Shown here: piece by piece, positions 1 through 64,000 of the stretch | How positions within the stretch are numbered: the stretch's first letter is position 1 | Layout: each line of letters begins with the position of its first letter | Source: Schmidtea nova | Lineage: Eukaryota | DNA length: 64,000 nt | Direction: 5' to 3' | Assembly (NCBI GenBank): GCA_044892505.1 | Contig: CM097883.1 | Span: 228,966,001 to 229,030,000, forward strand | Program-made: the position numbers and the translations under genes | Notes under the pieces: model-generated | The model's database searches: none | What the model was told of the DNA's origin: nothing | What the model saw: only the letters and a program-made list of their open reading frames with translations

Positions 1-974
1 CATACATTGAAATGGATATGCATGGGCAGCCGCACACTGGGGCAAGATAAGGTACTTAACCGCCCCTGGGAAATTAAAAACCAAATCCTTCTCACAAAAA
101 CAATAATACAAAGTGCAACTTATTCATAAAAATTCAAAACATGCTATCACAAAATTCCCGTATCACCGTTACAACTGTTTATTTAAAGTGAACTTACATT
201 ATTTTATCGGAACATAATTACGCCACATAAGATAAATTTCGCTAAATTTTAAGTGCAAATGATTTTGAAAATCTTATTTTTGGTATTTCAAAATTATTTA
301 TCGATCTTAAAGATGCAATAAACAAGTCAGGAATCAAGATTAATTTTGAGAATCCCTAAAATTAATTGGTGTTTTGCTATCTTGTCAAAATTTCTGCTGG
401 CGCCCATGTCGATATAGCTACTTTAGCAAACAAAGTCAAACTATCAGAGTTCTAATTAAAAGAAAATTAACAATTATTGTCTTGTTTAGTGTTTTAATAA
501 TAACTTTGATAAGAACCATGACTTTGGTTTGCTTTGTTTTTATCATTTTGAATAAGTCTGCTTTTTTAATGGAGCTTACAGTTTTTCTAAGATTTGTCAA
601 TCCTGACCTGGAATGGCAGATATTTGGAATTAGCTGGGTAAAGTGAAAAAGTTAAGATGTTGAACAATTTGTGATATTATTGTAACAGAATGGATGAATT
701 TCATTGCGCCCTGCCTTCCTTTGTTCAAAACACTTTTATAATTAAACTTATATGCAATCATTAAAACCTTTTCAAATATAGGTAAAAATAATTTTCCCAT
801 TCTAAACATTTTCCAGAAAATATATATTTTTATAATTGGATTTATTGGATAGATTCCAGTATATTTTACTATCTTGGAATATTAAAAATATAAATAAAAA
901 AATAATTTAAATCAATAAATAATTGTTAAAAATTAATTTGAATTTTATTTATTACAAAAACAATAAATTCATAC

Positions 975-1184
975 CCATATTTGCAATTTTATTCTTTTAT
1001 CATCTTTATATACTGTTTTCACCTTAAAATCAATGCCTACAGTAGATACAAACGCAGACGTAAAACTATCATCCGCATATCGGAATAAAAATGAAGTTTT
1101 CCCAACTGACGAATTTCCAATAATTAAAATTTTAAACATATAATCGAAATTTTGATCTGAACCAGCGTCCTTTGTAGATCCCAT
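975..1184 (-). CDS. Rab3: Rab3 small GTPase, first coding exon (rest of gene lies left of the window)
   Basis: Translates [70 protein letters not shown], the Rab3 signature. Ends at a phase-0 GTATGA donor after W, where DTAGQE would follow. Confidence 0.92.
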
Positions 1185-1532
1185 TGTGCTAATAAAAAAC
1201 AAAAGAATTGAAATCAATATTTCTTCAAGAATTAGTTTGAAGTTATTTTACTTGCTTTCTTAATTTTGGAATCGTCGTATTAAATCTGTCAAAGAATAGA
1301 TAAACTAAGTACAACTCTCATTTCGACAGTGTAAGTAAATGTATTTCTACTAAATTGAGTGTGTAAATACGATTATTGTATGTATTGCATCATGTGTGCA
1401 TCAATTTCATTTGAAGGAACAGGCTGCTCATTCAGTCATTTTCAAAGGCACACAATTTAGTTACAATCAGAGAAACAATAAATTTCCTAACCTATAATTT
1501 TGTAACAGACAATCTGTATTATCATCCCATTT

Positions 1533-4500
1533 ATGCGATTGCTTCCGTAAGAATTCAAATTTTTCATGGGAAAAAATTACATATATCCTAGAATAAAATG
1601 CTATTTATCTAATATTGCATAAACATATTTATTAATAAATATGACTAATTTAGACTAACAGTTTTAGCTACTGTAAATAGAATAAATTAAATAATTGACT
1701 ATTTTTAATAAAATACTTTTGTTTAAATAATATCTAAATTCAAATTTAAAATATGTAAGAAAATTTTTCAGTCTTAATATTTTATAATATATACTTAGGA
1801 AACCTAAACGAAAATCAAAATGGAATTTCGAGGATATCAATTGGGAAGAATTTATGTCTCAGCAGTTCTTGTCTATCTATAACTTAGACAAGAAACCTTG
1901 CCAAATGAATAGTTGCAAGTAATTTATTTTCATAGCTTCTCATAAATTAGACTATGTCTAGAAAGAATTGCAGTGACAATCTGTATTGTATTAATAAATT
2001 AGGTGAAACAAAATGGTTAAATAACAAAACTCCAAGGAACAGTGATAATAAAGAAGATAATAATAATATTTTAAATTCAGACACAGTTGACAACTTATTT
2101 TTACATATATTATTTTAATATACATTTGTTAATTTTCATAGAATTTTGCTGCTGGCTTGAAAAATTATGGAAATACTTGTTATTTTAATTCTTTGCTGCA
2201 GGTTTATTTCAACATTGTTGAACTGAAAGAGGCTATATTTAGATTTCCCGTTGAAGGTTACTAATAATATCCCACTAAATTGGAAATTAATAACTCATTA
2301 TTATAATAGATATTCCTGATGAGATAATTACGTATTTGCAAACGATATTTGCACAAATGCAATTATCAGTTCACAAGTAACTACTGATAATATTTGTTAG
2401 AACAAATAGAATATCTTACTATCATTGTTTTTAGAATGGTTGATCCTGTAGAACTGATTAACGCGCTAGAACTACCACAACTAGAGCAACAGGTGACATT
2501 TATTGTAATTTCATTCATTAAATTGGATTTTATTTACACAATATTACACTTAATAAAACCACATATTCAATATAATATAGAAAAACGCACTTTCTTAAAC
2601 TACAAAAACAAAACTGTTAAAAATACATGTACATTTTCAACGGCTGTAACCGTTACAGACCGGTTAAACATAACTTATTTAGATGTTATTAAAAATGGCT
2701 GTTATCAGCGGATATTCTACATCCACCTGCAATAGAGCTGTATATAATAGGTGTAACGCGACGTATATTATTAATAATTAAAGACTTTCAGTGTGATTAC
2801 ATTTTATGTGTATTCTGTACGAAACATTTGGAAAATGTTTCGTGGTTAACCCTTTCACTGCTTAAACCATATATAAACGTAAAATAAAAGTGTTGCTACC
2901 GTGTTTTTAAATTGTTCCATGCTGAAAACGACCATCCACACTAGGTACCCTAACAAGTCAAGTACCTACATGCAATGTTAAAGAGGCAATGTTGCACTTT
3001 ATGTATGGGAAAATTGGAATTAACGAATTAACTCTCAATCACTGAAATATTTACGCACAGCAAGCACGAAATCTCAAAGTGTATTGCTCAGTGAAAGGGT
3101 TAATAATAAATTAAATATTGAATTATTAATCGGAAAAAATGGTGATAAATAAAACTGCAACTGAAAACAAATCTTAAAATATTTCTTAAACAAATGCCAT
3201 CTCAGCTGTAATATTTAGGAAAGATGAGGCAACTGGACATTATTACTTTTTCTTACTACTTTCACTTTACTGAAGCCAATGAAAATGGTACACATTATCA
3301 TACATACCCGGCCTACCAAAAGTCTCCAGTCAGGCAGTTATTAACATATTGCAGTTTATAATGAACATCTGCAGTTAAAATATGAACATCAATGAAAACA
3401 AAAGTCACCAACACCTTCAACATGCGCACATGTACACACGCACCCACACGGAATATGACTACTCACATCAGACACACAACAGTGATAACAGTGAGTCATG
3501 TTAATGAAGGATTGTCACTTTCTTAGAATATGGCTACTCAGAGAGCTTACAGACTCTCAGAAAGGCATTATTTATGGATGTTACCTTTGTGGAAAAAGTC
3601 AGAGTAAAACTGCTGCATTGACTGGCCATTTCAAAAGAACTATTAACTACTTCTTGACGAAGTACCGCCAGGAGCAGACACATGTCAACAAGCAACGTTC
3701 ACGCCGCCCTAAACTTCTGAGTATCCATACACAACGGCACTGAAACGACATGTGGTGGCTCATCGTCGATTCCTCTGTCCAAGTTAGTGTCAACATTTAA
3801 CACTGGCCCTGTGCATGCCAGCATGTTCACCATTCGTCGCGAATTACATTTTCATGGTTTCTATGGCAAATACTACGCAAGGAAGCCTTTGATTAAAGAA
3901 ACAATTCGTCGTCGTCGATTTCGCACAAGGATTCCCATTGCCAGTAACGCCTCCGAGCTGAAAACACATCTTCATGATGAATGGTCACACATCTCCCCTG
4001 ATTTACTGGTAAACGTGGTCGATACGATTGCGTCTTGTTATCCAGATGAAAGGTAATATACCGAAGTACTAACTCTCTCAGCACTACAAACATTCAGTAT
4101 TCGTGTGTGTTTGTGACATTTGTTCCCATTGCTGTTCATTATAAACTGTAATATGTAAATAACTGCCTGACTGGAGACTTTTGGTAGGCCGGGGTATTTT
4201 AATGGAATAGGAGCATTTTGCACACTTTTGCGTAGAACTTTGTTGAGATGTTCTATATAAGGTGTTGTCAGGTGTGTCTAACTCAAAGGGTAATGTAGAC
4301 GTGTTATGGAAGTGGCACCATCAAATATTATACCAGTCACTGCATATGTAGTGATTATTTAATGATTCAAAATATAAAGATTTGCAGGTTTTTAAACTAA
4401 ACTTTATCGATTTTATAATTTTTAAGTAACCATTTCAAAATTACAAGGATTCGCAAATATTTGATATTATATTAAACAGTTTTAGAATTTCTTTTATCAC

Positions 4501-6517
4501 TCTTGTAACGTATAGGATGCTCCGGAATTTCATAGTTTATTTATGAATTTGGTAGACCAACGATTTTCTTTAATCGATGATAATGTTATCAAAAGCCTTA
4601 TTAGTGGAACATTCAGATATTTGACAAGGTTTAATTGATTTTTGCTTTTTATTATTTTAATTGGCTTCGATTGATAGATGCAAGGGTTGTGGTTATGAGT
4701 CACAAATGAATTGTCAGTTTAGGGAAATAGATTTGAAACCCATGCTGTCTTTCGATCAAGCACTGCTAGATTTTTTGAAGGTAATACATTACATTTATTT
4801 ATCATTATTGCTATTATTATTAATATTATTGTTATTATTAATATTATTATTATTAACCGCAACTTATTTGTCGGTGGAATCATTCGGTAAATCAAAAGAC
4901 ATAAAATTTTAATCCAATTTTTATTTCACTACAATAAATTGTTTATTTATTTTAAATTGTCTTCACTTTCAATTATTTAAACAAACTTTTTTAATCAAAT
5001 GATCAAAATAACAATTCAATAAATTTCATTTAATTTTTTCAAAATAGAAATTTCTTAAATGACAATAAAAATTTTATAAAAATTTCACAAATTTTTATAA
5101 ATTTCCACTTATTTCCGAATTGCCATTTTAANNNNNNNNNNNNNNNNNNNNNNNNNNNNNNNNNNNNNNNNNNNNNNNNNNNNNNNNNNNNNNNNNNNNN
5201 NNNNNNNNNNNNNNNNNNNNNNNNNNNNNNNNNNNNNNNNNNNNNNNNNNNNNNNNNNNNNNNNNNNNNNNNNNNNNNNNNNNNNNNNNNNNNNNNNNNN
5301 NNNNNNNNNNNNNNNNNNNNNNNNNNNNNNNNNNNNNNNNNNNNCTTTGATCTTTTTTATTATTATTATTATCAATAATTCTCATAATGACTAGATCAAA
5401 AATTTTTTTTATAAACAATAACACAATATTTCGGCTCAGCCTTTATCAAGTGTGTATACCCACTTGATAAAGGATGTGCCGAAATATTGTGTTATTGTTT
5501 ATAAAAAATTTTTTGATAATAATATATATATAAATATATATATTATTATAATATTGTGTACTTATTTAAAGAAATTTTGACCTATAGTCATCCATTATGG
5601 GAATTATTGATATTAATAATAAAAAAGATCAAAGGTNNNNNNNNNNNNNNNNNNNNNNNNNNNNNNNNNNNNNNNNNNNNNNNNNNNNNNNNNNNNNNNN
5701 NNNNNNNNNNNNNNNNNNNNNNNNNNNNNNNNNNNNNNNNNNNNNNNNNNNNNNNNNNNNNNNNNNNNNNNNNNNNNNNNNNNNNNNNNNNNNNNNNNNN
5801 NNNNNNNNNNNNNNNNNNNNNNNNNNNNNNNNNNNNNNNNNNNNNNNNNNNNNNNNNNNNNNNNNNNNNNNNNNNNNNNNNAATTCTCATAATGACTATA
5901 GATCAAAATTTTTTTTTATAAACAATAACACAATATTTCGGCACAGCCTTTATCAAGTGTGTATTTCTATCGTTATATTTACTTAATCCTAAATAGTAGT
6001 CTTAATTATTTTTTTAATATTTTATAATGATTTTATTGGATGAAAAAATTTATTTTAATTTTTTTGTGCGAATTGAATGTTGATGGACAGTTTGTATTTT
6101 TTTATGAAAAAAGTCTCGGAAGCTAATCTTTGTAATGAATTTTTTAATCCCTCTTGTAGAATCTGGCATTTTGTTTCTTCTATAGATGGAGTTGTTTTAT
6201 GTACTTTCTCCCAGTGTTCGTAATAATTACTGGTTTTGATTTTAGTGTGTTCATTAAGTCGGGTGCGAAAAGTTCTATGTGTTTCTCCTATGTAAGTAGC
6301 GTCACATCTTTGGCAAGAAAGTTTATATACTATATTTTTGGAAAAGCAAAAGCATCGGGTTGTGGAACGGCAAAGACATTTATGTTTGGAGATGTTGGAA
6401 ATTGGTGGCTTTCGGAGTTGTGATTTTAACGGTGCGGAGGTTATGAACGTTGGACGGATGTGGATAGGCAAATCTGTTTGATTAAAAATGTTGGTGATTT
6501 TGTTGGCTGTAGTGTAA

Positions 6518-6584
<67 letters not shown>

Positions 6585-9500
6585 ATTAACATTAACATTA
6601 TTATTATTATATCATTATTATTATTATTATATTATTATTATTATTATTATTATTATATTATTATTATTATTATTATTATTATTATCAATAATTCTCATAA
6701 TGACTATAGATCAAATTTTTTTTTATAAAATCTCTTTTTTTATAAAATCTTTTTTTTTAGTCATTATGAGAATTATTGATAATAATAATAAAAAAAGATC
6801 AAAGGTNNNNNNNNNNNNNNNNNNNNNNNNNNNNNNNNNNNNNNNNNNNNNNNNNNNNNNNNNNNNNNNNNNNNNNNNNNNNNNNNNNNNNNNNNNNNNN
6901 NNNNNNNNNNNNNNNNNNNNNNNNNNNNNNNNNNNNNNNNNNNNNNNNNNNNNNNNNNNNNNATCTTATTATTATAAATGCTGCAACCTAGAAACTGATA
7001 TTTTATACTTTCGACACTTTGTATTTACGGAATATACACAAATTGATAATCGTCAATTTCCACTCAATAAAACTTGCAGCAATCGCTATTCTTACTATTT
7101 ATTTTTTATTTGATGTTATTATAATTATAATTATTTATTATTTATTTTTTTTCTATTTATTATTATTTTTAACTGTTATTATTTTATTCATTTTAGATAG
7201 AACTTCTTACAGATGACAATAAGTATGATTGTTCTTGTTGTATGCATAAATGTGACGGTGAGCGACAAACGGTTTTACAAACCTTGCCACCGTTGCTATG
7301 CTTTCAGTTTTTGAGATATTCATACGACACTTCTGGAACGAAAAAGAAAAACTGTTGCAACGTTGGATTTCCTTCACATTTGTCCATGGAAAATTATGTA
7401 TATAATGGAAAAAATGGTTAATATTTTTAATTAAATTTATTAATTTTTTATTGATCATTTGGCTGAAAATTTCACAAAAATATTGATTTTTTAAGATATA
7501 TTAAAGTCAATTTATATTAAATATTGGTAATTTCTTGTCATATATTTTTATCCTTTGCTTTATTCATTATTTACTAAGCTTGTAGAACCAAATTTGATAT
7601 TAAAAGATTCCCCGATTCCTTTGCAGTTAAAATCAATTGGCATAATTAAAATTAAAGTTCAGCGTAAAAATATATTCTACTAATATTATGGTAAAATTTT
7701 TTTTGAGATGAGTTTGTGCTACTTTGTCGTTATTGGACTAAAATTCATCTCTTTCGAGCAACATCTCGCGGACCCCACTTTGAGAATATAAAATAATAAA
7801 TTTATAGAGTGATGTTCTGGAACTCGAGAAGGAATGAGAACCAAATATCAAGAAATTAGAGTATAATAACAAATTAAAGTAAAGGAAGGTCATTACTAAT
7901 TAAGAAGTGAAAAAACGCAAAAATAATTCCAAAATTATAAACATAAACAAGAGAAAAGTTCAAATCTTGACAGCTTATCAGATATAACGAAAATGTAACG
8001 GGAAACATCAAAAAGAGAATAGTGAAAACTGATTATATCTCGACAGCTGAAAGAGATAGTAGGGAACCATAATGAGAGGTGGGCTGTGGGCAAGAAGCAG
8101 TATTAATCTTGTGTTCTAGAGAATGATAGACTATAAAGTTAGAAACCACAAGAGATGAATTAGAATTTAGATTAAGGATATTAACAATTAGAAAAGTTAG
8201 ATTGGATAAATTAAAATTAGCGGTAGAGGAAACTGATTTAACTTGTAATCAAAAGAAAATTTTGGGAGATTAAATTAAACGTAGCAAAACAAGAATAATA
8301 GAATAAGGAATGAGTCGAAGTCTATTTATTATAAGTCAAAACAAGAGAACAGTCAGATCGATTAACCAATTGTGGAATCCAAGTCAGTAGTCAGTGATCG
8401 TAAATTTTAGGTATTATACACTAGTGCTATTCTTCACGAAGTGCTGCTATTAGCACTGTATAGTAACATGTTATGATATTTTTTTCATACGGACTCTATC
8501 AGATATTAATATTGTCATTAGGATATTAAAGTTATCTTATAATTATGTATTTTAATTGATATTTCATCCACCATGTGTTTTTTGAGGGTTTAAAGCTGGG
8601 TAAATCACGTGATCTACTGGCACATTTTATTTATTATTAATCAGGAAAATTATATCTTATTGATTATTATCGTGTATATCTCACGATATAAGACACAGGA
8701 AAATTTTCAATATCATATCTCAACTTGAGGATTTCCAAAAGATTACGTTACATTCCTGTCATTAAAGTTTAGAAGAAAGTGTATGACATCTGAAAACTGA
8801 AAATCAACAAATTAAATAAAACTTGTTTTTATTAATGATACAATGATATTGCAGCATGAAATTCATCATGATCAGATTCTATAGACGACTGTTCAGCTTG
8901 TTTTGGAGTAACTGCGTTATCATACATTTCATCAAGATCTTCATTCTCTAGTATTTTTCAAACTTGATTAGTTCGCAACACCTTCAGGGGTATGGCAATT
9001 ATACTAAAATTGAAAGTTTCTAAATCCTTAAACAGTTTATACGTTTTATATAACTTTTACATTGACCTTTAATGGAATTCATGTACTTGATGTCAAAACT
9101 TGATTCTAACGACTACAGTCACTCTCATAGAAACCCATTTTTTTCTGGATGACCAATTCACAGTTGATTTTTGTTTTTAATTCCGGTAATACAAAAAATT
9201 TGCTACAAAATTAATGATTTTAATTATTTTGAATTGAAAGTGCTAAAATCTTGAACAACTAGGGATACCCACTCTGAGAAACACTTTCCTATATCTTTTT
9301 ACATTTGAGTTGCATCTTCCCAAAGAAGATCATTTTCGGTGAATATTAATACAAATTAAAAAAAAAATTATTTTGCTATAGTCACGAGTATAAGTCGCAG
9401 GCGTTTACGAAGTAGAGATTTGTAACTCCGTATATTTTTACTGGCCACCATCACAACAGTCTAGATCAGCGGTCGGGGAACTTTTTTAACCATTATCCCA

Positions 9501-12500
9501 AAATATTTTTGCGTAAGTCGATATTATCCCCTCATTCTGAAAAGAAAACAATCAATGTAAATTTTAAATAAACATTATTTATTAATTTACATTTACATAT
9601 TTATAAACAAAATTTACATGAAAATAGTAAGTATGTAATATAAAGTCTATATTTCATACTTACTATTTTCATTTTTACCCCATTTGGGGTAATTTACCCC
9701 TGTTCCCCGACCGCTGGTCTAGAATCCTATTTGTATGCTAATTTTTAATGCTTCAATATCTTATTTAACATAACTGTGTATTAAATCAGTAACAATCTTT
9801 GTAAAAGTATAGTTTAACTTTTTTTTCTACATGAAAATTCATAATAATCCATCACAATGGGCTTATATATGCATTATCAAATTTTTCTTTTATTTGTCAT
9901 TTCACTATTTGCTGTGAATTCGCTTTCATGCCTTATAGAGAATCGGAATTATGTGTTACAATGAATTAATATATTGAACCATTTTGTTAGTTGTCATTTG
10001 AGTGTATTCATAAATCGGTTGTTAATTTTATCTCTAAAATTCATTAATTTCAAAGTGTTTAACTCATGAAAATTAAACGAATTTACGTACTAAATTTTTG
10101 AATTATTAAGCTAAAATTTATTATTGATTCTTAAAAATTTGCTCCAGATGACAAAACCAATGAATACATTATAAAGGCGGTTTTAATCCACATTGGACTT
10201 CAGCCAACAAGTGGACATTATCAAACCCTTATTCATACCTCTAATCAAGATTGGATACTTTATGATGATCTCAATGTCTCTTTGTCGACCGATATTTTTT
10301 TCTAATAATTGAAATTTTATTTCAGGTTCAAAAATTAGAAAATATTGAAGACGTTAAAAAAATACTTGGACAGAAAAAAGCCATTGTAAATAAATTTGAC
10401 ATTTTTGTCAATAAAAAGAATGGTAAAGAACAGAAAAATATCAATTTTATTTCATCAAATGCATACATGGTGTTTTATGAAAGGGAAGATGTCTTCAAAA
10501 ATCATTCCAGTAATTTTTTGATATTTTAACTGTCCTATATCGATATTGTATATAAAATGTAATTTTGGGAATTAAAATGCTAAATATTAAGCTGGTGCAA
10601 AATTAATGCAGGTTTTTTTCTATAAACTTTGAAACGCTGTAACTTGGTTAATGCTGAACTTTATTAGTAAAAATAAGAACAATTAAATTTGATAGACTTT
10701 CCCCAGTAAGATAAAAGTTTGTTTATCCTGTTAACTTAAAAATACTGGCTTCGCGAGTAACAAACTCTCGGAAAGGTTTGCGGTAGAGTCTTATCTTTTC
10801 GTCGATTTCATGACAATACTTGGCTGATGTTATGGCTTCGTCTGGATTGAGAAAGCTACAGTGGATAATACCGGTAGCAGACCACCAAACAGTCATTATG
10901 GCCTTCTTTTAATGAAATTTCGGTTATGAATAGTGTTTCGGCGCCTTCTGTTATCGTAAACAATCCATATTTCATCACACATTGGTATACGTTTGAGAAA
11001 TGGGTTGGTATTGTTGAGTTATTGAAGTAAGACACAGACCTTGTATTGGTGATTCCTTGGATTCTCGTTCAATTCATATGGCACTCACTTGTTGATCTTC
11101 TTCACCTATGCAATTTGTTTCAAATGACGAGCGATGGTGCAATGATTAACGCCGACTTCACCCGCTACTTCACACGTTAATTACAGTAGGTCAGCTTCAT
11201 GTCCTTGAATTGGTCGTCGGAAACAAAATTCCTTGTCTTCAAGGTTGATTTTTTCTATTCGGAATTTTTAAAAACCAACTAATGACTGTGCACACATTTA
11301 CACTAACCTAGCCCCAAACTTGGTTGATATTTTTGGGCAGTTTGAGCTACACTACGTCGTAATAACAATTTTGGTGAAAATTCAGTTTTGACGTAATTTT
11401 AATAAATTAGTAAATAAAAAAATAATTTTAATAAAATTTAATGATAGATCTAATAATAATAATGATAAATTACGCCTTAAATCGATATGTATTTTTTTTA
11501 TTTGATGAAAATTCGTATTTAACATAAAACAAATTCTTTCCAATTGACTTATCAATTCTTTCTGAATATTTTTCTTATGAATTCCAGAATTTAGGAGAAG
11601 GAAAATACTCAGATTGATATGATAAGGCAATTAGAAAGAATTTCGTATTTTAGTGTTCAGGATCATGTTAAGTTCACCTTACTATTAATGTTAAACTTAG
11701 ACATACACGAAAACTAATATTTTTGTGTGTAAGTTTAAAATTAATACTTTTATAATAAATCTCATTGATAATATATATATTATTCCCCATCTACAAACAT
11801 TGAAAAAAATAAAGATTTTATAAGGAATTCGGTATTAGACAAATAAGCAGTAGTTTTTTAATTTAAATTTGTTGCAACGAAAAAAGTAGAAACCACCTTG
11901 GAATTTGAGATTTTATTTGCTAAAATAGTTCTGAATTTCATTTTTGCAAAACCTCTAATGATTTTCTGCTTATTTTTTTTGAAAAATATAAATAATTCCC
12001 CAAGTACAAATAGAAGAAGAGAAAAAGAAGTGAGAATAGATGAAAAAATAAATATAAAAAAATAAATATAAATTTAACATATAATTTGCCTACAGATTTT
12101 ATAGTTCTAAATAATTTAAATTATTATTTTGAGAATAAAACTTATCTTAAGAAAGAAATGAGTAATATTATATTTTTAGTAATTAAAAAGTAGTTAATGA
12201 TAAATGGTGACAGTATTCAAGGTAAGCTAGATTCGACCAAAAAATTATCACGGAAGTAAAACAAATTTTTGAAATACCGTAAAAGTTTCCAAAAACACAA
12301 GATTGAAAAAGATGTAAAAGTACCGTAAAAGTTTCCAAAAACACAAGATTGAAAAAGATGTAATAAGTTCATTTTTTAAGAGGAATGAAATATATAAACC
12401 CTTCTGTTTTAGATCTATTTATAACAGAAATTTGTAAATCCTGTACAAATTCTACTTACATATTTTGTTATTTATTACCAAGATTTAATATTTTTTTATT

Positions 12501-15500
12501 TTTAATAATATATTGATTTAAAATATATAATTGGATTGATTTAAATTTTAAATTACATCCGTGTTTTGCCTATTAGCAATATGATTATTATTATGATGCG
12601 ACATTTGTAATAAAAGAAATTTTTCCAAAATGAAATTTATTTGAATTATTACAGTAATATGAAATATATTAAAATGTCAAATGATAAAGTATGATTATTT
12701 TCTGTGATAAAAAACTTTTTTAAATGAAACAATTGAGATATTTTGTTGAAGTTAAAGAACAGAAATATTGTATACGAAATTTGTTCGCAAAATATTTGTC
12801 TCATCATTGAGCAGAATACTGCTGATGTTGCACTGCCTCTAACAACGAGAAATTATCGAGATAATAGTGAAAGAATTATACAATTTATGATTCATTATAA
12901 AAATGGACATATTATGCAGTCTGATGTATTAACTATAATTTGGGACTTTAATAAAAATGAAACTATTTTTAATTATTAATCTAGTCCATATTATGGACTT
13001 TTATTCCTGATAAGTTATATTTACGTTTGAACTTATAAAATCTTTATTTTCTATGATGGCTGGAAATATCAACACAGTTCTAGGAAATTGCATCCAGTTT
13101 TTTACGTTCAAAGACAAAATGTTGATTATTATATGAATTTTTCTAAAATGTTTACAAATTAATTATTTTAAAAATTTCTTTAGTCAGGTGCTTTATTTTT
13201 TCCGAGAATTGAAGCTTTATTTATAATTTTCATTCGAATAATAATATTAATACAAAAAATATTAGCAATATATGAAAAGGAAATTTTTAATGATAATTGC
13301 CTTACTAAGTTTGATGTTGACACTGATAATATATTGTAATAAAATTGTACTCCACCTGGAAACGATGTAAGAAACTTTATTACATAATGAAAAGGTCATC
13401 TTAAAATAATCCAGCAAAATTTTATGGAAACGCTACCAAACGGGTAAATCAAGAAATATTTTTCAATAGACCAGCGAAATGAATAGATGAAGACCATAAT
13501 TACCAAGAAGTTTGAAAGATTTGGAAATTCATTCGCCATATAATACCACAGAAACATTTAATTTGATTATTATTTAAGAGATTATAGACGAATTTTAATG
13601 TAGCAGCAGCACAATTTTTGGGGATACAATGTTTTGACATTCTGTTTGGAAGTTCGTCATGTCTAATATCGTAGAACATCTGCTTCGCCAAAATTTGAAC
13701 CTGTTTTTATAATATTTATGAATTAGTTCTAAATAGAAAACAAAGAACTAAAAAATTGAATATTGAAATATAAAGAATTACAAGATCGATGAAGAAAAAA
13801 CATTTTACCACAGATCTAAGTAGAGAAAATTGTTGTCATATATAAACGACAGACCTAGCAAATCTGTCTTTTAATGAGAAACTTAAATTATGTTTCACAT
13901 CATAAGAACAGGACAAAGATGTATAAGCACAAAAATAAATCGTTGTATTTGTAACTTAATAAATATAATTTTTAATAAATAAATAATAATAATACGTTAT
14001 CACCGTACATAAATTTACATAGATCAAAAATCACATTGGACATAAATACTGTTGTCTATTGATTCATTTGCACCCAAAATTTCAATATACATTGCGCTTG
14101 GATGATTCTCAAATCATATACAGTGGAACCTAGGTATACGTCCTTAATCCGTTCCAGATCATTAGACTTATACCAAATATGCCTATACCAAACGTATTTT
14201 TCTCATAAGAAATAAAGGGAAAATGATTAATCCATTCCCACGAAAAAAATCATATTTTATTGGCATATTATACATTGTCGTGGTTGTATAAAATAATTTA
14301 AACACTGCTTAGTACTAACATAGATAAATGTGGAATTCGGATTAAAATAATGATAAATTTAAACAAAAGTTTAATTAAATTTATAATACATAATTGAATA
14401 CATATAACAAAATAAAGATAACATGACGCCTTTATCGTCTCACTGTCATACGCGCTCTGGTGACAGGCATGGCCTTGTACAGTGGAATTTCAAACAGGGG
14501 TGTTCGAACTCACATCCACAGGGGTGTCTGAGCCTACATAAATAAAATAGCTTAGGTGAAATAAATGAACAATCTTTTTTTCACCTCTATTATGATCCTA
14601 ACCATTTTCTTCATTGCTTGGCTCTTCTTATCAATTTTCTTAGAACTCATAATTAAAGAATTTATTAAAAATTTTCAAGAAAAATTACAAGATCAGGTAA
14701 AAATTCACAGTTATTGTGCAAGTCGTTCACTGTAGGGTAGCAACTGCGATACGGACACGCATGACAGGTAAAACAAAAGTATCGCGCGGTGTTGTGACTC
14801 ATTTTAACTAACAAGTTAACACGCACACGAATCGTATACCAAGCAAAATGTTTCGCGCCCAAGCAGGACGTATACCAAGTTGGACTTATTCCAAAGCAGG
14901 CGTATACCGAGGTTACACTGTATATATTGCGCTATTTTGTCAATGATCATTTTGTGTATCATTATATCCTCATAAGAATTACCTTTGATAAATAAATATA
15001 AATATATATATTATCATAATTATCTTTTTTCACCTTTGATCTTTTTTTATTATTATTATCAATAATTTTCATAATGACTATAGATCAAAATTTTTTTTTA
15101 TAAACAATAACACAATATTTCGGCACAGCCTTTGTCAATACACACTTGATAAAGGCTGTGCCGAAATATTGTGTTATTGTTTATAAAAAAAAATTTTGAT
15201 CTATAGTCATNNNNNNNNNNNNNNNNNNNNNNNNNNNNNNNNNNNNNNNNNNNNNNNNNNNNNNNNNNNNNNNNNNNNNNNNNNNNNNNNNNNNNNNNNN
15301 NNNNNNNNNNNNNNNNNNNNNNNNNNNNNNNNNNNNNNNTTATTTAGCCATTAATAATTCTGTGGAAGTGCCTTCACATCTTAAAGGAAATATTCAAATG
15401 ACAAATGAATCGTACCTGACCGAACTAGAAAATCAGCGTCTAGAAAAAGTTATCCACAAAAAAATGTTACCATTTAATGTCATTTCAGGTGAAAAATCAA

Positions 15501-18500
15501 GAGTATTTTCTCAAAGAATCAGAAGCTATAATAGAGGCCTTTCAGAAATTGTTTTTCGCAGGATCAACTGAAAATTTATTATCATTAATTAATCAACTTG
15601 AATTTCTACCAGTGTGTTGGTTAACAAAATGGCTGACCAACGGGAGCAAAGGGTCAACTATTTCAAATTCTGATGACAAGCAATCTGATGATCTTGAGGA
15701 ATGGAAACCATTATTATGCCGCCACGAAATGTTGGGGCCCGATATTCCACTTAGTCAATTGAAAATTGTGAATTCTCTTGGTGTTGATTTCCTAATTGAA
15801 AACCACTTCATTTCCGATACTTACAAGCGAAAACGGATATCAAATTTCTGCACTCAGTGTTGGCGTTTGAAGTTTGAGATAAAGAAATTCGAGAATTTCA
15901 GCAGAAATGATTTCACTATTGACAATTTCGTGAGAAAACCTATCCTAGATAATGTGGAAAATCAGGTATGTTAATGCTTTTTGGGAAGGAAAAGAAAATG
16001 CCAAAATTACTTTTTCGATTTATTAAAATATTCTCAATAACATTTTCAGTTCACTTTACCTTTACAAACACATTAAATTTGCAGGGTTGAAAACTCATGT
16101 TAAACATTAAAAAAATATTAATTGACAGTTTAAAAACGAAAGGATATAGACAGTTTTAAATAAATCAACGGTCATATCTCTGTATATTTCCAGTCATGTT
16201 GATATATACCTACATTTGATCCAAAGGCTCACGCTTACCTTTTTTAACAAGAACTAGAAATGTTACTCCTCAGTGGTTACCGAAACCCTTATAAGAAATA
16301 CGTACATTAAATTTAACGATTTCAATATCTTATTGAATTAATGAATTGTTACTTCTCATAAATGCACAGTGCATATGAATATTGAATTTATGAATTGGTA
16401 CTTCTCATAAGTGCATATGAATATTGAATTTATGAATTGGTACTTCTCATAAGGGCACATTGCATATGAATATTGAATTAATGAATTGGTACTTCTAATG
16501 AGTGTACAGTGCATATGAATATTGAATTTATGAATTGTTACTTCTCATAATTGCACAGTGCAAATGAATATTGAATTTATGAATTGGTACTTCTCATAAT
16601 TGCACAGTGCAAATGAATATTGAATTTATGAATTGGTACTTCTCATAATTGCACAGTGCAAATGAATATTGAATTTATGAATTGGTACTTCTCATAATTG
16701 CACAGTGCAAATAAATATTGAATTTATGAATTGTTACTTCTCATGAGTGCATATGAATATTGAATTTATGAATTGTTACTTTTTATAAATGCACAGTGCA
16801 TATGAATATTGAATTTATGAATTGGTACTTCTCATAATTGCACAGTGCAAATGAATATTGAATTTATGAATTGGTACTTCTCATAATTGCACAGTGCAAA
16901 TAAATATTGAATTTATGAATTGTTACTTCTCATGAGTGCACAGTGCATATGAATATTGAATTTATGAATTGTTACTTCTCATGAGTGCATATGAATATTG
17001 AATTTATGAATTGGTACTTCTCATAATTGCACAGTGCATATGAATATTGAATTTATGAATTGTTACTTCTCATGAGAATATATGAATATTGAATTTATGA
17101 ATTGTTACTTTTTATAAATGCACAGTGCATATGAATATTGAATTTATGAATTGTTACTTCTCATAATTGCACAGTGCATATGAATATTGAATTTATGAAT
17201 TGGTACTTCTCATAATTGCACAGTGCAAATGAATATTGAATTTATGAATTGGTACTTCTCATAATTGCACAGTGCAAATAAATATTGAATTTATGAATTG
17301 TTACTTCTCATAAATGCACAGTGCATATGAATATTGAATTAATGAATTGTTACTTCTCATAAATGCACAGTGCATATGAATATTGAATTAATGAATTGTT
17401 ACTTCTCATAAATGCACAGTGCATATGAATATTGAATTAATGAATTGTTACTTCTCATAAATGCACAGTGCATATGAATATTGAATTAATGAATTGTTAC
17501 TTCTCATAAGTGCACAGTGCATATGAATATTGAATTAATGAATTGTTACTTCTCATAAGTGCATATGAATATTGAATTTATGAATTGGTACTTCTTACAA
17601 ATGCACAGTGCAAATGAATATTGAATTAATGAATTGTTACTTCTCATAAGTGCACAGTGCATATGAATATTGAATTTATGAATTGTTACTTTTTATAAAT
17701 GCACAGTGCAAATGAATATTGAATTAATGAATTGTTACTTCTCATAAGTGCACAGTGCATATGAATATTGAATTTATGAATTGTTACTTTTTATAAATGC
17801 ACAGTGCAAATGAATATTGAATTTATGAATTGTTACTTCTCATAAATGCACAGTGCATATGAATATTGAATTAATGAATTGTTACTTCTCATAAGTGCAC
17901 AGTGCATATGAATATTGAATTAATGAATTGTTACTTCTCATGTGCATATGAATATTGAATTTATGAATTGGTACTTCTTACAAATGCACAGTGCATATGA
18001 ATATTGAATTTATGAATTGTTACTTCTCATAAAAATGAGGGATAGATTCTACTTTAGAAATATTAATGAAATAAATATGTACTTATTTTCGATTTTAAAA
18101 ATTTCCATTCAAAGCATTCATTTTTGAACTATCAAGACTATGATTTGTAAGTGTTTCTATTTGGAAATTATGACTGAAAAAAATAAGCGTAAATGTGCAA
18201 TAATTCGAATACATTATCGAATCAATAAATGTTGAAATTTTATTTTTTATCATAAGAAGAAAATCTTGTTCTGATACGGATAAAATAAGGATAACTTTAG
18301 CGAAATAGGTGGTTAAAAAGATAATAATACAAAAATTGCTAATTATTTTTTGGATAACTCTGAATTTTCATGTAACGAAAACTAAAATTTAATTGCTAAA
18401 CAAATAATTTTTTCGTTTTTCGTTCCTTTTAACAATTTTTCAAAAATAATTTTTGATTAAATATCTATTTATAAATTTGAAAACCAACAATTTCGATGAC

Positions 18501-20854
18501 TAAATGATTTTAGTGAATGAATATAAGTGTTCATATAGTAATTGTATTAAATAATGAAAAATGGAGTATTTTATAATTCAATAATAAATCGTTACTATCA
18601 TTTTTAGTTATAAACGTGACATAAATCGGTTTTTTAACAAAAATTTTTATATCATGAATTATTTTTCTAACACAAGATATAGAAAAATATTACTTTCCTG
18701 AATTGATTAAATGGTTTTTAGAAATGCTACTGGGTAAGTAAATCTCATTTACGACAATGGAGGAAAGTAATAAGACATGCCATTGAAAACAAGTTCAATG
18801 ACTCAACAGACCTTCAGGATGAAACTAACAGTAGTAATGATAGTATCAAAGATTTGCCGAACATTCTTAATTCTGATTTGTTGTGCCCCCATGAAAATCT
18901 TTCTATCGATACATCTAAGAGGGTTTTATTGGGAGAAGATTTATGGTATAAAATACTTGGTTATTTCCCCAAAAATAATAATGAATTGGAAGATAAGCAG
19001 TATTTAGAGTTTCCTCTCACCGATAACAAATATGAAGGGTTAGTTACATTTTTCACCAATTATAAATATTGAAAATCTTACGATTAATACTTTTAAATCA
19101 TTCTATTTTAACTATTTTAGTTGTTATTTGAGGTAACTTTTGATGTGTTTTCTTTCTAACACCATTGGTGGAATGAATTTATGTAAATTTGATTGTAAAA
19201 AATATAAAAATCAATTTTAAAAATAATATAAAACACCAATTTTATTATTTACAGTCACTGTGAACCTTTAAAGCTTTACAACAATGCCTTATTATCAGCT
19301 ATCGAAAAGGGCAAATATAGAAATTGTAATAAAACTATTTTTTTTCTTTTCAGGGTTTTCAAAGACTGTTAAAAACCTTGGTTAAATAAATAAAAATATT
19401 GATCTGTTTAATGAGACGGTATAAATTGATGCCCAATTTATTTTAAAAATTATCTTTTAATTTCACCTTTAATCTCAATAATTTCTATAATAATATGACT
19501 GGAGATTTCTGGGTGTGTTGGTTATCAGCGTCAGTGTGCGCTGCGGTTGGGACTTCTCTCGCGTTTGTGTGATGTGTCTCGTTTTCGCGTCTGTGTGCCC
19601 AAGAATTTTGGAAATTGATTCGGGATTAAAATGTATAATTCTAAAATCTAGTGTTGTTTAATTAATCAGATTTTGAGTTTGTTTAGTCGAACTATTTTGA
19701 TGTTTTAAGTGGATTTTAGAATTGGAACTGGGTGGTATTTGAATTTGTATTGGAAATTGTTTGATTATGTAAATCGCGTATCAATGACAAACAATATTGT
19801 TAGGATGTGTAATGGTTCAACGGGAAACGAGTTATCAAATGAAACTGATATCGGAACGGATTATGACAATATGAAAAAAGCCACCGCAAGTTTCATTCGT
19901 AGATGCCATGGGAATTATTTCAATTCAAATGAATGTCTTCATTATCTTCATGATTTAAATACGACAGTCGGGTTAATGTTTTCACGCGTCTCTGGCGATA
20001 ACCCACTTGAAGATCGTTTCAAACTCTATCAAAATGGAAATTTCCGTAGATTAATGGCAAAAGAAAATCTGCTGCGATCGCTATTTTCTCACCATCAATT
20101 TATATCGTTCTCTATATACAGTTCTGGCATTAAGTGGTTCGCTCTCATTATTTGCATTATTTGCAACAATTTACATTGTTTGGATCGACACAAGTGACAC
20201 TGCTAATGATATGCGTTTCTTCGCATTTGATGATTGACAATTTATTCAATGGATTTTCAATGACAGTTTCTAGAAATTATGTAATGATATTATGACAAAT
20301 ATGGTTGGGTTTTTCGTCGGAATTAGTACGCTAATTATATTTTATTCATTGGGTTTTGTTTATATTTTCTCTCAAGCCTTGATCAACTGACCTGGATCAA
20401 ACAATGACTAGATCAAATTTTTTTGGATTTTAATTTTTTTTTATATATTGTCATATCCTTATGGAAATTATTGATATAACTTAAAAATTGCTAAAATAAT
20501 AATTTTCAAGAATATAGTGAAAAATGTGCAATTTGTAAACAAACATTCGATCCGGATTTATTATTTAAACTCGGAATAAGTTATCGGTTTGTTGGAAAAA
20601 AATCTATTAATATTTTGCAGGTTCAGAAAGTAATTTTAATAATTGTAATTCAGTGACTAAAAATCCTATTTTTGTCAATTGGTCTATTCCCTTACAAATT
20701 TTTGAAATATTTTTGCTCTTAAGAAAATTAACTATCATATCTTAACGTAATCGGAAGTAAAAATAATTTCATGTTAAATAACAATATTAATAAAATTCGA
20801 TAAACGATTAGAAAAACTTTATTATATGAAACAAACTGGTCAAAAGACTTTATT

Positions 20855-20913
<59 letters not shown>

Positions 20914-23900
20914 TGTCTGTCACAAGAACTCCTCCCAAATAATAGTCAGTACTGATATGGTACTTGCAAGTCATTCTGGCTTCCATTTCTAGGCCTTATG
21001 TGATAATTTTAAACTTTCAACATTCGCCAACATCAAAATAGTGCCATAATAAAACAGACGCAAATATTTGTATTTCCAGTGTCTGAGTTTGTAAGTTCAA
21101 TAAGATCAGGGTGAAGGCAGGCAGTATATCTATCTATATTATTTACTTAACACAAACTTTCTATTTATAGAAGCGTCGTATATAAGATGCCATATTCCAG
21201 TAAAGAGAATCATGTTTGGAATAAAGTAGAAATTGAGCGTAGTGTGTAAAGTTAATTATAATGAATAACAAATAAGTTTGTGTCTTTTTCTCGCTAAGTC
21301 GGTTAATGCGGCTAGTATAATAAAAATTACCTGGGAAAATATCGGACGTAGAGAGCAGAATTTTTAATTCTGTTTATAATTTACCTGGTAATGTTAATTA
21401 GTCGTATTATATATATATTTATTTATTTATATATTTATATATAAAATAAATAAAAGTTTAATATAATGAAATATTTTTATTCTATTACCTTACTATTAAA
21501 TTTCAAGGTCACAATAATAGTACAAATAACCTCATTTAAAATTAATATAAATTTACAAAATGGTTTTTGTTATTAATAATTAATTTTATTTCATCATAAA
21601 TAATTCAAAAAAATTGACTTACAAAAATGATGAGGTTTTTTTTTAAATCAATTCTTTTAATATTTTAACATGTTTTTAAAATATTTTTCTTTATATTCTC
21701 TATAAAAACTGAAAATTACTTTAATTCTCTTAGATTTAAATTTTATACGATCGGGGAATCAGATGATATATTCCATTGGCTATCATATGTTAGTATACTA
21801 TAATATAGTTACTAAATAAATATTTATATTATCGGTAAAATATACATTAGCTATTTGGATTCCCGAACTAGTTAGATTTTAGATAGGGATAAAACAGTTT
21901 GATAACTTTGCATTAAGTTATAAAATATCAAGTTGAATCTATTGAAAACATTCAATCAGATTAATATTGAATTTTGCAAGAAAATGTCTTGTGAATAATT
22001 TATATCAATAAATATTTGGAACTATGGAGAATAAATAATATGTTTGTATAGTTTTTTATTATTTGATTTGTATCAAAAATATTATTTATTTAAAACAGTT
22101 TGGGAATATTTCCTAACATTTTTTAATTTTAATTCTTTTTTATTAAAAATCATAATTTATGGGAATCCTTTCATTAAATTTGTTGGGGTTGACTGAACAG
22201 GATTGAAATAAAATATTAAAAAGCACAAAAACTATGTGCAAATCGATAAAAATACGAAAATTGGAAAAATAATAATTGAAGTACAAACATTAATTAAAAA
22301 TTTATAAAATTCAAAAATAAAGATTCAACGGGGGAAACTGATATGGGAGGATGGCAAATGATGAGACGAATTCAATTATGGGTATATAAAATTGAAAAGG
22401 GACCCCCAGAAAGATAAATTAAGAAAATACAAATTAATTAAAAATAATTAATCGTCTAATGGGAAACTCGAGCCAATGGGAAACCCGAACTAATGGGAAA
22501 CCCGAGCGATGTGGGAAACACAGGGCATCAACAAAATCATTTAATTATCGAAATAGATTGAATGCCCCGGGAAGAGCCGAAAAACCATTAGCGGCGAAAC
22601 TTAATTAGGCGGCGGTCAAACAAATTTAATTATTTCATTTTCGAAAGATCCAATTAAGCCGACAGGATGACACCAAAAAGTATTATATAAACGGAGAGCA
22701 AATTGCCGATTACGCCAGTTGATCAAAGCTAATTTTTCGAGGCCAGTTGGTCGAAGCCAAATTCTCAAGCCAAAAAGTGGTCAAAGATTAATTTCAAGCA
22801 TAAAAAGAACCTGTCAAACAACTAGAAGCGATTTGGAGGAAGCGTGTAGAGAAAACCGAAGGAAGAAATTGAATTTAAATCTTCTTGCGTGCCAGAGAGG
22901 GAGATATCCCATTGGGTGTTCTACCCTCACGCGGGAGAGTACAGAGCATTAGGAACTTTCTGTGATAAAAGTGGTATTGTTCATGGGAAAAATAATATAA
23001 AGTTATTGTGTTGGGTTTCATTTATTTTCGTGATTGAAAGAGAACACAGGAGTCAGAAATTACCGACTTCACAATAATAACCCAACAAATTGGTATATTT
23101 ATGCAGTGCAATCTGCGTTATGTTTAACCCTCCAACTATTGGTTATTTTTACTTTTCTTTATTAATCGTTTCTCGATGCCCAAATGTCCAAGAAATAGTA
23201 TAAAATAATAAAATAATAGTATAAAATAATAGCCAAATAGTATAAAATAATTAAAACATGAATTATACGCTGCTTTGGATAGGATGGTTAATTACAATCA
23301 CTTTAAATTTTATTTTATATTATTTTTGATTTTTTAGATAATTTTAATCAATCTTTTTATGTCCTTTAGTTGCTCTGACTGTTCATCTTTATTGTCAGAA
23401 ATTTTAAAAAAATCCGAAATCGAAAAAATTAATTTATCTAAAATTTTTAATTCAAAGAAACGTTTCGAGTTTAATAATAATGAGAAAAAATTGATTTGTT
23501 TATCACCTTCAACTCAGTAAAGGCTTTTGTCTTCTAGTCCTGTTAATTGATTTTCTCTAGAGTAGATAATGAATTAACTGCAGAAGAAGTGTTTTTATAT
23601 TTCATTCCATCATCTTTTATAATAATGTGGAAACGATTTATAAAGAATCCATCAGTCGACACACTTATCACAGAAATCGATTATTCAGAAATATTTTGTC
23701 AGCATGGAAAGGTAATAATAATCGGTTTTAAGGAAATTGTTTATATTATTTATAAGAAATTTTATTAAACTTCATTTATGATTTTCTCAAATTGTTATAT
23801 TATGAATCATTATTATCTCTTATTTAAATCTTTGAACTATTCGTTTCTATTGCTGAAATTTTCATTTTTTAAAGACTACAAATCAATTTTTTTAAATGTA

Positions 23901-26889
23901 CACGAATTTTCGGAATATTCTTTTCAAAAAATTGGTCTGACGTCTTTGATAAATGGAAATTTCTGATTCATTATGAATGTTAATTCTAAAAATGTTTGCA
24001 TTAAATTAATTTTACTAAATTAAAAATAAGACGAGTTATCATTCAGAATTCTCTAATTCAAAATAAAAATTGTGAAAAAAGTGAAAAGATTCGTTTGAAT
24101 TCTTACTTCATTATTTTATCAATTTATATTATTCGGCATTGTCACTTATAAAAGTATTGGAAATATTTGTAGAGTGAATGTTTCACGCACCAAATAATTA
24201 GAATAGAGGTGTAGATTTCAGGATGTGTTTTGATGAACCGTGAAAAAAACCAAGAAATGAGCATTTTTTATTATGTATATTTACACATATCAATTACTTT
24301 GCGTTTTTTAATTAGAAAATCGGCTGTTACTAAATCAAGCAACAAATATGCAATGTTTCATTTGAATCTTTACATGTTTAGTGAGTAACCCGAAAAGACA
24401 GTCCTGATAACCGAAAGTTTTAGAACCCTTTTCTTGAATCAATAAAGATTCATCGTAGATCAATCTAGAATAAAAATTTTAAACATTTATATCATTATCA
24501 TAATTATCTTTTTTCACCTTTGATCTTTTTTTTATTAATAATATCAACAATTCCCATAATGATTACTATAGATCAAAATTTCTTTAAATAAGTACACAAT
24601 ATTTCGGCACAGCCTTTATCAAGTGTGTATTTCACTTGATAAAGGCTGTGCCGAAATATTGTGTACTTATTTAAAGAAATTTTGATATATAGTCATCCAT
24701 TATGGGAATTGTTGATATTAATAATTTATATCATTGACTATATAACTGTATCAATTTAAAAATGTGTGGTTGGCGACATATTTCAGTAAAATACTGATTT
24801 AAAAACAATTCCATATTTTACTATTTACCTTTATGTACATAATAGTCATTTAAATGTTTCCAGTTGTCATTTGATGGTTGATTTCCGTAGCACATTAATA
24901 ATTACAGAATAATTGATTTGTCAACTTGAAGCAAATTTGATTTGTAATTTGATTGCTCTAAATTTAAAGCCGCCATTCGGAACTTGAAGAAAATTAATTT
25001 TAAACAATCCATTTGTTTATGTCAATTGCATATATTTATTTTGTTTGGTATTGTTTCTAACTTGCAGTTAGTTAAAGATAATACTCATTCTATAATTGCT
25101 ATAATTTTATTACGTTTCTGTACTCTATATGCCGTGAGAAATTTAGAAAATATTTTAACCCTTAAATGTATGATTTTTCCAAATTACACATCTGCACCCA
25201 ACGATTTTTTTTATTAAAATGTCAATTTCATGAGTACAGAAACATCTACTTGAATAATATAAAAACACAATGGCTCGGTGTATTGTTACACTCACGCAAC
25301 ACTATGCATCGGAGTTCATTTATTGAATGAATACTGAGTTATAAGCGCTTAAATTAATTGTTTCAGGTATGTAACAGAATGCATTTAAGGGTTAAGGGAT
25401 TTTTTAACGACAACTTTTGTTTGATATTGTTTTTGAATGATTTCAAAGCGAGAGAGATTTCTTTGAATTTACGACGAAATGCGAGCTTGTTTTATCGACT
25501 TTGGAACTTCGCTACAATTTGATTTGCGCTTGAAAGCAAGTATAGCCTTATTATTAAAACAATTAAATATACAACTTTTATACCATAAAATTGTTCAGTT
25601 TTTCCAGTGTGTTTCAAAAATTCGAAGATTCATTTAATGTATGCAAGCCAAAAAAGGTTGAAAATCACTGCTCTATATGAAATCAAGTTGATATTAGTTA
25701 CATGGTTTCTTATTTAGTATTTTTAATTAACCCCTAAAATTTTGAAATTATTATTTTATTGAAATTACTATTTCCTAGAATCCATAAAAAAGAAATTTTC
25801 AGTTTTTCAGTATTATTAATTAACCTTTTTATGATTTCCTCTATAATAACACAAATAAGCCATTTATTTTTTAGTAGAACTATTAAATGAAAATTGCTAA
25901 AGAGAAATTCCATTCTAATTCTGACTGTTGGCATTGTGTGTATCATTTACTCGACCTTATACTAAGTATTACTCGTATAAAAATAGCCGTCGCACGACGA
26001 AAGCCGAAATAAAGTGTTTAAACTTCAGTTTTAACAAACTTCCATGAAAGTTTGGTCTCGTTTTAAATATTGATTCAAGCACATTATTAAGCACATTATT
26101 CAAACAATTTATTTGTATATTTTCAAAGTTGGTACCAACTTCAGTCATAGTAATAACTGATTATTTTAAACTTTTCTTCACCAATTGAATTTATTTCGAT
26201 TATAATACCATTTATGTTATAATCGATAAGATTCTTAAATATCTCGCAGTTTTATAAATGTTATTATCTTGATTATTCAGAATTATTGTATTATTAATAA
26301 AATATTTGATCTTTGTCACTATTGATCTTTCTTCATTTCTAACACTTGAAAAAGATTGCCGAATATTTGTGTTACTTATAAAACAAAATATAAGTCGACA
26401 ATGTAAGATAAAATATGAAGATAATGGAAATAGTATAATGGTAGTAAATCAGAAAATATTTCGCATCATTATTACTCATTAAATAATTTGACTGAGACTA
26501 CAATATTCAATCTCTTCTTGAAATGTAATTATGTCGATTCTATGACCATTTAATGAAGTTTCCTGTTTTCCTTCTAAGAACTAATAATTGGTGAACTATG
26601 CATTACATGATATTTGATATACTAAATAATTTACTTAAACTTTTCACTTCACGACTATAGTGACAAATGATTTATGAACCAAATATAGAAAATTTAATCT
26701 GAAACTATTTATAATATTGTGAGATTAAAATAATATAATTTTTTGGAATTCTTATTCTAATTTATGACACTAACTAAATATGATAATTAGTATAATAGCT
26801 TGGACACTTAGTTTCAATTTGTGAAGTTAATGTGCTGAATTGATATAAACTAATGAAATACACTAAAAACAAAAGTTGAAATTATAAAT

Positions 26890-26964
<75 letters not shown>

Positions 26965-27974
26965 TTACGTATATAAAAGTCTATTTTTGGCGATATAAGA
27001 CTCCACTTAAGTGTATATTACATTTATTGTTTCGATAATTTTTATTATTTTGAGTATGAGTGGGAGGTAGGAACGACTTCTCTTGTATTGAAATTATATT
27101 GTAGAAAATGATTTTTAACACCTGGTTGTCAACAGTTTCCTGTTTAAGTAATTAAAAATAATTAAAATATACTGAAAATTTCTGTAGTATTAGTATAAAT
27201 GTTTTAATTCCAGTTTCTCTCTAAAGATTGGTATCATTTCATTGAAGATGATTCAATCTTTCTCGTTTGGCGATTAGAATGGGATATAATAACTAGTTAT
27301 TATCCAGATATTGAGTTTGAAAACATTTCCATAAAATCTGACTGCAATTTATCTGCATTTCCCACATTAGTATCTTCAATAACTGTTTGCAGTTCATGTT
27401 TCAAGAGTTGGAGCGCTCTTCAGACAAAATTTGAAAATAGTATTATTTATATTCGATTGATTTCGAATAAAGATGATCCTATTGAAGACGTATTTATTTA
27501 TTATTATTATTGTTCCAGCAGTTTTGGCTTTTGTTTTCAGGGTCCTTCAAAAAAGAAATTTAAAGTAAACCATCAAATTAATACAAAAATCAATTTTAAA
27601 GAGTAATTTCGTTGATTACATACTTTTTTCTCACTTTGTTGCAGAATCGATCCAAATACGGTTCGGCGTTCTGCTCGATCCAAAAGACACCGAAATGACA
27701 CTATACTGAAAATTAATTCAGATGATAGAATAAAAGATATTAAATTACAATTAATGAATATATATAGTGTCAGTCCCATGGATCAGCATTTGATATTTAA
27801 TGTTATATTTTGTGTTGAAGTATATTTTAATTACGTAATAATCCACTTTAGGAGTCGGAACTCGTTGATTCAAATTTAACCATTTCTAATGTTGGCATTA
27901 AACCTGCAAGTATTTTGTATTTAATTCTCGATACAGAACTAATCAAAAATACAGAACCTTTTAATGATAGTTAG
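1533..27974 (+). CDS. USP48: Multi-exon USP48-like ubiquitin carboxyl-terminal hydrolase (gene span, about 20 exons)
   Basis: GT-AG exons give, in order: MRLLP|KPKRKSKW..PCQMNSCK|KNCSDNLYCINKLGETKWL; Cys box GLKNYGNTCYFNSLLQVYF; QQ|DAPEF; His box VLIHIGLQPTSGHY; SNAYMVFYER; three DUSP-like segments (WLTKWL..LLCRH, YWVSKSHLRQW..LLCPH, MWKRFIKNP..IFCQHG); C-terminal Ubl. This is the USP48 architecture. The exact stop is uncertain because a further 3' exon is possible. Confidence 0.85.
2142..2256 (+). CDS. USP48: USP48-like exon with catalytic Cys box
   Basis: ag|NFAAGLKNYGNTCYFNSLLQVYFNIVELKEAIFRFPVE|gt. Confidence 0.9.
2850..3099. mobile_element. piggyBac-type MITE (250 bp)
   Basis: TTAA|CCCTTTCACTG ... 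CAGTGAAAGGG|TTAA: terminal inverted repeats with TTAA target duplication. Confidence 0.85.
3307..4194 (+). mobile_element. Internally deleted Tc1-like DNA transposon
   Basis: About 60-bp TIRs (cccggcctaccaaaagtctccagtcaggcagttat...) flanked by TA. Broken transposase keeps the N-terminal HTH (RELTDSQKGIIYG..RSRRPKLLS), TIRRELHFHGFYGKYYARKPLI and the C-terminus ELKTHLHDEWSHI. The DDE core is missing. Confidence 0.9.
5403..5508. repeat. Fold-back palindrome made of two inverted pLTR ends
   Basis: ataaacaataacacaatatttcggctcagcctttatcaagtg / cacttgataaaggatgtgccgaaatattgtgttattgtttat. Confidence 0.9.
5924..5965 (-). ncRNA. Minimal type I hammerhead ribozyme (U3-A8 variant) in the Penelope pLTR
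   Basis: Minus strand reads aatacacac-TTGATAA-a-ggc tgt gcc-GAA-ATAT-T-gtgttatt: stem I acac/gtgt plus aata/tatt, stem II ggc/gcc, palindromic stem III ATAT. Confidence 0.7.
6055..6471 (-). pseudogene. Penelope GIY-YIG endonuclease domain fragment
   Basis: VYKLSC..C..TYIGET.R....RLNEH motif; no RT in frame upstream. Confidence 0.88.
6517..6685. repeat. (ATT)n microsatellite
   Basis: Direct inspection. Confidence 0.95.
9467..9716. mobile_element. hAT-type MITE (250 bp)
   Basis: TIR CAGCGGTCGGGGAAC / GTTCCCCGACCGCTG; 8-bp TSD gtctagat / gtctagaa. Confidence 0.88.
10148..10509 (+). CDS. USP48: USP48-like exons with His box and SNAYM motif (10148-10275, 10326-~10509)
   Basis: EYIIKAVLIHIGLQPTSGHYQTLIHTSNQDWILYDDLN | VQK...SSNAYMVFYERE. 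Confidence 0.85.
10587..11300 (-). mobile_element. Degraded mariner element, 3' TIR retained, 5' boundary approximate
   Basis: TA|ttaagctggtgcaaaattaatgcaggttttt mariner-type end; minus-strand remnants TIARHLKQI, VPYEL, FLKRIPMCDEIWIVYDNRRR with stops. Confidence 0.8.
12275..12363. repeat. Local tandem duplication of a 46-bp unit
   Basis: taccgtaaaagtttccaaaaacacaagattgaaaaagatgtaa occurs twice. Confidence 0.9.
14121..14920. mobile_element. pogo/Tigger-type non-autonomous element (800 bp)
   Basis: TA|CAGTGGAACCTAGGTATACG ... CGTATACCGAGGTTACACTG|TA. Confidence 0.85.
15011..15210. repeat. pLTR fold-back palindrome with a + strand hammerhead core at 15136-15179
   Basis: atgactatagatcaaaa...cggcacagcctttgtcaata / cacacttgataaaggctgtgccgaaatattgtgttattg...gatctatagtcat, followed by an N gap. 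Confidence 0.9.
15489..15965 (+). CDS. USP48: USP48-like DUSP exon
   Basis: EFLPVCWLTKWL...PLLCRHEML...FCTQCW, bounded by cag| and |gtatg. Confidence 0.8.
16331..18032. repeat. Minisatellite, 49-bp unit with 42-bp variants, roughly 35 copies
   Basis: Unit tattgaatt(t/a)atgaattg(t/g)tacttctcataa(a/t)tgcacagtgca(t/a)atgaa repeated head to tail, no unique spacers. Confidence 0.97.
18722..19038 (+). CDS. USP48: USP48-like DUSP exon
   Basis: CYWVSKSHLRQWRK...LNSDLLCPHENLSIDTSKRVLLGEDLWYKILGYFP. Confidence 0.8.
19709..20197 (+). other. Orphan intronless ORF (162 aa as tracked) inside a USP48 intron
   Basis: Open frame preceded by a GC-richer leader (19500-19610); no family recognised. Confidence 0.3.
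20858..20912. repeat. (TA)n microsatellite
   Basis: Direct inspection. Confidence 0.97.
22181..23087 (+). mobile_element. Solo LTR of a Gypsy-type element (907 bp)
   Basis: aatt|TGTTGGG ... CCCAACA|aatt with a 4-bp TSD, internal TATATAAA at ~22685, repeated atgggaaacccga motifs. Confidence 0.88.
24494..24724. repeat. pLTR fold-back palindrome with hammerhead cores on both strands
   Basis: About 90-bp arms centred at ~24629: ...atttcggcacagcctttatcaagtg tgtattt cacttgataaaggctgtgccgaaatattgtgtac... Confidence 0.9.
25159..25391. mobile_element. piggyBac-type MITE (233 bp)
   Basis: TTAA|CCCTTAAATGTAT ... ATGCATTTAAGGG|TTAA. Confidence 0.82.
26893..26962. repeat. (TA)n microsatellite
   Basis: Direct inspection. 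Confidence 0.97.
27645..27974 (+). CDS. USP48: USP48-like C-terminal ubiquitin-like domain exons (27645-27801, ~27853-27974)
   Basis: VRRSARSKRHRNDTILKINSDDRIKDIKLQLMNIYSVSPMDQHLIFN | ESELVDSNLTISNVGIKPASILYLILD. Confidence 0.8.
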
Positions 27975-28999
27975 TTTATCCTGATTTTTTTAAAGACTAA
28001 ATGCATATTTAATAACAAAATTGATAATTTGATTATTATAATATTAGAAACGACAGAATCAATTTTAACATTAATGGAATTATTGATCATAAATATTTTA
28101 ATTGATATATAATATTCTACAATCGATATAAAAATTGTATTTTAATAATTTTAATTTAATATTTGTTAATTTATACCTTTATTTAGAATTGGCGATGGTA
28201 TTGCAAAAACATTAAAAATCTTAACATATTCCTATCCCCGTTTTTACTTTTTGTTCTTGACGTTCCAATCGTACCTTATATGGCGCGATAAATATATTTT
28301 TTGCAACGTTTTTCACCACGCATTTCTTTAGCTATCTTTTAGGAGTATTTTTAAAACAAAATTAGATGAATTACTTGTTATAGGTATATTTTATGTAATA
28401 AATACTAGCAACTTATATTATTTAATCCTACAATTTGTATTTTTGTTCGACAATTATATACATCAAGAAAGGTGAGCTGTTTTCTTATTATTTACAGTCT
28501 TATTGGTTTAAAGTTAGTGCGCACACGCAACTATGCCTGGCAAATTATCAGTAGCATAGCATATATACATTTTACTGTAAAATTATGTCATCTTAATCGA
28601 CAGAAGATTTAAAATATGTAAAAAAAATTGCCATATTTTTCTAGACAGGATATCTTTAATTTCGTTTATTTTCTTTTTTTCCAGTTAGAAAGTAAATTTT
28701 TTTTAAAAATTTACACATCTTGAGATTTCCAGCAATTTATTTATTACCTACTACCAACTAGCAGAGAAGTATATATTCTAAATAAGTTTTACCAAATTGG
28801 ATTTTATTTTCATTTGAGAAATAAAGTTATTTTTTGAAAAATTTTTCACCTAAGATTATAACAAGATATATCTACGATTAGATTAAAATTTTGAATACTT
28901 GATCTAGAGGCTCGAAAATCTTAGGCTTTCAATGTGGCATTTTCTATATATTCTATCGTGATGATTCAATTCCATGTACATATTATTTGATATACAATA

Positions 29000-30300
29000 A
29001 AATCAGCATTTAGTAACAGTAAAATTTGTAGTTTATTCGCACGAAAATAAACATTGCAACGTTAAGTGCGAATATTCACTTTCGGCAATTATCTGTCAAT
29101 TGATTCCAGAATCTTCTATAATTCTTCACCTTCATCAAATCTTCATTTAAACCTAATTTATCTTTCCTAATAATAATTATCTATATACTTCTATTCACGT
29201 TTCTTTCCAAATTCCTTCATGGGGTTTAAAGCTGACACTGATATTTCTCTTAATTAATATATACTTCTATATGTTTTATCTTTAAATTCTCATTTTTCGT
29301 TCTGATATATCACTGTACTATATTATGATTCCACAAAAACTCTTTTGTTCACTTAATGGAGTTTTTCTTGATTTATTCAGATTTTATACGAAAAATTTAT
29401 TATTTAATAATTTTCTGTAAATTTATCTCTGGCAGCCTTTCAAATAAGTTATGTATTTTTTCAATAAACCATTTCTCATTTTTATTTGTCCTAATTAATT
29501 CCTAATTAATTTCACTGCTTCTATTTTGTTTATTTTAATTTCCTTTTGTGTGACTCAAACAAAGTACGCATCCAATATAATATAAAGTTCCTGAAAATGA
29601 TGAGGTTTTTACTTGAAATTTGTTCAGCTTTTTATCATTTGCTTAATTCTTTTCAATTTAGACTTAGAAATTGGATTCAGTGGTACAAAATTAATGCAAT
29701 CTCTTCGATAAATATTTTCTAGATATTTGGTTGTATAGACATGTAAATATAAAAGCCTGTCTTATTGTATTTTCGAATTATAATAATTGATTTTCCACCT
29801 AAGTTATTGTTGACTTTTTACACATAATTATACTATATTTTGTTCTCTTAGTTGTTTTATAAACAGATCCGTCAGAACAAAAATATCGTGAAACAAAACA
29901 ATTCAAATTTATTATTAAACCTAATATTTGAATAAATTAAACAATAATTTTTCTTTTAGTGTAAAAATTACAAATAGAAGAATAATTAAACAATAGGGAT
30001 AGTATCCGTTAGGGATTTTTCGATTTAACCGAAATTTTCAGATATCCTTATACTTAGTCAATCACTTCTCCATATTGACATCACCTGTTTTCAAACAAAT
30101 TTTCTTAATTCGAAATATTGATATATGATATTTTGAAACGGTATCGTAGTTCTTAGAATTAAAGTTTTAAATGAATTCTTTATCGTTGATAAAATCCGAC
30201 AAATATCTAATTTATGTTTGTTAACAACTTGAATGAAGTTCTTCATTGGTACGTGTATGTTAAATGTAAAATGAAATTAGTGTTTTCGGAAAGTGAATAA
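29000..30300 (-). pseudogene. Possible highly degraded LINE remnant with an RNase H-like motif
   Basis: Minus strand is A-rich with fragments RTNEEL and YFCSDGSVYK; many stops; boundaries approximate. Confidence 0.3.
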
Positions 30301-31199
30301 GTTAAATTTTGGCCCCGAAAAGTCTATAATATATACTTTTAAACTAACTTTCTTCTATTCTAATTTTGCATGAGTCCCAATTAAATTGGTATATTATTTT
30401 TTTGTCCTTAAAAGGAAATTTTGTTGGTTCTGAATTCTTGAGATGTTTAATTAAAGTTTTCGGGATTTTAAATATTTTGTCAAATGAACAAGTTTATAGG
30501 GGTATCAAATAAAATGCGAGTATCTAACAAGTATCTAACAAAAATTTATGCTCGCATTACCTAGCCCTACCCACTTTGGAATTTTAAACGATTTGAAATT
30601 TGTGGTAGTGTCGAGAATATCAACGTAAAAACTTTTTTTGTAAAGGTAGGTACGAGTTACATCTAACCTAGTGAATGCCATTTAAATTGTTTTTATCTGT
30701 AGTAATGTGTACAAACTATGGATGAACTTTGGACGAACTTCATTGTGTTGATTTTTGAAAAAATTTTGTTTTCATTTATTTTTAATATGAGTTTGAAGAC
30801 GTCAGGTGGAATTTTAAAAACAAAATTAAGTAAAATTAAGTGCTTTAAATTATTAAGAACTGTTAGTTGTATATTAATTATCGATCAATTAAAATAGATT
30901 AAAACTGTTATTGTTCTTGTCAAGTTGATGCAAAATTTAACGTTAAATGCATAGGAATTATGTCTAAATCAATAAATATGACGCAATTTAATAAAGTTTA
31001 GAAAGTAATAAATAAATTACTAAAATTAATATTTTTCGAGGAAAAAAGACTGTTAATAAATGATTCGAGCACGAAGATAATAATTTTGAATCGATTTTGG
31101 CGTACCAAAACTAAGTTATTTAAAAAGTACAGATAAAAAAAGTAAAGATAAATTTAAAAAAAACTTATTTAAGTAGTAGAATTTTCTGGCTATCATTCT

Positions 31200-34100
31200 A
31201 CCCAGTGAAAATAACTTAATTTTGGGAGAAGTGTCATTGATCTTTATTGACCAGATGTTGCCTGTATAGATAGAGTGGAAGATCAATTTACTTTGAAAAA
31301 TTCAAATTTTTTTGTTGACAAAGGAGTTAGCGATCACCAGAGATTTGTAAAAACAGCATTAACGACAGAAAAACAAAAGATCTATAAATTCAAACCAGGA
31401 ACAACGTCTAAAATATGGGTATACCAAACTAATCAAATAAGAGCAATTTACATATCCAGGAAAACGAAGAGGAAAATGGGAGACAAGGAACAAGAAGTTA
31501 AGCCAATGTAAAACAGAGTGCTATACATTCCTCAATAGATAAAATTGAAGACGAATATGAGGAAGAAGATCAAGGTAACACAGCTATGATAATGAACCAG
31601 AATAATACGATATTAGAAGTAGAAGCAAAGGAAGTGATAGTAACAAATAATATCAGAGAACCTATAGATTAAATATGTTGGATAAAATCCATACAGGACA
31701 CAAACAGAACCCTATTTCTAAATTCTAATAAAAATTGAAAAATTTAGAATACCAGCCCTAGTAAATGTTATCAACAACCAGTAAACGAAAAGGAACAAAA
31801 AATAATCAGAGTTAGAATCAAAAACAGCCTAGCTGATATGCATATGGGGAACAATATGTCAAGAGCACACCACGATGAAATAAATAATGACAAGCACAAA
31901 AGGCGCAGGAGACCCTGTCGCAAAAGCAATAAGATTGCCAAGAGCAACAGTTACAATAACAGAAACAGCAACAATAGTCAAATTTTACAGAAAAAAGTGG
32001 AGATATCAATTACCCCAAACTGAATACAAAAAATGGGAAAACAATTCAAAACGGTATTTAAAAAATACAGAACTTACGTTAACATTACGTTAAGAAACTT
32101 TATCAAAAAAGAAAAAAAGTTACCTAGACAAATAGACTATAACAGATAATTCGATATGGAAGATAAAATATATATATATATATCGGATGAAGACGCCGAG
32201 CGAATAATTCAAGGGGTGAAACACATTAAAGTAATATCAACAATAATGGACTTTCCAATAAATTATATCAGCTGTAGTTGAAGAATCAAGAATAGCAATG
32301 AAAATAATATGGATAACTGCAGGAATAATAGGCGCAATATTGATTTTGATTCTCATACAACATGCAAAAAATGAGACAATGACCAACTGTAGAAATATTC
32401 GAATATAGAATCAATTTTAGAAAAGTTAGGGCAAAAGACGAATATGATATATGCAATGAACCATGAATCAATGGAATATGGATGAGAGAATTGCCACCAA
32501 TAGTAAATCCGTCAATAATGGAAACATACATATGTGGTGCGCTTAATAAGTCGTGAGACTAAAATAGAAAGACTTAAGATATCAACAGAAAACTTTGTAT
32601 TTAGAAGAAGCATGGTAAACAGGCATCATTTCTCAAAATAATTTCCTTCTGCATTGACACAATTTTCCCAGCGAAAAACGAGGTTTTCGAAGGCGTTTTT
32701 GAATTATTCTGGATTCTTTTTCCCACGGTTGCTCTCAAATCATGTTTGTTGGCAAACACTTAGATCCGCAGATGCTTCTTAAGATGGTTAAACAGGAAAA
32801 AATCGAAGGGCGCGAAATTGGGGCTGTATGGTGGATTGGGAAGCAAATTGAGCCCGCAACGCTCAATTTTGGCCATGGAAACGCTGCAGGTGTGGATGGG
32901 AGCATTATCGTGTAAAAAATAGAGATCACACACTGCTCTTGCGTCGTGCCTTCCTTGCTTGCTGTACGATGTTGGAGTAGTAAGAACTGCTTTCTTCTGG
33001 CAGTTTCCATTCTTGAGACTCTCTTTTAGATTCGGGGACATAAAGGGAAAACTGTGTCTCGTCCACAGTGATGATATTATCAATGAAACGGTCTCCAACA
33101 TTGGTCCTGATCTGCAGATTCTCCAAGCGTCGTTCTCACATTTCCACCATTACGAAGCGTGGCACAAAACGGGAACATAGTTTTTGAATACCACTTTCAG
33201 TAAGGAGAGTATGCACAGTGCTTTTGCTCACATTTAGACGGGTTGTGAGCTCTCTCGTCGTTTTCTCTCGTTTTGCATGATTGTCTGCAGCTTTGTGTTA
33301 TTTTTTCATCAATTTCTGAGGGTCTTCCAGATCTTTCTTCGTCCACCACGGAGGTTCTACCACTCTGAAAGTAATTGAATCAACGATAAATTGTTGCTGT
33401 GGATAAGCACTCTTGTTGGTAAACAGTTTTCAGTTCAGAAAGAACTTCTTCTCTATTTTTTCCTTTCAGAAAGAGAAAGCGAATAACGCTACGGTATTGA
33501 ATAGTTACCAGAGGCATTTTTTGAATGTTCGCAAAAATATACTTAAACAATAATGGATTATTAAAACAAAATACATTTTCTTTACCTATATATGTTGAAG
33601 TTTAAATATGTATGTATCAATATTTTTACTATTATTATTTCTATATTAGTCTCACAACTTATTGGGCGCACCACGTATATCGAAACACAGACGAATTAAA
33701 TGGGGAATCCGTTACTGTAATAAATAAAACATGAAATGTAAATAATATACAAATTATATAGTATTATTAAAGTATGTATATAGTATTATAACTGTATATA
33801 ATAAAATATTTTTTATCAAAAAATGTGTGTCTCAAAACTGACTGAATAGATGAAAGAAATTTTGTTAAATACCAATCTAATCACCAGACATTTTTCAATT
33901 AGAAACTTTTGTGTAAATAGTGAAATGAAACGAAAAATGTAAGATAAAATCTGTAAAGAAAAGAGTAAAAAGAAACTGTAAACAAAAAAGTAAAAAGCCA
34001 TAAATAAAAAGAAAAACGAAGAAAAGAAATAAAACCAATAAAAATCAGATAAATATCAAAATTCAATAAGAATCAGAAAAAGAGAAAAGAAAAGATCTAC

Positions 34101-35250
34101 GAGAAATTAAAATATCGAACTAAAATGAAATTATCAAAGCAGAAATCCGAGATAAATCACCAGAAAATGCTAAACGATCAAGATAATTAAAAGAGAAATT
34201 ATTTATTTTGTGACGGTCCTTGTGGAGATACTGTAATTGAAGGGGAATTAAGTCATCACAACTATCGATTAAGGACAAATAGATAGAAATAAATAAAAAG
34301 AGAACCAAATAGCAAAAAATACAAACAGCGAAACCGCAGAGAATTTTCTAAGAACAGTATTCGGAGATCTAGTCCACGATTAACCCAATCCCGAAATATC
34401 TACAACAAATGTACAGATATCAAGAGCCTATGACTTATAAATATAATTTACATGTCGTCCTTGCAAATATAGAAATATTCTTAATCTTAATTTGAAATCT
34501 TCTAATAACAAAAATTGCAATAGTATGCTGTCAAACAAAAGTCGAGCCAATCAAATCCAAATTAACAAGTCATGAATAACACTATTGAAAACCTTTACAA
34601 CAAACAAATGGCGAAGAAATCTAACAAGCCAAAAATGATATTCAAACCACCATTGATAATCGAAATCTTTTACTAAAGATAATGGAAGGAGGATTGGCCA
34701 AATAAGAAGTATATGAGGCTAAATATAAGACTGATCGAGAAACTCAAACCTCATAAAGCAATTTAAAATACAAATAGGACAATTGACCAACAAATTAAAC
34801 CAAACTATTCAATCCAAAACCACCAACCTAAACGACCAAGAAATTCACCAGTTTCACCATATCATTTCTCGACAAATTTCCGAACTCTGCAATAATTGAA
34901 GAATCTTCACACAGAAAGCATCGTATTGATAAATAAATCTACGGCCACATAAAAGATTGGCCAAGCCCTGAAAACTTTCAAACCCACAATGACCACAGAA
35001 AATTATTCTCAAGACCTGATTCAATCCTTCAAATCGGAAAATTCGTTGGAGCCTACTATATTATGCTAAAATTGTTCTACCAAGATACCAAACGAGTCGT
35101 AAACCGTCTTATTTGAAACAAGATATAGAAATGGAAAATGGAACAAACAATCAATCGACAACGAAACAATCTATAAAATACCCAAATCGAAGACCCAAAA
35201 CACTCAAACTAAACTTTATAAACTTTGATCCAAGATGCTGTAGACTCATA
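31200..35250 (+). pseudogene. Unclassified degraded A-rich coding-like remnant, interrupted by a mariner element
   Basis: Strong strand bias and short broken ORFs on both sides of the 32533-33675 insertion; family not recognised. Confidence 0.3.
32533..33675 (-). mobile_element. Mariner element (1143 bp) with a frameshifted, deleted transposase
   Basis: TA-flanked TIRs tgtggtgcgcttaataagtcgtgagactaa / ttagtctcacaacttattgggcgcaccacg; motifs IITVDET, LHDNAPIH, PPYSPNFAPFDFFLF. Confidence 0.92.
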
Positions 35251-36333
35251 TTGAACTTGTTTACGCCGCTGTAGGCACATGTTTTATTTTAATTTTTTGC
35301 GGGTCAGTGTAAACTCATATTGTTGTATATGTACGACATATTTATCGCTTTATGTTTTCGTTGTACGTGAAGGCATGATCACAACCAAGTAGCTCGTGTA
35401 TTTTGTACAACATTTCGACCTTTTAATTTTTTTGATTCTTAACCCATCTGAGAAATTGTGGGCCCCCGATTGTTTTATCTTGGGCAAAAACTAGAATTTG
35501 TTTTACAAAACAGCATGTAGAGAGTCCGCCAGAAGTGAATTCAAAATCTTTCATGTGGAACACCAATTAAACAAAATAATAACAGAGTACAGAAAAAAAT
35601 AAATAAAACACGTTTAAAAAATTAAACTGATACACGTTGAAAACTCAAATATAACAATATATGCAAAATAAAATTACAAATTAGGGAAATTTTACATACT
35701 TTGGGGAAATCTTTCGATTTTTATCTTTAAAGCTCGTAAATTATAAAAGAAAATTTATCAAATTTCTCTAAATTAGTAAAAACTTTAATTTAGAGTAAAA
35801 ACTTGGAATAAAATTAATTTATTTAAAGATTTTTATAAAATTTGACGTAAAAATTTATTTAATTTTCCATAAAATTGTCAAATTTAATTTTGGAAAAATC
35901 GAAAAATTTGACCTTGAAAATTTGTTTAAAAACGCTAATGAAAATAGCCAGCAAAATTTCTTTTGGTTTATGGTTATTTTTCGACGAATAAACGGTTGCG
36001 GTGGGTCGAAAAAATATTACTAACTTATCTTTCGTAAAATTCAGGACCTTAATGATTAAAATTTATGTCGATTTCTTATTAAGATACCATAGATTCGACT
36101 ATATTTGCCTCAAACTCAACTGCGGAAGCGCTAAGTGAGAAGTGGGAACCGATTTTCTGAAAATTCTTGCAAATATTTGACTTTTGTTAATAATGACTGT
36201 GATGTTTGGTTTTGTTTTTTGTGTGTATTATCTAAATGTAGCATGGATTTTGGATTTAACCAAATATTTTCGTTGTCTACACGTTAATAGCGTGCCTAAT
36301 TTATGTGCCTAAAAGGCTTTAATAACATTTATA

Positions 36334-37133
36334 TGTAGCAAACAATACTAAAAGCAAAGAATTATCAAAATAAATAAAAGTGCAAAAATTAATTAAAATT
36401 TACCAAAAATTTAAAATTAATATTCATCAGGGGAAATGAGTATGGTTGAATGCCAAATCAAAAGACGAACCAATAACTAATGATAGAAATTTAGTAAGGG
36501 AAAGAGAAAGTTATGTAGTAAAAACAAACTAATTAAAATTAATTAATCGATCAATGGGAAGCCCGATGCAATGGGAAACCCGAGTGATGAAGGAAACAGG
36601 AGTGCAGTAGAGACCCATGTGATCAAAGGCGGTAGATTGCGCAGGGCAATTAGTGAAATCCACCCGAGCGCAAACATAATAATTTGTTGATGGACCAATT
36701 AAGCCTGAGATTGTGTAACGTTTTGGTTGTTGATAAAATTGAATTGCCATTTGCGATATGTATAAAAAGCAGCGCAAGCTAAAGGACGCTGCGGAGAAGC
36801 CGAAAGATTGACGTACAGAAAGTTATTGAAATTTATTGAAATTAACCAAGAGAAAGAAGAGAGAATATTGCGGAATTCGAAAAAGACAATAAACAAAGTG
36901 AGGAAATATATCTTTGTAACCGTCCTAACAAGAGGATCAAATCCTATTAAGAAAAAAGGTTCAAATTGTCGAGAGTGTACATCAAATTGATAAAAACAAG
37001 TTTGGATAAATTGTAAATTGTGGTGATCATCAAATTAATTGTTCTGTGTTGGGTTCTTTGATTTTCAATAATTAAAGGACACGAGAAGTCAGGTCTTTGA
37101 AACGATCTTAAACAACACAATAATAACCCAACA
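36334..37133 (+). mobile_element. Second, diverged solo LTR related to 22181-23087
   Basis: Alignable A-rich U3 block, caatgggaaacccgag motif, TATAAAA, same cacaataataacccaaca 3' end; left boundary approximate. Confidence 0.7.
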
Positions 37134-40100
37134 ATATTTTGTTTTAATTGTGGTATTTTATTATGTTAATTTACTGATTTTCGTCCTTTCTATATTTTTA
37201 TTTTGAATATTTAACTTAAATTCATATATCAAGCCTAATTATTTCGATGAATAAATAGTGTTCGGAAAAAAATACCTAATTTCACCGCAATTAATACTTT
37301 TGAGTTGCAAATGTGCTAAAGTAAATTTGGTTGATACATCAGATATAGTTATGATACATTAGGGGACTAAAATGGGCAAAGAACCTTCCATCGGTCGCCC
37401 TTGAATTCATTGTTACATTCGGTCAATCATAGTTTCAAATTTTTCGACGCTCATTGTTTACGGATGTCCACACATTTGTTATTTTACCAACTTTACATTG
37501 TAGCGGGCAACAAGAAGGTTAAATTAATGTTTTGTGTTGAGTTGTTGATAATGAGCTGTAGCAATGTCAAGGTTATATTGACGGTCAACAACCCATCATA
37601 ATAAATTATTTACCAAATGGAAAACCTGGGCTAATGGGAAAGGCGAATTAGAAAACAATTAATTAAATGTTTTCAGGGTAAACTAAAAACTCGGGAAGTA
37701 CGAACACTCACATTTGAAATTATTGAATTCATTACAAAGAAGCTCCGAAAGATTAAAAGGTCAGTTCTACTTTGTCGTCAAATTGAATAAGATCTCAATC
37801 AATCGCCATTTGGTCGAAGATAAATTTTTATAGTTATTCAAGTAAAGTAAAAATAATTTATTCAGTTTAGAAAGTATAAGCAAGATAATATCAGTGGAAT
37901 CAAATCAATTATTGCGTACGATAACTGCTTTGACTTCAGCATTTTTTAATCAAAACATCAACCTTAAAATATTAAAGTTTATTTAAAAGAAAATCACACT
38001 ATAAATCAATAACAATGGCATTTTCCATTTCTAAAATAAGTGATCATTGATAATTTCCTTCCTTTTCATGTACTGTGCTGCTCTATGGTGTCGTTACGTT
38101 AAAATGAGTAGTCAAATCTTCATTCCTTGGCACTAATTACTATTTTTTCTATCTTTTAACGTAATTCAACGGTATGACTGAAACTTAACCTTGTTCATAT
38201 AACCACATACTCTCTTCTGAGTCTGCATTGGTACTGTATATGACAGCCTGAGTTCTTAGAGGAGGTGAGGTCTTTATTAGCTATTGTCCTAATTGGTTCA
38301 CATTATATATTAATCACTTGCTTTCCTAAAGTCACTCTAATTTCTACTTCGCTAATAAATATCCCCGAACCCATGACATACTAATCATCATAGCTTTTTT
38401 AATTACTCAAATATTAGTAATAAGTGGAGAAAATCCTAATATGTGTGAAGGTATTCGAAGATCTTAATGATAGTGAAAATTTAGATGAAATCTTGCTCAG
38501 AAAAATAAGTCGAAAAGAAATATTGATAATGATGATACTAACGACCAGTAAGACATACATTGATTAACAATCTGCATGCTTCGATTTCTATTATTATAGT
38601 TTATTATGAAAATCTTTATACAAATGCTTTTTTATCGACGATCTTGTACGAGAAATTATGTTGCTACTTTTTAATAAAATGAATGATGTGACAATAGGAA
38701 AACTGTTGTATGATCTATCAAAATTTAGATAAATATACAGCAAACCGTAAAACCCTTTTAAACTTTCTGCTTTCACCTCTACATAATATATTTAGCATCT
38801 CTAGATTTTGTTGTGTTGTGCAGTTCTTTCAAATGTAGAGAAAAATTTTAATTAAAACAATAAAAATCAAAATTATAACTTCATTTAAGGAGAACAAATT
38901 ATTATAACAACCTTGCGGGTGTTCATCGAGCATTCTCTCTCATCTACGCAAAGTATGAGGCCGGAATTGAAGTCGATTTGACAGTATTGGATTGAGAAGT
39001 TCGGGAGAATCCACTCCGAACACGTATGCGCCACACTTACTAGCAGAATTGTAACAAGTTTGGAATTCCACATCGAGTTAGTAGCTCGGAAGGTCAAGAA
39101 AAAAAACAAAAACACAAAAATGTTCATTTTATGCATGCAATTAATTTTTTTCAAATCGACAATTCACTGATCGAGTATATTATCATCATAGTGAAACAAT
39201 ACAAGGACATTTGGAAAATAACCGGTGTCAGGATAAAAAAAGTTGTAGGACAAGCAAAGCGTCTAGATGGACATACTACAGAATGTCCAAATTAAAGCCA
39301 TCTCTTCGAGCTAAAATTAAAAGAAGATTTTTGACAGTAAAGTGTTTACTCTCTTTTCGTACTTCTTCCAAAATGTCTGTGCTCAAAAAAATTGTGAAAA
39401 GTTTTTCAAGTTTTTCCAACTGTTGCCAAGAGTGCTAAAAATTGGTTGTATTTTTTGTTGTTTGTATGAAAATGGTACTGCTATTTATACCATTTGAAAA
39501 TGGTACTGCTATTTATACCATTTTCATATTATTTTTATTTTTTGATTTAATAAAACAAACGTTTTGAAATTTTTCTTTTTTAAAATAATTTCTCTTTAAT
39601 AAAAATAATTTTCATTTATGTAACAGAAATCACAAAAGCTACTAGGATTTGTAGTTGTGATTCTGTATATAAAAGGAATTTGGTGTTATGGGATATTTCA
39701 TAAATAAAAATCCACCATAAATAAATGAAACCCATACTATGGATTCTATGCTCCTAGATGTTGTGGTGTTAAATTCAATATTTTTCAATTTAATCCCATT
39801 CATCGTTAGTTTAGATTCAGAAAATTTATAGACACGAAATTAAGTAATAACACTTAAAAATTTGTAATTATAACTTAATTAATATTATTATTTAATTAAA
39901 ATTATATAGGAAACTAATTAAGATTTACCTTAGGTTCAAAATTTTTAGTCTGACCAACATTTCAATAAGTCAATTTTTTACTATAGGTAATGTAATTCTA
40001 TATTACACCAAAAGTCTGTAATTAATGGGCACACAGACATTTATTTATTACATTTATTCCATCTGGTATTTGACCATAACCAGATATGAAGATCAGCGTC

Positions 40101-40306
40101 TTTAGCGAATTATATCCTGATGAAATGATAGTTAGAAATTTTATTTCAGGGATAATAAATATCAAAATTTGTAATTTCGCTTCACATACCGATCATGGCG
40201 ATCACATTAGTTGTAGTTGTTCACGACTTGTGTATACCTAGAGACTTATTCCAGTTCGTTAAGATATTTAGGATTCATTAGGTTTCTTGGAGTGTTGGGA
40301 AAGCTG

Positions 40307-40789
40307 CAGTGGCGTACCTAGGGTAAATGGCGCCTATGGCAAACACCGATCTTGCGTCCCTCCCCGACGATAGGTTACTTATGTTTTATTTTCTTAAAAA
40401 CTACTTTAGAATTGGGTAAAAAAGCACACAAGTTAAATCTATTAACACTTTATTACAAATTTATCTTTCTTGCTTTAGCTAACGCAAATTGTTTAATTAT
40501 ATTATCAAAGTCAATTTCTTCGGTCATTTCTCGTTCTATGCTAAGTAAAGGAAGATCACATAATCGACTTTGGCCCATCGAGGCTCTCAAATATGAAAAT
40601 ATCAATTTTAATTTGCTAAATGATCTTTCGCAACTGGCAATAGAAACCGCGATTTAATACACATATTTATATCTATAATAATATTTTTTTTATTTTCATT
40701 TGCGTATTTATACGTTAGGCGCTTTTTCGCGCCTCTTCAGTTGGTGCCCATGGCACGTGCTATGAATGCCATACCCTAGTTACCCTCTG
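40307..40789. mobile_element. hAT-type MITE (483 bp)
   Basis: Perfect 8-bp TSD gaaagctg; TIR CAGTGGCGTACCTAGGGT / ACCCTAGTTACCCTCTG. Confidence 0.88.
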
Positions 40790-42176
40790 GAAAGCTGTAA
40801 GGGGTATTTACCCTACTTTTATATAAACCTGAAATATATACATAAAATCGAATTTAATATCTTAATCTCAATAAGATTTTAATCTATTTTTTTTACGATC
40901 GATGAAACTTTAAATTTCGTATTATAGTAGAATCATTGTGCATAAGATTTACGATTCGGGATATACCAACTAAGCTTGAAATTATTTAATCCTGAATCTG
41001 TTTTTAATTATTCGACATTTCTACATATTTATAAAATAATTCAGCAATTGAGATCCAAATACTGGTAATATCGATATAAAGTGGAATTTAATTAAGATCC
41101 AATTATATACGGTGTATTATATAGATCTGGATTTGGTGAGATATCACTCGGATGTTTAATATGTAAAGCGCAAAATTACTTTAGAATACGACTTTTGAGC
41201 ATACAACCAAAGGGGACGAAATGAATATCACCGAATTCGGCAACTATCAAACAATAAATAAAGATTTTATATAAACATCGAGAATCTAATATCTTTCCGA
41301 CAACTACAATTATTTTACTAGCCATTTCAACACGATTACTATTAATTGGCTGTTGTAATATACTTTTAACGATATGCAACATGATGTTTTCTGGCAATTC
41401 GTTTCCAAGATATAATTCCGATAATAATTATATATGTAAAATTAGATAATATTTATTTCAATATAATACAATAGAACAGACTTTTGACTTAATATATGAT
41501 TGAAATATTTTTAAAAAGATCTAAATTTTTTTTATTTTTAGTGAAAGTCTTTTTAGTCAATTTTTTTTCAAATTCATCTGAATGTAGTTAATGTTTGCAT
41601 CATAATCTTCTATTTTAGGATTTTTTTAGACTTTTGTTGTGTTTTGTCATTAATTTGTTTACTGATGTTTCTCATTACAAATTTTTAATTCACGTCGTGT
41701 GCGGTGTCTGAATTATTCTGTTCTCACTATTATAATTCGTGATCAAAATTTTTATTTGTTATCTCTTAGCAAAAAAATTACGACTTAAGAGTGCTGGTGT
41801 GTTGGTTAGATTGACAACTGAGATCCTTATGATTTTATATGTTAGGGTGATCTCGCCAACATAAAAACATTTCCCCGCTGACACCCATGATGTATCCCTA
41901 ACTACTCATCATGTTGGTGCTGTGTCAACGTTGTGAAATGACAAGGCAGGTGAGCAACCTTTCGGCTACTATTCCCTTGTTTATTCACGGGTCCACCACT
42001 ACCGATAGAAGGTGTCTGTGGCTTTCTTTCGGTCCCACTTATGCTCTTTACTTTGCTCTAGGGTTGATTCAATGTTATTACATCTGCGGCTTTAAATGAA
42101 TCCGAGTTTTAGTTATATTCCATTCTCAGTCATTCCACAAACAAACGAGACAAGTCAAATCATTCATTTTATACAT

Positions 42177-42776
42177 TTATTTGTAGTTCAACAATACAGA
42201 GGGTCGGATTACATTTAGTAGTTCTTGCTCGGATAGACCACTGAGCAAGTCTACCTCTATTCCTACGCGATCTGCATAGGCGCGTCTTTCCCTGCGCTTT
42301 TTCGCTCCTAAGCGATTCCGTCTCTTTGTGCGTTGTGAGCCTGCGGGAATTGTATTTGTCACTGTAGTAGCCGTGGCTATGGTCGATGCATTCTCTGTTT
42401 GGGTGCTCGTAGTCACCGCTATCGTGTCTATCCATCGATTAAAGGTGCTAGCCCTGATTACTGGGCGTAGTTGTTCGGTGATGAAGTCGCGGGTCGATGC
42501 CTTCAAATAATTCGCCAACTCCAATTTCAGGGCTGCAATCTCTCTGGCATGTTCCTCAGCTACTCGTTCTGCCCTGTACCTAGCCTGCAGGATGGACTTA
42601 ACCCGCTCTGGGTTAAACCAGGTAGTCTTAATCCGCTGATGCTCCTCATTCAGCTGCCTTAATCGATTCTCCAGCACCCGTGCGCGCGCCTTGTGTTCTC
42701 GCGCCTCTTGCTTGAAGTCTCTGCCCTTGGGTTCCGTCATGTCTGTAAATATATCATTAATGTTAGTATATGTCAT
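42177..42776 (-). CDS. LTR-region ORF, 199 aa: coiled coil, Thr-rich linker, Arg/Lys-rich basic stretch
   Basis: Intact ORF with QRTKRRNRLGAKKRRERR; AATAAA overlaps the stop codon. Confidence 0.7.
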   Translation of the reverse strand: MTYTNINDIFTDMTEPKGRDFKQEAREHKARARVLENRLRQLNEEHQRIKTTWFNPERVKSILQARYRAERVAEEHAREIAALKLELANYLKASTRDFITEQLRPVIRASTFNRWIDTIAVTTSTQTENASTIATATTVTNTIPAGSQRTKRRNRLGAKKRRERRAYADRVGIEVDLLSGLSEQELLNVIRPSVLLNYK

Positions 42777-42931
42777 GTGTCTGATTTTTCGGTCATCCTA
42801 TCGTCATTAAACAACTCCGTTCTATCATCATATTATTTCCATGCGCTCGAAAGAAAAACAAAACAAGACCGTTTTCACACAAATACATATATTTTGTAAC
42901 TACGACAATCATTCTCTCTCGGCTGCGACCA

Positions 42932-43567
42932 TCAACTGAAGGCCCTCAAGTCCTGATCGGCAGGATGCTCGTCGCGACGAATTCCATTCTCCCAATACAT
43001 TTCTGGGGCTGGGGTCCAACTCAGCTTATCTTTGTAGATAAACACCTCCCAGAGGCGAAGCTCCTCGGACTCGGGGTGTTGTTCCACGGACACACTTCCT
43101 GGTGCATTGGAATAAGTGAAGACTTCCTCAGTGTAGCGACACCGAGGCCTGTCTAGCAGCAGGTATCCTAATTGGAAAAGAGCCCTTCCGGTCATCATTC
43201 CATTGCTCAATACCCAGCGGGGTCGTCTCTGCTCGTCGAGAAATTGGAAGAACCATCTATCGGTCCTTGGTTCGGCAGGGTCCATGGTGGACATCCAATC
43301 GGGGTCTCCTTCCCATCGTAATTGTATCGTGAAGGCGCAAGCCGGAACATCTGCGGCTGCACTCATATGGTGTCTTGTCCACCGCCGTAGGTGGCGACGC
43401 GCAGTTTCGCTAATTCTGCGTGGGGCTTCCATTTCTCCCTCGATGGTAAGGATCCTCCTTGGCCGGACGACGGAACGGATGCGTCGTGGTTTCCGGACGA
43501 CATAATCTTCCATTTTCATCTGTCGATAGGTGCTCGGACTTCTTTGATATTCTTCGGTCTTTATCAT
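42932..43567 (-). CDS. LTR-region ORF, 211 aa: Arg-rich N-terminus, Trp-rich globular C-terminus
   Basis: Intact ORF; strong splice acceptor cttcttgtcttcag 4 nt before the ATG. Confidence 0.7.
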   Translation of the reverse strand: MIKTEEYQRSPSTYRQMKMEDYVVRKPRRIRSVVRPRRILTIEGEMEAPRRISETARRHLRRWTRHHMSAAADVPACAFTIQLRWEGDPDWMSTMDPAEPRTDRWFFQFLDEQRRPRWVLSNGMMTGRALFQLGYLLLDRPRCRYTEEVFTYSNAPGSVSVEQHPESEELRLWEVFIYKDKLSWTPAPEMYWENGIRRDEHPADQDLRAFS

Positions 43568-44619
43568 TTTTCTGAAGACAAGAAGATGTGATTGTGATGA
43601 ATTTGTTAGGTGCGTGCAATTATTTATAATCGGCGACCTACTCGACTCAAGAGTAAGACTCTGTGGGTTGCCGTTGGTGTTTCAGTGTTAGATCGGTTCG
43701 ATGTTCAAGATAGTGGGTAGGTTGTATATTATCGTCATGTGGTTGAGTGTATTCACTATGTCAAGTTGCTTAACTGATTTGGCCACGCAAAAAATTCAGT
43801 TCAGTTTATGACAATCTGTATTCATTTATGATGATCACTTGATCATTTATTATATTAGAATGTCATCATTTCATAGACCATTTTGGTTTATATCTACAGC
43901 AATCATACTCACTCGCATCTCAGGTGTTATCTCCATACCTAATTTTCAATTAACAATGGTCACATCATCCGGGGAACATGTTCGACCCCTTACTCAGGTT
44001 AATTGGGTACAGATTGTGCTTGTATTATATTTCGTGGGACTATCCTTTGTACCCTTCGTGAGGCGTATTTATGTTGGGGCATCCTGTGGATTCATGGTTT
44101 TACTCCGACGCTAGCACTGTCAGCCTCTGAACTCACCTGCCTCATGTAGTGTATATCTCCATACTAACCCTTTGCACCAAACCGTCGTTACTCTACTTGA
44201 CTTCACGAACGCGGAACACTTCCTCGTCGATCAACCCGTCTTTTATGTAAACTCCTTTACTCGATGTTGTCGGGACAGATGATACGCCCTTCAATTACTT
44301 CTACCCATCCTGGGGTTATGATGACCTGAGATATCCGATGTGCCCTTCCCCCTTCCGCTTGTTAAATATTTAGAACACTTATGGTCCCGCCGCATCAGCA
44401 CCTCACAACCTAAAGATTGTGTTGCGCTGAGAGGCCCCAAGAATCCGTCAGGCTGTTAGGCCTCCGGAAAACCTTATAGATTTTATTATGGTTAGCAATT
44501 ATAATTATGAGGGTTTAAAAGACTAATACAACTTGAATTACCTTTTATTTATTTCCAAATTGGTTTCACAATGTTCTCAGTAGTCACAAACAATTCACCC
44601 TTGGTAAAGATAACATTGT

Positions 44620-44680
44620 CAAATACTGATTTGACTTCAGTATTTATACTCCACCGGTGTTGTTGGTTAGCCAATCAGCA
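44620..44680 (-). promoter_or_regulatory. Candidate LTR promoter
   Basis: ATTGG/CCAAT box 44671-44675, TATAAATA 44648-44641, TCAGT initiator-like 44629-44625 (TATA-Inr spacing slightly short). Confidence 0.5.
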
Positions 44681-45049
44681 TCGAGTATGTGTGTATGTTT
44701 GCTTCATTATTTTGTGTTGTCGGCTTTTTGCTGCCTAACTTAACTTGCCGATTTGTTTGGTTAATCATGCGGTAAGTTTTTCTTAGTCATCAATTTATTT
44801 TATTTTATTTTTGTTTTAGGTCTTTGGTGACATCCGCCCACGCGCTGTCATATTCCAATTTTATCTGCTTCGCATGAGTAAGTTTTGAAGATTTTTGTTG
44901 TTTTGATTAATATTTTATTTCTTTTAGATGTTGCCGCCTATTTTGTTACGCTTTGGTGTTGGTAATTTATTTTGTTGTTATTCTGTTGTAAATTTATTTT
45001 ATTGATTGTATATTATTTTCAGATGCTGCTCGATTTGGCTGGCCCAACA

Positions 45050-45085
45050 TCACTCGGGGTCCCCTTAAAATTGCGTCCCGCAATT
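45050..45085 (-). promoter_or_regulatory. Hairpin plus short polypurine tract preceding the LTR
   Basis: Minus strand AATTGCG-GGA-CGCAATT TTAAGGGGACCCCGAGTGA|TGTTGGG; the PPT is atypically interrupted. Confidence 0.55.
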
Positions 45086-45254
45086 ACATGCATACACTTA
45101 CATCAACATACATAAAAAGTTCGTGACAGAACTTACATGCAAAACCACATAAGGTGGTAGCTTTCATACTCATTTATACACAAAGTCACACATTGTCATT
45201 GTCATGTTTATATTGTTACACAGTTCAATGTTTCTGGCTCATAGGGGTTGATTT

Positions 45255-45779
45255 TCAGGTCCTTTCACTTGTTGACTGCATTTCGTATCGGGCTTGGATT
45301 TGTCGTAGATGGCTTCTCATTCTTTGTTGGGTTTTTGCTTCTCTTTTGGCACATCTACACATTATCATTTGTTGTTGTTTGAGGCTTCTGATTCGATATA
45401 GGGTATAGGTAATCACGATGATCAGGATGATTGTTAATATTGTCATTGTGACTATTCCGACGATGATCCATCTGTTTCGGATTTCGGATTCGATTTGGGT
45501 TTGACCTTTGATTGGCTTTAGCTGATCTTGGAATGTTTTATGGATTTCTCGGATCTTCTCGATTTGATCGAATAGGGTTTGTAAGGGTTTGCGATGATCA
45601 TGACTGATTCGCATTTGTCGGATTAATTGTTTCAAGTCTTCTCTGACTTCATTTAGTTGTTTTTCGATCTCCTGGGATATTTCATTTGACAGGGTTCTTT
45701 GAATTTCGGTTGTCGAACAGTTCATGATTGTTATGGTTAACATAGTTGTTAGGATTGGTAGGGTTTTGAGCCAGTTCAT
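45255..45779 (-). CDS. Accessory type I membrane protein, 174 aa
   Basis: Signal-peptide-like N-terminus, heptad-rich ectodomain, TM WIIVGIVTMTILTIILIIVITYTLY, basic Cys-containing tail. Confidence 0.75.
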   Translation of the reverse strand: MNWLKTLPILTTMLTITIMNCSTTEIQRTLSNEISQEIEKQLNEVREDLKQLIRQMRISHDHRKPLQTLFDQIEKIREIHKTFQDQLKPIKGQTQIESEIRNRWIIVGIVTMTILTIILIIVITYTLYRIRSLKQQQMIMCRCAKREAKTQQRMRSHLRQIQARYEMQSTSERT

Positions 45780-45852
45780 TTCTGATTATTCTACTGATTA
45801 ATACCTGTTACATCGATTTGTACATTTTTACACACGGATTTTTCGCCTCTTT

Positions 45853-47025
45853 TTACACATCCGTCTCCTCTGGTTCATGAAACCCTTCATCTTGGAGCTC
45901 CATTGGTGGTGGTGGTATAAACGGTAACCACACCACTCTGCTTCTCCACATTGCAATTTCATCTTGATACGTTCGAGAGATTTGTATCTCTTCATCTAAC
46001 AGATACTCCATATAGTCTGATTGTTCGCTCAGAGTTTCAATTTGTCTTTCCATCTCTTCCACTTTTCTCTTCATGTCTTCTACTTCTGTTGGTTCGGTTT
46101 CTACTTCTGTGGTTTCTTTCTCTGCTTTCAGGGTTATTATCTGCTGTTTCAGTTCCTCATTTTCTTTCGTCAAATTCGTTATATTCTCCTCGTAAGCTCG
46201 GTTTGATTCCGCATGTCTTTCCTTCACAGATTTCAGTTCCATTTTCTTTTGGGTCACCACCCCTTGATAACCATTTACATCTCTTTCCAGACTTTCTTTT
46301 TCCCTGATCAACTTTTGTCTTTCCGCTTCTTCTTTTTGTCTAATGCCTCGCATTTCTTCATTTATCATCTGTATTTGCCATTGCGTTTTCTTTAGTTCCT
46401 TTGCCTGTTCTCGAATAATTCGCTGTCGTTTTCGACTCCATTCCTTGTTTGTCTGTTCTTGTCGTTTTCTCTGTTCCAGTTCCTCTTTCAATTCGTCTAT
46501 CTCTTGATACAATTTCCAATCTTCGCTGTATGCTGTCTTTCTGATTATCTCTTTGGCTTCTTTATGCACTCGTTTCGACTCCATCTTCCAATGTCTCGCT
46601 TGAGCCTTGATTGCTAGTATTTTTACCTCCATCTTTTCCTCTTGTTTCTCCTGCTCTTCTCTTCGCGTTTTCATCATATTCCGGTAGTGTTCAGCTTGTT
46701 TTCTCATCAACTGATAGACCTCTTCTATCTTCAGTCGACTTCGTACATTCGTTCCTTTTAGCTTCTCTATTTGTGTTGTCAGTTGTACTATCTCTTTATT
46801 CACTTCCTCGAGTTCTAGTTGGTATAACTCCATTCGTCTCTCGCATTTTAGTTTCTCGTAAAAATTGTTCGTCATCACTTCGTGTAATTCTCTGGTTCTT
46901 TGTTCTACTTCCACTTTACATCTCCTTTCGATTTCTCTTTCGATTTCTCTTTCTATTGCTTCTTGTTCGTTTGACATCTCGTTTCTCGTTTCATCTTCGA
47001 TTACATGTGCATTTGCGTTTTCCAT
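45853..47025 (-). CDS. Accessory long coiled-coil protein, 390 aa
   Basis: E/K/R/Q-rich heptads throughout; ends ...PPPPMELQDEGFHEPEETDV. Confidence 0.8.
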   Translation of the reverse strand: MENANAHVIEDETRNEMSNEQEAIEREIEREIERRCKVEVEQRTRELHEVMTNNFYEKLKCERRMELYQLELEEVNKEIVQLTTQIEKLKGTNVRSRLKIEEVYQLMRKQAEHYRNMMKTRREEQEKQEEKMEVKILAIKAQARHWKMESKRVHKEAKEIIRKTAYSEDWKLYQEIDELKEELEQRKRQEQTNKEWSRKRQRIIREQAKELKKTQWQIQMINEEMRGIRQKEEAERQKLIREKESLERDVNGYQGVVTQKKMELKSVKERHAESNRAYEENITNLTKENEELKQQIITLKAEKETTEVETEPTEVEDMKRKVEEMERQIETLSEQSDYMEYLLDEEIQISRTYQDEIAMWRSRVVWLPFIPPPPMELQDEGFHEPEETDV

Positions 47026-47114
47026 TCTGTAATTTACAAATTTACACTTGTTATACTATACGTTTATTGTTGTCGTCGATTTTTACACTTTATTTACAGG
47101 GTCGTTCACTCTGA

Positions 47115-48527
47115 CTACTCTAACCATCCTTTCGTTGACTTCGTGTTCATCACTGTTGTACTTGCTTTCTTTTCGATCTCCAACTCTACATATAAGTTGT
47201 CGTCGTACAACATCTCCCACATTGTTTGGTGTGGTATGAATTTTGGTTCTCCAGTCGCTAATGAACATTCTGTGGTTGGTCTTTTGTAAGCTTCGTGCTT
47301 ACCATCAATTTTGAATACTCTCGCTATTGTTTCTTTCGAGTTTTTCACTCTCATTATAGCCTTTGTTTCTAGTGGCCATTCTAATATGTCGTCGTAACCA
47401 CCTTTACACAACGCAAAGAATAATGACACATGCGTTTCTTTTCCTGATCCATCTCCATTTGGATAAATTCTCATCCGGACTTTGTATCCGTTTTTCCACA
47501 GATAAAATGGTGGACTTGTTACCGACACTTGACTTCCTGCTTTTGCTGCTGCGAACTTGTCGTTGAAGTTCTTGATTTTCCATACATATGGTGCAACAGG
47601 TAAACTCTCGATATCCTCTGTATCTCGTATCCACATTTGGTGTCGTACATTTACTTCCTTTACTAATGTCTCTATGACTTTGATTTTCTCCATCATTTTC
47701 TCTCTGGTGAGCTCGAATTGTTCTCTTGTTTCTAGTAATAACTCCGTCATTATTCTCTGAGATTCGATTTCTTTTCCCAGCTTCTGTATGGTTTGTTCCA
47801 TTCCGTTCAAATTTGCTGTTAACATCTCGGCGTGTTGTACTGTTTCCGTTTCCAAATGCTCTTTCATCTCTTTGCTCGTTTTCTTTACTACACATCCTTG
47901 TTTACTCCATACGCACTTTCTTGGTCTTGATTCGCATTGTTCCCAATGTTCTCTCAACATCACTTCTTCTCCGGTTCCGCAATTACTTGGACAAATTCCT
48001 CGGAATTTTCCGCACACTTTTTCTTCTGCTACGTTGAGATGTTCTGTTTCGATTACTTCTCTCGTCTCTCTTTGTTCGCAGTATTGACACTCTATTATCT
48101 CTGCTTTGCACTCGTCCTTGTGATTTTTCGACTGCTTGATGGTTATCGTCTGTTGACACTTTTCACATATCGCTTTCTTGTTTTCGCATTTCTCCAGATG
48201 TTGTCTTAGCTCGATTATTTGTCCTTTCCATTCACATGGTTGGTTTATACACTCTGTTTTTATCTTCCAGATCTCCTTTTGTATTGCTTTGTCTGGTTTT
48301 GTTTCGTTGATCAGTAGTTTATCGTCACACTCTGGACACTTTCTTGTCTCACTTTCACTGATTATTTGCAATATACACTTGGTGCACATCCTGCATCCAC
48401 ATTCCGTTTGCCTCGGTTTTAACAGTAGATTTTTACACTTTACACACGTCACATTTACTCCCCATTGTCGATTTTCTCCTCTTAGAGTTTCGATCGTTTG
48501 GTAATCTGCTTCGCTTTCTGCTCTCAT
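47115..48527 (-). CDS. Intronless TRAF-family protein (RING, TRAF Zn fingers, coiled coil, MATH), 470 aa
   Basis: RING CVKC..PRQTECGCRMCTKC..CPEC; CINQPCEWKG; MATH YVWKIKNF..SPPFY..GYKVRMRIYPNGDGSGKETHVSLFFALCKGGYDDILEWP. Confidence 0.95.
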   Translation of the reverse strand: MRAESEADYQTIETLRGENRQWGVNVTCVKCKNLLLKPRQTECGCRMCTKCILQIISESETRKCPECDDKLLINETKPDKAIQKEIWKIKTECINQPCEWKGQIIELRQHLEKCENKKAICEKCQQTITIKQSKNHKDECKAEIIECQYCEQRETREVIETEHLNVAEEKVCGKFRGICPSNCGTGEEVMLREHWEQCESRPRKCVWSKQGCVVKKTSKEMKEHLETETVQHAEMLTANLNGMEQTIQKLGKEIESQRIMTELLLETREQFELTREKMMEKIKVIETLVKEVNVRHQMWIRDTEDIESLPVAPYVWKIKNFNDKFAAAKAGSQVSVTSPPFYLWKNGYKVRMRIYPNGDGSGKETHVSLFFALCKGGYDDILEWPLETKAIMRVKNSKETIARVFKIDGKHEAYKRPTTECSLATGEPKFIPHQTMWEMLYDDNLYVELEIEKKASTTVMNTKSTKGWLE

Positions 48528-48617
48528 TCTACAACAATATTTACATCAATTTCCCCATATTTTTGATTTTTTCTGGTTCTTTATTTACACGTATTTACAC
48601 AGTTTTCCGCTTATTCA

Positions 48618-48968
48618 CTATACATCCTCAGTTGAATCTGGCTCTGGATACACGTCTATCTCATTTACAATCCAGCTCGTCCAACTATCCGGTATTTCTT
48701 CCTCTTCATGTCTCGTTAATCGGTCAATTTCCTCTGCTTGCCAGTTGTTCACTTCATTTAATGTTCGGTTCTCGTTCTGTAATTCGTTTATCTGTATTTG
48801 TTGGATCTCGATTTTGTTCATTGCTTCGCAATTACAGTTATAACTCTCGGTTAATAATTGCGTTTTTGCCGTCAACTGGCTCTGTAATTCATTTACTGTT
48901 CTGGCTAGCAGGTCACATTGTACTTTCCATCTTGTCATCGTTGACATCTCGATATTTTCTTGGTTCAT
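48618..48968 (-). CDS. Accessory short coiled-coil protein, 116 aa
   Basis: Heptad repeat plus acidic Trp-containing tail ending EPDSTEDV. Confidence 0.65.
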   Translation of the reverse strand: MNQENIEMSTMTRWKVQCDLLARTVNELQSQLTAKTQLLTESYNCNCEAMNKIEIQQIQINELQNENRTLNEVNNWQAEEIDRLTRHEEEEIPDSWTSWIVNEIDVYPEPDSTEDV

Positions 48969-49091
48969 TGTTTTTCTAGATTATATACATCATTCTCTTT
49001 TTTCTGTTTTTATGTTTTATAATATTTATACCCATACGTATACGGTTATGCATTGGTTTTTACACTATTATTTACACTCATATTCCACCCT

Positions 49092-52000
49092 CTATACCAC
49101 TATTACTGGTTTTCCTTCGTACAGTTCCTCGTCCTCGATCTGTACCCACATCTCTTCGTGTTTTGATCGTCTTTTTAGCTCTTCTCGTACTTCTTTTGGT
49201 AGTTTTATGTTGTAATTCGTGACCTTTACCTCTGGCCATTTTACTGCTATGGTCTTATTTCTCATGCCATATCTCCAACATACTATCATGATCGTTATCA
49301 GTGGTATACACGCTATGAATACTCCCATGCTGATTAATCCCATTACTGTTTTTCCAATGCTCATTCTTGGAGTCTCACTTTGGTTTATCATCACGCCGTA
49401 TTGACCTTTCCATTCTGCTTCCCATTGTTCATATTGTTGTTGTCTCCGTCTGACTTCTTCGATCACTTTCTCTGGTTCCCATTTTTCTTGTCGATTTGGT
49501 ATTGTTTCTTCCTTCTCGTTTTGTTCTCTCTTCTGACTCAATTCTCGGAATTCTAACTTTTTGATTCTCCTCTTTATCGGTGTGTAGTAGGTTTCGCACC
49601 TTTCTTGTGGATTTCCTTGTGTATCCACTTCTTCAATTGCACACACTACGTATTCTGCATTTGTTTTCAACTTCCTCATTTCTACCTCGATTGTTTCCTT
49701 TTTGTCATTTGATGTCTTTTGACAGTTTCGTGGAGACTTTCCCATACTGTTTGGCATTAATGTCCAACAGATTTCTAGGACCTTTTTATGGATCTTCCAT
49801 ATTATCAGAGTCGTTGATTCTGGTTCGTTTTCTATTGTCGTCCCTTCTGTTGTCTGTTGAGTTCCTTGACTGTTGGTTGTCGTGGTTCTTCTTGACTTTC
49901 TTTTCTTCTGCCGACTTCCTCCCATTTCGATCGTTCTTGTACCGTTAATTTGCTCTGGCGTCTTGTACAGTCTGCACTCCAGGCTTCTTTGTATTACTTC
50001 TCTTATTCTTCGGATTACGCAAATTTCGTAAGCTTGTCCGACTTCGAATCCATTTAGTTGAAACGGGATTCCTCGTTCTCTCGTTTTACATTGCGGTATT
50101 ATGTTGTTGGTCGATACTCCGATGTATTTTCTCCAACACATCCCAATTGTTCTCCGACCAATGTTTTTTATCTCCACTGTTACTACTTCATTTGCAATCG
50201 TTTCTTGATCTTGTTTCTTTCTTTTTGGGAACTCAATTATCTCCTTTGTTTGGAACACTTTACACTCGCTTGTTCCTGGTCTGTTTCCGTTTGCTGCTTT
50301 TTCCATGAGACATAGTTCACATTTTCTATCTGTATCTATTTCGGTTATCTCAATTTCTTCGTTTGTCTCTGCTTCTCGACTTTCTCTTGTTTCGCTGATT
50401 CCAATTACCTCATTGTTTCGTCCCCAACATCTTCCATTCGTTGTTCGTTGATCTTGGATGTTTACTAACGTCATCACGCTGATATCTATGTCCTCCATGA
50501 TTCTCTTAATGAGGATTAATATTAATGCTACACATATCAATTCTGGTTGGAATGTTAATTTGCCCGCTGGATTTTTGGTTATTCTTTCTTTCTCTGTTCG
50601 GTTTCTGATTCCCTCTTCAACTTCGGTTTGATTCTTCCCTTTCTCTGATTCCACTTCTGTTCTTCTCGTTGTCTCTTCGCTTCTTTTCTCAATCCATTTC
50701 TGTATCTTCAGCGCTTCCGTTGCTTTGTATAATTGGCATGCAGTTACTTGAGGTGCTTTTGGTTCTCCTCTCTGCTTTATTGCGCATATTATGTATGACT
50801 TTTCTTTCTCCAATCCTTTGATTTGGATGACGTCTCGCTTCAAATCTGACAATATACACTTCAGCGTATCGTTTTTCTTCAGGTTTTCTTTCCAGCATAT
50901 TCTTTCGTATACTTCATTTCCTCTGATTATCTCTAGCGTGACGTATTGTTTCTTGGCTTCTCCTTGTCCGATGATTGTTATCAATATCGCAATACACAAC
51001 ATTTCCGGTCTCAAAAGTAGACTTCCTGTTCGTTTTCCATAGTTTGTACGTTCGTCTTTTGTTCCATTGTTTTCTCGTTCTTCTGCTTCTCTTTTCTTGT
51101 CGTTTCTCGTTGGCTTCGGTTCTTCTTGTCTTTCTTTTTCATTATCCTCCGTTCTTTTGTTGTCATTGTCTTCGTTGCTCTCTTCGTTGTTGCTTTTGTC
51201 GTCGAAATCTCTGTAACCACCCCCTGGTCCTTTCGAAATGTCGTCCTCGACATTAATTTCTTCAATCAATCTTTCATACGCTTGAACCGCGAGTGTGCTA
51301 GACTCGAATTCACGTATTTCCATCTCCTTGGATGGTTCTATGTCTTTTAATCTACTTTGCTTGATCGCTTCTTTGGCATTTGCCCATTCATTCACATATT
51401 TTCTGAACAAGTCTTTCCATCTTCCTATTCGTTCCTGTTCCTTTGGATTGTTCGTGAATTTCAAATCTCTTCTCTTCAGGAATTCTTCTACTATCTCTGG
51501 CTTTTTGTGTCTCAATAACGCGCTTCTGATACACCAATTCTGATTCTGTTCCATATTGTCATTGATCTTGAATGCCGGTTCCTTGGTGATCGGATTCACC
51601 CATGTTAGTAATGCTCTCGTTTTCTCTATGTCGTGTATCATTACTGTTAGACTGAAGTTCTTTACGTTATTCACCAGGTATTCGATATCGTCTTGCTTCT
51701 TGATGGACTTTATGAACTTGATCATCTCGAAGTTGTTCCACTGTATTGCGATGTCTATGATGGAATTATTCTTTCCATTTTTCCCTTCGATTTTTGCTCC
51801 TGCTTCGTATAATTCATTTAGCACTTTAAAGTTCGTCTTCTTTCTTGCTGCGATTATCATGATTGTATCTCCGTTATCATCAACCGTATTCATGTCCGCT
51901 TCGCATTTGACCATTGCTTTCGTTATTTCTAGCACTTCGTTTTCTTTCTTTCGACGTAATGCCCAGTGTATCGGCAATCTCCCATCCTTTGATAATAGGA

Positions 52001-55000
52001 ATGCCACTGGCATTTGATTCTTGATTGTGTCCATATCACTCTCGTTATAATCTCCTTGTGCGTATCTGTGCACTTTCTCTGTAATCGCTCCTAGTATCTC
52101 CAACGAGTTTTTGTTCTCTCTGAATTCGGATAATTTTTCCTGTGCTTTTGCTACGATTGCGTTTAATCTCTCTTGATAATCAGCTTTTGCGTTGAACAAC
52201 ACTGCTTTGCTTCTTATTCGCGTTTGCATCTGTTTCATTCGTTGGTCTTGATACACTGCTTGTCTGAAGAATTGTCCATACTTCAATGCTTCCACCAGCT
52301 CTTTATATCGCTTGCTTATTTCTTTGTGCTGCTTTTGGATGTCATAGAAATGTTCGAAGCTCATATCCGGATTCCATTGCTTATCACACCATTTCTTGAT
52401 TAATCCGAATAGTTCTTTCTTCCTGTCTTCTAACTTGTATTCTCTTGGGTTTTCACTAACCCGTAGCGTATCTCTCGCTACTAACACTGCAAGGGTTTTT
52501 GGATCGTATGTTACTTCTAATAGATGTTTCAGTAACGCATTTTCTCCCCTTGTGAACACTTCATTACAATCTATGACCCACGAATCTCCTTCTGGTCGTT
52601 TCCACTTTAGCAATATTCTCCAGGTTTTACTGTTCTTTACCCCGATTGCTTGTTTCATGATTGATCCTCTGGTTAGTTCATCGATTTCCCACGTGGCATT
52701 TTCCGTAATATACTTCAGTATTCGGTGATTCGCTCTGTCAATTGCATGATTCAAGAATGTTCGTCCTTCTTTATCTTTTGCCATCCAATTCGATCTGGTG
52801 TTTCCGAATAGCTTGATTATTTCATCGTTTCTTCCGTGAATCGTCATCATCATAAGTGGAGTGATTCCTTCCCAATTCACTTTGTCAATTTCTCCTCCAC
52901 TTTCGAGTATCATTTCTACGATCTCCTTCACTTTCTCGTTTCCACTGTGCTTGATTACATTATGTAACGCGGTATTACCATCTTTGTCTTGTAGATTCAA
53001 TGTCTGAGGGATCTCCTCTAGCAGCGTCCTTGTTATTGGATGTGCTGTTCTATCCTTCGCATAGTCCATTACATTCTTTCGAACTTCTGACAGTATATTG
53101 AAATCGTGCCACCATCTCCATTCCGGTATAATTTCTCTGGTTTTCTTTGCCAGTTCTTTGATGTCTATTATCTCCCTTCGGTTGTCCTCTAGACTTGTTT
53201 GCGGCTTTTGTTGTACTCGCAACATATTAATTCTCGCCGTCTGTGATCTTGTCATCACCCGTTTCTCTGGTGATAGAGTTGCTGTCTTTGGTATTTTCCT
53301 GCATCGACATGCATTCACGTATATTGGTCTTACCAATGGATTGTTCACCAATCGTACTCGCACATTATTTTCATTTACTGTTGTTATTTCATATGGCCCT
53401 TTGTCTGGTCGTTGGAGTTTCTTGACCGTACCGGGTATTATCTCTGGTGTTTCGATTATCACCCAATCTCCAACTTTTAAATCATGTGCTTTCACATTCT
53501 TTTTCTGATCATGCAGATCCTTGTAACTCTCTTGATAGAACTTGATGTTTAGTTCCGCCGTTTTCCAGATTTCTTGCATTCTTTCTTTGAACTTTGTCAC
53601 GTAATCGTCAACCTCCATATACTGCGATAGTGGTGGTTGGTACTCTAAATCAATCGGTAAGTTGCAATCTCTTCCGTACATCAGTTGGAATGGACTTAGC
53701 TTTGTTGTCGCATGTATTGACATTCTGTATGCCATTAAACACAAGTTTATATACTCGTCCCAGTCAGTTTGGTGTTTACTGACGTAATTCGACAACATGC
53801 GTATCAATGTTCCATTGAACCTTTCTGTTTGTCCGTTCGTTTGTGGATGGTATGGGGATGTTCGTAATTTCGCAATTCGGAAGTAATTCGTAACTTCGTC
53901 TAATATTTCACTCATGAAATTTGTTCCTTGATCCGTTAGGATTTTCTTTGGTGTTCCGTATCTGCAGCATATCTCTTCCACCAATATTCTCGCGACTGTT
54001 TTCGCTTTTTGATCCGGTATTGCGAACGCTTCTGGGAACTTTGTTAGATAGTCCGTGACTACTAATATGTATTGATTTCCCTTCAAACTTTCCGGCAATG
54101 GTCCAACTACATCCATTGCTATCGTCGCCATAGGTTCTGCAGGTATTGGCATAGGTTTCAGTGGTGTTTTCCACTTTGTTCCGACGTTCTTTCTTGTCGC
54201 ACAGGTTAAGCAGTTCTTTATCCATTCCTTCACCTCATCTTCCATGGTTGGCCAAAAATACTTTTGTCTCAATCTCCCGATTGTCTTTTTTGCTGACATA
54301 TGTCCGCCTAATTTTCCGTCATGATATTGAGTCATGATTTCCTTTCGTCTGTTCGCAGGTAAGCACATCAATCTCCTTTCTCCATCCTGTATCAATAACC
54401 ATCCTTTTTCCATCACGTATCGGTGCTGATATTTCTGCATATGTTCGCGCAACGTTTGGTTCTTGCCGAATATCTCTATTTCCCTTTCTTTCAGATACTT
54501 GCTGATCAATCCCAACTCCTCGTCTTCGAGTTGATCTTTCCTTAATTCGCTGAAATCCAAATCCTCCGCTATTAATGCACATATTTTTAGAGCATTCAGG
54601 TTCACCAATTCTGGAAATGTAAACCTTGACATGCAATCTGCGTTTGCATTTGCTTTTCCTGCTTTAAACTTTATGAATGGCGAGTATTCTTGTAACTGCA
54701 TCGCCCAACGCATCAATCTACTTGATGATTCTTTGTGTTGACCTAACCATACCAATGGTTGATGATCCGTCGTGATATATATTTCATGACCCCACAGTAG
54801 GTACTTGAAATGCTTGATTGCCAATATTATTGCATAGGCTTCTCTTTCTGTGACTGAGTAATTCCTTTCATGCTTCCTGAACGTTCGACTATAATATCCG
54901 ATTACTCTCTCTTTGCCTTCTTCATCAAATTGGCCTAGTACTGCTCCTGCTGCGTATCCACTTGCATCTGTTGCCAACAGAAATGGCTTCTTAAAATCTG

Positions 55001-56408
55001 GATGGACCAGTATTGGTGCTGTAATCAGCTTATCTCGTAATGTTTCAAATGCTGCTTGCTGTTCTATTCCCCATATAAACGACACATCTTGTCTTACCAA
55101 TTCTTGCATTGGTTTTGATATTCCTGCATAGTCCTTGATAAACTTTCGATAATATCCACACAATCCCAAAGATTCTTGTATTTGAGTCACTGTCTTTGGT
55201 GGTGGACATTCTTTAACTTTCTCGATATTCCTTGGATCTGGTTCTTTTCCTTTTGCCGATACAATGTGACCTAAGAATGTCACTTTCTCTTTTGCCCAAT
55301 CGCACTTTGACGGCTTCAATTTCAGTTTCCATTGCCTTAATTTCACGAACACATTTCTGATGTCTTGTAAGTGATCTTCGAATGTTGCGGAGTAGATCAA
55401 TAGATCGTCGATGTACACCATGCATTGTTTTATGCCATGTGTTACGAAATTCATGCATCTCTGGAATGATGCTGGCGCGTTTGTTAACCCAAACGGCATT
55501 TTCTTGAATTGGTACAGATCTCGTCCGATTGTAAATGCTGTCTTCTCTTTATCCTCATCTTTCATTTTGATCTGCCAATATCCACTTTTTAAATCCAGTG
55601 ACGTGAAATAAGCTGCTCCTTGTAACGTCAATAACATTTCATTTATGTCTGGCAGTGGGTACGTATCTCTTTTCGTAACTGCGTTCAATCGTCTGTAATC
55701 GATACAGAATCTTTGAGTTCCATCCTTCTTTTTCACCATCACCACTGGGAATTGCCAGGGTGAGCAACTAGGTTCGATGACCTCTGCATCTAACATCTTT
55801 TGTACCTCTTCTTCTGCCACTGCTTTTTGAGCTTCTGCCAATTTATATGGTCGTAATGCGATTGGCGTTTCGTCCGTCAACGGTATCGTATGTAATGTTA
55901 CATCACATGTTCCTAAATCCAGATCTGATGCTGCGAATATATCTTTATATTCCATCAACAGTTTCTGTAACTGTACTTTTTGTCGTTCGTCTAACAACAC
56001 ACTGTCGATTTCCCATGGTAACTCGCCTTTGCCTTTCTCATTCTTGTCTGGTATTTCGATTTCGGACATGGGTGTCAATTTACCCAATCTCTCATTCTCG
56101 TATATTATCTTGTCCTCTTCGTCGAAATTTACCAGATTGATCGGTATTTCTCCTTTTTGGTTTATCGTAACCAATTCTCTTGCCATTGGTAATTCTTTCT
56201 TTGCTTCGAACTTCTTACTTGGTTCGAATACCATATCTCCCTTTATTGTTGAATCGATCTTGACATAACACATCATTTCATGTCTCGCTGGCACTACTAT
56301 TTGTTCCGCACTTGCCACTTTAACTTTCATTCTGCAGATTTTTCCTGTTCTATCTTTTAGCTTCATTGCTCCTAGATCAATTACGATCTCCTTGAACAGG
56401 TCTGGCAT
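49092..56408 (-). CDS. pol: Pol ORF, 2438 aa: PR C-terminus, RT, RNase H, IN, ankyrin repeats, FN3-like repeats, TM
   Basis: RT (RFCIDYRRLN, LDLKSGYWQI, MPFGLTNAP, YIDD at 55404-55415); RNase H (ATDASG, NYSVTERE, TDHQPL); IN (H-H-C-C, MDVVGP, TDQGTNF, YHPQTNGQTER, GPY); about 1,350 extra aa after IN. Confidence 0.97.
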   Translation of the reverse strand: MPDLFKEIVIDLGAMKLKDRTGKICRMKVKVASAEQIVVPARHEMMCYVKIDSTIKGDMVFEPSKKFEAKKELPMARELVTINQKGEIPINLVNFDEEDKIIYENERLGKLTPMSEIEIPDKNEKGKGELPWEIDSVLLDERQKVQLQKLLMEYKDIFAASDLDLGTCDVTLHTIPLTDETPIALRPYKLAEAQKAVAEEEVQKMLDAEVIEPSCSPWQFPVVMVKKKDGTQRFCIDYRRLNAVTKRDTYPLPDINEMLLTLQGAAYFTSLDLKSGYWQIKMKDEDKEKTAFTIGRDLYQFKKMPFGLTNAPASFQRCMNFVTHGIKQCMVYIDDLLIYSATFEDHLQDIRNVFVKLRQWKLKLKPSKCDWAKEKVTFLGHIVSAKGKEPDPRNIEKVKECPPPKTVTQIQESLGLCGYYRKFIKDYAGISKPMQELVRQDVSFIWGIEQQAAFETLRDKLITAPILVHPDFKKPFLLATDASGYAAGAVLGQFDEEGKERVIGYYSRTFRKHERNYSVTEREAYAIILAIKHFKYLLWGHEIYITTDHQPLVWLGQHKESSSRLMRWAMQLQEYSPFIKFKAGKANANADCMSRFTFPELVNLNALKICALIAEDLDFSELRKDQLEDEELGLISKYLKEREIEIFGKNQTLREHMQKYQHRYVMEKGWLLIQDGERRLMCLPANRRKEIMTQYHDGKLGGHMSAKKTIGRLRQKYFWPTMEDEVKEWIKNCLTCATRKNVGTKWKTPLKPMPIPAEPMATIAMDVVGPLPESLKGNQYILVVTDYLTKFPEAFAIPDQKAKTVARILVEEICCRYGTPKKILTDQGTNFMSEILDEVTNYFRIAKLRTSPYHPQTNGQTERFNGTLIRMLSNYVSKHQTDWDEYINLCLMAYRMSIHATTKLSPFQLMYGRDCNLPIDLEYQPPLSQYMEVDDYVTKFKERMQEIWKTAELNIKFYQESYKDLHDQKKNVKAHDLKVGDWVIIETPEIIPGTVKKLQRPDKGPYEITTVNENNVRVRLVNNPLVRPIYVNACRCRKIPKTATLSPEKRVMTRSQTARINMLRVQQKPQTSLEDNRREIIDIKELAKKTREIIPEWRWWHDFNILSEVRKNVMDYAKDRTAHPITRTLLEEIPQTLNLQDKDGNTALHNVIKHSGNEKVKEIVEMILESGGEIDKVNWEGITPLMMMTIHGRNDEIIKLFGNTRSNWMAKDKEGRTFLNHAIDRANHRILKYITENATWEIDELTRGSIMKQAIGVKNSKTWRILLKWKRPEGDSWVIDCNEVFTRGENALLKHLLEVTYDPKTLAVLVARDTLRVSENPREYKLEDRKKELFGLIKKWCDKQWNPDMSFEHFYDIQKQHKEISKRYKELVEALKYGQFFRQAVYQDQRMKQMQTRIRSKAVLFNAKADYQERLNAIVAKAQEKLSEFRENKNSLEILGAITEKVHRYAQGDYNESDMDTIKNQMPVAFLLSKDGRLPIHWALRRKKENEVLEITKAMVKCEADMNTVDDNGDTIMIIAARKKTNFKVLNELYEAGAKIEGKNGKNNSIIDIAIQWNNFEMIKFIKSIKKQDDIEYLVNNVKNFSLTVMIHDIEKTRALLTWVNPITKEPAFKINDNMEQNQNWCIRSALLRHKKPEIVEEFLKRRDLKFTNNPKEQERIGRWKDLFRKYVNEWANAKEAIKQSRLKDIEPSKEMEIREFESSTLAVQAYERLIEEINVEDDISKGPGGGYRDFDDKSNNEESNEDNDNKRTEDNEKERQEEPKPTRNDKKREAEERENNGTKDERTNYGKRTGSLLLRPEMLCIAILITIIGQGEAKKQYVTLEIIRGNEVYERICWKENLKKNDTLKCILSDLKRDVIQIKGLEKEKSYIICAIKQRGEPKAPQVTACQLYKATEALKIQKWIEKRSEETTRRTEVESEKGKNQTEVEEGIRNRTEKERITKNPAGKLTFQPELICVALILILIKRIMEDIDISVMTLVNIQDQRTTNGRCWGRNNEVIGISETRESREAETNEEIEITEIDTDRKCELCLMEKAANGNRPGTSECKVFQTKEIIEFPKRKKQDQETIANEVVTVEIKNIGRRTIGMCWRKYIGVSTNNIIPQCKTRERGIPFQLNGFEVGQAYEICVIRRIREVIQRSLECRLYKTPEQINGTRTIEMGGSRQKKRKSRRTTTTNSQGTQQTTEGTTIENEPESTTLIIWKIHKKVLEICWTLMPNSMGKSPRNCQKTSNDKKETIEVEMRKLKTNAEYVVCAIEEVDTQGNPQERCETYYTPIKRRIKKLEFRELSQKREQNEKEETIPNRQEKWEPEKVIEEVRRRQQQYEQWEAEWKGQYGVMINQSETPRMSIGKTVMGLISMGVFIACIPLITIMIVCWRYGMRNKTIAVKWPEVKVTNYNIKLPKEVREELKRRSKHEEMWVQIEDEELYEGKPVIVV
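51700..53000 (-). other. Two clusters of ankyrin repeats fused downstream of integrase
   Basis: QDKDGNTALH, VNWEGITPLM, KDKEGRTFLNHA (52700-53000); KDGRLPIHWAL, VDDNGDTIMIIAA, KNGKNNSIIDIA (51700-51990). Confidence 0.88.
53300..54340 (-). other. Integrase domain (HHCC, DD35E, GPY/F)
   Basis: YHDGKLGGHM..CLTC; IAMDVVGPL; ILTDQGTNF; QTERFN; KGPYEI. Confidence 0.95.
54680..55870 (-). other. Reverse transcriptase and RNase H domains
   Basis: Canonical Ty3/Gypsy motifs with YIDD catalytic box. Confidence 0.97.
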
Positions 56409-56690
56409 CAGGTCAGTTCCAATAATACATGGTACACTCAGCGATGGTATTACACGATGTACGTGTTGATCTCTGCACCTCGATGCTTAATTTTTACAAA
56501 CCATCTTCCGGCTACTTCTACTGTCTCTTGACTGCACGCGATTACATGTACGTTCGTCTTCTCAATTTCTCCTTGGTTTTTCTCGGGTATATAGTTAATG
56601 TCGATTGCCGAAATATTCGCGCCTGTATCGATCATTGCTTCGATTTCTCTTCCATTTATTTCTATGGTTGTTGTTAAAATCGGTCCCATA
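56370..56690 (-). other. Retroviral-type aspartic protease split across the ORF1/ORF2 junction
   Basis: IEINGREIEAMIDTGANIS (DTG at 56621-56629) in ORF1; C-terminal IPSLSVPCIIGTDL in the pol frame. Confidence 0.92.
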
Positions 56691-59600
56691 TTTGTGGACA
56701 TAACTGCTATCGTGTGCGTGTCTTCTAACGAGTTTACACTTCCACCTCGTTTTACTTTGCATCCCTCTGGAATTATCGGGTATATACTTGTCATCGGCAT
56801 CATCTGCATCATATTCGGCTTCGCTTTGTATATCGGTTCGTTATACATTGACTGAGGTGGAGCACTGTATCTCCAATTCTCAACTGCACTCTTTTCGTTA
56901 TACTGTGGAATCTGGTTTATATTCGCTTGTCCTCCTCGATCGTCATCGTCATCGTCGTCGTTACTTGAATCATCCTGCGTTCGATATCCTCTCACTCTTT
57001 CCCATAATCCTTTCCTTTCTTTCTTTAGTTGTCTTCTTGCTTGCTCGTCTTGCATTATCTTTTTGAATTTCCTTCCGACATCTTCGTTTGTTCCTTTCAT
57101 TTTTGCAAGTATCTTCAACAACCTCTTTATTCGATGTATGTCTTTTGAGTGTCCGTGTAACACCATCGTTTTCGCAAGGAATGGTAAAAATCCTACTACC
57201 ATTTTCCAATTCACTTTCTTTTCTCTCTTGTAGATGTCGAAACACGCTAACATTTGCGTTATTATCACTCTGACGATTTGTATTATCAATATAACACCCA
57301 GTATTCCCGCCATCATTTGTCCAAATATCAGGAATCTTCCCCACATTGCCTTCATCATATTTTCTGTGGCTTTCTTGAAATGTGCCGGTGACAACAACAG
57401 TTCGTAATTCGGTCCTTCTCGATAATTCGTTCCTCCCGTTATCGTTACGATATTTGACAGTAATGCTTCTCTTCTTGCCGGGAATAATATATTCTGCCTT
57501 GCTGCTTCCAGATCTTTTGGACTATAGATTCCGTTGTTTGAGACATCTACGTCACTGAACTGTCTATCCTTTGACAACTGCATTAGCTCAAATTCTCTTG
57601 GTGCTAATACTTCAGTTCTTCCTGGGAACATAACCCATTTGCCATCTGGCTTCTGATAAAGCGGTCCGTACGCGTTACTACAGTTGAATGGATTTGGTTC
57701 AAAACTTGGTGGATTGATGATTCTCGTCACCGGTTGAACATATCGTACTTTTCCTTTGTAATCGATTTCTAGTTCGTTTGTACATTGTCCAGGTTTCAAC
57801 TGCGTTGTTGCTGCTAGCGATGCGTGTGTCTTTTCACAAATGTATACATACATTGCCTCTCCAACCACTCTTCCGAAATGTCCTTCTCTCAGTGGTAATA
57901 ACGGCATCGCGCTATCTGGATTCGTAATCGCTACGGCCAACTTTGTCTTTAGTATTTCCCGATTCAGTATACAATCGTTGTTTATCAGATCATAATACAC
58001 TTTTTGCAATGAGGCTTGTCCTCTATGGAATAAGAAATCCATTTTATTATTCACATACAAGTGTAACTTGATATCCATTGTGTCGATCTTGGGTTTCGCA
58101 TTCGGCACTTCCTGCTTTGACACGTATATTCCTGGATAATTTGTTTCGTATACTGTTGTACTGCACTTAAGGGTTGCTTTCCCTTTTATGAATCTCATTC
58201 CCACATCCTGATTTGTGGTTATCAACACTGTTGGTGTGGCTCTCATCTCTATTCGTTTTTCTCTATGATCTGGTCTCAATTGTCTTTTGTTCTCTAAAGC
58301 TTCTTTGAGATGTTTTGCTCTAGCTTTGTCATCATCGTCCTCTTCCTGGAACGTTTTTCCTTGAATTTCGTCGAACTTTGCTCCTTGTAGCAGTTGTAAT
58401 TGACACTCGTTCACTTTTGGTTTGTATACCAATGTTGACATTCCCGTTTGACACATGCTCCTGTCAATTTTACACATGGATAACGTTTTCATTTCTCCTG
58501 TGGTCGGTTCGAAGAATGCTTCGTAGCTTTTCAGTTCGACTATATACGTATCCATTACCACTAAGTTGGTTGCAGGTACTCCAAATATCGGGTAGGTTTC
58601 TCCTTGACAATATCCTTCTCCTCCCGTAATCCGTCCTGCTACATAATACGTCTGCTGTAACATCATTCCTGGTTTTCCTTTTATCTTGATTTTATCTCTC
58701 GTTGTTACTTCTCCATGCTTGAATAATGCTTCACAGTCTTCTCCTTGCAACACGATTGGTTCTCTTTCTGTTCCTGGCATGACAATTGCTGAATAATGTC
58801 CTCTACCACAATAGAATGCGAATCTCGTCTTTTGTACTTTGCATTCATTCACCATTGTCTTTATGAGTTCTGCCTCTTGATACACGTGGTACCATTGTTC
58901 CTTTTTAATCTCTTTTAACTCTACTGGAGTTGCATCTTTGCATTGCTCCGTACCTCTCAATGAGTACTTTTCTCCTAACTTCATTTGATCACAATCAAAT
59001 ACTTCGAACGTTGTTACACCCTCTGTGCTTAACAACCATACTAGCATCATCATGATTATCGAGTTTAAATTCAACGTCGATCTTCCGTTTCCTTGCATCG
59101 TTTGTCTATTCTCCATTTCTCTCAATACTCCTTCGAGTTTCTTTCTCATCACGTTAGACCCTTCTTTTGTCTGGTTCTCTTTTATGAACTTTTCCCATCC
59201 TCCTTTCCTGAGGATATATGGTTCAATTTCTTTCTCGATAATCATCGCCGTATTTTTAATATGTCTTCCCATCGGACTTGACTTCGGACTTCCTCGGCTT
59301 AGCGTTAGTAAATTGTATATCGTATACGAGATTGCTACCAGATATTTGCTGTCCGTTTCTGCTCCGTTAAGTAGCCTTTTTATCAACATCGTGGTTCCTT
59401 GCCAATCCAGATGATTCGATTTTGTTTTTGCCTTTATCAATTCTGGCATAATCGGTGCTATTGCATTGTGTAGCATCCTTGCCTTTGTACTAGGTTCGTT
59501 TATCCGCCACAAATTCTTTAATTCCGGGTCAATTATTGCTAACACATCCATTATCGTTTTGGTGAGCCATTCTTCTCCTTGGCAGACTTGATTCTCTTCT

Positions 59601-62600
59601 TTTCCTCTGATCTCTGCGATTTTATCCAGTTTCTTCAAGCAAATCTCCCATTGCTCTTGTCTCCTTTCTTCCCTTGTTTTTGGAATTGTTGTTGCTGGAT
59701 CTATCTTTGGTCTTCCTCTTGGTCGTTTTTCCATTCCAGTTCCGGTTTCCACAAATCTCGTTGCTCTTCCCGTTTCTTCTGTAACATCTCTTCCTTCGTT
59801 CGCTCGCTGTTCTAACCATCTTTCCATTTCTTGAGTAAACTGTGGTTGTTCTTGCTCGTCTTCTGAATCGTTTACCATTTCTATGACTACCTCCTGTTCC
59901 ACTCCTTGATCGTCGATTTCTGCTGGTGACGTTATTGGCATCTCTATTATTCTGTCAAAAATATTCGCCGTTGGTTTTTGAGTCAACTTCGTTAGTTCTT
60001 CTATCGCCTCATCACTATCTGTTAGTATCTCATCGACGTCATACGCTTCTGGCGGTGTTCTCTCTCTCGTTTTTATTGGTGTTGTCCTTGCTTGTCCCGA
60101 ACTTGTTCCTGGGGTCATTGTTGACTTCATCGGACTTGGTGTACTCATGCTTCCTTTCGCTTTCTTTTCCTCTTTAAACTTCAGTGGTTGACCCACTATT
60201 TGTGCCACTGTTAGCGTATTCATTAGATCCAATTGCACTGGTGTCAGCCAGATTTCCAAATTGTTATCCAACGATCGTCCTTGATGTTGCAGGTGGAATG
60301 GTAGTTCGTACATCAGTTTCTCTTTAACACTTTTCACTTTTTCGGTTAGCATCACCCAAAACTCTTCTTTTCTCTGATTCGGATACATTATCCTCAAATG
60401 TATTTTCTGTGGCGTTTCCTCCGCAAACTCTTTGTTTCTCCACTTTTTTATTACATCGTCTAGTTGCTCTGGACACCACTCGTTTACTCTCTTGTATTCT
60501 GCTATCGCTTTAGCTACTTTTCGCAAGTTCGTCATGTCTTCTCCATTTGAGATTATGAATTGTGCTAAGCCTTTTATTGTTTGTCTTTTCCCCCGAGTAT
60601 TTCCTCTCAACAGCTCGATCAATTCACTCGTTTTCTGTTTCTCCAATTCTGCCCATATTACTGCATTTTCTGGTCCGTCTAAGTCCGTTGGTAATATCCT
60701 CCTTGTTACCATACATATCCGTTTCGTATTCCGTTCATATCTGTCTTCTCCTTCCGGATCTTCTTCATACACGCCTCTTTTCACTTTCCAACATTTCTCT
60801 TTGTTATCCCATTGTTTCTCTACTGGCGTCAATCGTCGTCTGTTAAGATCCAATTCTCCCAATATTGTCTCCCATTCTGGCTTCATCTGCCAGTTCCGAT
60901 AGATTTCTACTATCTGCCTCAACTTACGCATAACGTCCTCTTGTCGTTTCTTTCTCCTTTCTTCATCTTTTGTAGTTATCCTCGGCACATCATCCATTCT
61001 GATGACGTGTATTGTCTGATAATTATCCCATATGCCGATTTTATACGCTCGTCTTTCGTCACGTTCGTTCAGTAGATGTTCTTTGTATTTTATAGCGATG
61101 TCATCCTCGAATTCATCTTCCCGTTCTCGTTGTAATATCGTCTCATTGATGACATCTACTATTTCTCCCACTTTACTATCTGGTATTACCTCAATTTGTT
61201 TTGTCTCTTCGTTTGGTAATCTCACGGTAATCTTCAGATCTGATACCTCTCCTCGTTTAAACATTTCTTTCCCCATCTTGGCGATTAACTTATCCGTTTT
61301 GAAATTTGAGTGTCTCGTTTGACTGGTGTCTCGTATATTCTCGATACACTGTTTCAAATTCTCATACTCGCTTTTCGTCAATTCCTTTCGATGTTTCTTG
61401 ATTTGTTGGATGATCTGTTCTATCATCGTATTCAAATTCTCCGCCAAGATTCTTTCTTTTGCCTCTACCAACTGAGGTTTTATTCTCATCTCGTAACACG
61501 TATTCGCTTCTTTGACGATTCCTTGTAAGTTCTCTTCCTTTTTGGTGTTGCATATAGATAGCGTTGTTATTTCTCCTGGCCATATGCCTGTGTCTATCAT
61601 ATGCGTTCCTTTTCTCACCAATCCGTTTTCCGAATATATGAATTTGTCTTTGTACGAGCTTCCCAATCTGTCTTCAACCCATCGGTAAATTCCATCCGTC
61701 ATTGGGTTCCTTATCCAGATTCTCGGTGAACACTCGTTTATCCATATTTGTATTACGTATTCGTTGAGTGGTTCTTTCAATAACTTCTCTATGAACTCCT
61801 GTATTACCCTCACTTCTCTTTCTTGTAACCACTCTTTATACTTCATTTGCCATACTGCTCGTATAAACTTTCGGTATCGTTTCCTGTCGATAAACTCCTC
61901 GTTATGGATTACTTCTAACGCATTATCCATCAGCTTCTGAATTTCGTCTTCCTTTACTGACATCGTTTCTATCGTCTCGACTACTTCCATCTTTTTATCC
62001 ACGTTTTCCGGTTCCTTTAGCATGTCTCCTGCCAGACTGCTAACTTCGCTGTCGTCTTCTTCATCTGACAACTCTTGTCTTGGGTGTCTCAGCATCCCAA
62101 TATGTGCGGTTGGCCTCGCTTCGTTTTTGCTAGCTTCTTGTATTAGTTCATTCTCGTTTCCTGTTACTTCAGCTTTTCCCATTCTTTTCTCCAACTCGTC
62201 TATTTCTTCCAACCGTCTTCGTCTTATTTTTCCCTTGAATATTCGACTGATCCGGGTTTGATGTTTCACTGGTGGTGGGATTTTCTCCGGTTCCACCTCT
62301 CTGATGATCATCACGTTTATTTTTGTCTCCGTTACTCCCATATCTTCCCATATATCAGTCATCTTTAACTTCACTTCCGGTAAATCTTCTGTTTGTAGGA
62401 AGGCTTCTCTGGGCAGTTTCGTCACTCCCGGAATCATCTCGTTTACTTTATTGAACAATCTTCCTACTTCTTCTTTTACATCGTATTTGAATCGCCACAC
62501 GTGATCATTCGGCATGATCACCAACATTCCTCTTTGTTTGACTCTCACTTCCTCTTCTTGATTCGTTTCTTTTTCTGTTTCTTTTTCTGTTTCTGTTTCT

Positions 62601-63985
62601 TTTTCTACTTCTTCCACTTTTTGATTCTGCTCTGTAGTTTCTACTTCCTGATTCACTTCTTCTTGTTTCTGCTCTTCATTTCTTTTCTCTTTAACTTCTA
62701 ACTCGTCTGACTCATCCTGCTGCTTCTCTTCCATCATTGCTCGCATCATGTTGATCCTTGGATTTCCCTTTTTTAACTGTTGTAACCGTTGCTGTCTGAC
62801 TTGTTCTTCCTCTCGTCGTATTCTGGCCCATTCTTGATTATGTTTCTGTTGACTCTCTCTGTTTTCTCTTTCGGCCTCAGCTTCTATTAACTGGATCATG
62901 TTTATCTTTGGTTGAGCAGCTTGCTGGCTTCCCTTTGCCATGCTTTCGATTATCTCGTGTAATCTGGATACCTCCTGTCTCAACTTAGCTTCTTTCATAC
63001 TAGCTTCGTTTGCACTGCTGTTTGGGTTGTTCCGTTGTTGACCTTGATTCCCATAGCTTGGTCGATTCCCGTAATTCGGTCTATTTCCACTGTTTGCCCA
63101 ACTTCTCTGTTGATTACAGTCTTTTGACATGTGTCCGGTTTTTCCACATGTGTAACACGTTTTCCCATAACATCGATTCTCTGAGTGACCTTTTTGTCCA
63201 CACAGTTTGCAGGCTACATTCTGAAAACAATCTTGTTGCCAATGTCCGTTCTTTCCACACGTCTGACATTGCCTATTCTGCCTGTCATTGTAACTGTTTC
63301 CTCCATTCGTGTTTACTGTGATATATCCATTATTTTTCCTCGCTGGCGGTTCTTTGAACAATCTCTGCGAATGGGGGATACTTTGATTCATGTTTCTTTT
63401 TCCTTGTTCTTCGTCTTCTGTTGTTTTTCCCATTACCGCCGTAATTCTCATGTCATTCATTGCCATATGCAATTCGAATAGGTTGGCTGCTTCCAACGCT
63501 TCATCTACTGTTTTACATCCTTTGCATCCCACTTGTGCTCTGATGTCAGGTCTCCTGAGACCTCGTACGAATAACGCTGTCATCAATTCTTCGTCTACTG
63601 GGCTTCCTCTATTGAATGCCAGTTTCGCCAACTTTCTTAATTCGCTTGCGTACACCGCATTTGACTCGTTTCTCCTTTGTTTTCTTGCTGAGAACTCATC
63701 TAACGCTTCGTTCAACACTTTATTTATCCCAAACGTCTGTTGGAAGAACTCCTTGATTGCTTCCCACGTTCTGGGTGGATTACTTCCCGATCTCTTCTCA
63801 ATATACAGATCCAATGCGCTATCTTTCAAGTATAGCGGGATTCGATTTGCTAACGTTTCTGCACTCCATCCGCATATATCCACGAATATGCCAAATTCCT
63901 TTAGAAACGTGTCCAATCTACTGGCGTCTCCATTGAATGGTTCGCCCTTGAATTTTTCTCTCAGATCCTCTCTGTGTTCACTCAT
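56450..63985 (-). CDS. gag: ORF1, 2511 aa: Gag, cargo domains, glycoprotein (env), aspartic protease N-terminal part
   Basis: Retrotransposon gag (PFNGD..FLKEF..W..LYLKDSALDLY..W..KQRRNES..Y..EL), three CCHC knuckles at 63116-63268, and MIDTGANIS near the C-terminus. Confidence 0.95.
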   Translation of the reverse strand: MSEHREDLREKFKGEPFNGDASRLDTFLKEFGIFVDICGWSAETLANRIPLYLKDSALDLYIEKRSGSNPPRTWEAIKEFFQQTFGINKVLNEALDEFSARKQRRNESNAVYASELRKLAKLAFNRGSPVDEELMTALFVRGLRRPDIRAQVGCKGCKTVDEALEAANLFELHMAMNDMRITAVMGKTTEDEEQGKRNMNQSIPHSQRLFKEPPARKNNGYITVNTNGGNSYNDRQNRQCQTCGKNGHWQQDCFQNVACKLCGQKGHSENRCYGKTCYTCGKTGHMSKDCNQQRSWANSGNRPNYGNRPSYGNQGQQRNNPNSSANEASMKEAKLRQEVSRLHEIIESMAKGSQQAAQPKINMIQLIEAEAERENRESQQKHNQEWARIRREEEQVRQQRLQQLKKGNPRINMMRAMMEEKQQDESDELEVKEKRNEEQKQEEVNQEVETTEQNQKVEEVEKETETEKETEKETNQEEEVRVKQRGMLVIMPNDHVWRFKYDVKEEVGRLFNKVNEMIPGVTKLPREAFLQTEDLPEVKLKMTDIWEDMGVTETKINVMIIREVEPEKIPPPVKHQTRISRIFKGKIRRRRLEEIDELEKRMGKAEVTGNENELIQEASKNEARPTAHIGMLRHPRQELSDEEDDSEVSSLAGDMLKEPENVDKKMEVVETIETMSVKEDEIQKLMDNALEVIHNEEFIDRKRYRKFIRAVWQMKYKEWLQEREVRVIQEFIEKLLKEPLNEYVIQIWINECSPRIWIRNPMTDGIYRWVEDRLGSSYKDKFIYSENGLVRKGTHMIDTGIWPGEITTLSICNTKKEENLQGIVKEANTCYEMRIKPQLVEAKERILAENLNTMIEQIIQQIKKHRKELTKSEYENLKQCIENIRDTSQTRHSNFKTDKLIAKMGKEMFKRGEVSDLKITVRLPNEETKQIEVIPDSKVGEIVDVINETILQREREDEFEDDIAIKYKEHLLNERDERRAYKIGIWDNYQTIHVIRMDDVPRITTKDEERRKKRQEDVMRKLRQIVEIYRNWQMKPEWETILGELDLNRRRLTPVEKQWDNKEKCWKVKRGVYEEDPEGEDRYERNTKRICMVTRRILPTDLDGPENAVIWAELEKQKTSELIELLRGNTRGKRQTIKGLAQFIISNGEDMTNLRKVAKAIAEYKRVNEWCPEQLDDVIKKWRNKEFAEETPQKIHLRIMYPNQRKEEFWVMLTEKVKSVKEKLMYELPFHLQHQGRSLDNNLEIWLTPVQLDLMNTLTVAQIVGQPLKFKEEKKAKGSMSTPSPMKSTMTPGTSSGQARTTPIKTRERTPPEAYDVDEILTDSDEAIEELTKLTQKPTANIFDRIIEMPITSPAEIDDQGVEQEVVIEMVNDSEDEQEQPQFTQEMERWLEQRANEGRDVTEETGRATRFVETGTGMEKRPRGRPKIDPATTIPKTREERRQEQWEICLKKLDKIAEIRGKEENQVCQGEEWLTKTIMDVLAIIDPELKNLWRINEPSTKARMLHNAIAPIMPELIKAKTKSNHLDWQGTTMLIKRLLNGAETDSKYLVAISYTIYNLLTLSRGSPKSSPMGRHIKNTAMIIEKEIEPYILRKGGWEKFIKENQTKEGSNVMRKKLEGVLREMENRQTMQGNGRSTLNLNSIIMMMLVWLLSTEGVTTFEVFDCDQMKLGEKYSLRGTEQCKDATPVELKEIKKEQWYHVYQEAELIKTMVNECKVQKTRFAFYCGRGHYSAIVMPGTEREPIVLQGEDCEALFKHGEVTTRDKIKIKGKPGMMLQQTYYVAGRITGGEGYCQGETYPIFGVPATNLVVMDTYIVELKSYEAFFEPTTGEMKTLSMCKIDRSMCQTGMSTLVYKPKVNECQLQLLQGAKFDEIQGKTFQEEDDDDKARAKHLKEALENKRQLRPDHREKRIEMRATPTVLITTNQDVGMRFIKGKATLKCSTTVYETNYPGIYVSKQEVPNAKPKIDTMDIKLHLYVNNKMDFLFHRGQASLQKVYYDLINNDCILNREILKTKLAVAITNPDSAMPLLPLREGHFGRVVGEAMYVYICEKTHASLAATTQLKPGQCTNELEIDYKGKVRYVQPVTRIINPPSFEPNPFNCSNAYGPLYQKPDGKWVMFPGRTEVLAPREFELMQLSKDRQFSDVDVSNNGIYSPKDLEAARQNILFPARREALLSNIVTITGGTNYREGPNYELLLSPAHFKKATENMMKAMWGRFLIFGQMMAGILGVILIIQIVRVIITQMLACFDIYKREKKVNWKMVVGFLPFLAKTMVLHGHSKDIHRIKRLLKILAKMKGTNEDVGRKFKKIMQDEQARRQLKKERKGLWERVRGYRTQDDSSNDDDDDDDRGGQANINQIPQYNEKSAVENWRYSAPPQSMYNEPIYKAKPNMMQMMPMTSIYPIIPEGCKVKRGGSVNSLEDTHTIAVMSTNMGPILTTTIEINGREIEAMIDTGANISAIDINYIPEKNQGEIEKTNVHVIACSQETVEVAGRWFVKIKHRGAEINTYIV
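57100..59070 (-). other. env: Chuvirus-like (Jingchuvirales-type) glycoprotein embedded in ORF1
   Basis: Internal signal peptide SIIMMMLVWLLSTEG, then FDC..SL..C, CKV..R..YCG..HYS, AG..G.CQG, YVNNK..LY..L..C..NR..LK..LA..NP, GEA.Y..C, C..EL..Y..QPVTRII, then WGRFLIFGQMMAGILG TM. This Cys and motif spacing is typical of chuvirus G. Confidence 0.85.
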
Positions 63986-64000
63986 CCCGATTCCACTGTC

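What the first reader, a model, noticed from the sequence alone, without database searches (positions are those of the whole stretch)
41840..64000. Giant virus-like Gypsy retroelement with an envelope gene and an apoptosis/innate-immunity cargo kit
Seen: more than 22 kb on one strand, with near-intact ORFs of 2511 and 2438 aa plus six accessory ORFs. Besides gag/pol the element carries a chuvirus-type glycoprotein, a full TRAF, Bcl-2-like, ubiquitin-like, ankyrin and FN3-like modules. Established: typical Gypsy elements are 5-10 kb; giant Gypsy elements (Burro) are known from the planarian Schmidtea; Bcl-2, ankyrin and TRAF-pathway mimics are host-manipulation tools of large DNA viruses. Inference: this may be an infectious, cell-to-cell transmissible retroelement that suppresses death and immune signalling, a complex-retrovirus analogue that arose independently in an invertebrate.
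Basis: partly seen in the sequence, partly recalled or inferred. Interest (0 to 1): 0.95.

Follow-up and report, generated by a model that had tools for sequence, protein, structure and literature searches.

The report
Known planarian giant Burro retroelement
This is a young, almost intact copy of a Burro-type giant Gypsy retroelement, a kind already described in planarian flatworms with the same in-frame envelope gene and host-like TRAF and ankyrin cargo, so it is real and striking but not new.

Summary
On the minus strand of 41840-64000 lie two ORFs of 2511 and 2438 aa and six smaller ORFs, far beyond chance. Confirmed domains:
- gag with three CCHC knuckles
- an in-frame Monjiviricetes-type fusion glycoprotein (E 3e-68)
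- protease, then Ty3-like RT, RNase H and integrase (E 4.5e-116 to Ty3)
- ankyrin repeats
- a complete stand-alone TRAF

FN3-like modules get moderate fold-level support. The Bcl-2-like and ubiquitin-like modules could not be confirmed in this copy.

This architecture is already published for Burro/GYPSM1 elements of Schmidtea and Girardia (Jurka 2007 and Grohme 2018, both as cited in Arkhipova and Yushenova 2019, PMC6431247). That paper also states the provirus and host-tinkering hypothesis.

The polyprotein gene of this copy is broken once, by a frameshift, and has no stops. The six accessory ORFs are open. The 5' LTR lies outside the window. No tool reached other genomic copies.

What may be lineage-specific:
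- TRAF as a separate gene after pol
- four FN3-like modules with membrane segments at the end of pol
- two ORFs inside the putative 3.2 kb LTR

Infectivity is untested.

The parts
41840..64000 (-). The element as far as the window holds it. Its 3' end is at 41840. The 5' UTR and 5' LTR lie beyond 64000.
   Evidence: Composition step at about 41840. The terminal bases end in CA. ORFs are continuous on one strand. The gag frame is still open at the window edge.
49092..63985 (-). Giant polyprotein gene (gag, spacer modules, env, PR, dUTPase-like, RT, RH, IN, ankyrin, FN3-like array). It is broken once by a frameshift and has no in-frame stops. It reads as two ORFs of 2511 and 2438 aa, 4949 aa together.
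   Evidence: No canonical slippery heptamer where both frames are open. Published Burro polyproteins are single ORFs of 4873 and 5140 aa.
63113..63838 (-). Gag: Retrotrans_gag domain followed by three CCHC zinc knuckles.
   Evidence: Pfam PF03732 E 5e-6 and PF00098 E 5e-12. Retroviral nucleocapsid hits in PDB. Three knuckle patterns counted.
60776..62296 (-). Spacer region colinear with the only relative found, P0006 (32-34% identity). It contains the candidate ubiquitin-like stretch.
   Evidence: Only a weak RA_2 hit, E 0.14. In P0006 a MATH domain follows this region, and that domain is absent here.
59051..59788 (-). All-helical region just upstream of env. Burro elements are reported to carry a BCL2-like motif at this position. 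Not confirmed here.
   Evidence: No Pfam or PDB sequence hit. The AF2 model is helical but has pLDDT 47. Foldseek gives no significant hit, and Bcl-xL/Bcl-2 appear only at ranks 32-36 with E about 2.
57158..59074 (-). Envelope module. It starts with a run of Met codons and a signal-like hydrophobic stretch. The ectodomain has 14 Cys. A transmembrane anchor follows. The module is in frame with gag and PR.
   Evidence: Pfam PF24664 Monjiviricetes_fusion, E 2.9e-68, profile 4-579 of 653. Hydropathy and Cys counts.
55854..56671 (-). Retroviral aspartic protease followed by a dUTPase-like stretch.
   Evidence: RVP E 1e-6. The two best PDB sequence hits of the downstream stretch are dUTPases, weakly (E 0.051 and 0.54).
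53346..55736 (-). Reverse transcriptase, RNase H and integrase of Ty3/Gypsy type.
   Evidence: Pfam RVT_1 1e-36, RT_RNaseH 1e-38, Integrase_H2C2 9e-21, rve 2e-11. Ty3 Gag-Pol 7q5b E 4.5e-116.
51708..53105 (-). Two blocks of ankyrin repeats fused in frame behind integrase.
   Evidence: Pfam Ank_2 E 3.7e-22 and related families. Ankyrin and DARPin hits in PDB.
49278..51026 (-). C-terminal array of four modules of about 90 aa with invariant Cys-Trp, Cys, Cys, interspersed with three hydrophobic segments. FN3-like beta-sandwich, probably membrane-associated.
   Evidence: Alignment A1. Hydropathy. AF2 pLDDT 64, pTM 0.57, six strands. Foldseek PDB hits are nearly all FN3 domains.
48618..48968 (-). 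Accessory ORF of 116 aa, with only weak sub-threshold Pfam hits, mostly to helical or coiled-coil families.
47115..48527 (-). Accessory ORF of 470 aa: a complete TRAF (RING, TRAF zinc fingers, coiled coil, MATH).
   Evidence: Pfam MATH_2 4.7e-27, TRAF-mep_MATH 2e-25, zf-TRAF and TRAF3_RING below cut-off. Aligns to TRAF2 over 91-94% at 25-26% identity. MATH is 35% identical to coelacanth TRAF2 and 32% to P0006.
45853..47025 (-). Accessory ORF of 390 aa, rich in charged residues and coiled-coil-like to the eye.
   Evidence: Longer than any open frame in the shuffles.
45255..45779 (-). Accessory ORF of 174 aa with one strong transmembrane segment and a hydrophobic N-terminus seen by eye.
41840..45049 (-). 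Terminal block, a putative 3' LTR of about 3.2 kb. The bounds are inferred. It has imperfect terminal inverted repeats, a short purine tract before it, TATA-like and AATAAA motifs, and higher GC (0.46-0.56). It contains two open frames, 42932-43567 (211 aa) and 42177-42776 (199 aa).
   Evidence: No second LTR and no internal repeat in the window. The open frames exceed 300 shuffles. No family hits. The size fits published Burro LTRs.

Best explanation
The region is one copy of a Burro-type giant Ty3/Gypsy (Metaviridae-like) endogenous retroelement in an AT-rich, planarian-like genome. It is cut at the window edge just upstream of gag.

Shown here:
- One giant gene encodes gag, a long spacer, a Monjiviricetes-type fusion glycoprotein with its own signal-like start and membrane anchor, protease, a dUTPase-like stretch, RT, RNase H, integrase, ankyrin repeats and a membrane-associated array of FN3-like modules.
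- Four tightly packed accessory ORFs follow. One is a complete TRAF.
- A block of about 3.2 kb comes last. It is best read as the 3' LTR and holds two more open frames.

Inferred from what is known of retroelements and of these protein families:
- The element is transcribed from its 5' LTR.
- The polyprotein is cut by its own protease into capsid/nucleocapsid, enzymes and cargo proteins.
- The glycoprotein enters the membrane either through its internal signal or from a spliced message starting at its Met run.
- The TRAF, the ankyrin repeats and perhaps a Bcl-2-like module act on host death, ubiquitin and TNFR/Toll-type signalling in the expressing cell.

This copy is very young but has one frameshift in the polyprotein gene. 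By ordinary translation it cannot make its own Pol and would depend on other copies.
For: - Domain calls: 3, 4, 15, 16.
- Ty3 Gag-Pol as the best solved relative.
- One continuous frame for gag and env, and one for pol, ankyrin and the FN3-like array.
- Uniform composition over 45-64 kb, distinct from the flank.
- ORFs beyond 300 shuffles.
- An independent relative, P0006, is colinear with the spacer and carries a MATH domain in the chain.
- Literature describing the same architecture, size, in-frame env, separate TRAF ORF in Girardia, thousands of copies, and expression with piRNA/SMEDWI-2 control of BURRO1: PMC6431247 and PMC8532177.
- AT richness above 70% fits Schmidtea.
- No stop in 18.3 kb of coding sequence gives a 95% bound of about 0.3% neutral divergence.
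Against: - Species and Burro family could not be identified. None of the element's eight ORFs (the two long ORFs and the six accessory ORFs) is in the protein collection as an exact sequence.
- The only relative found is 32-34% identical.
- BIR was not found.
- Bcl-2-like and ubiquitin-like modules were not confirmed.
- The LTR bounds rest on one end and on motifs only.
- Every functional statement about the cargo is inference.
Confidence: 0.9

Rival explanations
1. The change of frame between the two long ORFs is a programmed ribosomal frameshift, as in many retroviruses. On this reading the copy is intact.
For: The two frames overlap by a short stretch and both are otherwise free of stops. 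Gag-pro-pol frameshifting is common in retroelements (general knowledge).
Against: There is no canonical slippery heptamer in the overlap. A conserved enzymatic domain runs on from one frame into the other. Published Burro polyproteins are single ORFs of 4873 and 5140 aa.
Confidence: 0.12
2. The region is an assembly chimera or a nest of unrelated insertions: an ordinary Gypsy plus an endogenous RNA-virus glycoprotein plus host genes.
For: The terminal block 41840-45049 differs in GC from the rest. The size is far above ordinary Gypsy elements.
Against: The env is in the same open frame as gag. The ankyrin and FN3-like parts are in the same open frame as integrase. There are no internal LTRs or repeats. 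Composition is uniform over 45-64 kb. The same order of parts is published for thousands of copies.
Confidence: 0.03
3. One reading: the family is at present an infectious retrovirus analogue that passes between cells and uses its cargo to block death and immune signalling.
For: The glycoprotein module is complete, with a signal-like start, 14 Cys and an anchor. The coding sequence is nearly undecayed. BURRO1 is reported as abundant, expressed in differentiated tissues and held down by SMEDWI-2. The provirus idea is already in print.
Against: No tool or paper at hand shows particles or transfer. Intact env genes also persist in elements that spread only within the germ line or stem cells. This copy has a broken polyprotein gene. 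The Bcl-2-like part is unconfirmed here.
Confidence: 0.2
4. The block 41840-45049 is not an LTR. It would be an internal region with two more accessory genes followed by a short LTR, or a different element lying next to this one.
For: It holds two open frames longer than chance. Its GC is higher than in the rest of the element. It has internal TATA-like and AATAAA motifs. No second LTR is available for comparison.
Against: The imperfect terminal inverted repeats (TGTTGGG ... CCCTAACA) and a short purine tract frame exactly this block. The size agrees with published Burro LTRs, since the total exceeds 30 kb against an internal part of up to 25 kb. The flank turns AT-rich only at 41840.
Confidence: 0.3

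Closest known systems
Burro-1/GYPSM1 and Burro-2 to -4 of Schmidtea mediterranea (Jurka 2007 and Grohme et al. 2018, as cited in Arkhipova and Yushenova 2019, PMC6431247)
   Same: - Giant Gypsy-like element with a polyprotein of about 4.9k aa.
- gag with three CCHC knuckles.
- env in frame between gag and PR, of mononegavirus glycoprotein type.
- dUTPase-like stretch between PR and RT.
- Ankyrin repeats after IN and TRAF/MATH cargo.
- LTRs of kilobase size in an AT-rich planarian genome.
   Different: - In Burro-1 the MATH_TRAF_C domain is part of the polyprotein. Here it is missing from that position, and a complete TRAF is a separate ORF after pol.
- BIR was not found here.
- Bcl-2-like and Ubl motifs were not confirmed with the tools at hand.
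- The only relative retrieved is 32-34% identical, so this is not Burro-1 itself if that relative is of Burro-1 type.
Burro-like element of Girardia (Dugesia) tigrina (PMC6431247)
   Same: [quoted passage not shown] The env is in frame.
   Different: - That element is reported with two CCHC knuckles, an 'upstream' accessory ORF and a midasin-like region.
- Here there are three knuckles and the TRAF ORF lies downstream of pol.
- No midasin-like hit was seen.
Insect errantiviruses (gypsy, ZAM and relatives)
   Same: Ty3/Gypsy pol plus an envelope gene captured from another virus.
   Different: By general knowledge, errantivirus env is a separate ORF after pol, related to the baculovirus F protein, and the elements are 7-8 kb without host-like cargo. 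Here env is in frame between gag and PR and matches the Monjiviricetes family.
Mosquito retrotransposon that captured a Jingchuvirales glycoprotein (PMC7642597, PMC10084718; abstracts)
   Same: An LTR retroelement that acquired a glycoprotein from negative-strand RNA viruses of the same class.
   Different: The host and the retroelement lineage differ. I did not read those papers beyond the abstracts. No giant polyprotein or TRAF/ankyrin cargo is mentioned there.
Complex retroviruses and foamy-like fish endogenous retroviruses with accessory ORFs (as discussed in PMC6431247)
   Same: Accessory ORFs lie downstream of pol, with possible open frames in the LTR. In both cases host pathways are thought to be manipulated.
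   Different: Pol here is closest to Ty3 and not to Retroviridae. The cargo is largely fused into the polyprotein. The size is larger.

Membership tests
Burro-type giant Gypsy elements of planarians | Ty3/Gypsy-type pol with the order PR-RT-RH-IN | tested here: met
   (Ty3 Gag-Pol E 4.5e-116).
Burro-type giant Gypsy elements of planarians | Giant internal region (up to 25 kb) with one polyprotein of about 4.9-5.1k aa | tested here: met
   At least 19 kb of internal sequence lies in the window. The two frames sum to 4949 aa against the published 4873 and 5140 aa. The gene is broken once by a frameshift.
Burro-type giant Gypsy elements of planarians | N-terminal Gag with Retrotrans_gag and two or three CCHC knuckles | tested here: met
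   (three knuckles).
Burro-type giant Gypsy elements of planarians | env in frame between gag and PR, similar to mononegavirus fusion glycoproteins | tested here: met
   PF24664 E 2.9e-68 inside the gag-to-PR open frame.
Burro-type giant Gypsy elements of planarians | MATH/TRAF cargo, either inside the polyprotein or as an accessory ORF | tested here: met
   Stand-alone TRAF ORF. The in-chain MATH is absent where P0006 has one.
Burro-type giant Gypsy elements of planarians | Ankyrin repeats behind integrase | tested here: met
Burro-type giant Gypsy elements of planarians | BCL2-like motif upstream of env | tested here: inconclusive
   No Pfam or PDB sequence hit. The helical model has pLDDT 47 and no significant fold match.
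Burro-type giant Gypsy elements of planarians | Ubi2/SUMO-like motif in the spacer | tested here: inconclusive
   Only RA_2, E 0.14. Nothing in PDB. The published call was made with HHpred, which is not available here.
Burro-type giant Gypsy elements of planarians | BIR domain | tested here: not met
   No BIR hit in any ORF at the thresholds used. It was reported for GYPSM1, not necessarily for every family.
Burro-type giant Gypsy elements of planarians | dUTPase-like domain between PR and RT | tested here: inconclusive
   The top two PDB sequence hits are dUTPases, but at E 0.051 and 0.54. No Pfam hit.
Burro-type giant Gypsy elements of planarians | Kilobase-long LTRs at both ends | not testable with these tools
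   Only the 3' end is in the window. The putative 3.2 kb block is inferred from its termini. No route to the flank or to other copies.
Burro-type giant Gypsy elements of planarians | Host is a dugesiid planarian, and the sequence is related to a Burro reference | not testable with these tools
   No planarian genome or Repbase entry is within reach. The AT-rich flank fits. One relative of 32-34% identity.
Errantiviruses | env as a separate ORF downstream of pol, of baculovirus F type | tested here: not met
   env lies between gag and PR in the same frame and matches Monjiviricetes_fusion.
Retroviridae (complex retroviruses) | Pol closest to retroviral RT/IN | tested here: not met
   Ty3 scores far above the retroviral and foamy-virus enzymes.

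The most novel reading that the evidence does not exclude
This copy may stand for a Burro lineage whose particular layout is not spelled out in the papers I could read:
- the TRAF module has left the polyprotein and become a complete free-standing TRAF gene after pol;
- the pol end carries a membrane-associated array of four FN3-like modules;
- the LTR-like terminal block encodes two arginine-rich proteins.

Together these would form a set of membrane and regulatory accessory proteins that parallels complex retroviruses more closely than Burro-1 does.
Probability: 0.25. Interest if true: 0.5.

Novelty: already known. Interest (0 to 1): 0.3.

Why it matters
Burro elements are the largest LTR retroelements known. 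They are the only ones with an envelope gene fused in frame between gag and pol, and they carry host-like regulators of cell death and immune signalling. A copy this young and this complete is useful descriptive material. It can help ask how such a polyprotein is expressed, how cargo modules move between the polyprotein and separate genes, and whether the glycoprotein is kept under selection. The finding adds no new kind of element. The architecture and the provirus and host-tinkering hypothesis have been in print since 2007-2019.

Tried and rejected
**Searches that led nowhere**
- Exact look-up of all eight ORFs in the 15-billion protein collection found none. Look-ups of encoding contigs were therefore pointless, and no other genomic copy could be compared.
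- Word-based homologue searches with the gag-env spacer and with the env module found nothing.
- The TRAF search found only cellular TRAF2-like proteins.
- The exhaustive phmmer search of the spacer found a single relative.
- Rfam and tRNA scans of the window found nothing.
- Self-comparison of the 3' block for LTR-like repeats found nothing.

**Tests that stayed inconclusive**
- Bcl-2 by Pfam, by PDB sequence, and by AF2 plus Foldseek.
- The BFVD fold search of the FN3-like module gave only generic beta-sandwich matches.

**Literature**
- Grohme et al. 2018 is not held in the library.

**Readings rejected**
- Programmed frameshift: no slippery heptamer.
- Chimera: the cargo shares open frames with gag and pol.

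- No scan of viral collections with env and no fetching of Jingchuvirales or mononegavirus comparators.
- No read-through of the two frames as one protein.
- No consensus of any kind.
- No filling of the N runs.

- To test for a programmed frameshift I read the junction of the two frames and worked out its place, and the kind of change involved, in my reasoning.
Full report

Yes. On the minus strand between 41840 and the window end there are two ORFs of exactly 2511 and 2438 aa. Six smaller ORFs of 116, 470, 390, 174, 211 and 199 aa lie on the same strand, tightly packed. GC is 0.38-0.46 against about 0.27 in the 40 kb to the left, and the change is sharp near 41840. In 300 dinucleotide-preserving shuffles, no shuffle of either region reached the observed length of its second-longest open frame. 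The two regions tested were the accessory block and the terminal block. Four runs of N lie elsewhere in the window. I left them alone. Some repeat families are artefacts of these runs.

**2. What is there?**

*First long ORF.*
- It starts with a Retrotrans_gag domain and three CCHC knuckles.
- About 1,340 residues follow with no family hit.
- Next comes a Monjiviricetes-type viral fusion glycoprotein. Pfam PF24664 scores E 2.9e-68 and covers profile positions 4-579 of 653.
- This module starts with a run of Met codons and a signal-like hydrophobic stretch. Its ectodomain has 14 Cys, and a strong transmembrane anchor follows.
- After it comes a retroviral aspartic protease.

*Second long ORF.*
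- It carries RT, RNase H and integrase. Ty3 Gag-Pol is by far the best solved relative (E 4.5e-116).
- Two blocks of ankyrin repeats follow.
- The C-terminal part of about 650 residues has four repeated modules of about 90 aa with invariant Cys-Trp, Cys, Cys. Three hydrophobic segments are interspersed.
- A model of one module, built with the four copies as its alignment, has pLDDT 64. Its PDB fold matches are almost all FN3 domains (TM 0.5-0.58, E 0.06-0.5). 'FN3-like' is therefore moderately supported.
- Between protease and RT, the two best PDB sequence hits are dUTPases, though only weakly (E 0.051 and 0.54).

*Accessory ORFs.*
- The 470-aa ORF is a complete TRAF with RING, TRAF zinc finger, coiled coil and MATH. 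It aligns to vertebrate TRAF2 over 91-94% of its length at 25-26% identity.
- The other accessory ORFs have no significant family hit. By eye the 116-aa and 390-aa products look coiled-coil-like (the 116-aa ORF has only sub-threshold Pfam hits), and the 174-aa product has one strong transmembrane segment.

**3. What was not confirmed?**

- Bcl-2-like. The helical region just upstream of env has no Pfam or PDB sequence hit. Its single-sequence model is too poor to judge (pLDDT 47). Foldseek gave no significant match, and Bcl-xL/Bcl-2 appear only at ranks 32-36 with E about 2.
- Ubiquitin-like. Only a weak RA_2 hit, E 0.14.
- BIR was not found.
- 'Chuvirus-type' is more specific than the data allow. 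The Pfam family spans the whole class, and the word-based search with the env module returned nothing.

**4. State of the copy**

The polyprotein gene is broken once, by a frameshift. It has no in-frame stop, and all six accessory ORFs are open. I read the frame change as a mutation rather than a programmed shift, for three reasons:
- A conserved domain continues from one frame into the other.
- The stretch where both frames are open has no canonical slippery heptamer.
- Published Burro polyproteins are single ORFs of 4873 and 5140 aa. The two frames here sum to 4949 aa.

I did not read the two frames through as one protein. Each was searched apart.

No stop in 18.3 kb of coding sequence puts a 95% bound of about 0.3% on neutral divergence. 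The insertion is therefore very young or still under selection.

**5. The ends**

The 3' end is at 41840 and ends in CA. The block 41840-45049 is framed by imperfect inverted termini. A short purine tract precedes it. It holds TATA-like and AATAAA motifs. At 3.2 kb it fits published Burro LTR sizes.

This is an inference. The window holds no second LTR and no internal repeat. The block contains two arginine-rich open frames that are longer than chance, which I cannot explain further. The 5' UTR and 5' LTR lie beyond 64000, and the gag frame is still open at the window edge.

**6. Relatives**

- None of the eight ORFs is in the protein collection as an exact sequence, so no other genomic copy could be fetched.
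- An exhaustive phmmer search with 1,200 residues of the spacer found one protein, P0006 (UniParc, 882 aa, 34% identity).
- P0006 is colinear with the spacer. At a point where this element has only about 20 residues, P0006 has a MATH domain inside the chain.
- So in this lineage the TRAF module is not in the polyprotein. It is a free-standing complete gene.
- Its MATH domain is about as far from that of P0006 (32%) as from coelacanth TRAF2 (35%). One capture or two cannot be told apart.

**7. Comparison with what is known**

Arkhipova and Yushenova 2019 (PMC6431247) summarise Jurka 2007 and Grohme et al. 2018 and describe Burro/GYPSM1 of Schmidtea mediterranea as follows:
- Internal regions up to 25 kb and totals above 30 kb.
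- Thousands of copies.
- A 4873-aa polyprotein with gag and three CCHC knuckles.
- MATH_TRAF_C, Ubi2/SUMO-like and BCL2-like motifs.
- An env in frame between gag and pol that hits mononegavirus fusion glycoproteins.
- PR, dUTPase-like, RT, RH and IN.
- BIR and ankyrin repeats.

They also describe a Girardia tigrina relative whose TRAF domain sits in an accessory ORF. They state the hypothesis that Burro elements are integrated proviruses that meddle with apoptosis and ubiquitination.

BURRO1 is reported as abundant, expressed in differentiated tissue and held down by SMEDWI-2 (PMC8532177). Capture of a Jingchuvirales glycoprotein by a mosquito retrotransposon is a published parallel.

The element is not an errantivirus, because the env type and position differ. 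It is not a retrovirus in the strict sense, because its pol is closest to Ty3.

**8. How it most likely works**

*Shown:* the parts list above.

*Inferred:*
- Transcription starts from the 5' LTR.
- A giant polyprotein is translated and cut by its own protease.
- The glycoprotein enters the membrane through its internal signal, or is translated from a spliced message starting at its Met run.
- The accessory ORFs are expressed from spliced or reinitiated messages.
- TRAF, the ankyrin repeats and perhaps a Bcl-2-like module modulate host TNFR/Toll-type signalling, ubiquitination and cell death.
- This copy would need Pol from other copies.

Whether the family moves between cells is unknown.

**9. 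Verdict**

Possible lineage-specific points deserve a note, not a headline:
- the stand-alone TRAF after pol
- the FN3-like membrane array
- the open frames in the LTR-like block

Interest 0.3.

**10. Declared slips**

- I read the junction of the two frames and located it, and considered the kind of change, in my reasoning.

Noticed in passing
window 5132-5344, 5637-5881, 6807-6962, 15211-15339: Four runs of N (743 bases in all). They were left untouched. Repeat families D1 and I1-I3 lie on them and are N-against-N artefacts.
   Followed up: partly
window 6055-6471 (-): An ORF of 138 aa with a GIY-YIG nuclease domain (Pfam E 1.7e-5), lying between N runs. It may be a remnant of a Penelope-like retroelement.
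   Followed up: no
window 32760-33101 (-): An ORF of 113 aa with a fragment of a DDE_3 transposase domain (E 1.9e-4, below the Pfam cut-off). Probably a decayed Tc1/mariner-type transposon.
   Followed up: no
window 16263-18050: A tandem array with a 49-base period, about 36 copies (family D2).
   Followed up: no
window 15074-15210, 24561-24697, 5392-5514: Three copies of a near-perfect hairpin of about 137 bases (arms of 58-65 nt, 91-98% complementary; I6, I7 and I21). MITE-like.
   Followed up: no
window 42177-42776 and 42932-43567 (-): Two arginine-rich open frames (199 and 211 aa) inside the putative 3' LTR. They are longer than in 300 shuffles and have no family hit. A TATA-like motif lies about 55 bases upstream of the second one.
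   Followed up: partly
window about 59030-59074 (-): The env module begins with a run of Met codons and a signal-like hydrophobic stretch although it is in frame with gag. This would suit separate translation from a spliced message.
   Followed up: partly
P0006 (UniParc UPI00060E6093) against window 60776-62296 (-): The only relative found has a MATH domain inside the chain where this element has about 20 residues. The closest MATH to the stand-alone TRAF is a truncated metagenome protein, P0002 (47% over 87 aa).
   Followed up: partly
window 47404-47895 (-): An ORF of 163 aa overlaps the TRAF gene in another frame and has no family hit. Probably chance.
   Followed up: no

Follow-up and report, generated by a model that had tools for sequence, protein, structure and literature searches.

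A giant Ty3/gypsy retrotransposon of Schmidtea nova with acceptor-like signals before its accessory ORFs and a conserved candidate donor in its LTR

A Burro-type element with seven accessory ORFs

We analysed a 64,000-nt stretch of Schmidtea nova DNA (contig CM097883.1, positions 228,966,001 to 229,030,000), called here the window. Its minus strand carries a Burro-type giant Ty3/gypsy retrotransposon, 29.5 kb in total, with LTRs of 3.26 kb, an internal region of 22.9 kb and a flanking 4-bp target duplication (CTCT). The 3' LTR is 99.94% identical to the 5' LTR, which lies outside the window (L021:4991-8248). The coding features and their surroundings are as follows.

49092..63985, minus strand: gag (CCHC)-env-like-protease and RT-RNaseH-integrase-ankyrin polyprotein, from domain matches
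48618..48977, minus strand: a1, ORF of 116 aa; AG at 48977-48976; YAG in 42/43 copies
47115..48530, minus strand: TRAF, 470 aa, with RING, zinc fingers and MATH; AG at 48530-48529; YAG in 42/44 copies
47028..49091, minus strand: UGUA-rich spacers of 123, 90 and 89 nt; AATAAA at 48585, 47094 and 47068
45853..47028, minus strand: a3, ORF of 390 aa; AG at 47028-47027; YAG in 43/43 copies
45255..45783, minus strand: a4, ORF of 174 aa with a hydrophobic stretch; AG at 45783-45782; YAG in 43/44 copies
42932..43585, minus strand: a5, pyrimidine tract, AG at 43573-43572 and ORF 43567-42932 of 211 aa; no Pfam match
42177..42766, minus strand: a6, AG at 42744-42743 and ORF 42740-42177 of 187 aa; no Pfam match
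41792..45049, minus strand: 3' LTR, 3258 bp, TG...CA

The polyprotein frame of this copy has a single break, inside the protease near 56450, and reads 2511 + 2438 aa, in line with the single ORF1 of about 4,900 aa of Burro elements; the same 2 kb are read through in four of seven other copies. Further Burro traits were found: CCHC knuckles at the Gag N-terminus (PF00098 in ORF 63985-56450), a mononegavirus-like env in frame between gag and the protease (PF24664, E 2.9e-68, aa 1913-2253; the protease begins at aa 2439), ankyrin repeats and MATH/TRAF. The size compares with Burro figures of >30 kb in total and up to 25 kb for the internal region. BIR, which the available part of PMC6431247 names among the Burro motifs and does not state for every family, was not found in the nine ORFs of the element that were scanned; the relative family E has a BIR domain. 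The region preceding env, where a BCL2-like domain was looked for, gave no Pfam or PDB match in this element, and aligned at 30% to family H at the place of weak PF00452 matches. Family H is devoid of a spaced accessory cassette. The window contained no tRNA gene, and Rfam gave one weak chance match across three LTR-bearing loci.

There are seven accessory ORFs. The seventh, a RING finger, is located outside the window, 3' of the primer-binding site, and has the same acceptor-like signal as the others. ORFs a5 and a6 lie within the LTR (41792-45049) and are thus also present in the 5' LTR. A profile search with TRAF found close TRAFs (of ten looked up, three were named from triclads), and a protein search found three distant vertebrate-type or unnamed TRAFs only. 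A 267-aa ORF near L114, considered as swapped into the LTR, was rejected because it is situated beyond the LTR end.

Acceptor-like signals before the accessory ORFs

The preliminary description reported a YAG|A context shortly before six accessory ATGs. These were indeed present on the minus strand, with gaps of 7, 1, 1, 2, 4 and 4 nt, and a YAG is found 1-7 nt 5' of the ATG in all seven accessory ORFs. As background, a YAG within 7 nt preceded 131 of the 556 element-strand ATGs of the window (24%) and 167 of the 725 counted over the entire element (23%), and spacer shuffling gave a chance of 0.21-0.26 per site; at the background rate, the chance of six out of six is about 2e-4. Nearby YAGs with at least 4 T in the preceding 12 nt were observed at 5% of ATGs, vs 6/7 of the family-A ORFs. 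An internal pol ATG, used as a control, had no YAG within 30 nt.

It had also been proposed to look for conservation of the YAG across element copies. We found it kept down to 60% protein identity and at the distant family E, these counts being taken over copies that share ancestry and are not independent. The copies of a1-a4 are about 94% alike. RING had the YAG at 13 of 14 loci and was not found at the remaining one. For a5 and a6, 35 of 45 sequences were counted, the ten without a full a5 or a6 match being left out, as was L115, which has no match to the element; L036 and L039 end within the LTR and are incomplete. The a5 YAG (CAG in 20, TAG in 15) stood 4-9 nt before the ATG in 35/35 copies, after a tract averaging 8.5 pyrimidines out of 10, with YTRAY in 25/35 and protein identities ranging from 60 to 100% across LTR subfamilies. 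The AG-ATG gaps were 4, 5, 6, 7 and 9 nt, and all three phases therefore occur at this one site. In a6, the YAG was present 2 nt before the ATG at 42740 in 33/35 copies and YTRAY in 31/35 (74-100% protein identity across subfamilies); a branch-like CTAAC/TTAAT is found at 42766-42756 and an AATAAA at 42181. CAG/TAG swaps and a variable AG-ATG gap occur among the copies of a5 and a6.

Family E shows 27-38% protein identity to the element and lacks gag and RT. Its homologues of a1 (38% identity; gacag|aaATG), TRAF (ttttag|aATG at Met19) and a3 (27-28%; tttcag|aATG) all have the signal, and a YAG was present 0-6 nt before the ATG at eight of its nine ORFs and at 20 nt in the ninth (background 70/395). 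Strict YTRAY was missing at a1 and a3, and in family E only two ORFs had it. The starts of a6 and of the family-E TRAF were picked after conservation had been seen.

Two of the earlier assignments fared less well. The a6 start had been placed at 42776, where ATG is kept in only 10 of the 20 LTR copies L001-L020, with CTG, ATA or AGG elsewhere; the CAG before it has only 2 T in the preceding 12 nt, while the conserved start, 36 nt away at 42740, has TTTACAG 2 nt upstream. The CAG noticed 10 nt before the gag ATG is present (CAG in 7 and TAG in 6 of 13 copies), but its role as an acceptor is doubtful: it falls on the third base of an Asp codon, within a frame free of stops over 121 codons, and has 3 T in 12 nt. 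Both sites look like chance matches. A U-rich AG is found about 480 nt 5' of gag, with no AUG after it and a counterpart in family F.

We conclude that the YAG motifs are real and not due to chance. Their conservation gives good support to the view that they act as splice acceptors, one for each accessory ORF.

Candidate donor, predicted leader and promoters in the LTR

The following features, partly predicted, were found in the LTR.

44641..44678, minus strand: predicted LTR promoter P1, with a CCAAT-type ATTGG box and TATAAATA at 44648
44542..44617, minus strand: predicted common leader exon of about 75 nt, its start placed from the TATA distance
44536..44553, minus strand: AATAAA hexamer fused to the candidate major donor AAG|GTAATT (GT at 44541), in 45/45 LTRs
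44131..44139, minus strand: subfamily-specific CAG|GTGAGT, the donor previously proposed
43621..43628, minus strand: second TATA box P2, 56-58 nt before the a5 acceptor; TATA-like in 35/35 a5 copies

The perfect CAG|GTGAGT previously proposed as major donor does exist, with its GT at 44136, 512 nt after the TATA box (44648), and no other AG|GTRAG occurs on the element strand between 41000 and 64000. It is situated, however, in a hypervariable part of the LTR, and its use would give a 481-nt leader with five AUGs, one of which (AUG AGG CAG) crosses the junction out of frame with most ORFs. Because of these AUGs and of its retention in only 4 of 44 other copies, it was rejected as major donor. 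In contigs from four unlabelled sequencing runs, which look like DNA, no acceptor and neither donor coincided with a joint among 15 of the 17 joints or with a loose end among the 24 listed, out of which a further 753 fell; this speaks neither for nor against splicing. Three contigs ending exactly at 44136 were also discarded as a splice signal, since a G/T polymorphism at 44137 accounts for their ends.

The idea of a single LTR donor for all ORFs nevertheless also gave our best model, with AAG|GTAATT at 44541 as the donor. Among the 45 LTRs the motif read GTAATT (37), GTATGG (5), GTATGT (1), GTATGA (1) or GTAAAT (1): the GTA was invariant, both flanks varied, and no copy lacked both +4A and +5G. 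It was kept in all eight examined short-LTR copies lacking a5/a6. Variability within the LTR is highest in the stretch from this donor to a5, which is in this respect intron-like. P1 was found in 44 of the 45 other copies fetched, L115 being the exception. A conserved candidate donor close to the predicted cap site and after an AUG-free leader is present in 45/45 LTRs, as judged from sequence.

The leader is hypervariable, with 12 types less than 80% alike among the 45 LTRs. From TATA+35 on it contained no AUG vs 19.3 expected in the 12 types, while the same length 3' of the GT contained 18 vs 16.2 expected; in every type the first AUG occurs at or after the GT. The depletion is weaker than this mononucleotide figure suggests, because same-letter controls were also low in the A leaders (TAG 6, GAT 7). 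In families E and F, seven dissimilar leaders of 100-361 nt end at GTAA and a U-rich tract, the donor being defined as the first GTAA, and contain 2 AUGs vs 42 expected. These donors are weak (AAT|GTAAGG, AAC|GTAAAT). In family E the first ORF is about 6 kb downstream of the leader.

The spacer before a4 (73 nt) is, like the others, UGUA-rich. The six spacers together contain 18 UGUAs vs 4.0 after shuffling, a number reached in 0 of 5000 shuffles. UGUA and AATAAA are likely internal 3'-end signals and point to internal ends, so that some mRNAs may not extend to the 3' LTR. P2 is likely an internal promoter for a5.

Proposed expression of the accessory ORFs and comparison with known systems

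From the motifs, their conservation and the AUG depletion we infer, with a probability of about 0.55, that an AUG-free LTR leader ending at AAG|GTAATT (44541) is cis-spliced onto alternative acceptors 1-25 kb away. Transcription would start about 30 nt after the TATA box of the 5' LTR, which would hold the working copy of the donor, and the ~75-nt leader would be joined to a5 (1.0 kb), a6 (1.8 kb), RING (3.3 kb), probably the U-rich AG some 480 nt 5' of gag (6.3 kb), and a1, TRAF, a3 and a4 (21.8-25.0 kb). Each spliced mRNA would have its own ORF at the first AUG. UGUA/AAUAAA after each stop would likely end many RNAs locally, giving a common leader and alternative last exons. The AAUAAA at the donor may be the poly(A) signal of the LTR: U1 snRNP would mask it in the capped 5' LTR, whereas the copy in the 3' LTR would be used. 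The modest donor may let some full-length genomic RNA escape splicing. Alternatively, the 44541 motif could act solely in polyadenylation, as a poly(A) signal and its GU-rich element. The leader evidence speaks for splicing to some acceptor but does not extend to every one of them. Between the donor and a1-a4 there are 22-25 kb of sequence with four nearer acceptors and several poly(A)-like signals, and a5 has its own conserved TATA box. This ORF would likely also be expressed from an unspliced mRNA off P2. Its acceptor fits an upstream transcript, because P2 transcripts would begin 7-9 nt from the branch motif or even downstream of it. A search of the genome for retrocopies with a changed 5' side of TRAF or a3 gave 0 pattern matches; such RNAs would lack the primer site.

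An operon, pure or mixed, is an unlikely but serious alternative: the LTR leader would serve the near acceptors only, and distal a1-TRAF-a3-a4 would be resolved by cleavage and spliced-leader trans-splicing. Most of family E's nine ORFs would be covered too, by 3'-end cleavage after each ORF and trans-splicing at the next YAG. No 22-25-kb introns would be needed, UGUA is enriched (18 vs 4 and 29 vs 5), and AATAAA occurs 40-66 nt before the TRAF and a3 acceptors. The same-strand spacers (73-123 nt in the distal cassette, 94-327 nt in family E) are mostly below the 300-nt operon cut-off, 6/7 of them in E, and flatworm acceptors are often used for both cis and trans splicing (PMC12582326). Planarians trans-splice, with SL RNA genes reported for Schmidtea species (PMC10899757), and the gypsy element Cer1 takes SL1 (PMC3315495). 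Against this, both families have a conserved donor-like site upstream, which would compete in cis, and an AUG-free leader; a donor-first rule is described for a flatworm LTR, and a cis donor out-competes the leader RNA (PMC4558846). The AUG-poor E/F leaders favour a retained leader, because a discarded outron would not need to be poor in AUG, and the genomic RNA would be severed if each spacer were cleaved. Flatworm spliced leaders end in AUG; the a5 gaps, in all three phases, give no sign that this AUG is used. A true spliced-leader operon, which we hold to be improbable, would be a selfish LTR retroelement using host trans-splicing to make four to nine mRNAs (TRAF, IAP, RING, membrane proteins), with gag-less family E as mobile operons of apoptosis/ubiquitin regulators.

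We find it quite improbable that each ORF has a small internal promoter and an unspliced mRNA, with the YAG and pyrimidines as downstream promoter element or start context. The TATA-like box 56-58 nt before the a5 AG, with an initiator-like sequence about 30 nt on, and the TATAAATA about 55 nt before the a1 AG would fit, and in Tor3b/4b gypsy elements an internal promoter drives env without any splicing (PMC4402516). But in 35/35 copies no TATAAA is found within 110 nt of a6, although its branch motif, tract and YAG are retained, and the TRAF, a3 and a4 spacers carry TGTAAA, a non-functional TATA variant in other systems, instead of TATAAA. The conserved donor and AUG-free leader of family E, with its first ORF so far downstream, would remain unexplained. 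Very improbable, finally, are unused motifs arising by chance or as host-gene relics, the ORFs being read by re-initiation or leaky scanning of long RNAs, or little expressed. About a quarter of ATGs have a YAG nearby, the similarity of the a1-a4 copies makes their conservation alone say little, and the first-proposed a6 and gag sites resemble such matches; yet T-rich YAGs are far commoner at family-A ORFs than at other ATGs, and the acceptor has survived CAG/TAG swaps and, at 27-38% protein identity, spacers that can no longer be aligned.

With the planarian giants Burro and GYPSM1 the element shares a CCHC Gag, a mononegavirus-like env in frame before the protease, RT-RNaseH-integrase, ankyrins, TRAF, 5'-region tandem repeats, a polyprotein of about 4,950 aa and a length near 30 kb (PMC6431247). 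TRAF forms a separate ORF 3' of pol in this element, lies inside ORF1 in Burro1 and is an upstream accessory ORF in D. tigrina; unlike Burro, this element has two ORFs inside the LTR (PMC6431247). Planarian genomes are rich in Burro elements, among whose modules are TRAF, IAP and BCL2-like ones. The available part of PMC6431247 and the literature searched, a scope outside which the founding paper and its supplement lie, give no account of how the extra ORFs are expressed. Splicing from one leader would allow host genes to be added as acceptor-ATG modules, which would explain the growth of these elements; the transcripts would resemble ordinary monocistronic host TRAF/IAP mRNAs in planarian transcriptomes, and the model predicts exact junctions. 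No part of the element changes faster than the shared leader, as would be expected, speculatively, of a piRNA target common to all mRNAs.

Errantiviruses (Drosophila gypsy, Tirant, Kuruka), whose spliced env is a precedent, and Oikopleura Tor3a likewise splice an LTR-started RNA onto a downstream ORF through a conserved acceptor ahead of it (PMC13669377, PMC4402516). They have one such ORF, whereas here there are seven to nine, with env in the polyprotein. Foamy virus offers a parallel, with its donor located in R, in both LTRs, and with a poly(A) site controlled by the binding of U1; the hexamer just upstream of the donor here is the reverse of the foamy order (PMC3694450). That a gypsy RNA can receive a spliced leader is known from C. 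elegans Cer1, which is trans-spliced at a single 5' site and is no operon (PMC3315495). Spliced-leader operons of flatworms and nematodes likewise have short same-strand spacers with 3'-end signals before the acceptor; unlike these and Cer1, this element has a conserved candidate cis donor upstream. Complex retroviruses (HIV/HTLV) have one cap-proximal major donor and many weak acceptors, and an acceptor motif likewise precedes each accessory ORF here. They belong to the Retroviridae, whereas this element is a Ty3/gypsy with predicted introns of up to 25 kb and likely internal 3' ends, and no Rev-like factor was identified in it. The adenovirus major late unit puts a common non-coding leader on many ORFs over about 25 kb, with acceptors near the AUGs and several poly(A) sites; adenovirus, as a DNA virus, has no need for a full-length unspliced genomic RNA, unlike this element. 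If our model holds, a Ty3/gypsy element would have reached the level of gene expression of complex viruses, with one leader, seven to nine acceptors and likely separate 3' ends.

The element and related families

The minus strand from 41792 to past the end of the window is occupied by a single LTR retrotransposon, 29.5 kb in total length and with a target duplication of 4 bp. Its 3' LTR (41792-45049, 3258 bp) is 99.94% identical to the 5' LTR, which lies 26.2 kb upstream, outside the window. According to Pfam, the first long ORF encodes CCHC knuckles, a Monjiviricetes-type fusion protein and a protease; the second encodes RT, RNase H, integrase and ankyrins, and one of the small ORFs is a full TRAF. 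This domain set agrees with that of the Burro elements of planarians, as given in PMC6431247. Of the ten closest relatives of the TRAF that were looked up, three come from Dendrocoelum or Dugesia, which points to a triclad as the probable host. Copies are numerous: 90 TRAF copies were scored, out of 3303 candidates, at 96-100% identity. The polyprotein frame of the window copy is broken within the protease; since four of seven other copies are open over the same 2 kb, the pol ATG is internal and could be used as a control.

In a locus containing the 5' part of the element, two sets of tandem repeats (L021:1850-2340 and 2660-3260) lie in the 4-kb region from the 5' LTR to gag, where family F, a relative, also has a tandem array. 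The gag ATG is preceded by a stop-free, AUG-free frame of 121 codons (L021:985-1470; 149 codons in locus L132, 100 in the family F counterpart), itself preceded by an in-frame TGA in 13/13 copies; a non-AUG start and a long 5' UTR are two possible readings. Eight copies (L086-L089, L095, L106, L107 and L114) have short LTRs, with 0.9-1.3 kb after the TATA box versus 2.85 kb, and lack the two LTR ORFs, a5 and a6; their internal cassette is still about 94% identical.

Family E (L061-L068, L077-L080), found through its BIR domain, is a distant relative without gag or RT that has LTR ends in common with family F; two of its copies lie within near-identical head-to-tail repeats of 21-22 kb. It has nine tandem ORFs: a RING, a protease-ankyrin, homologues of a1, TRAF and a3 (27-38% identity), a BIR-RING IAP and three of unknown type. 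Family H (L141-L156), of about 14 kb, has env in a polyprotein of ~3030 aa, whose end is overlapped by a second ORF, and gives weak Bcl-2 matches. Short open frames matching the MATH domain cluster by the dozen at G000:C2:405-455 Mb and probably represent an expanded host TRAF family.

Other features of the window:
15489-15965, plus strand: candidate host exon of 477 nt, flanked by tttcag| and CAG|GTATGT
16263-18004: tandem array of a 49-nt unit
5399-5514, 15074-15210 and 24561-24697: related inverted repeats of 58-65 nt, a small palindromic element at three places

Acceptor motifs before the accessory ORFs

As the preliminary description had reported, a YAG shortly precedes the ATG of each of six accessory ORFs, and a CAG|GTGAGT lies in the LTR. 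The general splice consensus (GURAGU, YURAY, YAG) was applied, rather than one derived from the host. Because a YAG occurs within 7 nt of 131/556 ATGs on the element strand, a hit at all six ORFs would seldom arise by accident (about 2e-4). The control pol ATG had no YAG within 30 nt. A seventh ORF, a RING finger of 152 aa downstream of the primer-binding site, has the context ttcag|gggATG, with the acceptor kept in 13/14 loci.

Across 44 further copies the YAG was retained before a1 (42/43), TRAF (42/44), a3 (43/43) and a4 (43/44), which is a weak test because these regions are about 94% alike between copies. The LTR interior, where a5 and a6 are located, is much more diverged. A match to a5 was present in 35 of the 45 sequences examined (60-100% protein identity), and all 35 had a YAG 4-9 nt upstream of the ATG (CAG in 20, TAG in 15), with an average of 8.5 pyrimidines in the preceding 10 nt and a YTRAY in 25. 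The a6 start proposed earlier (ATG 42776) had to be replaced, being retained in just 10/20 LTRs; the conserved start is the ATG at 42740 (35/35), with a YAG 2 nt upstream in 33/35 and a YTRAY in 31/35.

In family E, a YAG lies 0-6 nt upstream of the ATG in 8/9 ORFs (background 70/395), when TRAF is scored, by a post hoc choice, at Met19, which aligns with the element's TRAF start; the ninth ORF has a strong tract 20 nt from its ATG. An unrelated env-bearing gypsy family of 15-17 kb (L041-L060), with env within a polyprotein of ~3360 aa, has in intact copies a U-rich TAG 3-6 nt upstream of its sole accessory ORF (470-480 aa).

These counts represent few independent samples (two lineages and about a dozen LTR types), because the copies share ancestry, those fetched were the best-scoring, and families E and F share LTR ends. 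Judged by sequence, the conserved YAG motifs are likely working 3' splice sites. Four unlabelled sequencing runs contained no splice junction and no genomic retrocopies of spliced RNAs were found; neither result counts for or against splicing.

A donor candidate behind an AUG-free leader

The CAG|GTGAGT (GT at 44136) that had been put forward as the major donor did not hold up in that role: it is kept in 4/44 other copies, and its leader would contain 5 AUGs. It sits in a stretch (44330-43500) where most copies fail to align, and any AG|GTRAG within 1250 nt after the TATA box was found in 6/44 other copies. All 45 LTRs have AATAAA(A)G|GTA or AATACAA|GTA about 75 nt downstream of the predicted start (GT at 44541 in the window), reading GTAATT in 37, GTATGG in 5, and GTATGT, GTATGA and GTAAAT in one each. 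The +4A and +5G were lost together in 0/45 copies, and the site is retained in the eight short-LTR copies.

Upstream of this GT, 12 sequence types can be told apart that share less than 80% identity. The leader (window 44542-44617) is hypervariable among the 45 copies between conserved flanks, as it is in families E and F; escape from small RNAs is a possible reason. Between TATA+35 and the GT, no AUG was observed versus 19.3 expected (just downstream, 18 versus 16.2), a deficit that is partly compositional, since among same-letter controls (AGT 27, TGA 31, GTA 23) TAG (6) and GAT (7) are also low. The first AUG is at or downstream of the GT in every copy. An ATG coincides with the predicted start in many copies, and in 10/45 its frame stays open through the donor; if that start is placed correctly, this ATG is presumably too close to the cap for use.

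In families E and F, too, a conserved TATA is followed by 100-361 hypervariable nt, bounded downstream by GTAA and a U-rich tract. Seven of these leaders together contain 2 AUGs versus 42 expected (29 under a Markov model over 8 rows). With the first ORF about 6 kb downstream, the AUG-free leader of family E makes sense only if joined on.

Expression of the accessory ORFs

We favour, with a probability of roughly 0.55, a single cap-proximal LTR leader, with a predicted start near 44617 (promoter P1), that would be cis-spliced onto alternative acceptors at distances of 1-25 kb. The candidate acceptor AGs are at 43573 (a5), 42744 (a6), 48977 (a1), 48530 (TRAF), 47028 (a3) and 45783 (a4), besides that of the RING ORF. 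Every ORF would then provide the first AUG and probably be the last exon, and the weak donor would let genomic RNA escape splicing. The AATAAA hexamer fused to the donor (44549) suggests that U1 may mask polyadenylation in the 5' LTR, a mechanism demonstrated in foamy virus (PMC3694450), although the order of poly(A) signal and donor is reversed in the element.

The spacers between ORFs (73-191 nt) are rich in UGUA (18 versus 4.0 shuffled; 29 versus 5.0 in family E; 0 of 5000 shuffles in each case), and AATAAA is present downstream of a1 (48585), TRAF (47094 and 47068) and a6 (42181). Together these suggest internal 3' ends; the UGUA could also be a Pumilio or forkhead element.

Expression of the distal cassette (a1-TRAF-a3-a4) as an operon processed by a spliced leader is a less likely but serious rival: its spacers are within the operon cut-off found in passages of PMC12582326, planarians trans-splice (PMC10899757, in part) and the gypsy element Cer1 acquires SL1 (PMC3315495, in part); according to a passage of PMC4558846, a cis donor usually out-competes the leader RNA. 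Separate internal promoters for the accessory ORFs are quite improbable and fit a5 only; Tor elements offer a precedent (PMC4402516, in part). At a5 a second TATA-like box (P2) lies 56-58 nt upstream of the AG in 35/35 copies, and its RNA is predicted to begin near 43598, about 27 nt before that AG. For most subfamilies this would put the a5 branch motif 7-9 nt from the cap, and for that of the window copy upstream of the cap, which probably leaves too little room for trans-splicing. On this reading a5 likely has both unspliced and spliced mRNAs.

We found no account of Burro accessory ORF expression among the titles listed for Burro and for gypsy accessory splicing or in the Burro passages of PMC6431247 and PMC11410931; the founding paper and its supplement, outside this scope, may bear on the point. 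Burro elements, multi-acceptor retroviruses and, from passages of PMC13669377, the spliced env of gypsy elements are already known. What appears new, as read from the DNA, is the combination in a Ty3/gypsy element of seven to nine acceptor-ATG modules and one variable leader that is predicted to serve them.

Follow-up and report, generated by a model that had tools for sequence, protein, structure and literature searches.

Burro elements of planarians are the closest described relatives of the element analysed here, and both their build and the presence of a MATH_TRAF_C domain in Burro1/GYPSM1 of Schmidtea mediterranea are already in print (PMC6431247, accessible text). According to that text, Burro1/GYPSM1 resembles the element in our window (the whole 64-kb stretch of DNA analysed) in being a ~30-kb gypsy element with gag, env before the protease, reverse transcriptase (RT), RNase H (RH), integrase (IN) and ankyrin repeats, and in carrying MATH_TRAF_C and IAP-type cargo; its Ubl and BCL2-like stretches have putative counterparts in the window element. 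In Burro1/GYPSM1, however, MATH is described alone within the polyprotein, whereas the window element has a full TRAF as a separate ORF behind pol. Burro1/GYPSM1 also has a BIR-containing IAP, whereas the ORF located upstream of the polyprotein in the window element encodes an IAP-type RING without a BIR. A Burro-like element of Dugesia tigrina likewise bears MATH_TRAF_C on an accessory ORF, and its ORF1 of 5,140 aa equals the frame length of one sister family found here; that accessory ORF is described as upstream, whereas the one studied here lies downstream of pol. For the Dugesia tigrina accessory ORF, the accessible part of the same paper names MATH only; it mentions neither a RING nor zinc fingers, and nothing on selection, origin or copy number.

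The carrier element and its TRAF gene

The carrier is a Burro-type Ty3/gypsy element of 29,457 bp that spans window-extended positions 41792-71248; the window was extended by 20 kb of adjoining genome to reach the 5' LTR (Table 1). Its LTRs, 3,258 bp each, show 2 mismatches between them, and the GC content steps up at 41.8 kb from about 0.28 to 0.39. Pfam searches gave the order gag-env-PR-RT-RH-IN-Ank, with env (PF24664, E 2.9e-68) in frame ahead of the protease (PR) and Ank_2 repeats after the integrase. In the window copy the polyprotein falls into two frames, with the break close to the protease end, and a second copy examined has one uninterrupted frame across this region. The Ubl and BCL2-like stretches are conserved between families and had no match in Pfam or PDB sequences; both labels reflect only resemblance and position. 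The LTR contains ORFs of 199 and 211 aa (42177-42776 and 42932-43567) with no Pfam match, and its middle is highly variable among copies.

The element lies outside the exons of the host USP gene. The first-pass annotation had called this gene an intron-rich USP48; its exons are indeed widely spread, and the name comes from domain order, without a named match. Elsewhere in the window we observed a Rab-family exon (969-1247, minus strand), a Penelope-like GIY-YIG fragment (6055-6519, minus strand), a 49-bp tandem array (16263-18050) and a palindromic repeat of about 130 bp that recurs at 5400-5510, 15074-15210 and 24561-24697.

Table 1. Positions of the element, its genes and the neighbouring host gene.
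Feature	Position	Strand	Details
Multi-exon USP gene, UCH and DUSP exons	7197-27879	+	UCH/DUSP exons across 7.2-23.8 kb
Target-site duplication (TSD)	41788..41791	+	4 bp, AGAG flanking the element on both sides
3' LTR, TG...CA	41792..45049	-	3,258 bp; contains two ORFs (199 and 211 aa)
174-aa accessory ORF, hydrophobic stretches	45255..45779	-	Putative membrane protein by inspection
390-aa coiled-coil accessory ORF	45853..47025	-	Downstream of TRAF; matches found in all six families
Complete TRAF ORF	47115..48527	-	470 aa; ORF list, Pfam, AlphaFold, Foldseek
MATH/TRAF-C domain	47175..47588	-	aa 314-451; Pfam
Predicted coiled-coil helix	47619..47843	-	aa 229-303; AlphaFold model
TRAF/Sina-type zinc fingers	47844..48260	-	About aa 90-228; Pfam, ligands
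RING, C4C4 form, C45 replacing His	48327..48446	-	aa 28-67; Pfam, ligand alignment
116-aa coiled-coil accessory ORF	48618..48968	-	Immediately precedes TRAF in each of the six families
Polyprotein, second half	49092..56486	-	RT, RNase H, integrase, ankyrin repeats, Cys-containing repeats, C-terminal hydrophobic stretch
Polyprotein, first half	56450..63985	-	gag zinc knuckles, Ubl-/BCL2-like stretches, Monjiviricetes-type fusion glycoprotein, aspartyl protease
5' LTR	67991-71248 (window-extended)	-	Outside the 64-kb window

Four accessory ORFs lie downstream of the polyprotein, the TRAF being the second, and the 390-aa coiled-coil ORF is itself under purifying selection (dN/dS 0.11). The spacers between them (45780-45852, 47026-47114, 48528-48617 and 48969-49091) contain repeated TGTA(A), often AATAAA, and a YAG just ahead of the next start codon, a layout that looks like an operon resolved by splicing. 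Of 17 accessory ORFs, 15 have a YAG at most 8 bases from their start codon, compared with 25% of all ATGs, in a test that was post hoc and drew on related families; this placement suggests spliced subgenomic RNAs for the accessory ORFs. Four sequencing runs of unknown kind yielded neither splice joints nor an expression signal.

The TRAF ORF is a single open frame from its ATG, without an intron. Pfam recognised MATH_2 (PF22486, aa 314-451, E 4.7e-27; PF21355, E 2.1e-25) and Sina_ZnF (aa 192-233), together with TRAF3_RING (aa 28-67, E 1.4e-4) and zf-TRAF (aa 170-224, E 7e-5), both below the family cut-off, although the RING and zinc-finger ligands are complete. The RING reads C-G-C at 43-45, which places Cys at both 43 and 45. 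The AlphaFold model (pLDDT 80.9 from a 12-row alignment) comprises a helix at 229-303 and a beta-sandwich; its top Foldseek matches were TRAF1/2/3 domains, and the N-terminal RING-zinc finger part matched TRAF6 with an rmsd of 1.8 across 145 columns. The ORF encodes a full TRAF-family protein with RING, zinc fingers, coiled coil and MATH. At 47-49 kb the plus-strand AT skew is -0.36 to -0.43, as in the remainder of the element, and the frame, the domains and this skew bear out the initial description of a complete intronless TRAF with the strand bias of a retroelement.

Copies, selection and sister families

Genome-wide, 117 sites match a MATH-domain 22-mer exactly (reversed control, 0). All 90 genome matches that were scored are 96-100% identical to the element TRAF at the amino acid level, four of them with a stop. 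Element sequence was found on both flanks at 29 of 29 other loci, one of which has an internal deletion, and in 10 of 10 further copies the LTR pairs are 99.8-99.97% identical. The TRAF copies diverge at about 16% of synonymous sites, which together with the near-identical LTR pairs indicates that many lineages inserted recently.

Selection was estimated by simple codon counting with no transition-bias model. Pairwise dN/dS was 0.080 among 30 copies chosen by protein score, a choice that biases the value low, and 0.091 among 29 copies chosen by upstream DNA (a 30th was dropped for poor cover). Across 48 distinct other copies, N/S was 0.11 for shared variants versus 0.22 for private ones (Fisher p 0.003), and all five single-base stop variants were private. 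Broken down by part, the shared-variant ratio was 0.09 in the RING, 0.14 in the zinc fingers and 0.06 in both the coil and MATH, and the last 18 codons form an unconstrained tail with a ratio of about 1. The eight RING ligands are unchanged in 47-48 of the 48 copies, the single exception being a stop at C48. On one to three copies, N/S was 0.00-0.04 for RT, RNase H, integrase and env, versus 0.13 for the TRAF. The TRAF is a fixed gene of the element family, under purifying selection in all four domains. Its presence with element flanks at all 29 loci and its dN/dS of 0.08-0.09 are the opposite of the outcomes that the first-pass annotation had held to speak against such cargo, namely an ORF missing from other copies or inserted with its own TSD and poly(A), and neutral evolution.

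A neutral passenger, derived from a recently retroposed host mRNA, would fit the lack of introns and the stops present in 5 of the 48 other copies. It would not, however, be expected to show a dN/dS of about 0.09, nor to recur in six families down to 35% identity while lacking a close host gene (best 33-34%), and around the ORF we saw neither a separate poly(A) nor a separate TSD. Selection and synteny refute this explanation, which we regard as having almost no chance of being correct.

Searches with host and database TRAFs recovered five further dispersed TRAF-bearing families, named by frame length; their TRAFs are 53% (F469), 51-52% (F459), 47% (F483), 46% (F473) and 35% (F492) identical to that of the window copy. 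Among the 15 copies with wide context, a match to the small coiled-coil ORF stands directly ahead of the TRAF in 14, the exception being one F459 copy, and a match to the long coiled-coil ORF stands behind it in all 15. The protease and Ubl stretches rank the six families in about the same order as the TRAF does. Exact 22-mer matches number 1,093 for F492, 87 for F469 and 12 for F473; in the four families counted, which leave F459 and F483 aside, element-borne TRAF matches amount to at least 1,309.

Two other env-bearing giant families, represented by one copy each, have no TRAF, so the gene is dispensable for that way of life. At L154-L161 there are two gypsy families of 16-17 kb that have 3,400-codon polyproteins and env before the protease but no TRAF. 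In a Burro1-like family of this genome, MATH stands by itself within a 4,706-codon frame, the domain being 43% identical. The env of the window element (57206-59005) is 97% identical to that of F459 (L281-L284, L297-L300), against 52-76% for gag, protease and TRAF, and these identities make a recent env exchange between the two families likely.

The most numerous TRAF-bearing family found is F492 (loci L207 and L198-L201). None of the six copies examined, of 22-28 kb, has a gag core, env, RT, RNase H or integrase, and their LTR pairs are 99.8-99.98% alike in five copies and less so in the sixth. The family retains the IAP-type RING, Ubl, protease, ankyrin repeats and TRAF, and directly behind the TRAF it has a BIR+RING IAP ORF whose BIR looks, by eye, like the caspase-binding type. 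When 20 copies were chosen by position, 19 had RING-Ubl-protease without RT between and one gave no match; an unrelated RT (34%) lies farther out in one of the 19. The 1,093 matches could still include a rare complete form of the family. The F492 TRAF has an N/S of 0.14 (0.08 for shared variants), with a stop in 5 and a frameshift in 4 of 20 copies. A second deletion form was seen in one F483 copy (L293-L296), in which gag, env and protease are kept and RT, RNase H and integrase are gone.

These families bear on the idea that the TRAF serves replication directly, either by ubiquitinating a silencing or restriction factor or by scaffolding particles together with the flanking coiled-coil ORFs. 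The order of coiled-coil ORF, TRAF and coiled-coil ORF, fixed in six families, is consistent with such a role, and the remodelled groove described below implies new partners. F492, however, a family with 1,093 matches, keeps its TRAF beside an IAP although gag core, env, RT and integrase are missing from the copies examined, and giant families without a TRAF thrive; we consider a direct role in replication quite improbable.

The same F492 copies, as a very numerous signalling-only derivative, could instead suggest that element TRAFs supply a function that the animal needs, a mutualism as with the Burro1 IAP, which is reported, second-hand in the accessible text of PMC13465017, to protect stem cells. 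Selection is nevertheless visible in variants that young, dispersed insertions share, which places it on the replicating lineages, and no old fixed single copy was seen, which leaves domestication by the host doubtful. It is compatible with, and not exclusive of, the explanation that we prefer below.

Probable origin among planarian TRAFs

The final TRAF tree (LG+G4, 32 rows) joined the six element TRAFs with the database protein P0018 in one group (87/88), sister to two unnamed metagenome proteins (95/94) and nested in a planarian group with Dendrocoelum and Dugesia TRAFs (94/96). An earlier mixture-model tree grouped four element families (92/87), and in a MATH-only tree the Burro1-like domain joined the element TRAFs, with P0002 inside (91/86). 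At 87/88 the element group is not strongly supported, being neither shown nor rejected, and the EKRQT fraction, 0.37-0.45 in element TRAFs versus 0.26-0.33, is a shared bias that can pull rows together. The same location in six families and the single nested group point to one old capture, and capture from a planarian host TRAF is the simplest and the likely reading of the sequences. The nesting among planarian TRAFs agrees with the host origin that the initial account had assigned to the cargo.

A donor search that started from P0050 turned up no close host gene, the best value being 31-37%. The database proteins P0018, P0045 and P0065 have an element-like make-up and were placed in the element group; these entries could be TRAFs carried by elements but catalogued as ordinary proteins. 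Word-seeded protein searches returned 5 and 16 distant matches only, and a full HMMER scan recovered the planarian relatives.

The host TRAF survey covered the 30 best MATH loci, with 150 of 2,419 Pfam candidates scored. These 30 loci had no match to the element except one LTR-end fragment, and most of them belong to a tandem cluster (C2:405-455 Mb, L073-L092) in which RING and MATH lie on separate exons. Host TRAFs with RING to MATH in a single frame were found at L063, L067, L068, L069, L071 and L082; their GC content is 0.23-0.33 and their make-up host-like, and the wider flanks place them outside Burro elements, L067 and L068 being close to one. The tree pairs L067 with Dugesia japonica TRAF2-like A (ADF47429.1; 99/94), which points to a dugesiid planarian as the host. 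Element and host TRAFs are 27-37% identical, with a best value of 33-34% for the window family, and the CGC RING is present in all host TRAFs compared and in named Dendrocoelum TRAFs.

Two clues in the first-pass annotation did not withstand this survey. The CGC RING had been noted as a departure from the canonical CGH; as an element innovation it is rejected, since the host and Dendrocoelum TRAFs carry it and planarian TRAFs as a rule have CGC. The lack of introns had been read as capture from a host mRNA, yet host TRAFs of the same clade are single-frame too. Because host TRAFs share both the single frame and the CGC motif, mRNA and DNA capture are indistinguishable.

TRAF copies in this genome thus have two sources, the host tandem cluster and the element-borne copies, and the latter outnumber the host TRAF genes seen. 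The suggestion that element mobility inflates TRAF counts holds for genomic copies, given the 1,309 or more matches, while the host tandem expansion is also real; because near-identical copies collapse in transcriptomes, the excess in published counts may come to no more than a handful. In the accessible portions of earlier work, 121 planarian MATH domains are reported (PMC6109357), a preprint on a RING/U-box screen leaves the meaning of the planarian TRAF expansion unresolved, and expanded gypsy families are left unidentified (PMC11410931).

Proposed function and comparison with known TRAFs

The receptor groove of the element TRAF is partly conserved. The Arg and Tyr of hot spot 3 are retained as R353 and Y355 in 48 of 48 other copies, corresponding to TRAF2 hot spot 3 (PMC6125299, accessible text). 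In an alignment to TRAF3/5, the serine finger position is occupied by H411-E412-A413 and the pocket Cys by E427, each in 48 of 48 other copies. The hot spot 2 serine triad and the hot spot 1 Cys of TRAF1/2/3/5 are absent from the element TRAF, and host TRAFs have S-x-C or S-x-S at the serine finger.

An altered groove could belong to a decoy that joins trimers of host TRAFs, or takes up their partners, and thereby blocks signalling: its serine finger and one residue of the pocket are unlike those of TRAF1/2/3/5 and of host TRAFs, and no part of the protein is more conserved than the coil and MATH. Dominant-negative TRAFs, however, are classically RING-less, whereas here the RING and zinc-finger ligands are invariant, under purifying selection and retained in all six families, which makes a decoy unlikely in our view. 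Invariant RING ligands combined with a remodelled groove favour an active rewired adaptor; of the decoy-or-rewiring idea put forward at first, the rewiring part is the one that we favour.

Our preferred reading, to which we assign a probability of about 0.6, is an accessory TRAF acquired in a single capture that works as a rewired adaptor and ubiquitin ligase and keeps the element's host cell alive. The protein would be translated from a spliced subgenomic RNA, with the YAG just ahead of its start codon as a candidate signal, and would trimerise via its coiled coil and MATH domain. The remodelled groove would engage new partners in place of the canonical Px(Q/E)E receptor tails, and the RING would confer ubiquitin ligase activity. 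Together with the IAP-type RING, the BCL2-like stretch and the ankyrin repeats, and in F492 with a full BIR-RING IAP, the TRAF may hold back the death that stress or immunity triggers in the cell transcribing the element, and selection on the element lineage would then operate via host-cell survival.

We infer this pro-survival role from the neighbouring cargo, which is anti-apoptotic in kind, and from data on other species. According to the accessible texts, knocking down host TRAFs is lethal to cells and to animals (PMC7586133), and BURRO1 RNAi brought no rescue of smedwi-2 animals (PMC8532177). A broader and decidedly tentative picture is that Burro elements carry a modular kit of captured cell-death and immune-signalling genes, and that F492, with about 1,100 copies, is a satellite family which lost its own gag core, env, RT and integrase but retains TRAF and IAP under selection; it would pay for borrowed replication via stem-cell survival, and most TRAF copies of the animal would be element-borne and shape its regeneration. 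Each element family can be separated from host genes by RNAi, which makes a role in stem-cell survival testable. An element lineage that keeps a whole signalling E3, and a derivative that has signalling cargo but no replication enzymes, are both relevant to the ways in which selfish elements exploit or benefit the cells that house them.

Compared with planarian host TRAFs (Smed-TRAF-2A/B, ADF47429.1 and Dendrocoelum lacteum TRAF-2/-4/-5), the element TRAF shares the domain order, the CGC RING, the zinc-finger insert and, with several of them, a single coding frame. It differs in its 27-37% identity, A-rich codons, EKRQT-rich make-up and remodelled groove, and in occurring as hundreds of dispersed copies, whereas host TRAFs occur as one to three. 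With vertebrate TRAF2/3/5 it has the fold and architecture in common, and the equivalents of R393/Y395 and of F410, F447 and F456 are kept or conservatively changed. The vertebrate proteins, by contrast, have a C3HC4 RING where the element has C4C4, identity is 25-27%, and the serine triad and the C469 equivalent are absent from the element TRAF.

In the literature covered, which extended to neither Grohme 2018 nor Lee 2026, we found for Burro no account of a complete TRAF architecture, its selection, origin or copy numbers, nor of an RT-less TRAF-IAP family or a single origin from the CGC clade. Measured against these known systems, TRAF-domain cargo in Burro was already described, and the full architecture, the selection on it, its probable single origin and the RT-less TRAF-IAP family are apparently new.

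Follow-up and report, generated by a model that had tools for sequence, protein, structure and literature searches.

A divergent Bcl-2-fold domain predicted ahead of Env in the polyprotein of a Burro-type retrotransposon of Schmidtea nova

Mimics of Bcl-2 are familiar from large DNA viruses and are unusual in retroelements. The closest described systems are the Burro elements, giant gypsy-like LTR retrotransposons of planarians, which are about 30 kb long and have one ORF of about 5,000 aa (PMC6431247). They contain three CCHC Gag knuckles, PR-RT-RH-IN, ankyrin repeats, and MATH/TRAF, and a BCL2-like motif immediately precedes an in-frame env that resembles mononegavirus fusion proteins (PMC6431247). 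The Bcl-2-like motif of Burro elements was thus already known (PMC6431247), as an annotation only as far as the covered literature shows, and Grohme 2018 and Lee 2026 may already report part of what is described here. The IAP of Burro1 was reported, in the accessible part of the source, to protect stem cells from caspase-mediated death (PMC13465017). This finding raises the prior for death control and is no evidence about the Bcl-2-like domain.

The window was a stretch of 64,000 nucleotides of S. nova (contig CM097883.1, positions 228,966,001–229,030,000). The element had a total length of 29,457 bp, with LTR ends TG...CA, and its 5′ LTR was located in the neighbouring stretch L034. The two LTRs were identical at 3,256 of 3,258 bases, with 2 mismatches, and the window element is very young and recently inserted. 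The Pfam domain order placed env in frame between gag and pol. The window copy shifted frame near 56450–56490, which split the polyprotein into two ORFs. Other copies were open over 5,075–5,114 codons (e.g. L005, L009, and L016), many of them over about 5,080–5,090. Because many copies have one long open frame, the family uses a single Gag-to-Pol polyprotein. The coordinates of the features are collected in Table 1.

Table 1. Features of the element in the window, in the order of the coding strand (aa, residues of frame 1)
Feature	Window position	Strand	Residues	Basis
Frame 1: Gag ... Bcl-2-like domain, Env, protease	56450..64000	-		ORF list, Pfam; extends 116 codons beyond window end
Three Gag CCHC zinc knuckles	63113..63268	-	245-296	Pfam PF00098
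Possible ubiquitin-like domain (weak)	61010..61240	-	921-997	4.9 bits, profile of four sister segments
KRPRGRPK, just before helix 0	59705..59728	-		
Extra helix 0, ahead of fold	59597..59665	-	1446-1468	Model pLDDT 55-74, outside aligned range
Bcl-2-fold domain	59174..59590	-	~1471-1609	Predicted model
BH1 position TDSK (cellular equivalent NWGR), Lys at Arg position	59345..59356	-		Alignment with host genes
BH2 YILRKGGW, Tyr at first Trp position	59195..59218	-		Alignment
Internal Env signal peptide, inferred cleavable	59012..59065	-	1646-1663	Hydropathy and c-region pattern, 10 element proteins
Env fusion glycoprotein	57227..59011	-		PF24664 Monjiviricetes_fusion, E 3e-68
C-terminal transmembrane segment of Env		-	~2218-2250	Hydropathy
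Aspartyl protease in frame 1		-	2444-2491	Pfam
Frame 2: RT, RNase H, integrase, ankyrin repeats, C-terminal hydrophobic segment	49092..56486	-		Pfam
Separate TRAF-like ORF (RING, TRAF zinc fingers, MATH), after pol	47115..48545	-		Pfam
3′ LTR, 3,258 bp	41792..45049	-		Matched to 5′ LTR L034:3991-7248
4-bp target-site duplication	41788-41791			

The domain lies between the Gag region and Env. The preliminary description had set a Bcl-2-like domain at 59180–59600, which corresponds to aa 1467–1607 and agreed almost exactly with the modelled fold. The landmark residues in the frame 56450–64000 (minus strand) were LLNGAETD at aa 1543 (59374), IIEKEIEPY at aa 1587 (59242), and GGWEKF at aa 1600 (59203), followed by the hydrophobic IIMMMLVWLL at aa 1648 and the start of Env near aa 1664. 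The domain had been described as inside the Gag polyprotein. It does belong to the same Gag-to-Pol polyprotein, but not to Gag proper, as it is located about 1,170 residues past the Gag zinc knuckles. Its placement just before the env signal peptide held, with a hydrophobic stretch in the same frame in all ten element proteins.

Helices were predicted at residues 31–46, 48–54, 61–70, 74–79, 89–100, 106–124, 130–154, and 158–164 (model numbering), and the full bundle α1–α8 is predicted around a central hydrophobic α5. The first structure model was ambiguous, and the second was aligned in the fold search to Bcl-2 folds over 128–140 residues with r.m.s.d. values of 2.5–3.6. The proposed Bcl-2-like fold was backed by the model, by the fold searches, and by homology to sister domains that match the Pfam Bcl-2 family. 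The two outcomes that had been named as counting against it, a predicted structure other than the Bcl-2 bundle and the lack of a profile match, were not encountered. On the predicted model, the segment is a divergent Bcl-2-fold domain and a real feature, and by the motif tests it is no canonical pro-survival family member.

The domain segment alone had no match in Pfam, including PF00452 at the curated cut-off, no match among PDB sequences beyond one chance row (E 2.1), and none in the ESM Atlas (best 0.76) or the protein collection. A domain that is invisible to Pfam can nevertheless be read through sister families. When genome G000 was searched with PF00452, at least 33 candidates exceeded the cut-off among the 150 of 1,679 that were scored, and the window copy was not among these 150. 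Of 30 loci read, 14 were host-type genes or gene fragments, 15 belonged to the element families B and C, and the remaining locus had been misread; families D and E were found by further searches of the same genome. The order of Gag knuckles, GGW, and Env start was common to family A (that of the window), A2, B, C, D, and E, and the domain is homologous to the same slot in five sister families. The local scores against the slot of families B and C were 72 and 71, each reached by 0 of 2,000 shuffles, and without the last 20 residues they dropped to 46 (25/2,000 shuffles) and 42 (55/2,000), respectively. The identity to family E was 32% over 161 aa (E 6e-27).

A profile built from families B, C, and D only selected aa 1481–1604 as the best domain in the 2,516-aa frame and gave the window domain 15.5 bits, compared with a maximum of 10.1 in 965 scored shuffles. 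In an alignment of 15 rows, 12 matched PF00452 at E ≤ 1, the others being the window and two A2 copies. The PF00452 scores were 33.6 bits for B, 29.9 for C, 24 for D, 16.3 for the metagenome relative L088, and 13.2 for E (E-value 0.14, not the top match of E), and family B was the only one of these five relatives above the cut-off. The profile of the element-domain group matched Bcl-xL at E 2e-8. A search of 1.84 billion representatives gave ten matches. Seven were related domains, five of which shared their protein with Gag or Env; the other three were a host-type Bcl-2 protein and two chance matches. The family of the window is the most eroded end of a series, and its descent from Bcl-2-family sequences is supported indirectly, via the sister families. 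In a tree of element-type and host-type cores, in which viral proteins were not included, a single branch (100/99) separated the element-type cores from the host-type ones, a split that is consistent with one capture.

The families also differed in their wider plan. Families B, C, and D (L078, L079, and L080) had single ORFs of 2,992–3,082 aa with Gag, ubiquitin-like, Bcl-2-like, Env, PR, RT, and IN motifs, and resemble a more compact version of the Burro architecture; the Pfam scan of family B gave neither MATH nor ankyrin. The ubiquitin-like candidate of the window had no Pfam match. A near-complete TRAF-like protein was encoded as a separate ORF after pol in A and A2 (window 47115–48545, minus strand, and L082:8199–9614), and family E had a MATH domain within the polyprotein (L112 aa 1100–1244). 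The region 49092–51500 of the window (minus strand) encoded about 700 aa beyond the integrase and ankyrin repeats, with two hydrophobic stretches, repeated Cys/Trp β-type units, and a C-terminal transmembrane-like segment. The equivalent region of family E had an fn3 match (E 1.8e-6), and the module may be a captured cell-surface receptor-like one. The host Bcl-2-family genes of G000 (L036–L044 and L115) include what we take, by likeness, to be two Bak-like genes, one with an exon at L115:996–1178, and two Bok-like genes (L037 and L039).

Smaller features were located around the polyprotein. A 157-aa ORF between the 5′ LTR and gag (L034:2970–3443, minus strand) ended in a RING finger, presumably IAP-like by its appearance, and had no BIR match. 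The BIR (IAP) domain was also not matched in the nine larger ORFs of the window copy scanned with Pfam, and the RING ORF was present. Five more accessory ORFs on the minus strand (42177–42797, 42932–43681, 45255–45785, 45853–47055, and 48618–48980), two of them within the LTR, gave weak coiled-coil-type Pfam rows or none. The primer-binding site followed the 5′ LTR (L034:3973–3990), and we assume that it resembles a tRNA-Pro site. Elsewhere in the window, beyond the element, MITE-like palindromic repeats, short and with 65-nt arms, and a 49-bp tandem array were observed at positions 5375–5514, 15064–15210, 24548–24725, and 16263–18000.

The BH1 motif had been called degenerate, without NWGR, and the 23-row core alignment confirmed this, as the position reads TDSK and the basic residue alone is kept. 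In the NWGR columns of 13 element-type domains, Trp was absent from all, Gly was present in 1, and Lys or Arg occupied the Arg position in all 13. The corresponding counts in ten host-type rows were 9 for Trp, 2 for Gly, and 6 for Lys or Arg. The good BH2 match that had been claimed applied to GGW, which is intact, but not to the first Trp; the W-x4-GGW pattern was counted as present with Tyr in place of that residue. The GG of BH2 was invariant across the element rows, and A, A2, E, and P0001 had Tyr at the first Trp position. The BH3 motif is L-x-x-x-G-D, and no BH3 Asp was found in the α2 helix (model residues 61–70, KARMLHNAIA; read by eye). In the accessible part of a study of ORFV125, the BH1 Arg pairs with the BH3 Asp, Gly and Arg both count for binding, and the SPGR sequence of this protein is accompanied by about 250-fold weaker binding of Puma (PMC9027176). 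Since TDSK retains the basic residue only, the domain would keep the charge contact and lose the rest, and the motif pattern is compatible with a BH3 specificity that has narrowed or with a function that has changed.

The signal peptide of Env bears on the membrane attachment of the domain. In all ten element proteins, the first Env Cys followed the BH2 GG at a distance of 57–76 residues, and the intervening segment usually included a basic amphipathic stretch. An uncharged stretch of 11–20 residues preceded the Env Cys in these proteins, usually with small residues just before the Env start, and a linker of about 37 residues separated the fold from the hydrophobic stretch. The suggestion that this stretch could serve as a C-terminal membrane anchor was borne out in that it was in the same frame in 10 of 10 proteins, but it resembled a cleavable signal peptide and not a mitochondrial tail anchor. 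The host-type protein P0008, by comparison, terminates in a tail anchor that begins about 20 residues past GGW. With its short core, its small-residue c-region, and the linker, it would be an ER tether set by Env biogenesis. As an internal cleavable signal it would direct Env into the ER, and the transmembrane segment would return the chain to the cytosol for PR-RT-IN. The domain would thereby stay cytosolic beside the ER membrane, which makes an anchoring role plausible in the form of a temporary ER tether. In the metagenome relative L088, an in-frame stop codon (L088:2423–2425) separated the signal peptide of Env from the preceding Bcl-2-like domain, which at this one locus may represent either decay or programmed readthrough.

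The domain search in G000 gave at least 139 copies at 76–100% identity and at least 11 at 67–68% (family A2), with 150 of the 1,051 candidates scored. The fold region of the window was compared with 20 copies, sampled at regular intervals from those ranked below the top 30 and all paired with one reference, and 335 synonymous and 37 non-synonymous differences gave a pN/pS of 0.029. The values for the same copies were 0.038 for Env, 0.028–0.038 for the flanking linkers, and about 0.14 for aa 950–1310. Between A and A2, the domain had a pN of 0.147 at saturated synonymous sites, and the following linker had 0.34. The domain is under purifying selection, and these substitution counts show a protein-level constraint that is not unique to it. 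Among L001–L030, 22 other copies were 100% identical in protein over 187 aa and differed from the window at 13–24 of 495 bases, which indicates a diverse population under selection and not one recent burst. Env (57227–59011) was 98–100% identical between A and A2 (L081) with a synonymous divergence of 0.28–0.34, whereas the Gag side and protease were near saturation, mostly 0.6–0.9, with 0.85 for the domain. Recombination thus appears to have swapped the Env cassette, at breakpoints close to the signal peptide on one side and the transmembrane segment on the other.

The best explanation, to which a probability of about 0.5 was assigned, is that the predicted Bcl-2-fold domain likely stems from a single capture of a host Bcl-2-family gene by an ancestor of Burro-type enveloped retrotransposons, and is likely a pro-survival decoy that binds the BH3 helices of host death proteins, with the Env signal peptide as its likely tether to the ER. 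The internal signal would send Env into the ER lumen, and signal peptidase would cut near aa 1663. The Gag-side fragment, on the cytosolic side, would remain attached through the signal until it is released by a protease. The groove of the domain could then bind BH3 motifs in Bak-, Bok-, or BH3-only proteins of the host, which might delay the death of the particle-making cell. An anti-apoptotic role is plausible, although the Trp and Gly are gone from BH1 and α2 has no BH3 Asp.

The loss of the BH1 Trp and Gly and the lack of a BH3 Asp in α2 would also be expected if the groove had degenerated and another surface bound innate-immune or stress adaptors, alongside the TRAF-like, ankyrin, and RING modules of the element, in the manner of poxviral A52, B14, and A46. 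The TRAF/MATH and ankyrin modules of the same element favour such a signalling decoy, and A52 binds TRAF6 and IRAK2 with its groove occluded, according to the accessible part of the source (PMC2494871). The fast divergence between families points the same way, and this reading was considered unlikely but worth keeping in view. The matrix protein and the foamy-virus leader peptide provide a comparable Gag-Env link at the budding membrane, and the domain might have been co-opted for particle assembly as a membrane-proximal helical module that joins the Gag-side fragment to the Env leader. The fixed spacing to the Env Cys with its usual basic stretch, a constraint equal to that on Env, and an AT-hook-like word just upstream in several families are in line with this role. 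However, the apparently separate exchange of Env between A and A2 implies that the domain and Env need not co-evolve, the L088 locus has a stop codon between domain and signal, and the retained BH1 basic residue and BH2 GGW exceed the needs of assembly, so that such a role appeared rather improbable.

The lack of a direct family match and the strongest erosion of the motifs in the family of the window are what a functionless relic would show, if it were kept because the frame to Env must stay open. An open frame requires no amino-acid constraint, however, and the low pN/pS within the family, the pN between A and A2 at saturated synonymous sites, and the full bundle still predicted make a relic very improbable; the relic reading was largely refuted already by the protein-level constraint and the predicted bundle. 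A chance GGW in a generic helical region, joined with a fold match from a biased model, would account for the ambiguous first model, for the lack of matches to the single sequence, and for a nine-host-gene profile that gave the window domain 6.3 bits against a shuffle maximum of 5.9. Such a coincidence is scarcely credible, because the matches of A to E and of A to B and C form a chain that reaches Pfam-positive domains in the same slot, the B/C/D-only profile selects this segment as the best domain in the ORF, and the second model was aligned over 128–140 residues with r.m.s.d. values of 2.5–3.6.

The helix 0 of the window contained the BH3-like L-x-x-I-A-E, and L-x-x-I/V-A-[E/N/S] was present in 6 of 6 G000 families; the motif was spotted by eye before scoring, and amphipathic helices easily give such a pattern. 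When compared with the BH3 12-mer of the host Bak-like gene L115, helix 0 ranked 1–19 of about 3,000 windows in each of the six families and 5 of 985 in P0001. The BH3 Asp was absent from helix 0 in 7 of 7 proteins, and the distance from helix 0 to the BH1 basic residue was 78–94 residues, compared with 50 for the BH3 of the host gene L036. The KRPRGRPK sequence just upstream is, we assume, AT-hook-like, and an RGRP word occupied the same slot in A2, B, E, P0001, and P0003 but not in C or D. A doubtful but conceivable extension is a self-contained death switch, in which helix 0 would be a second BH3-like helix that fills the groove of the domain itself in the precursor and is displaced or cut by the element protease. 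One polyprotein would then supply a Bcl-2 decoy together with a BH3 mimic, at a time set by the maturation of the particle.

To the Burro annotation, the present analysis added fold support, a probable single origin, and selection evidence from a family that was recently inserted and has at least 139 close matches in the genome, and the candidate host partner suggested by the sequence comparison is a Bak-like BH3. With the pro-survival role of the Burro1 IAP, as reported in the accessible part of the source, these results open to direct test the possibility that the elements of a highly regenerative animal interfere with apoptosis at two steps.

When compared with Hydra Bcl-2-4, Bfl-1/A1, Bcl-xL, and Trichoplax Bcl-2L2, the window domain was 7–18% identical and had neither NWGR nor the α2 BH3 Asp. 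Unlike these pro-survival proteins, it is embedded in a polyprotein, is followed by a signal peptide in place of a terminal tail anchor, and has an extra N-terminal helix. The element domains formed their own clade against the host genes tested, in the tree without viral proteins. ASFV A179L, EBV BHRF1, KSHV KsBcl-2, myxoma M11L, and ORFV125 are stand-alone genes of DNA viruses, whereas the domain of the window is part of a retroelement polyprotein. The poxviral NF-κB inhibitors A52, B14, A46, and N1 resemble it, so far as the available sections of the sources describe them, in having a Bcl-2 fold without canonical BH1 and a link to TRAF signalling, and A52 and B14 are described there as having the fold without blocking apoptosis (PMC2494871). 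By published description, Burro shares with the window element the length of about 30 kb with LTRs, the ORF of about 5,000 aa, and the BCL2-like, ankyrin, and MATH/TRAF modules. In Burro1 the MATH domain is inside the ORF, as in family E (L112; RT 91% identical to that of the window), whereas in the family of the window TRAF is a separate ORF downstream of pol. The window element further differs from Burro in the RING ORF upstream of gag, which lacks a BIR match, and families B, C, and D are shorter than Burro and yet have kept the domain.
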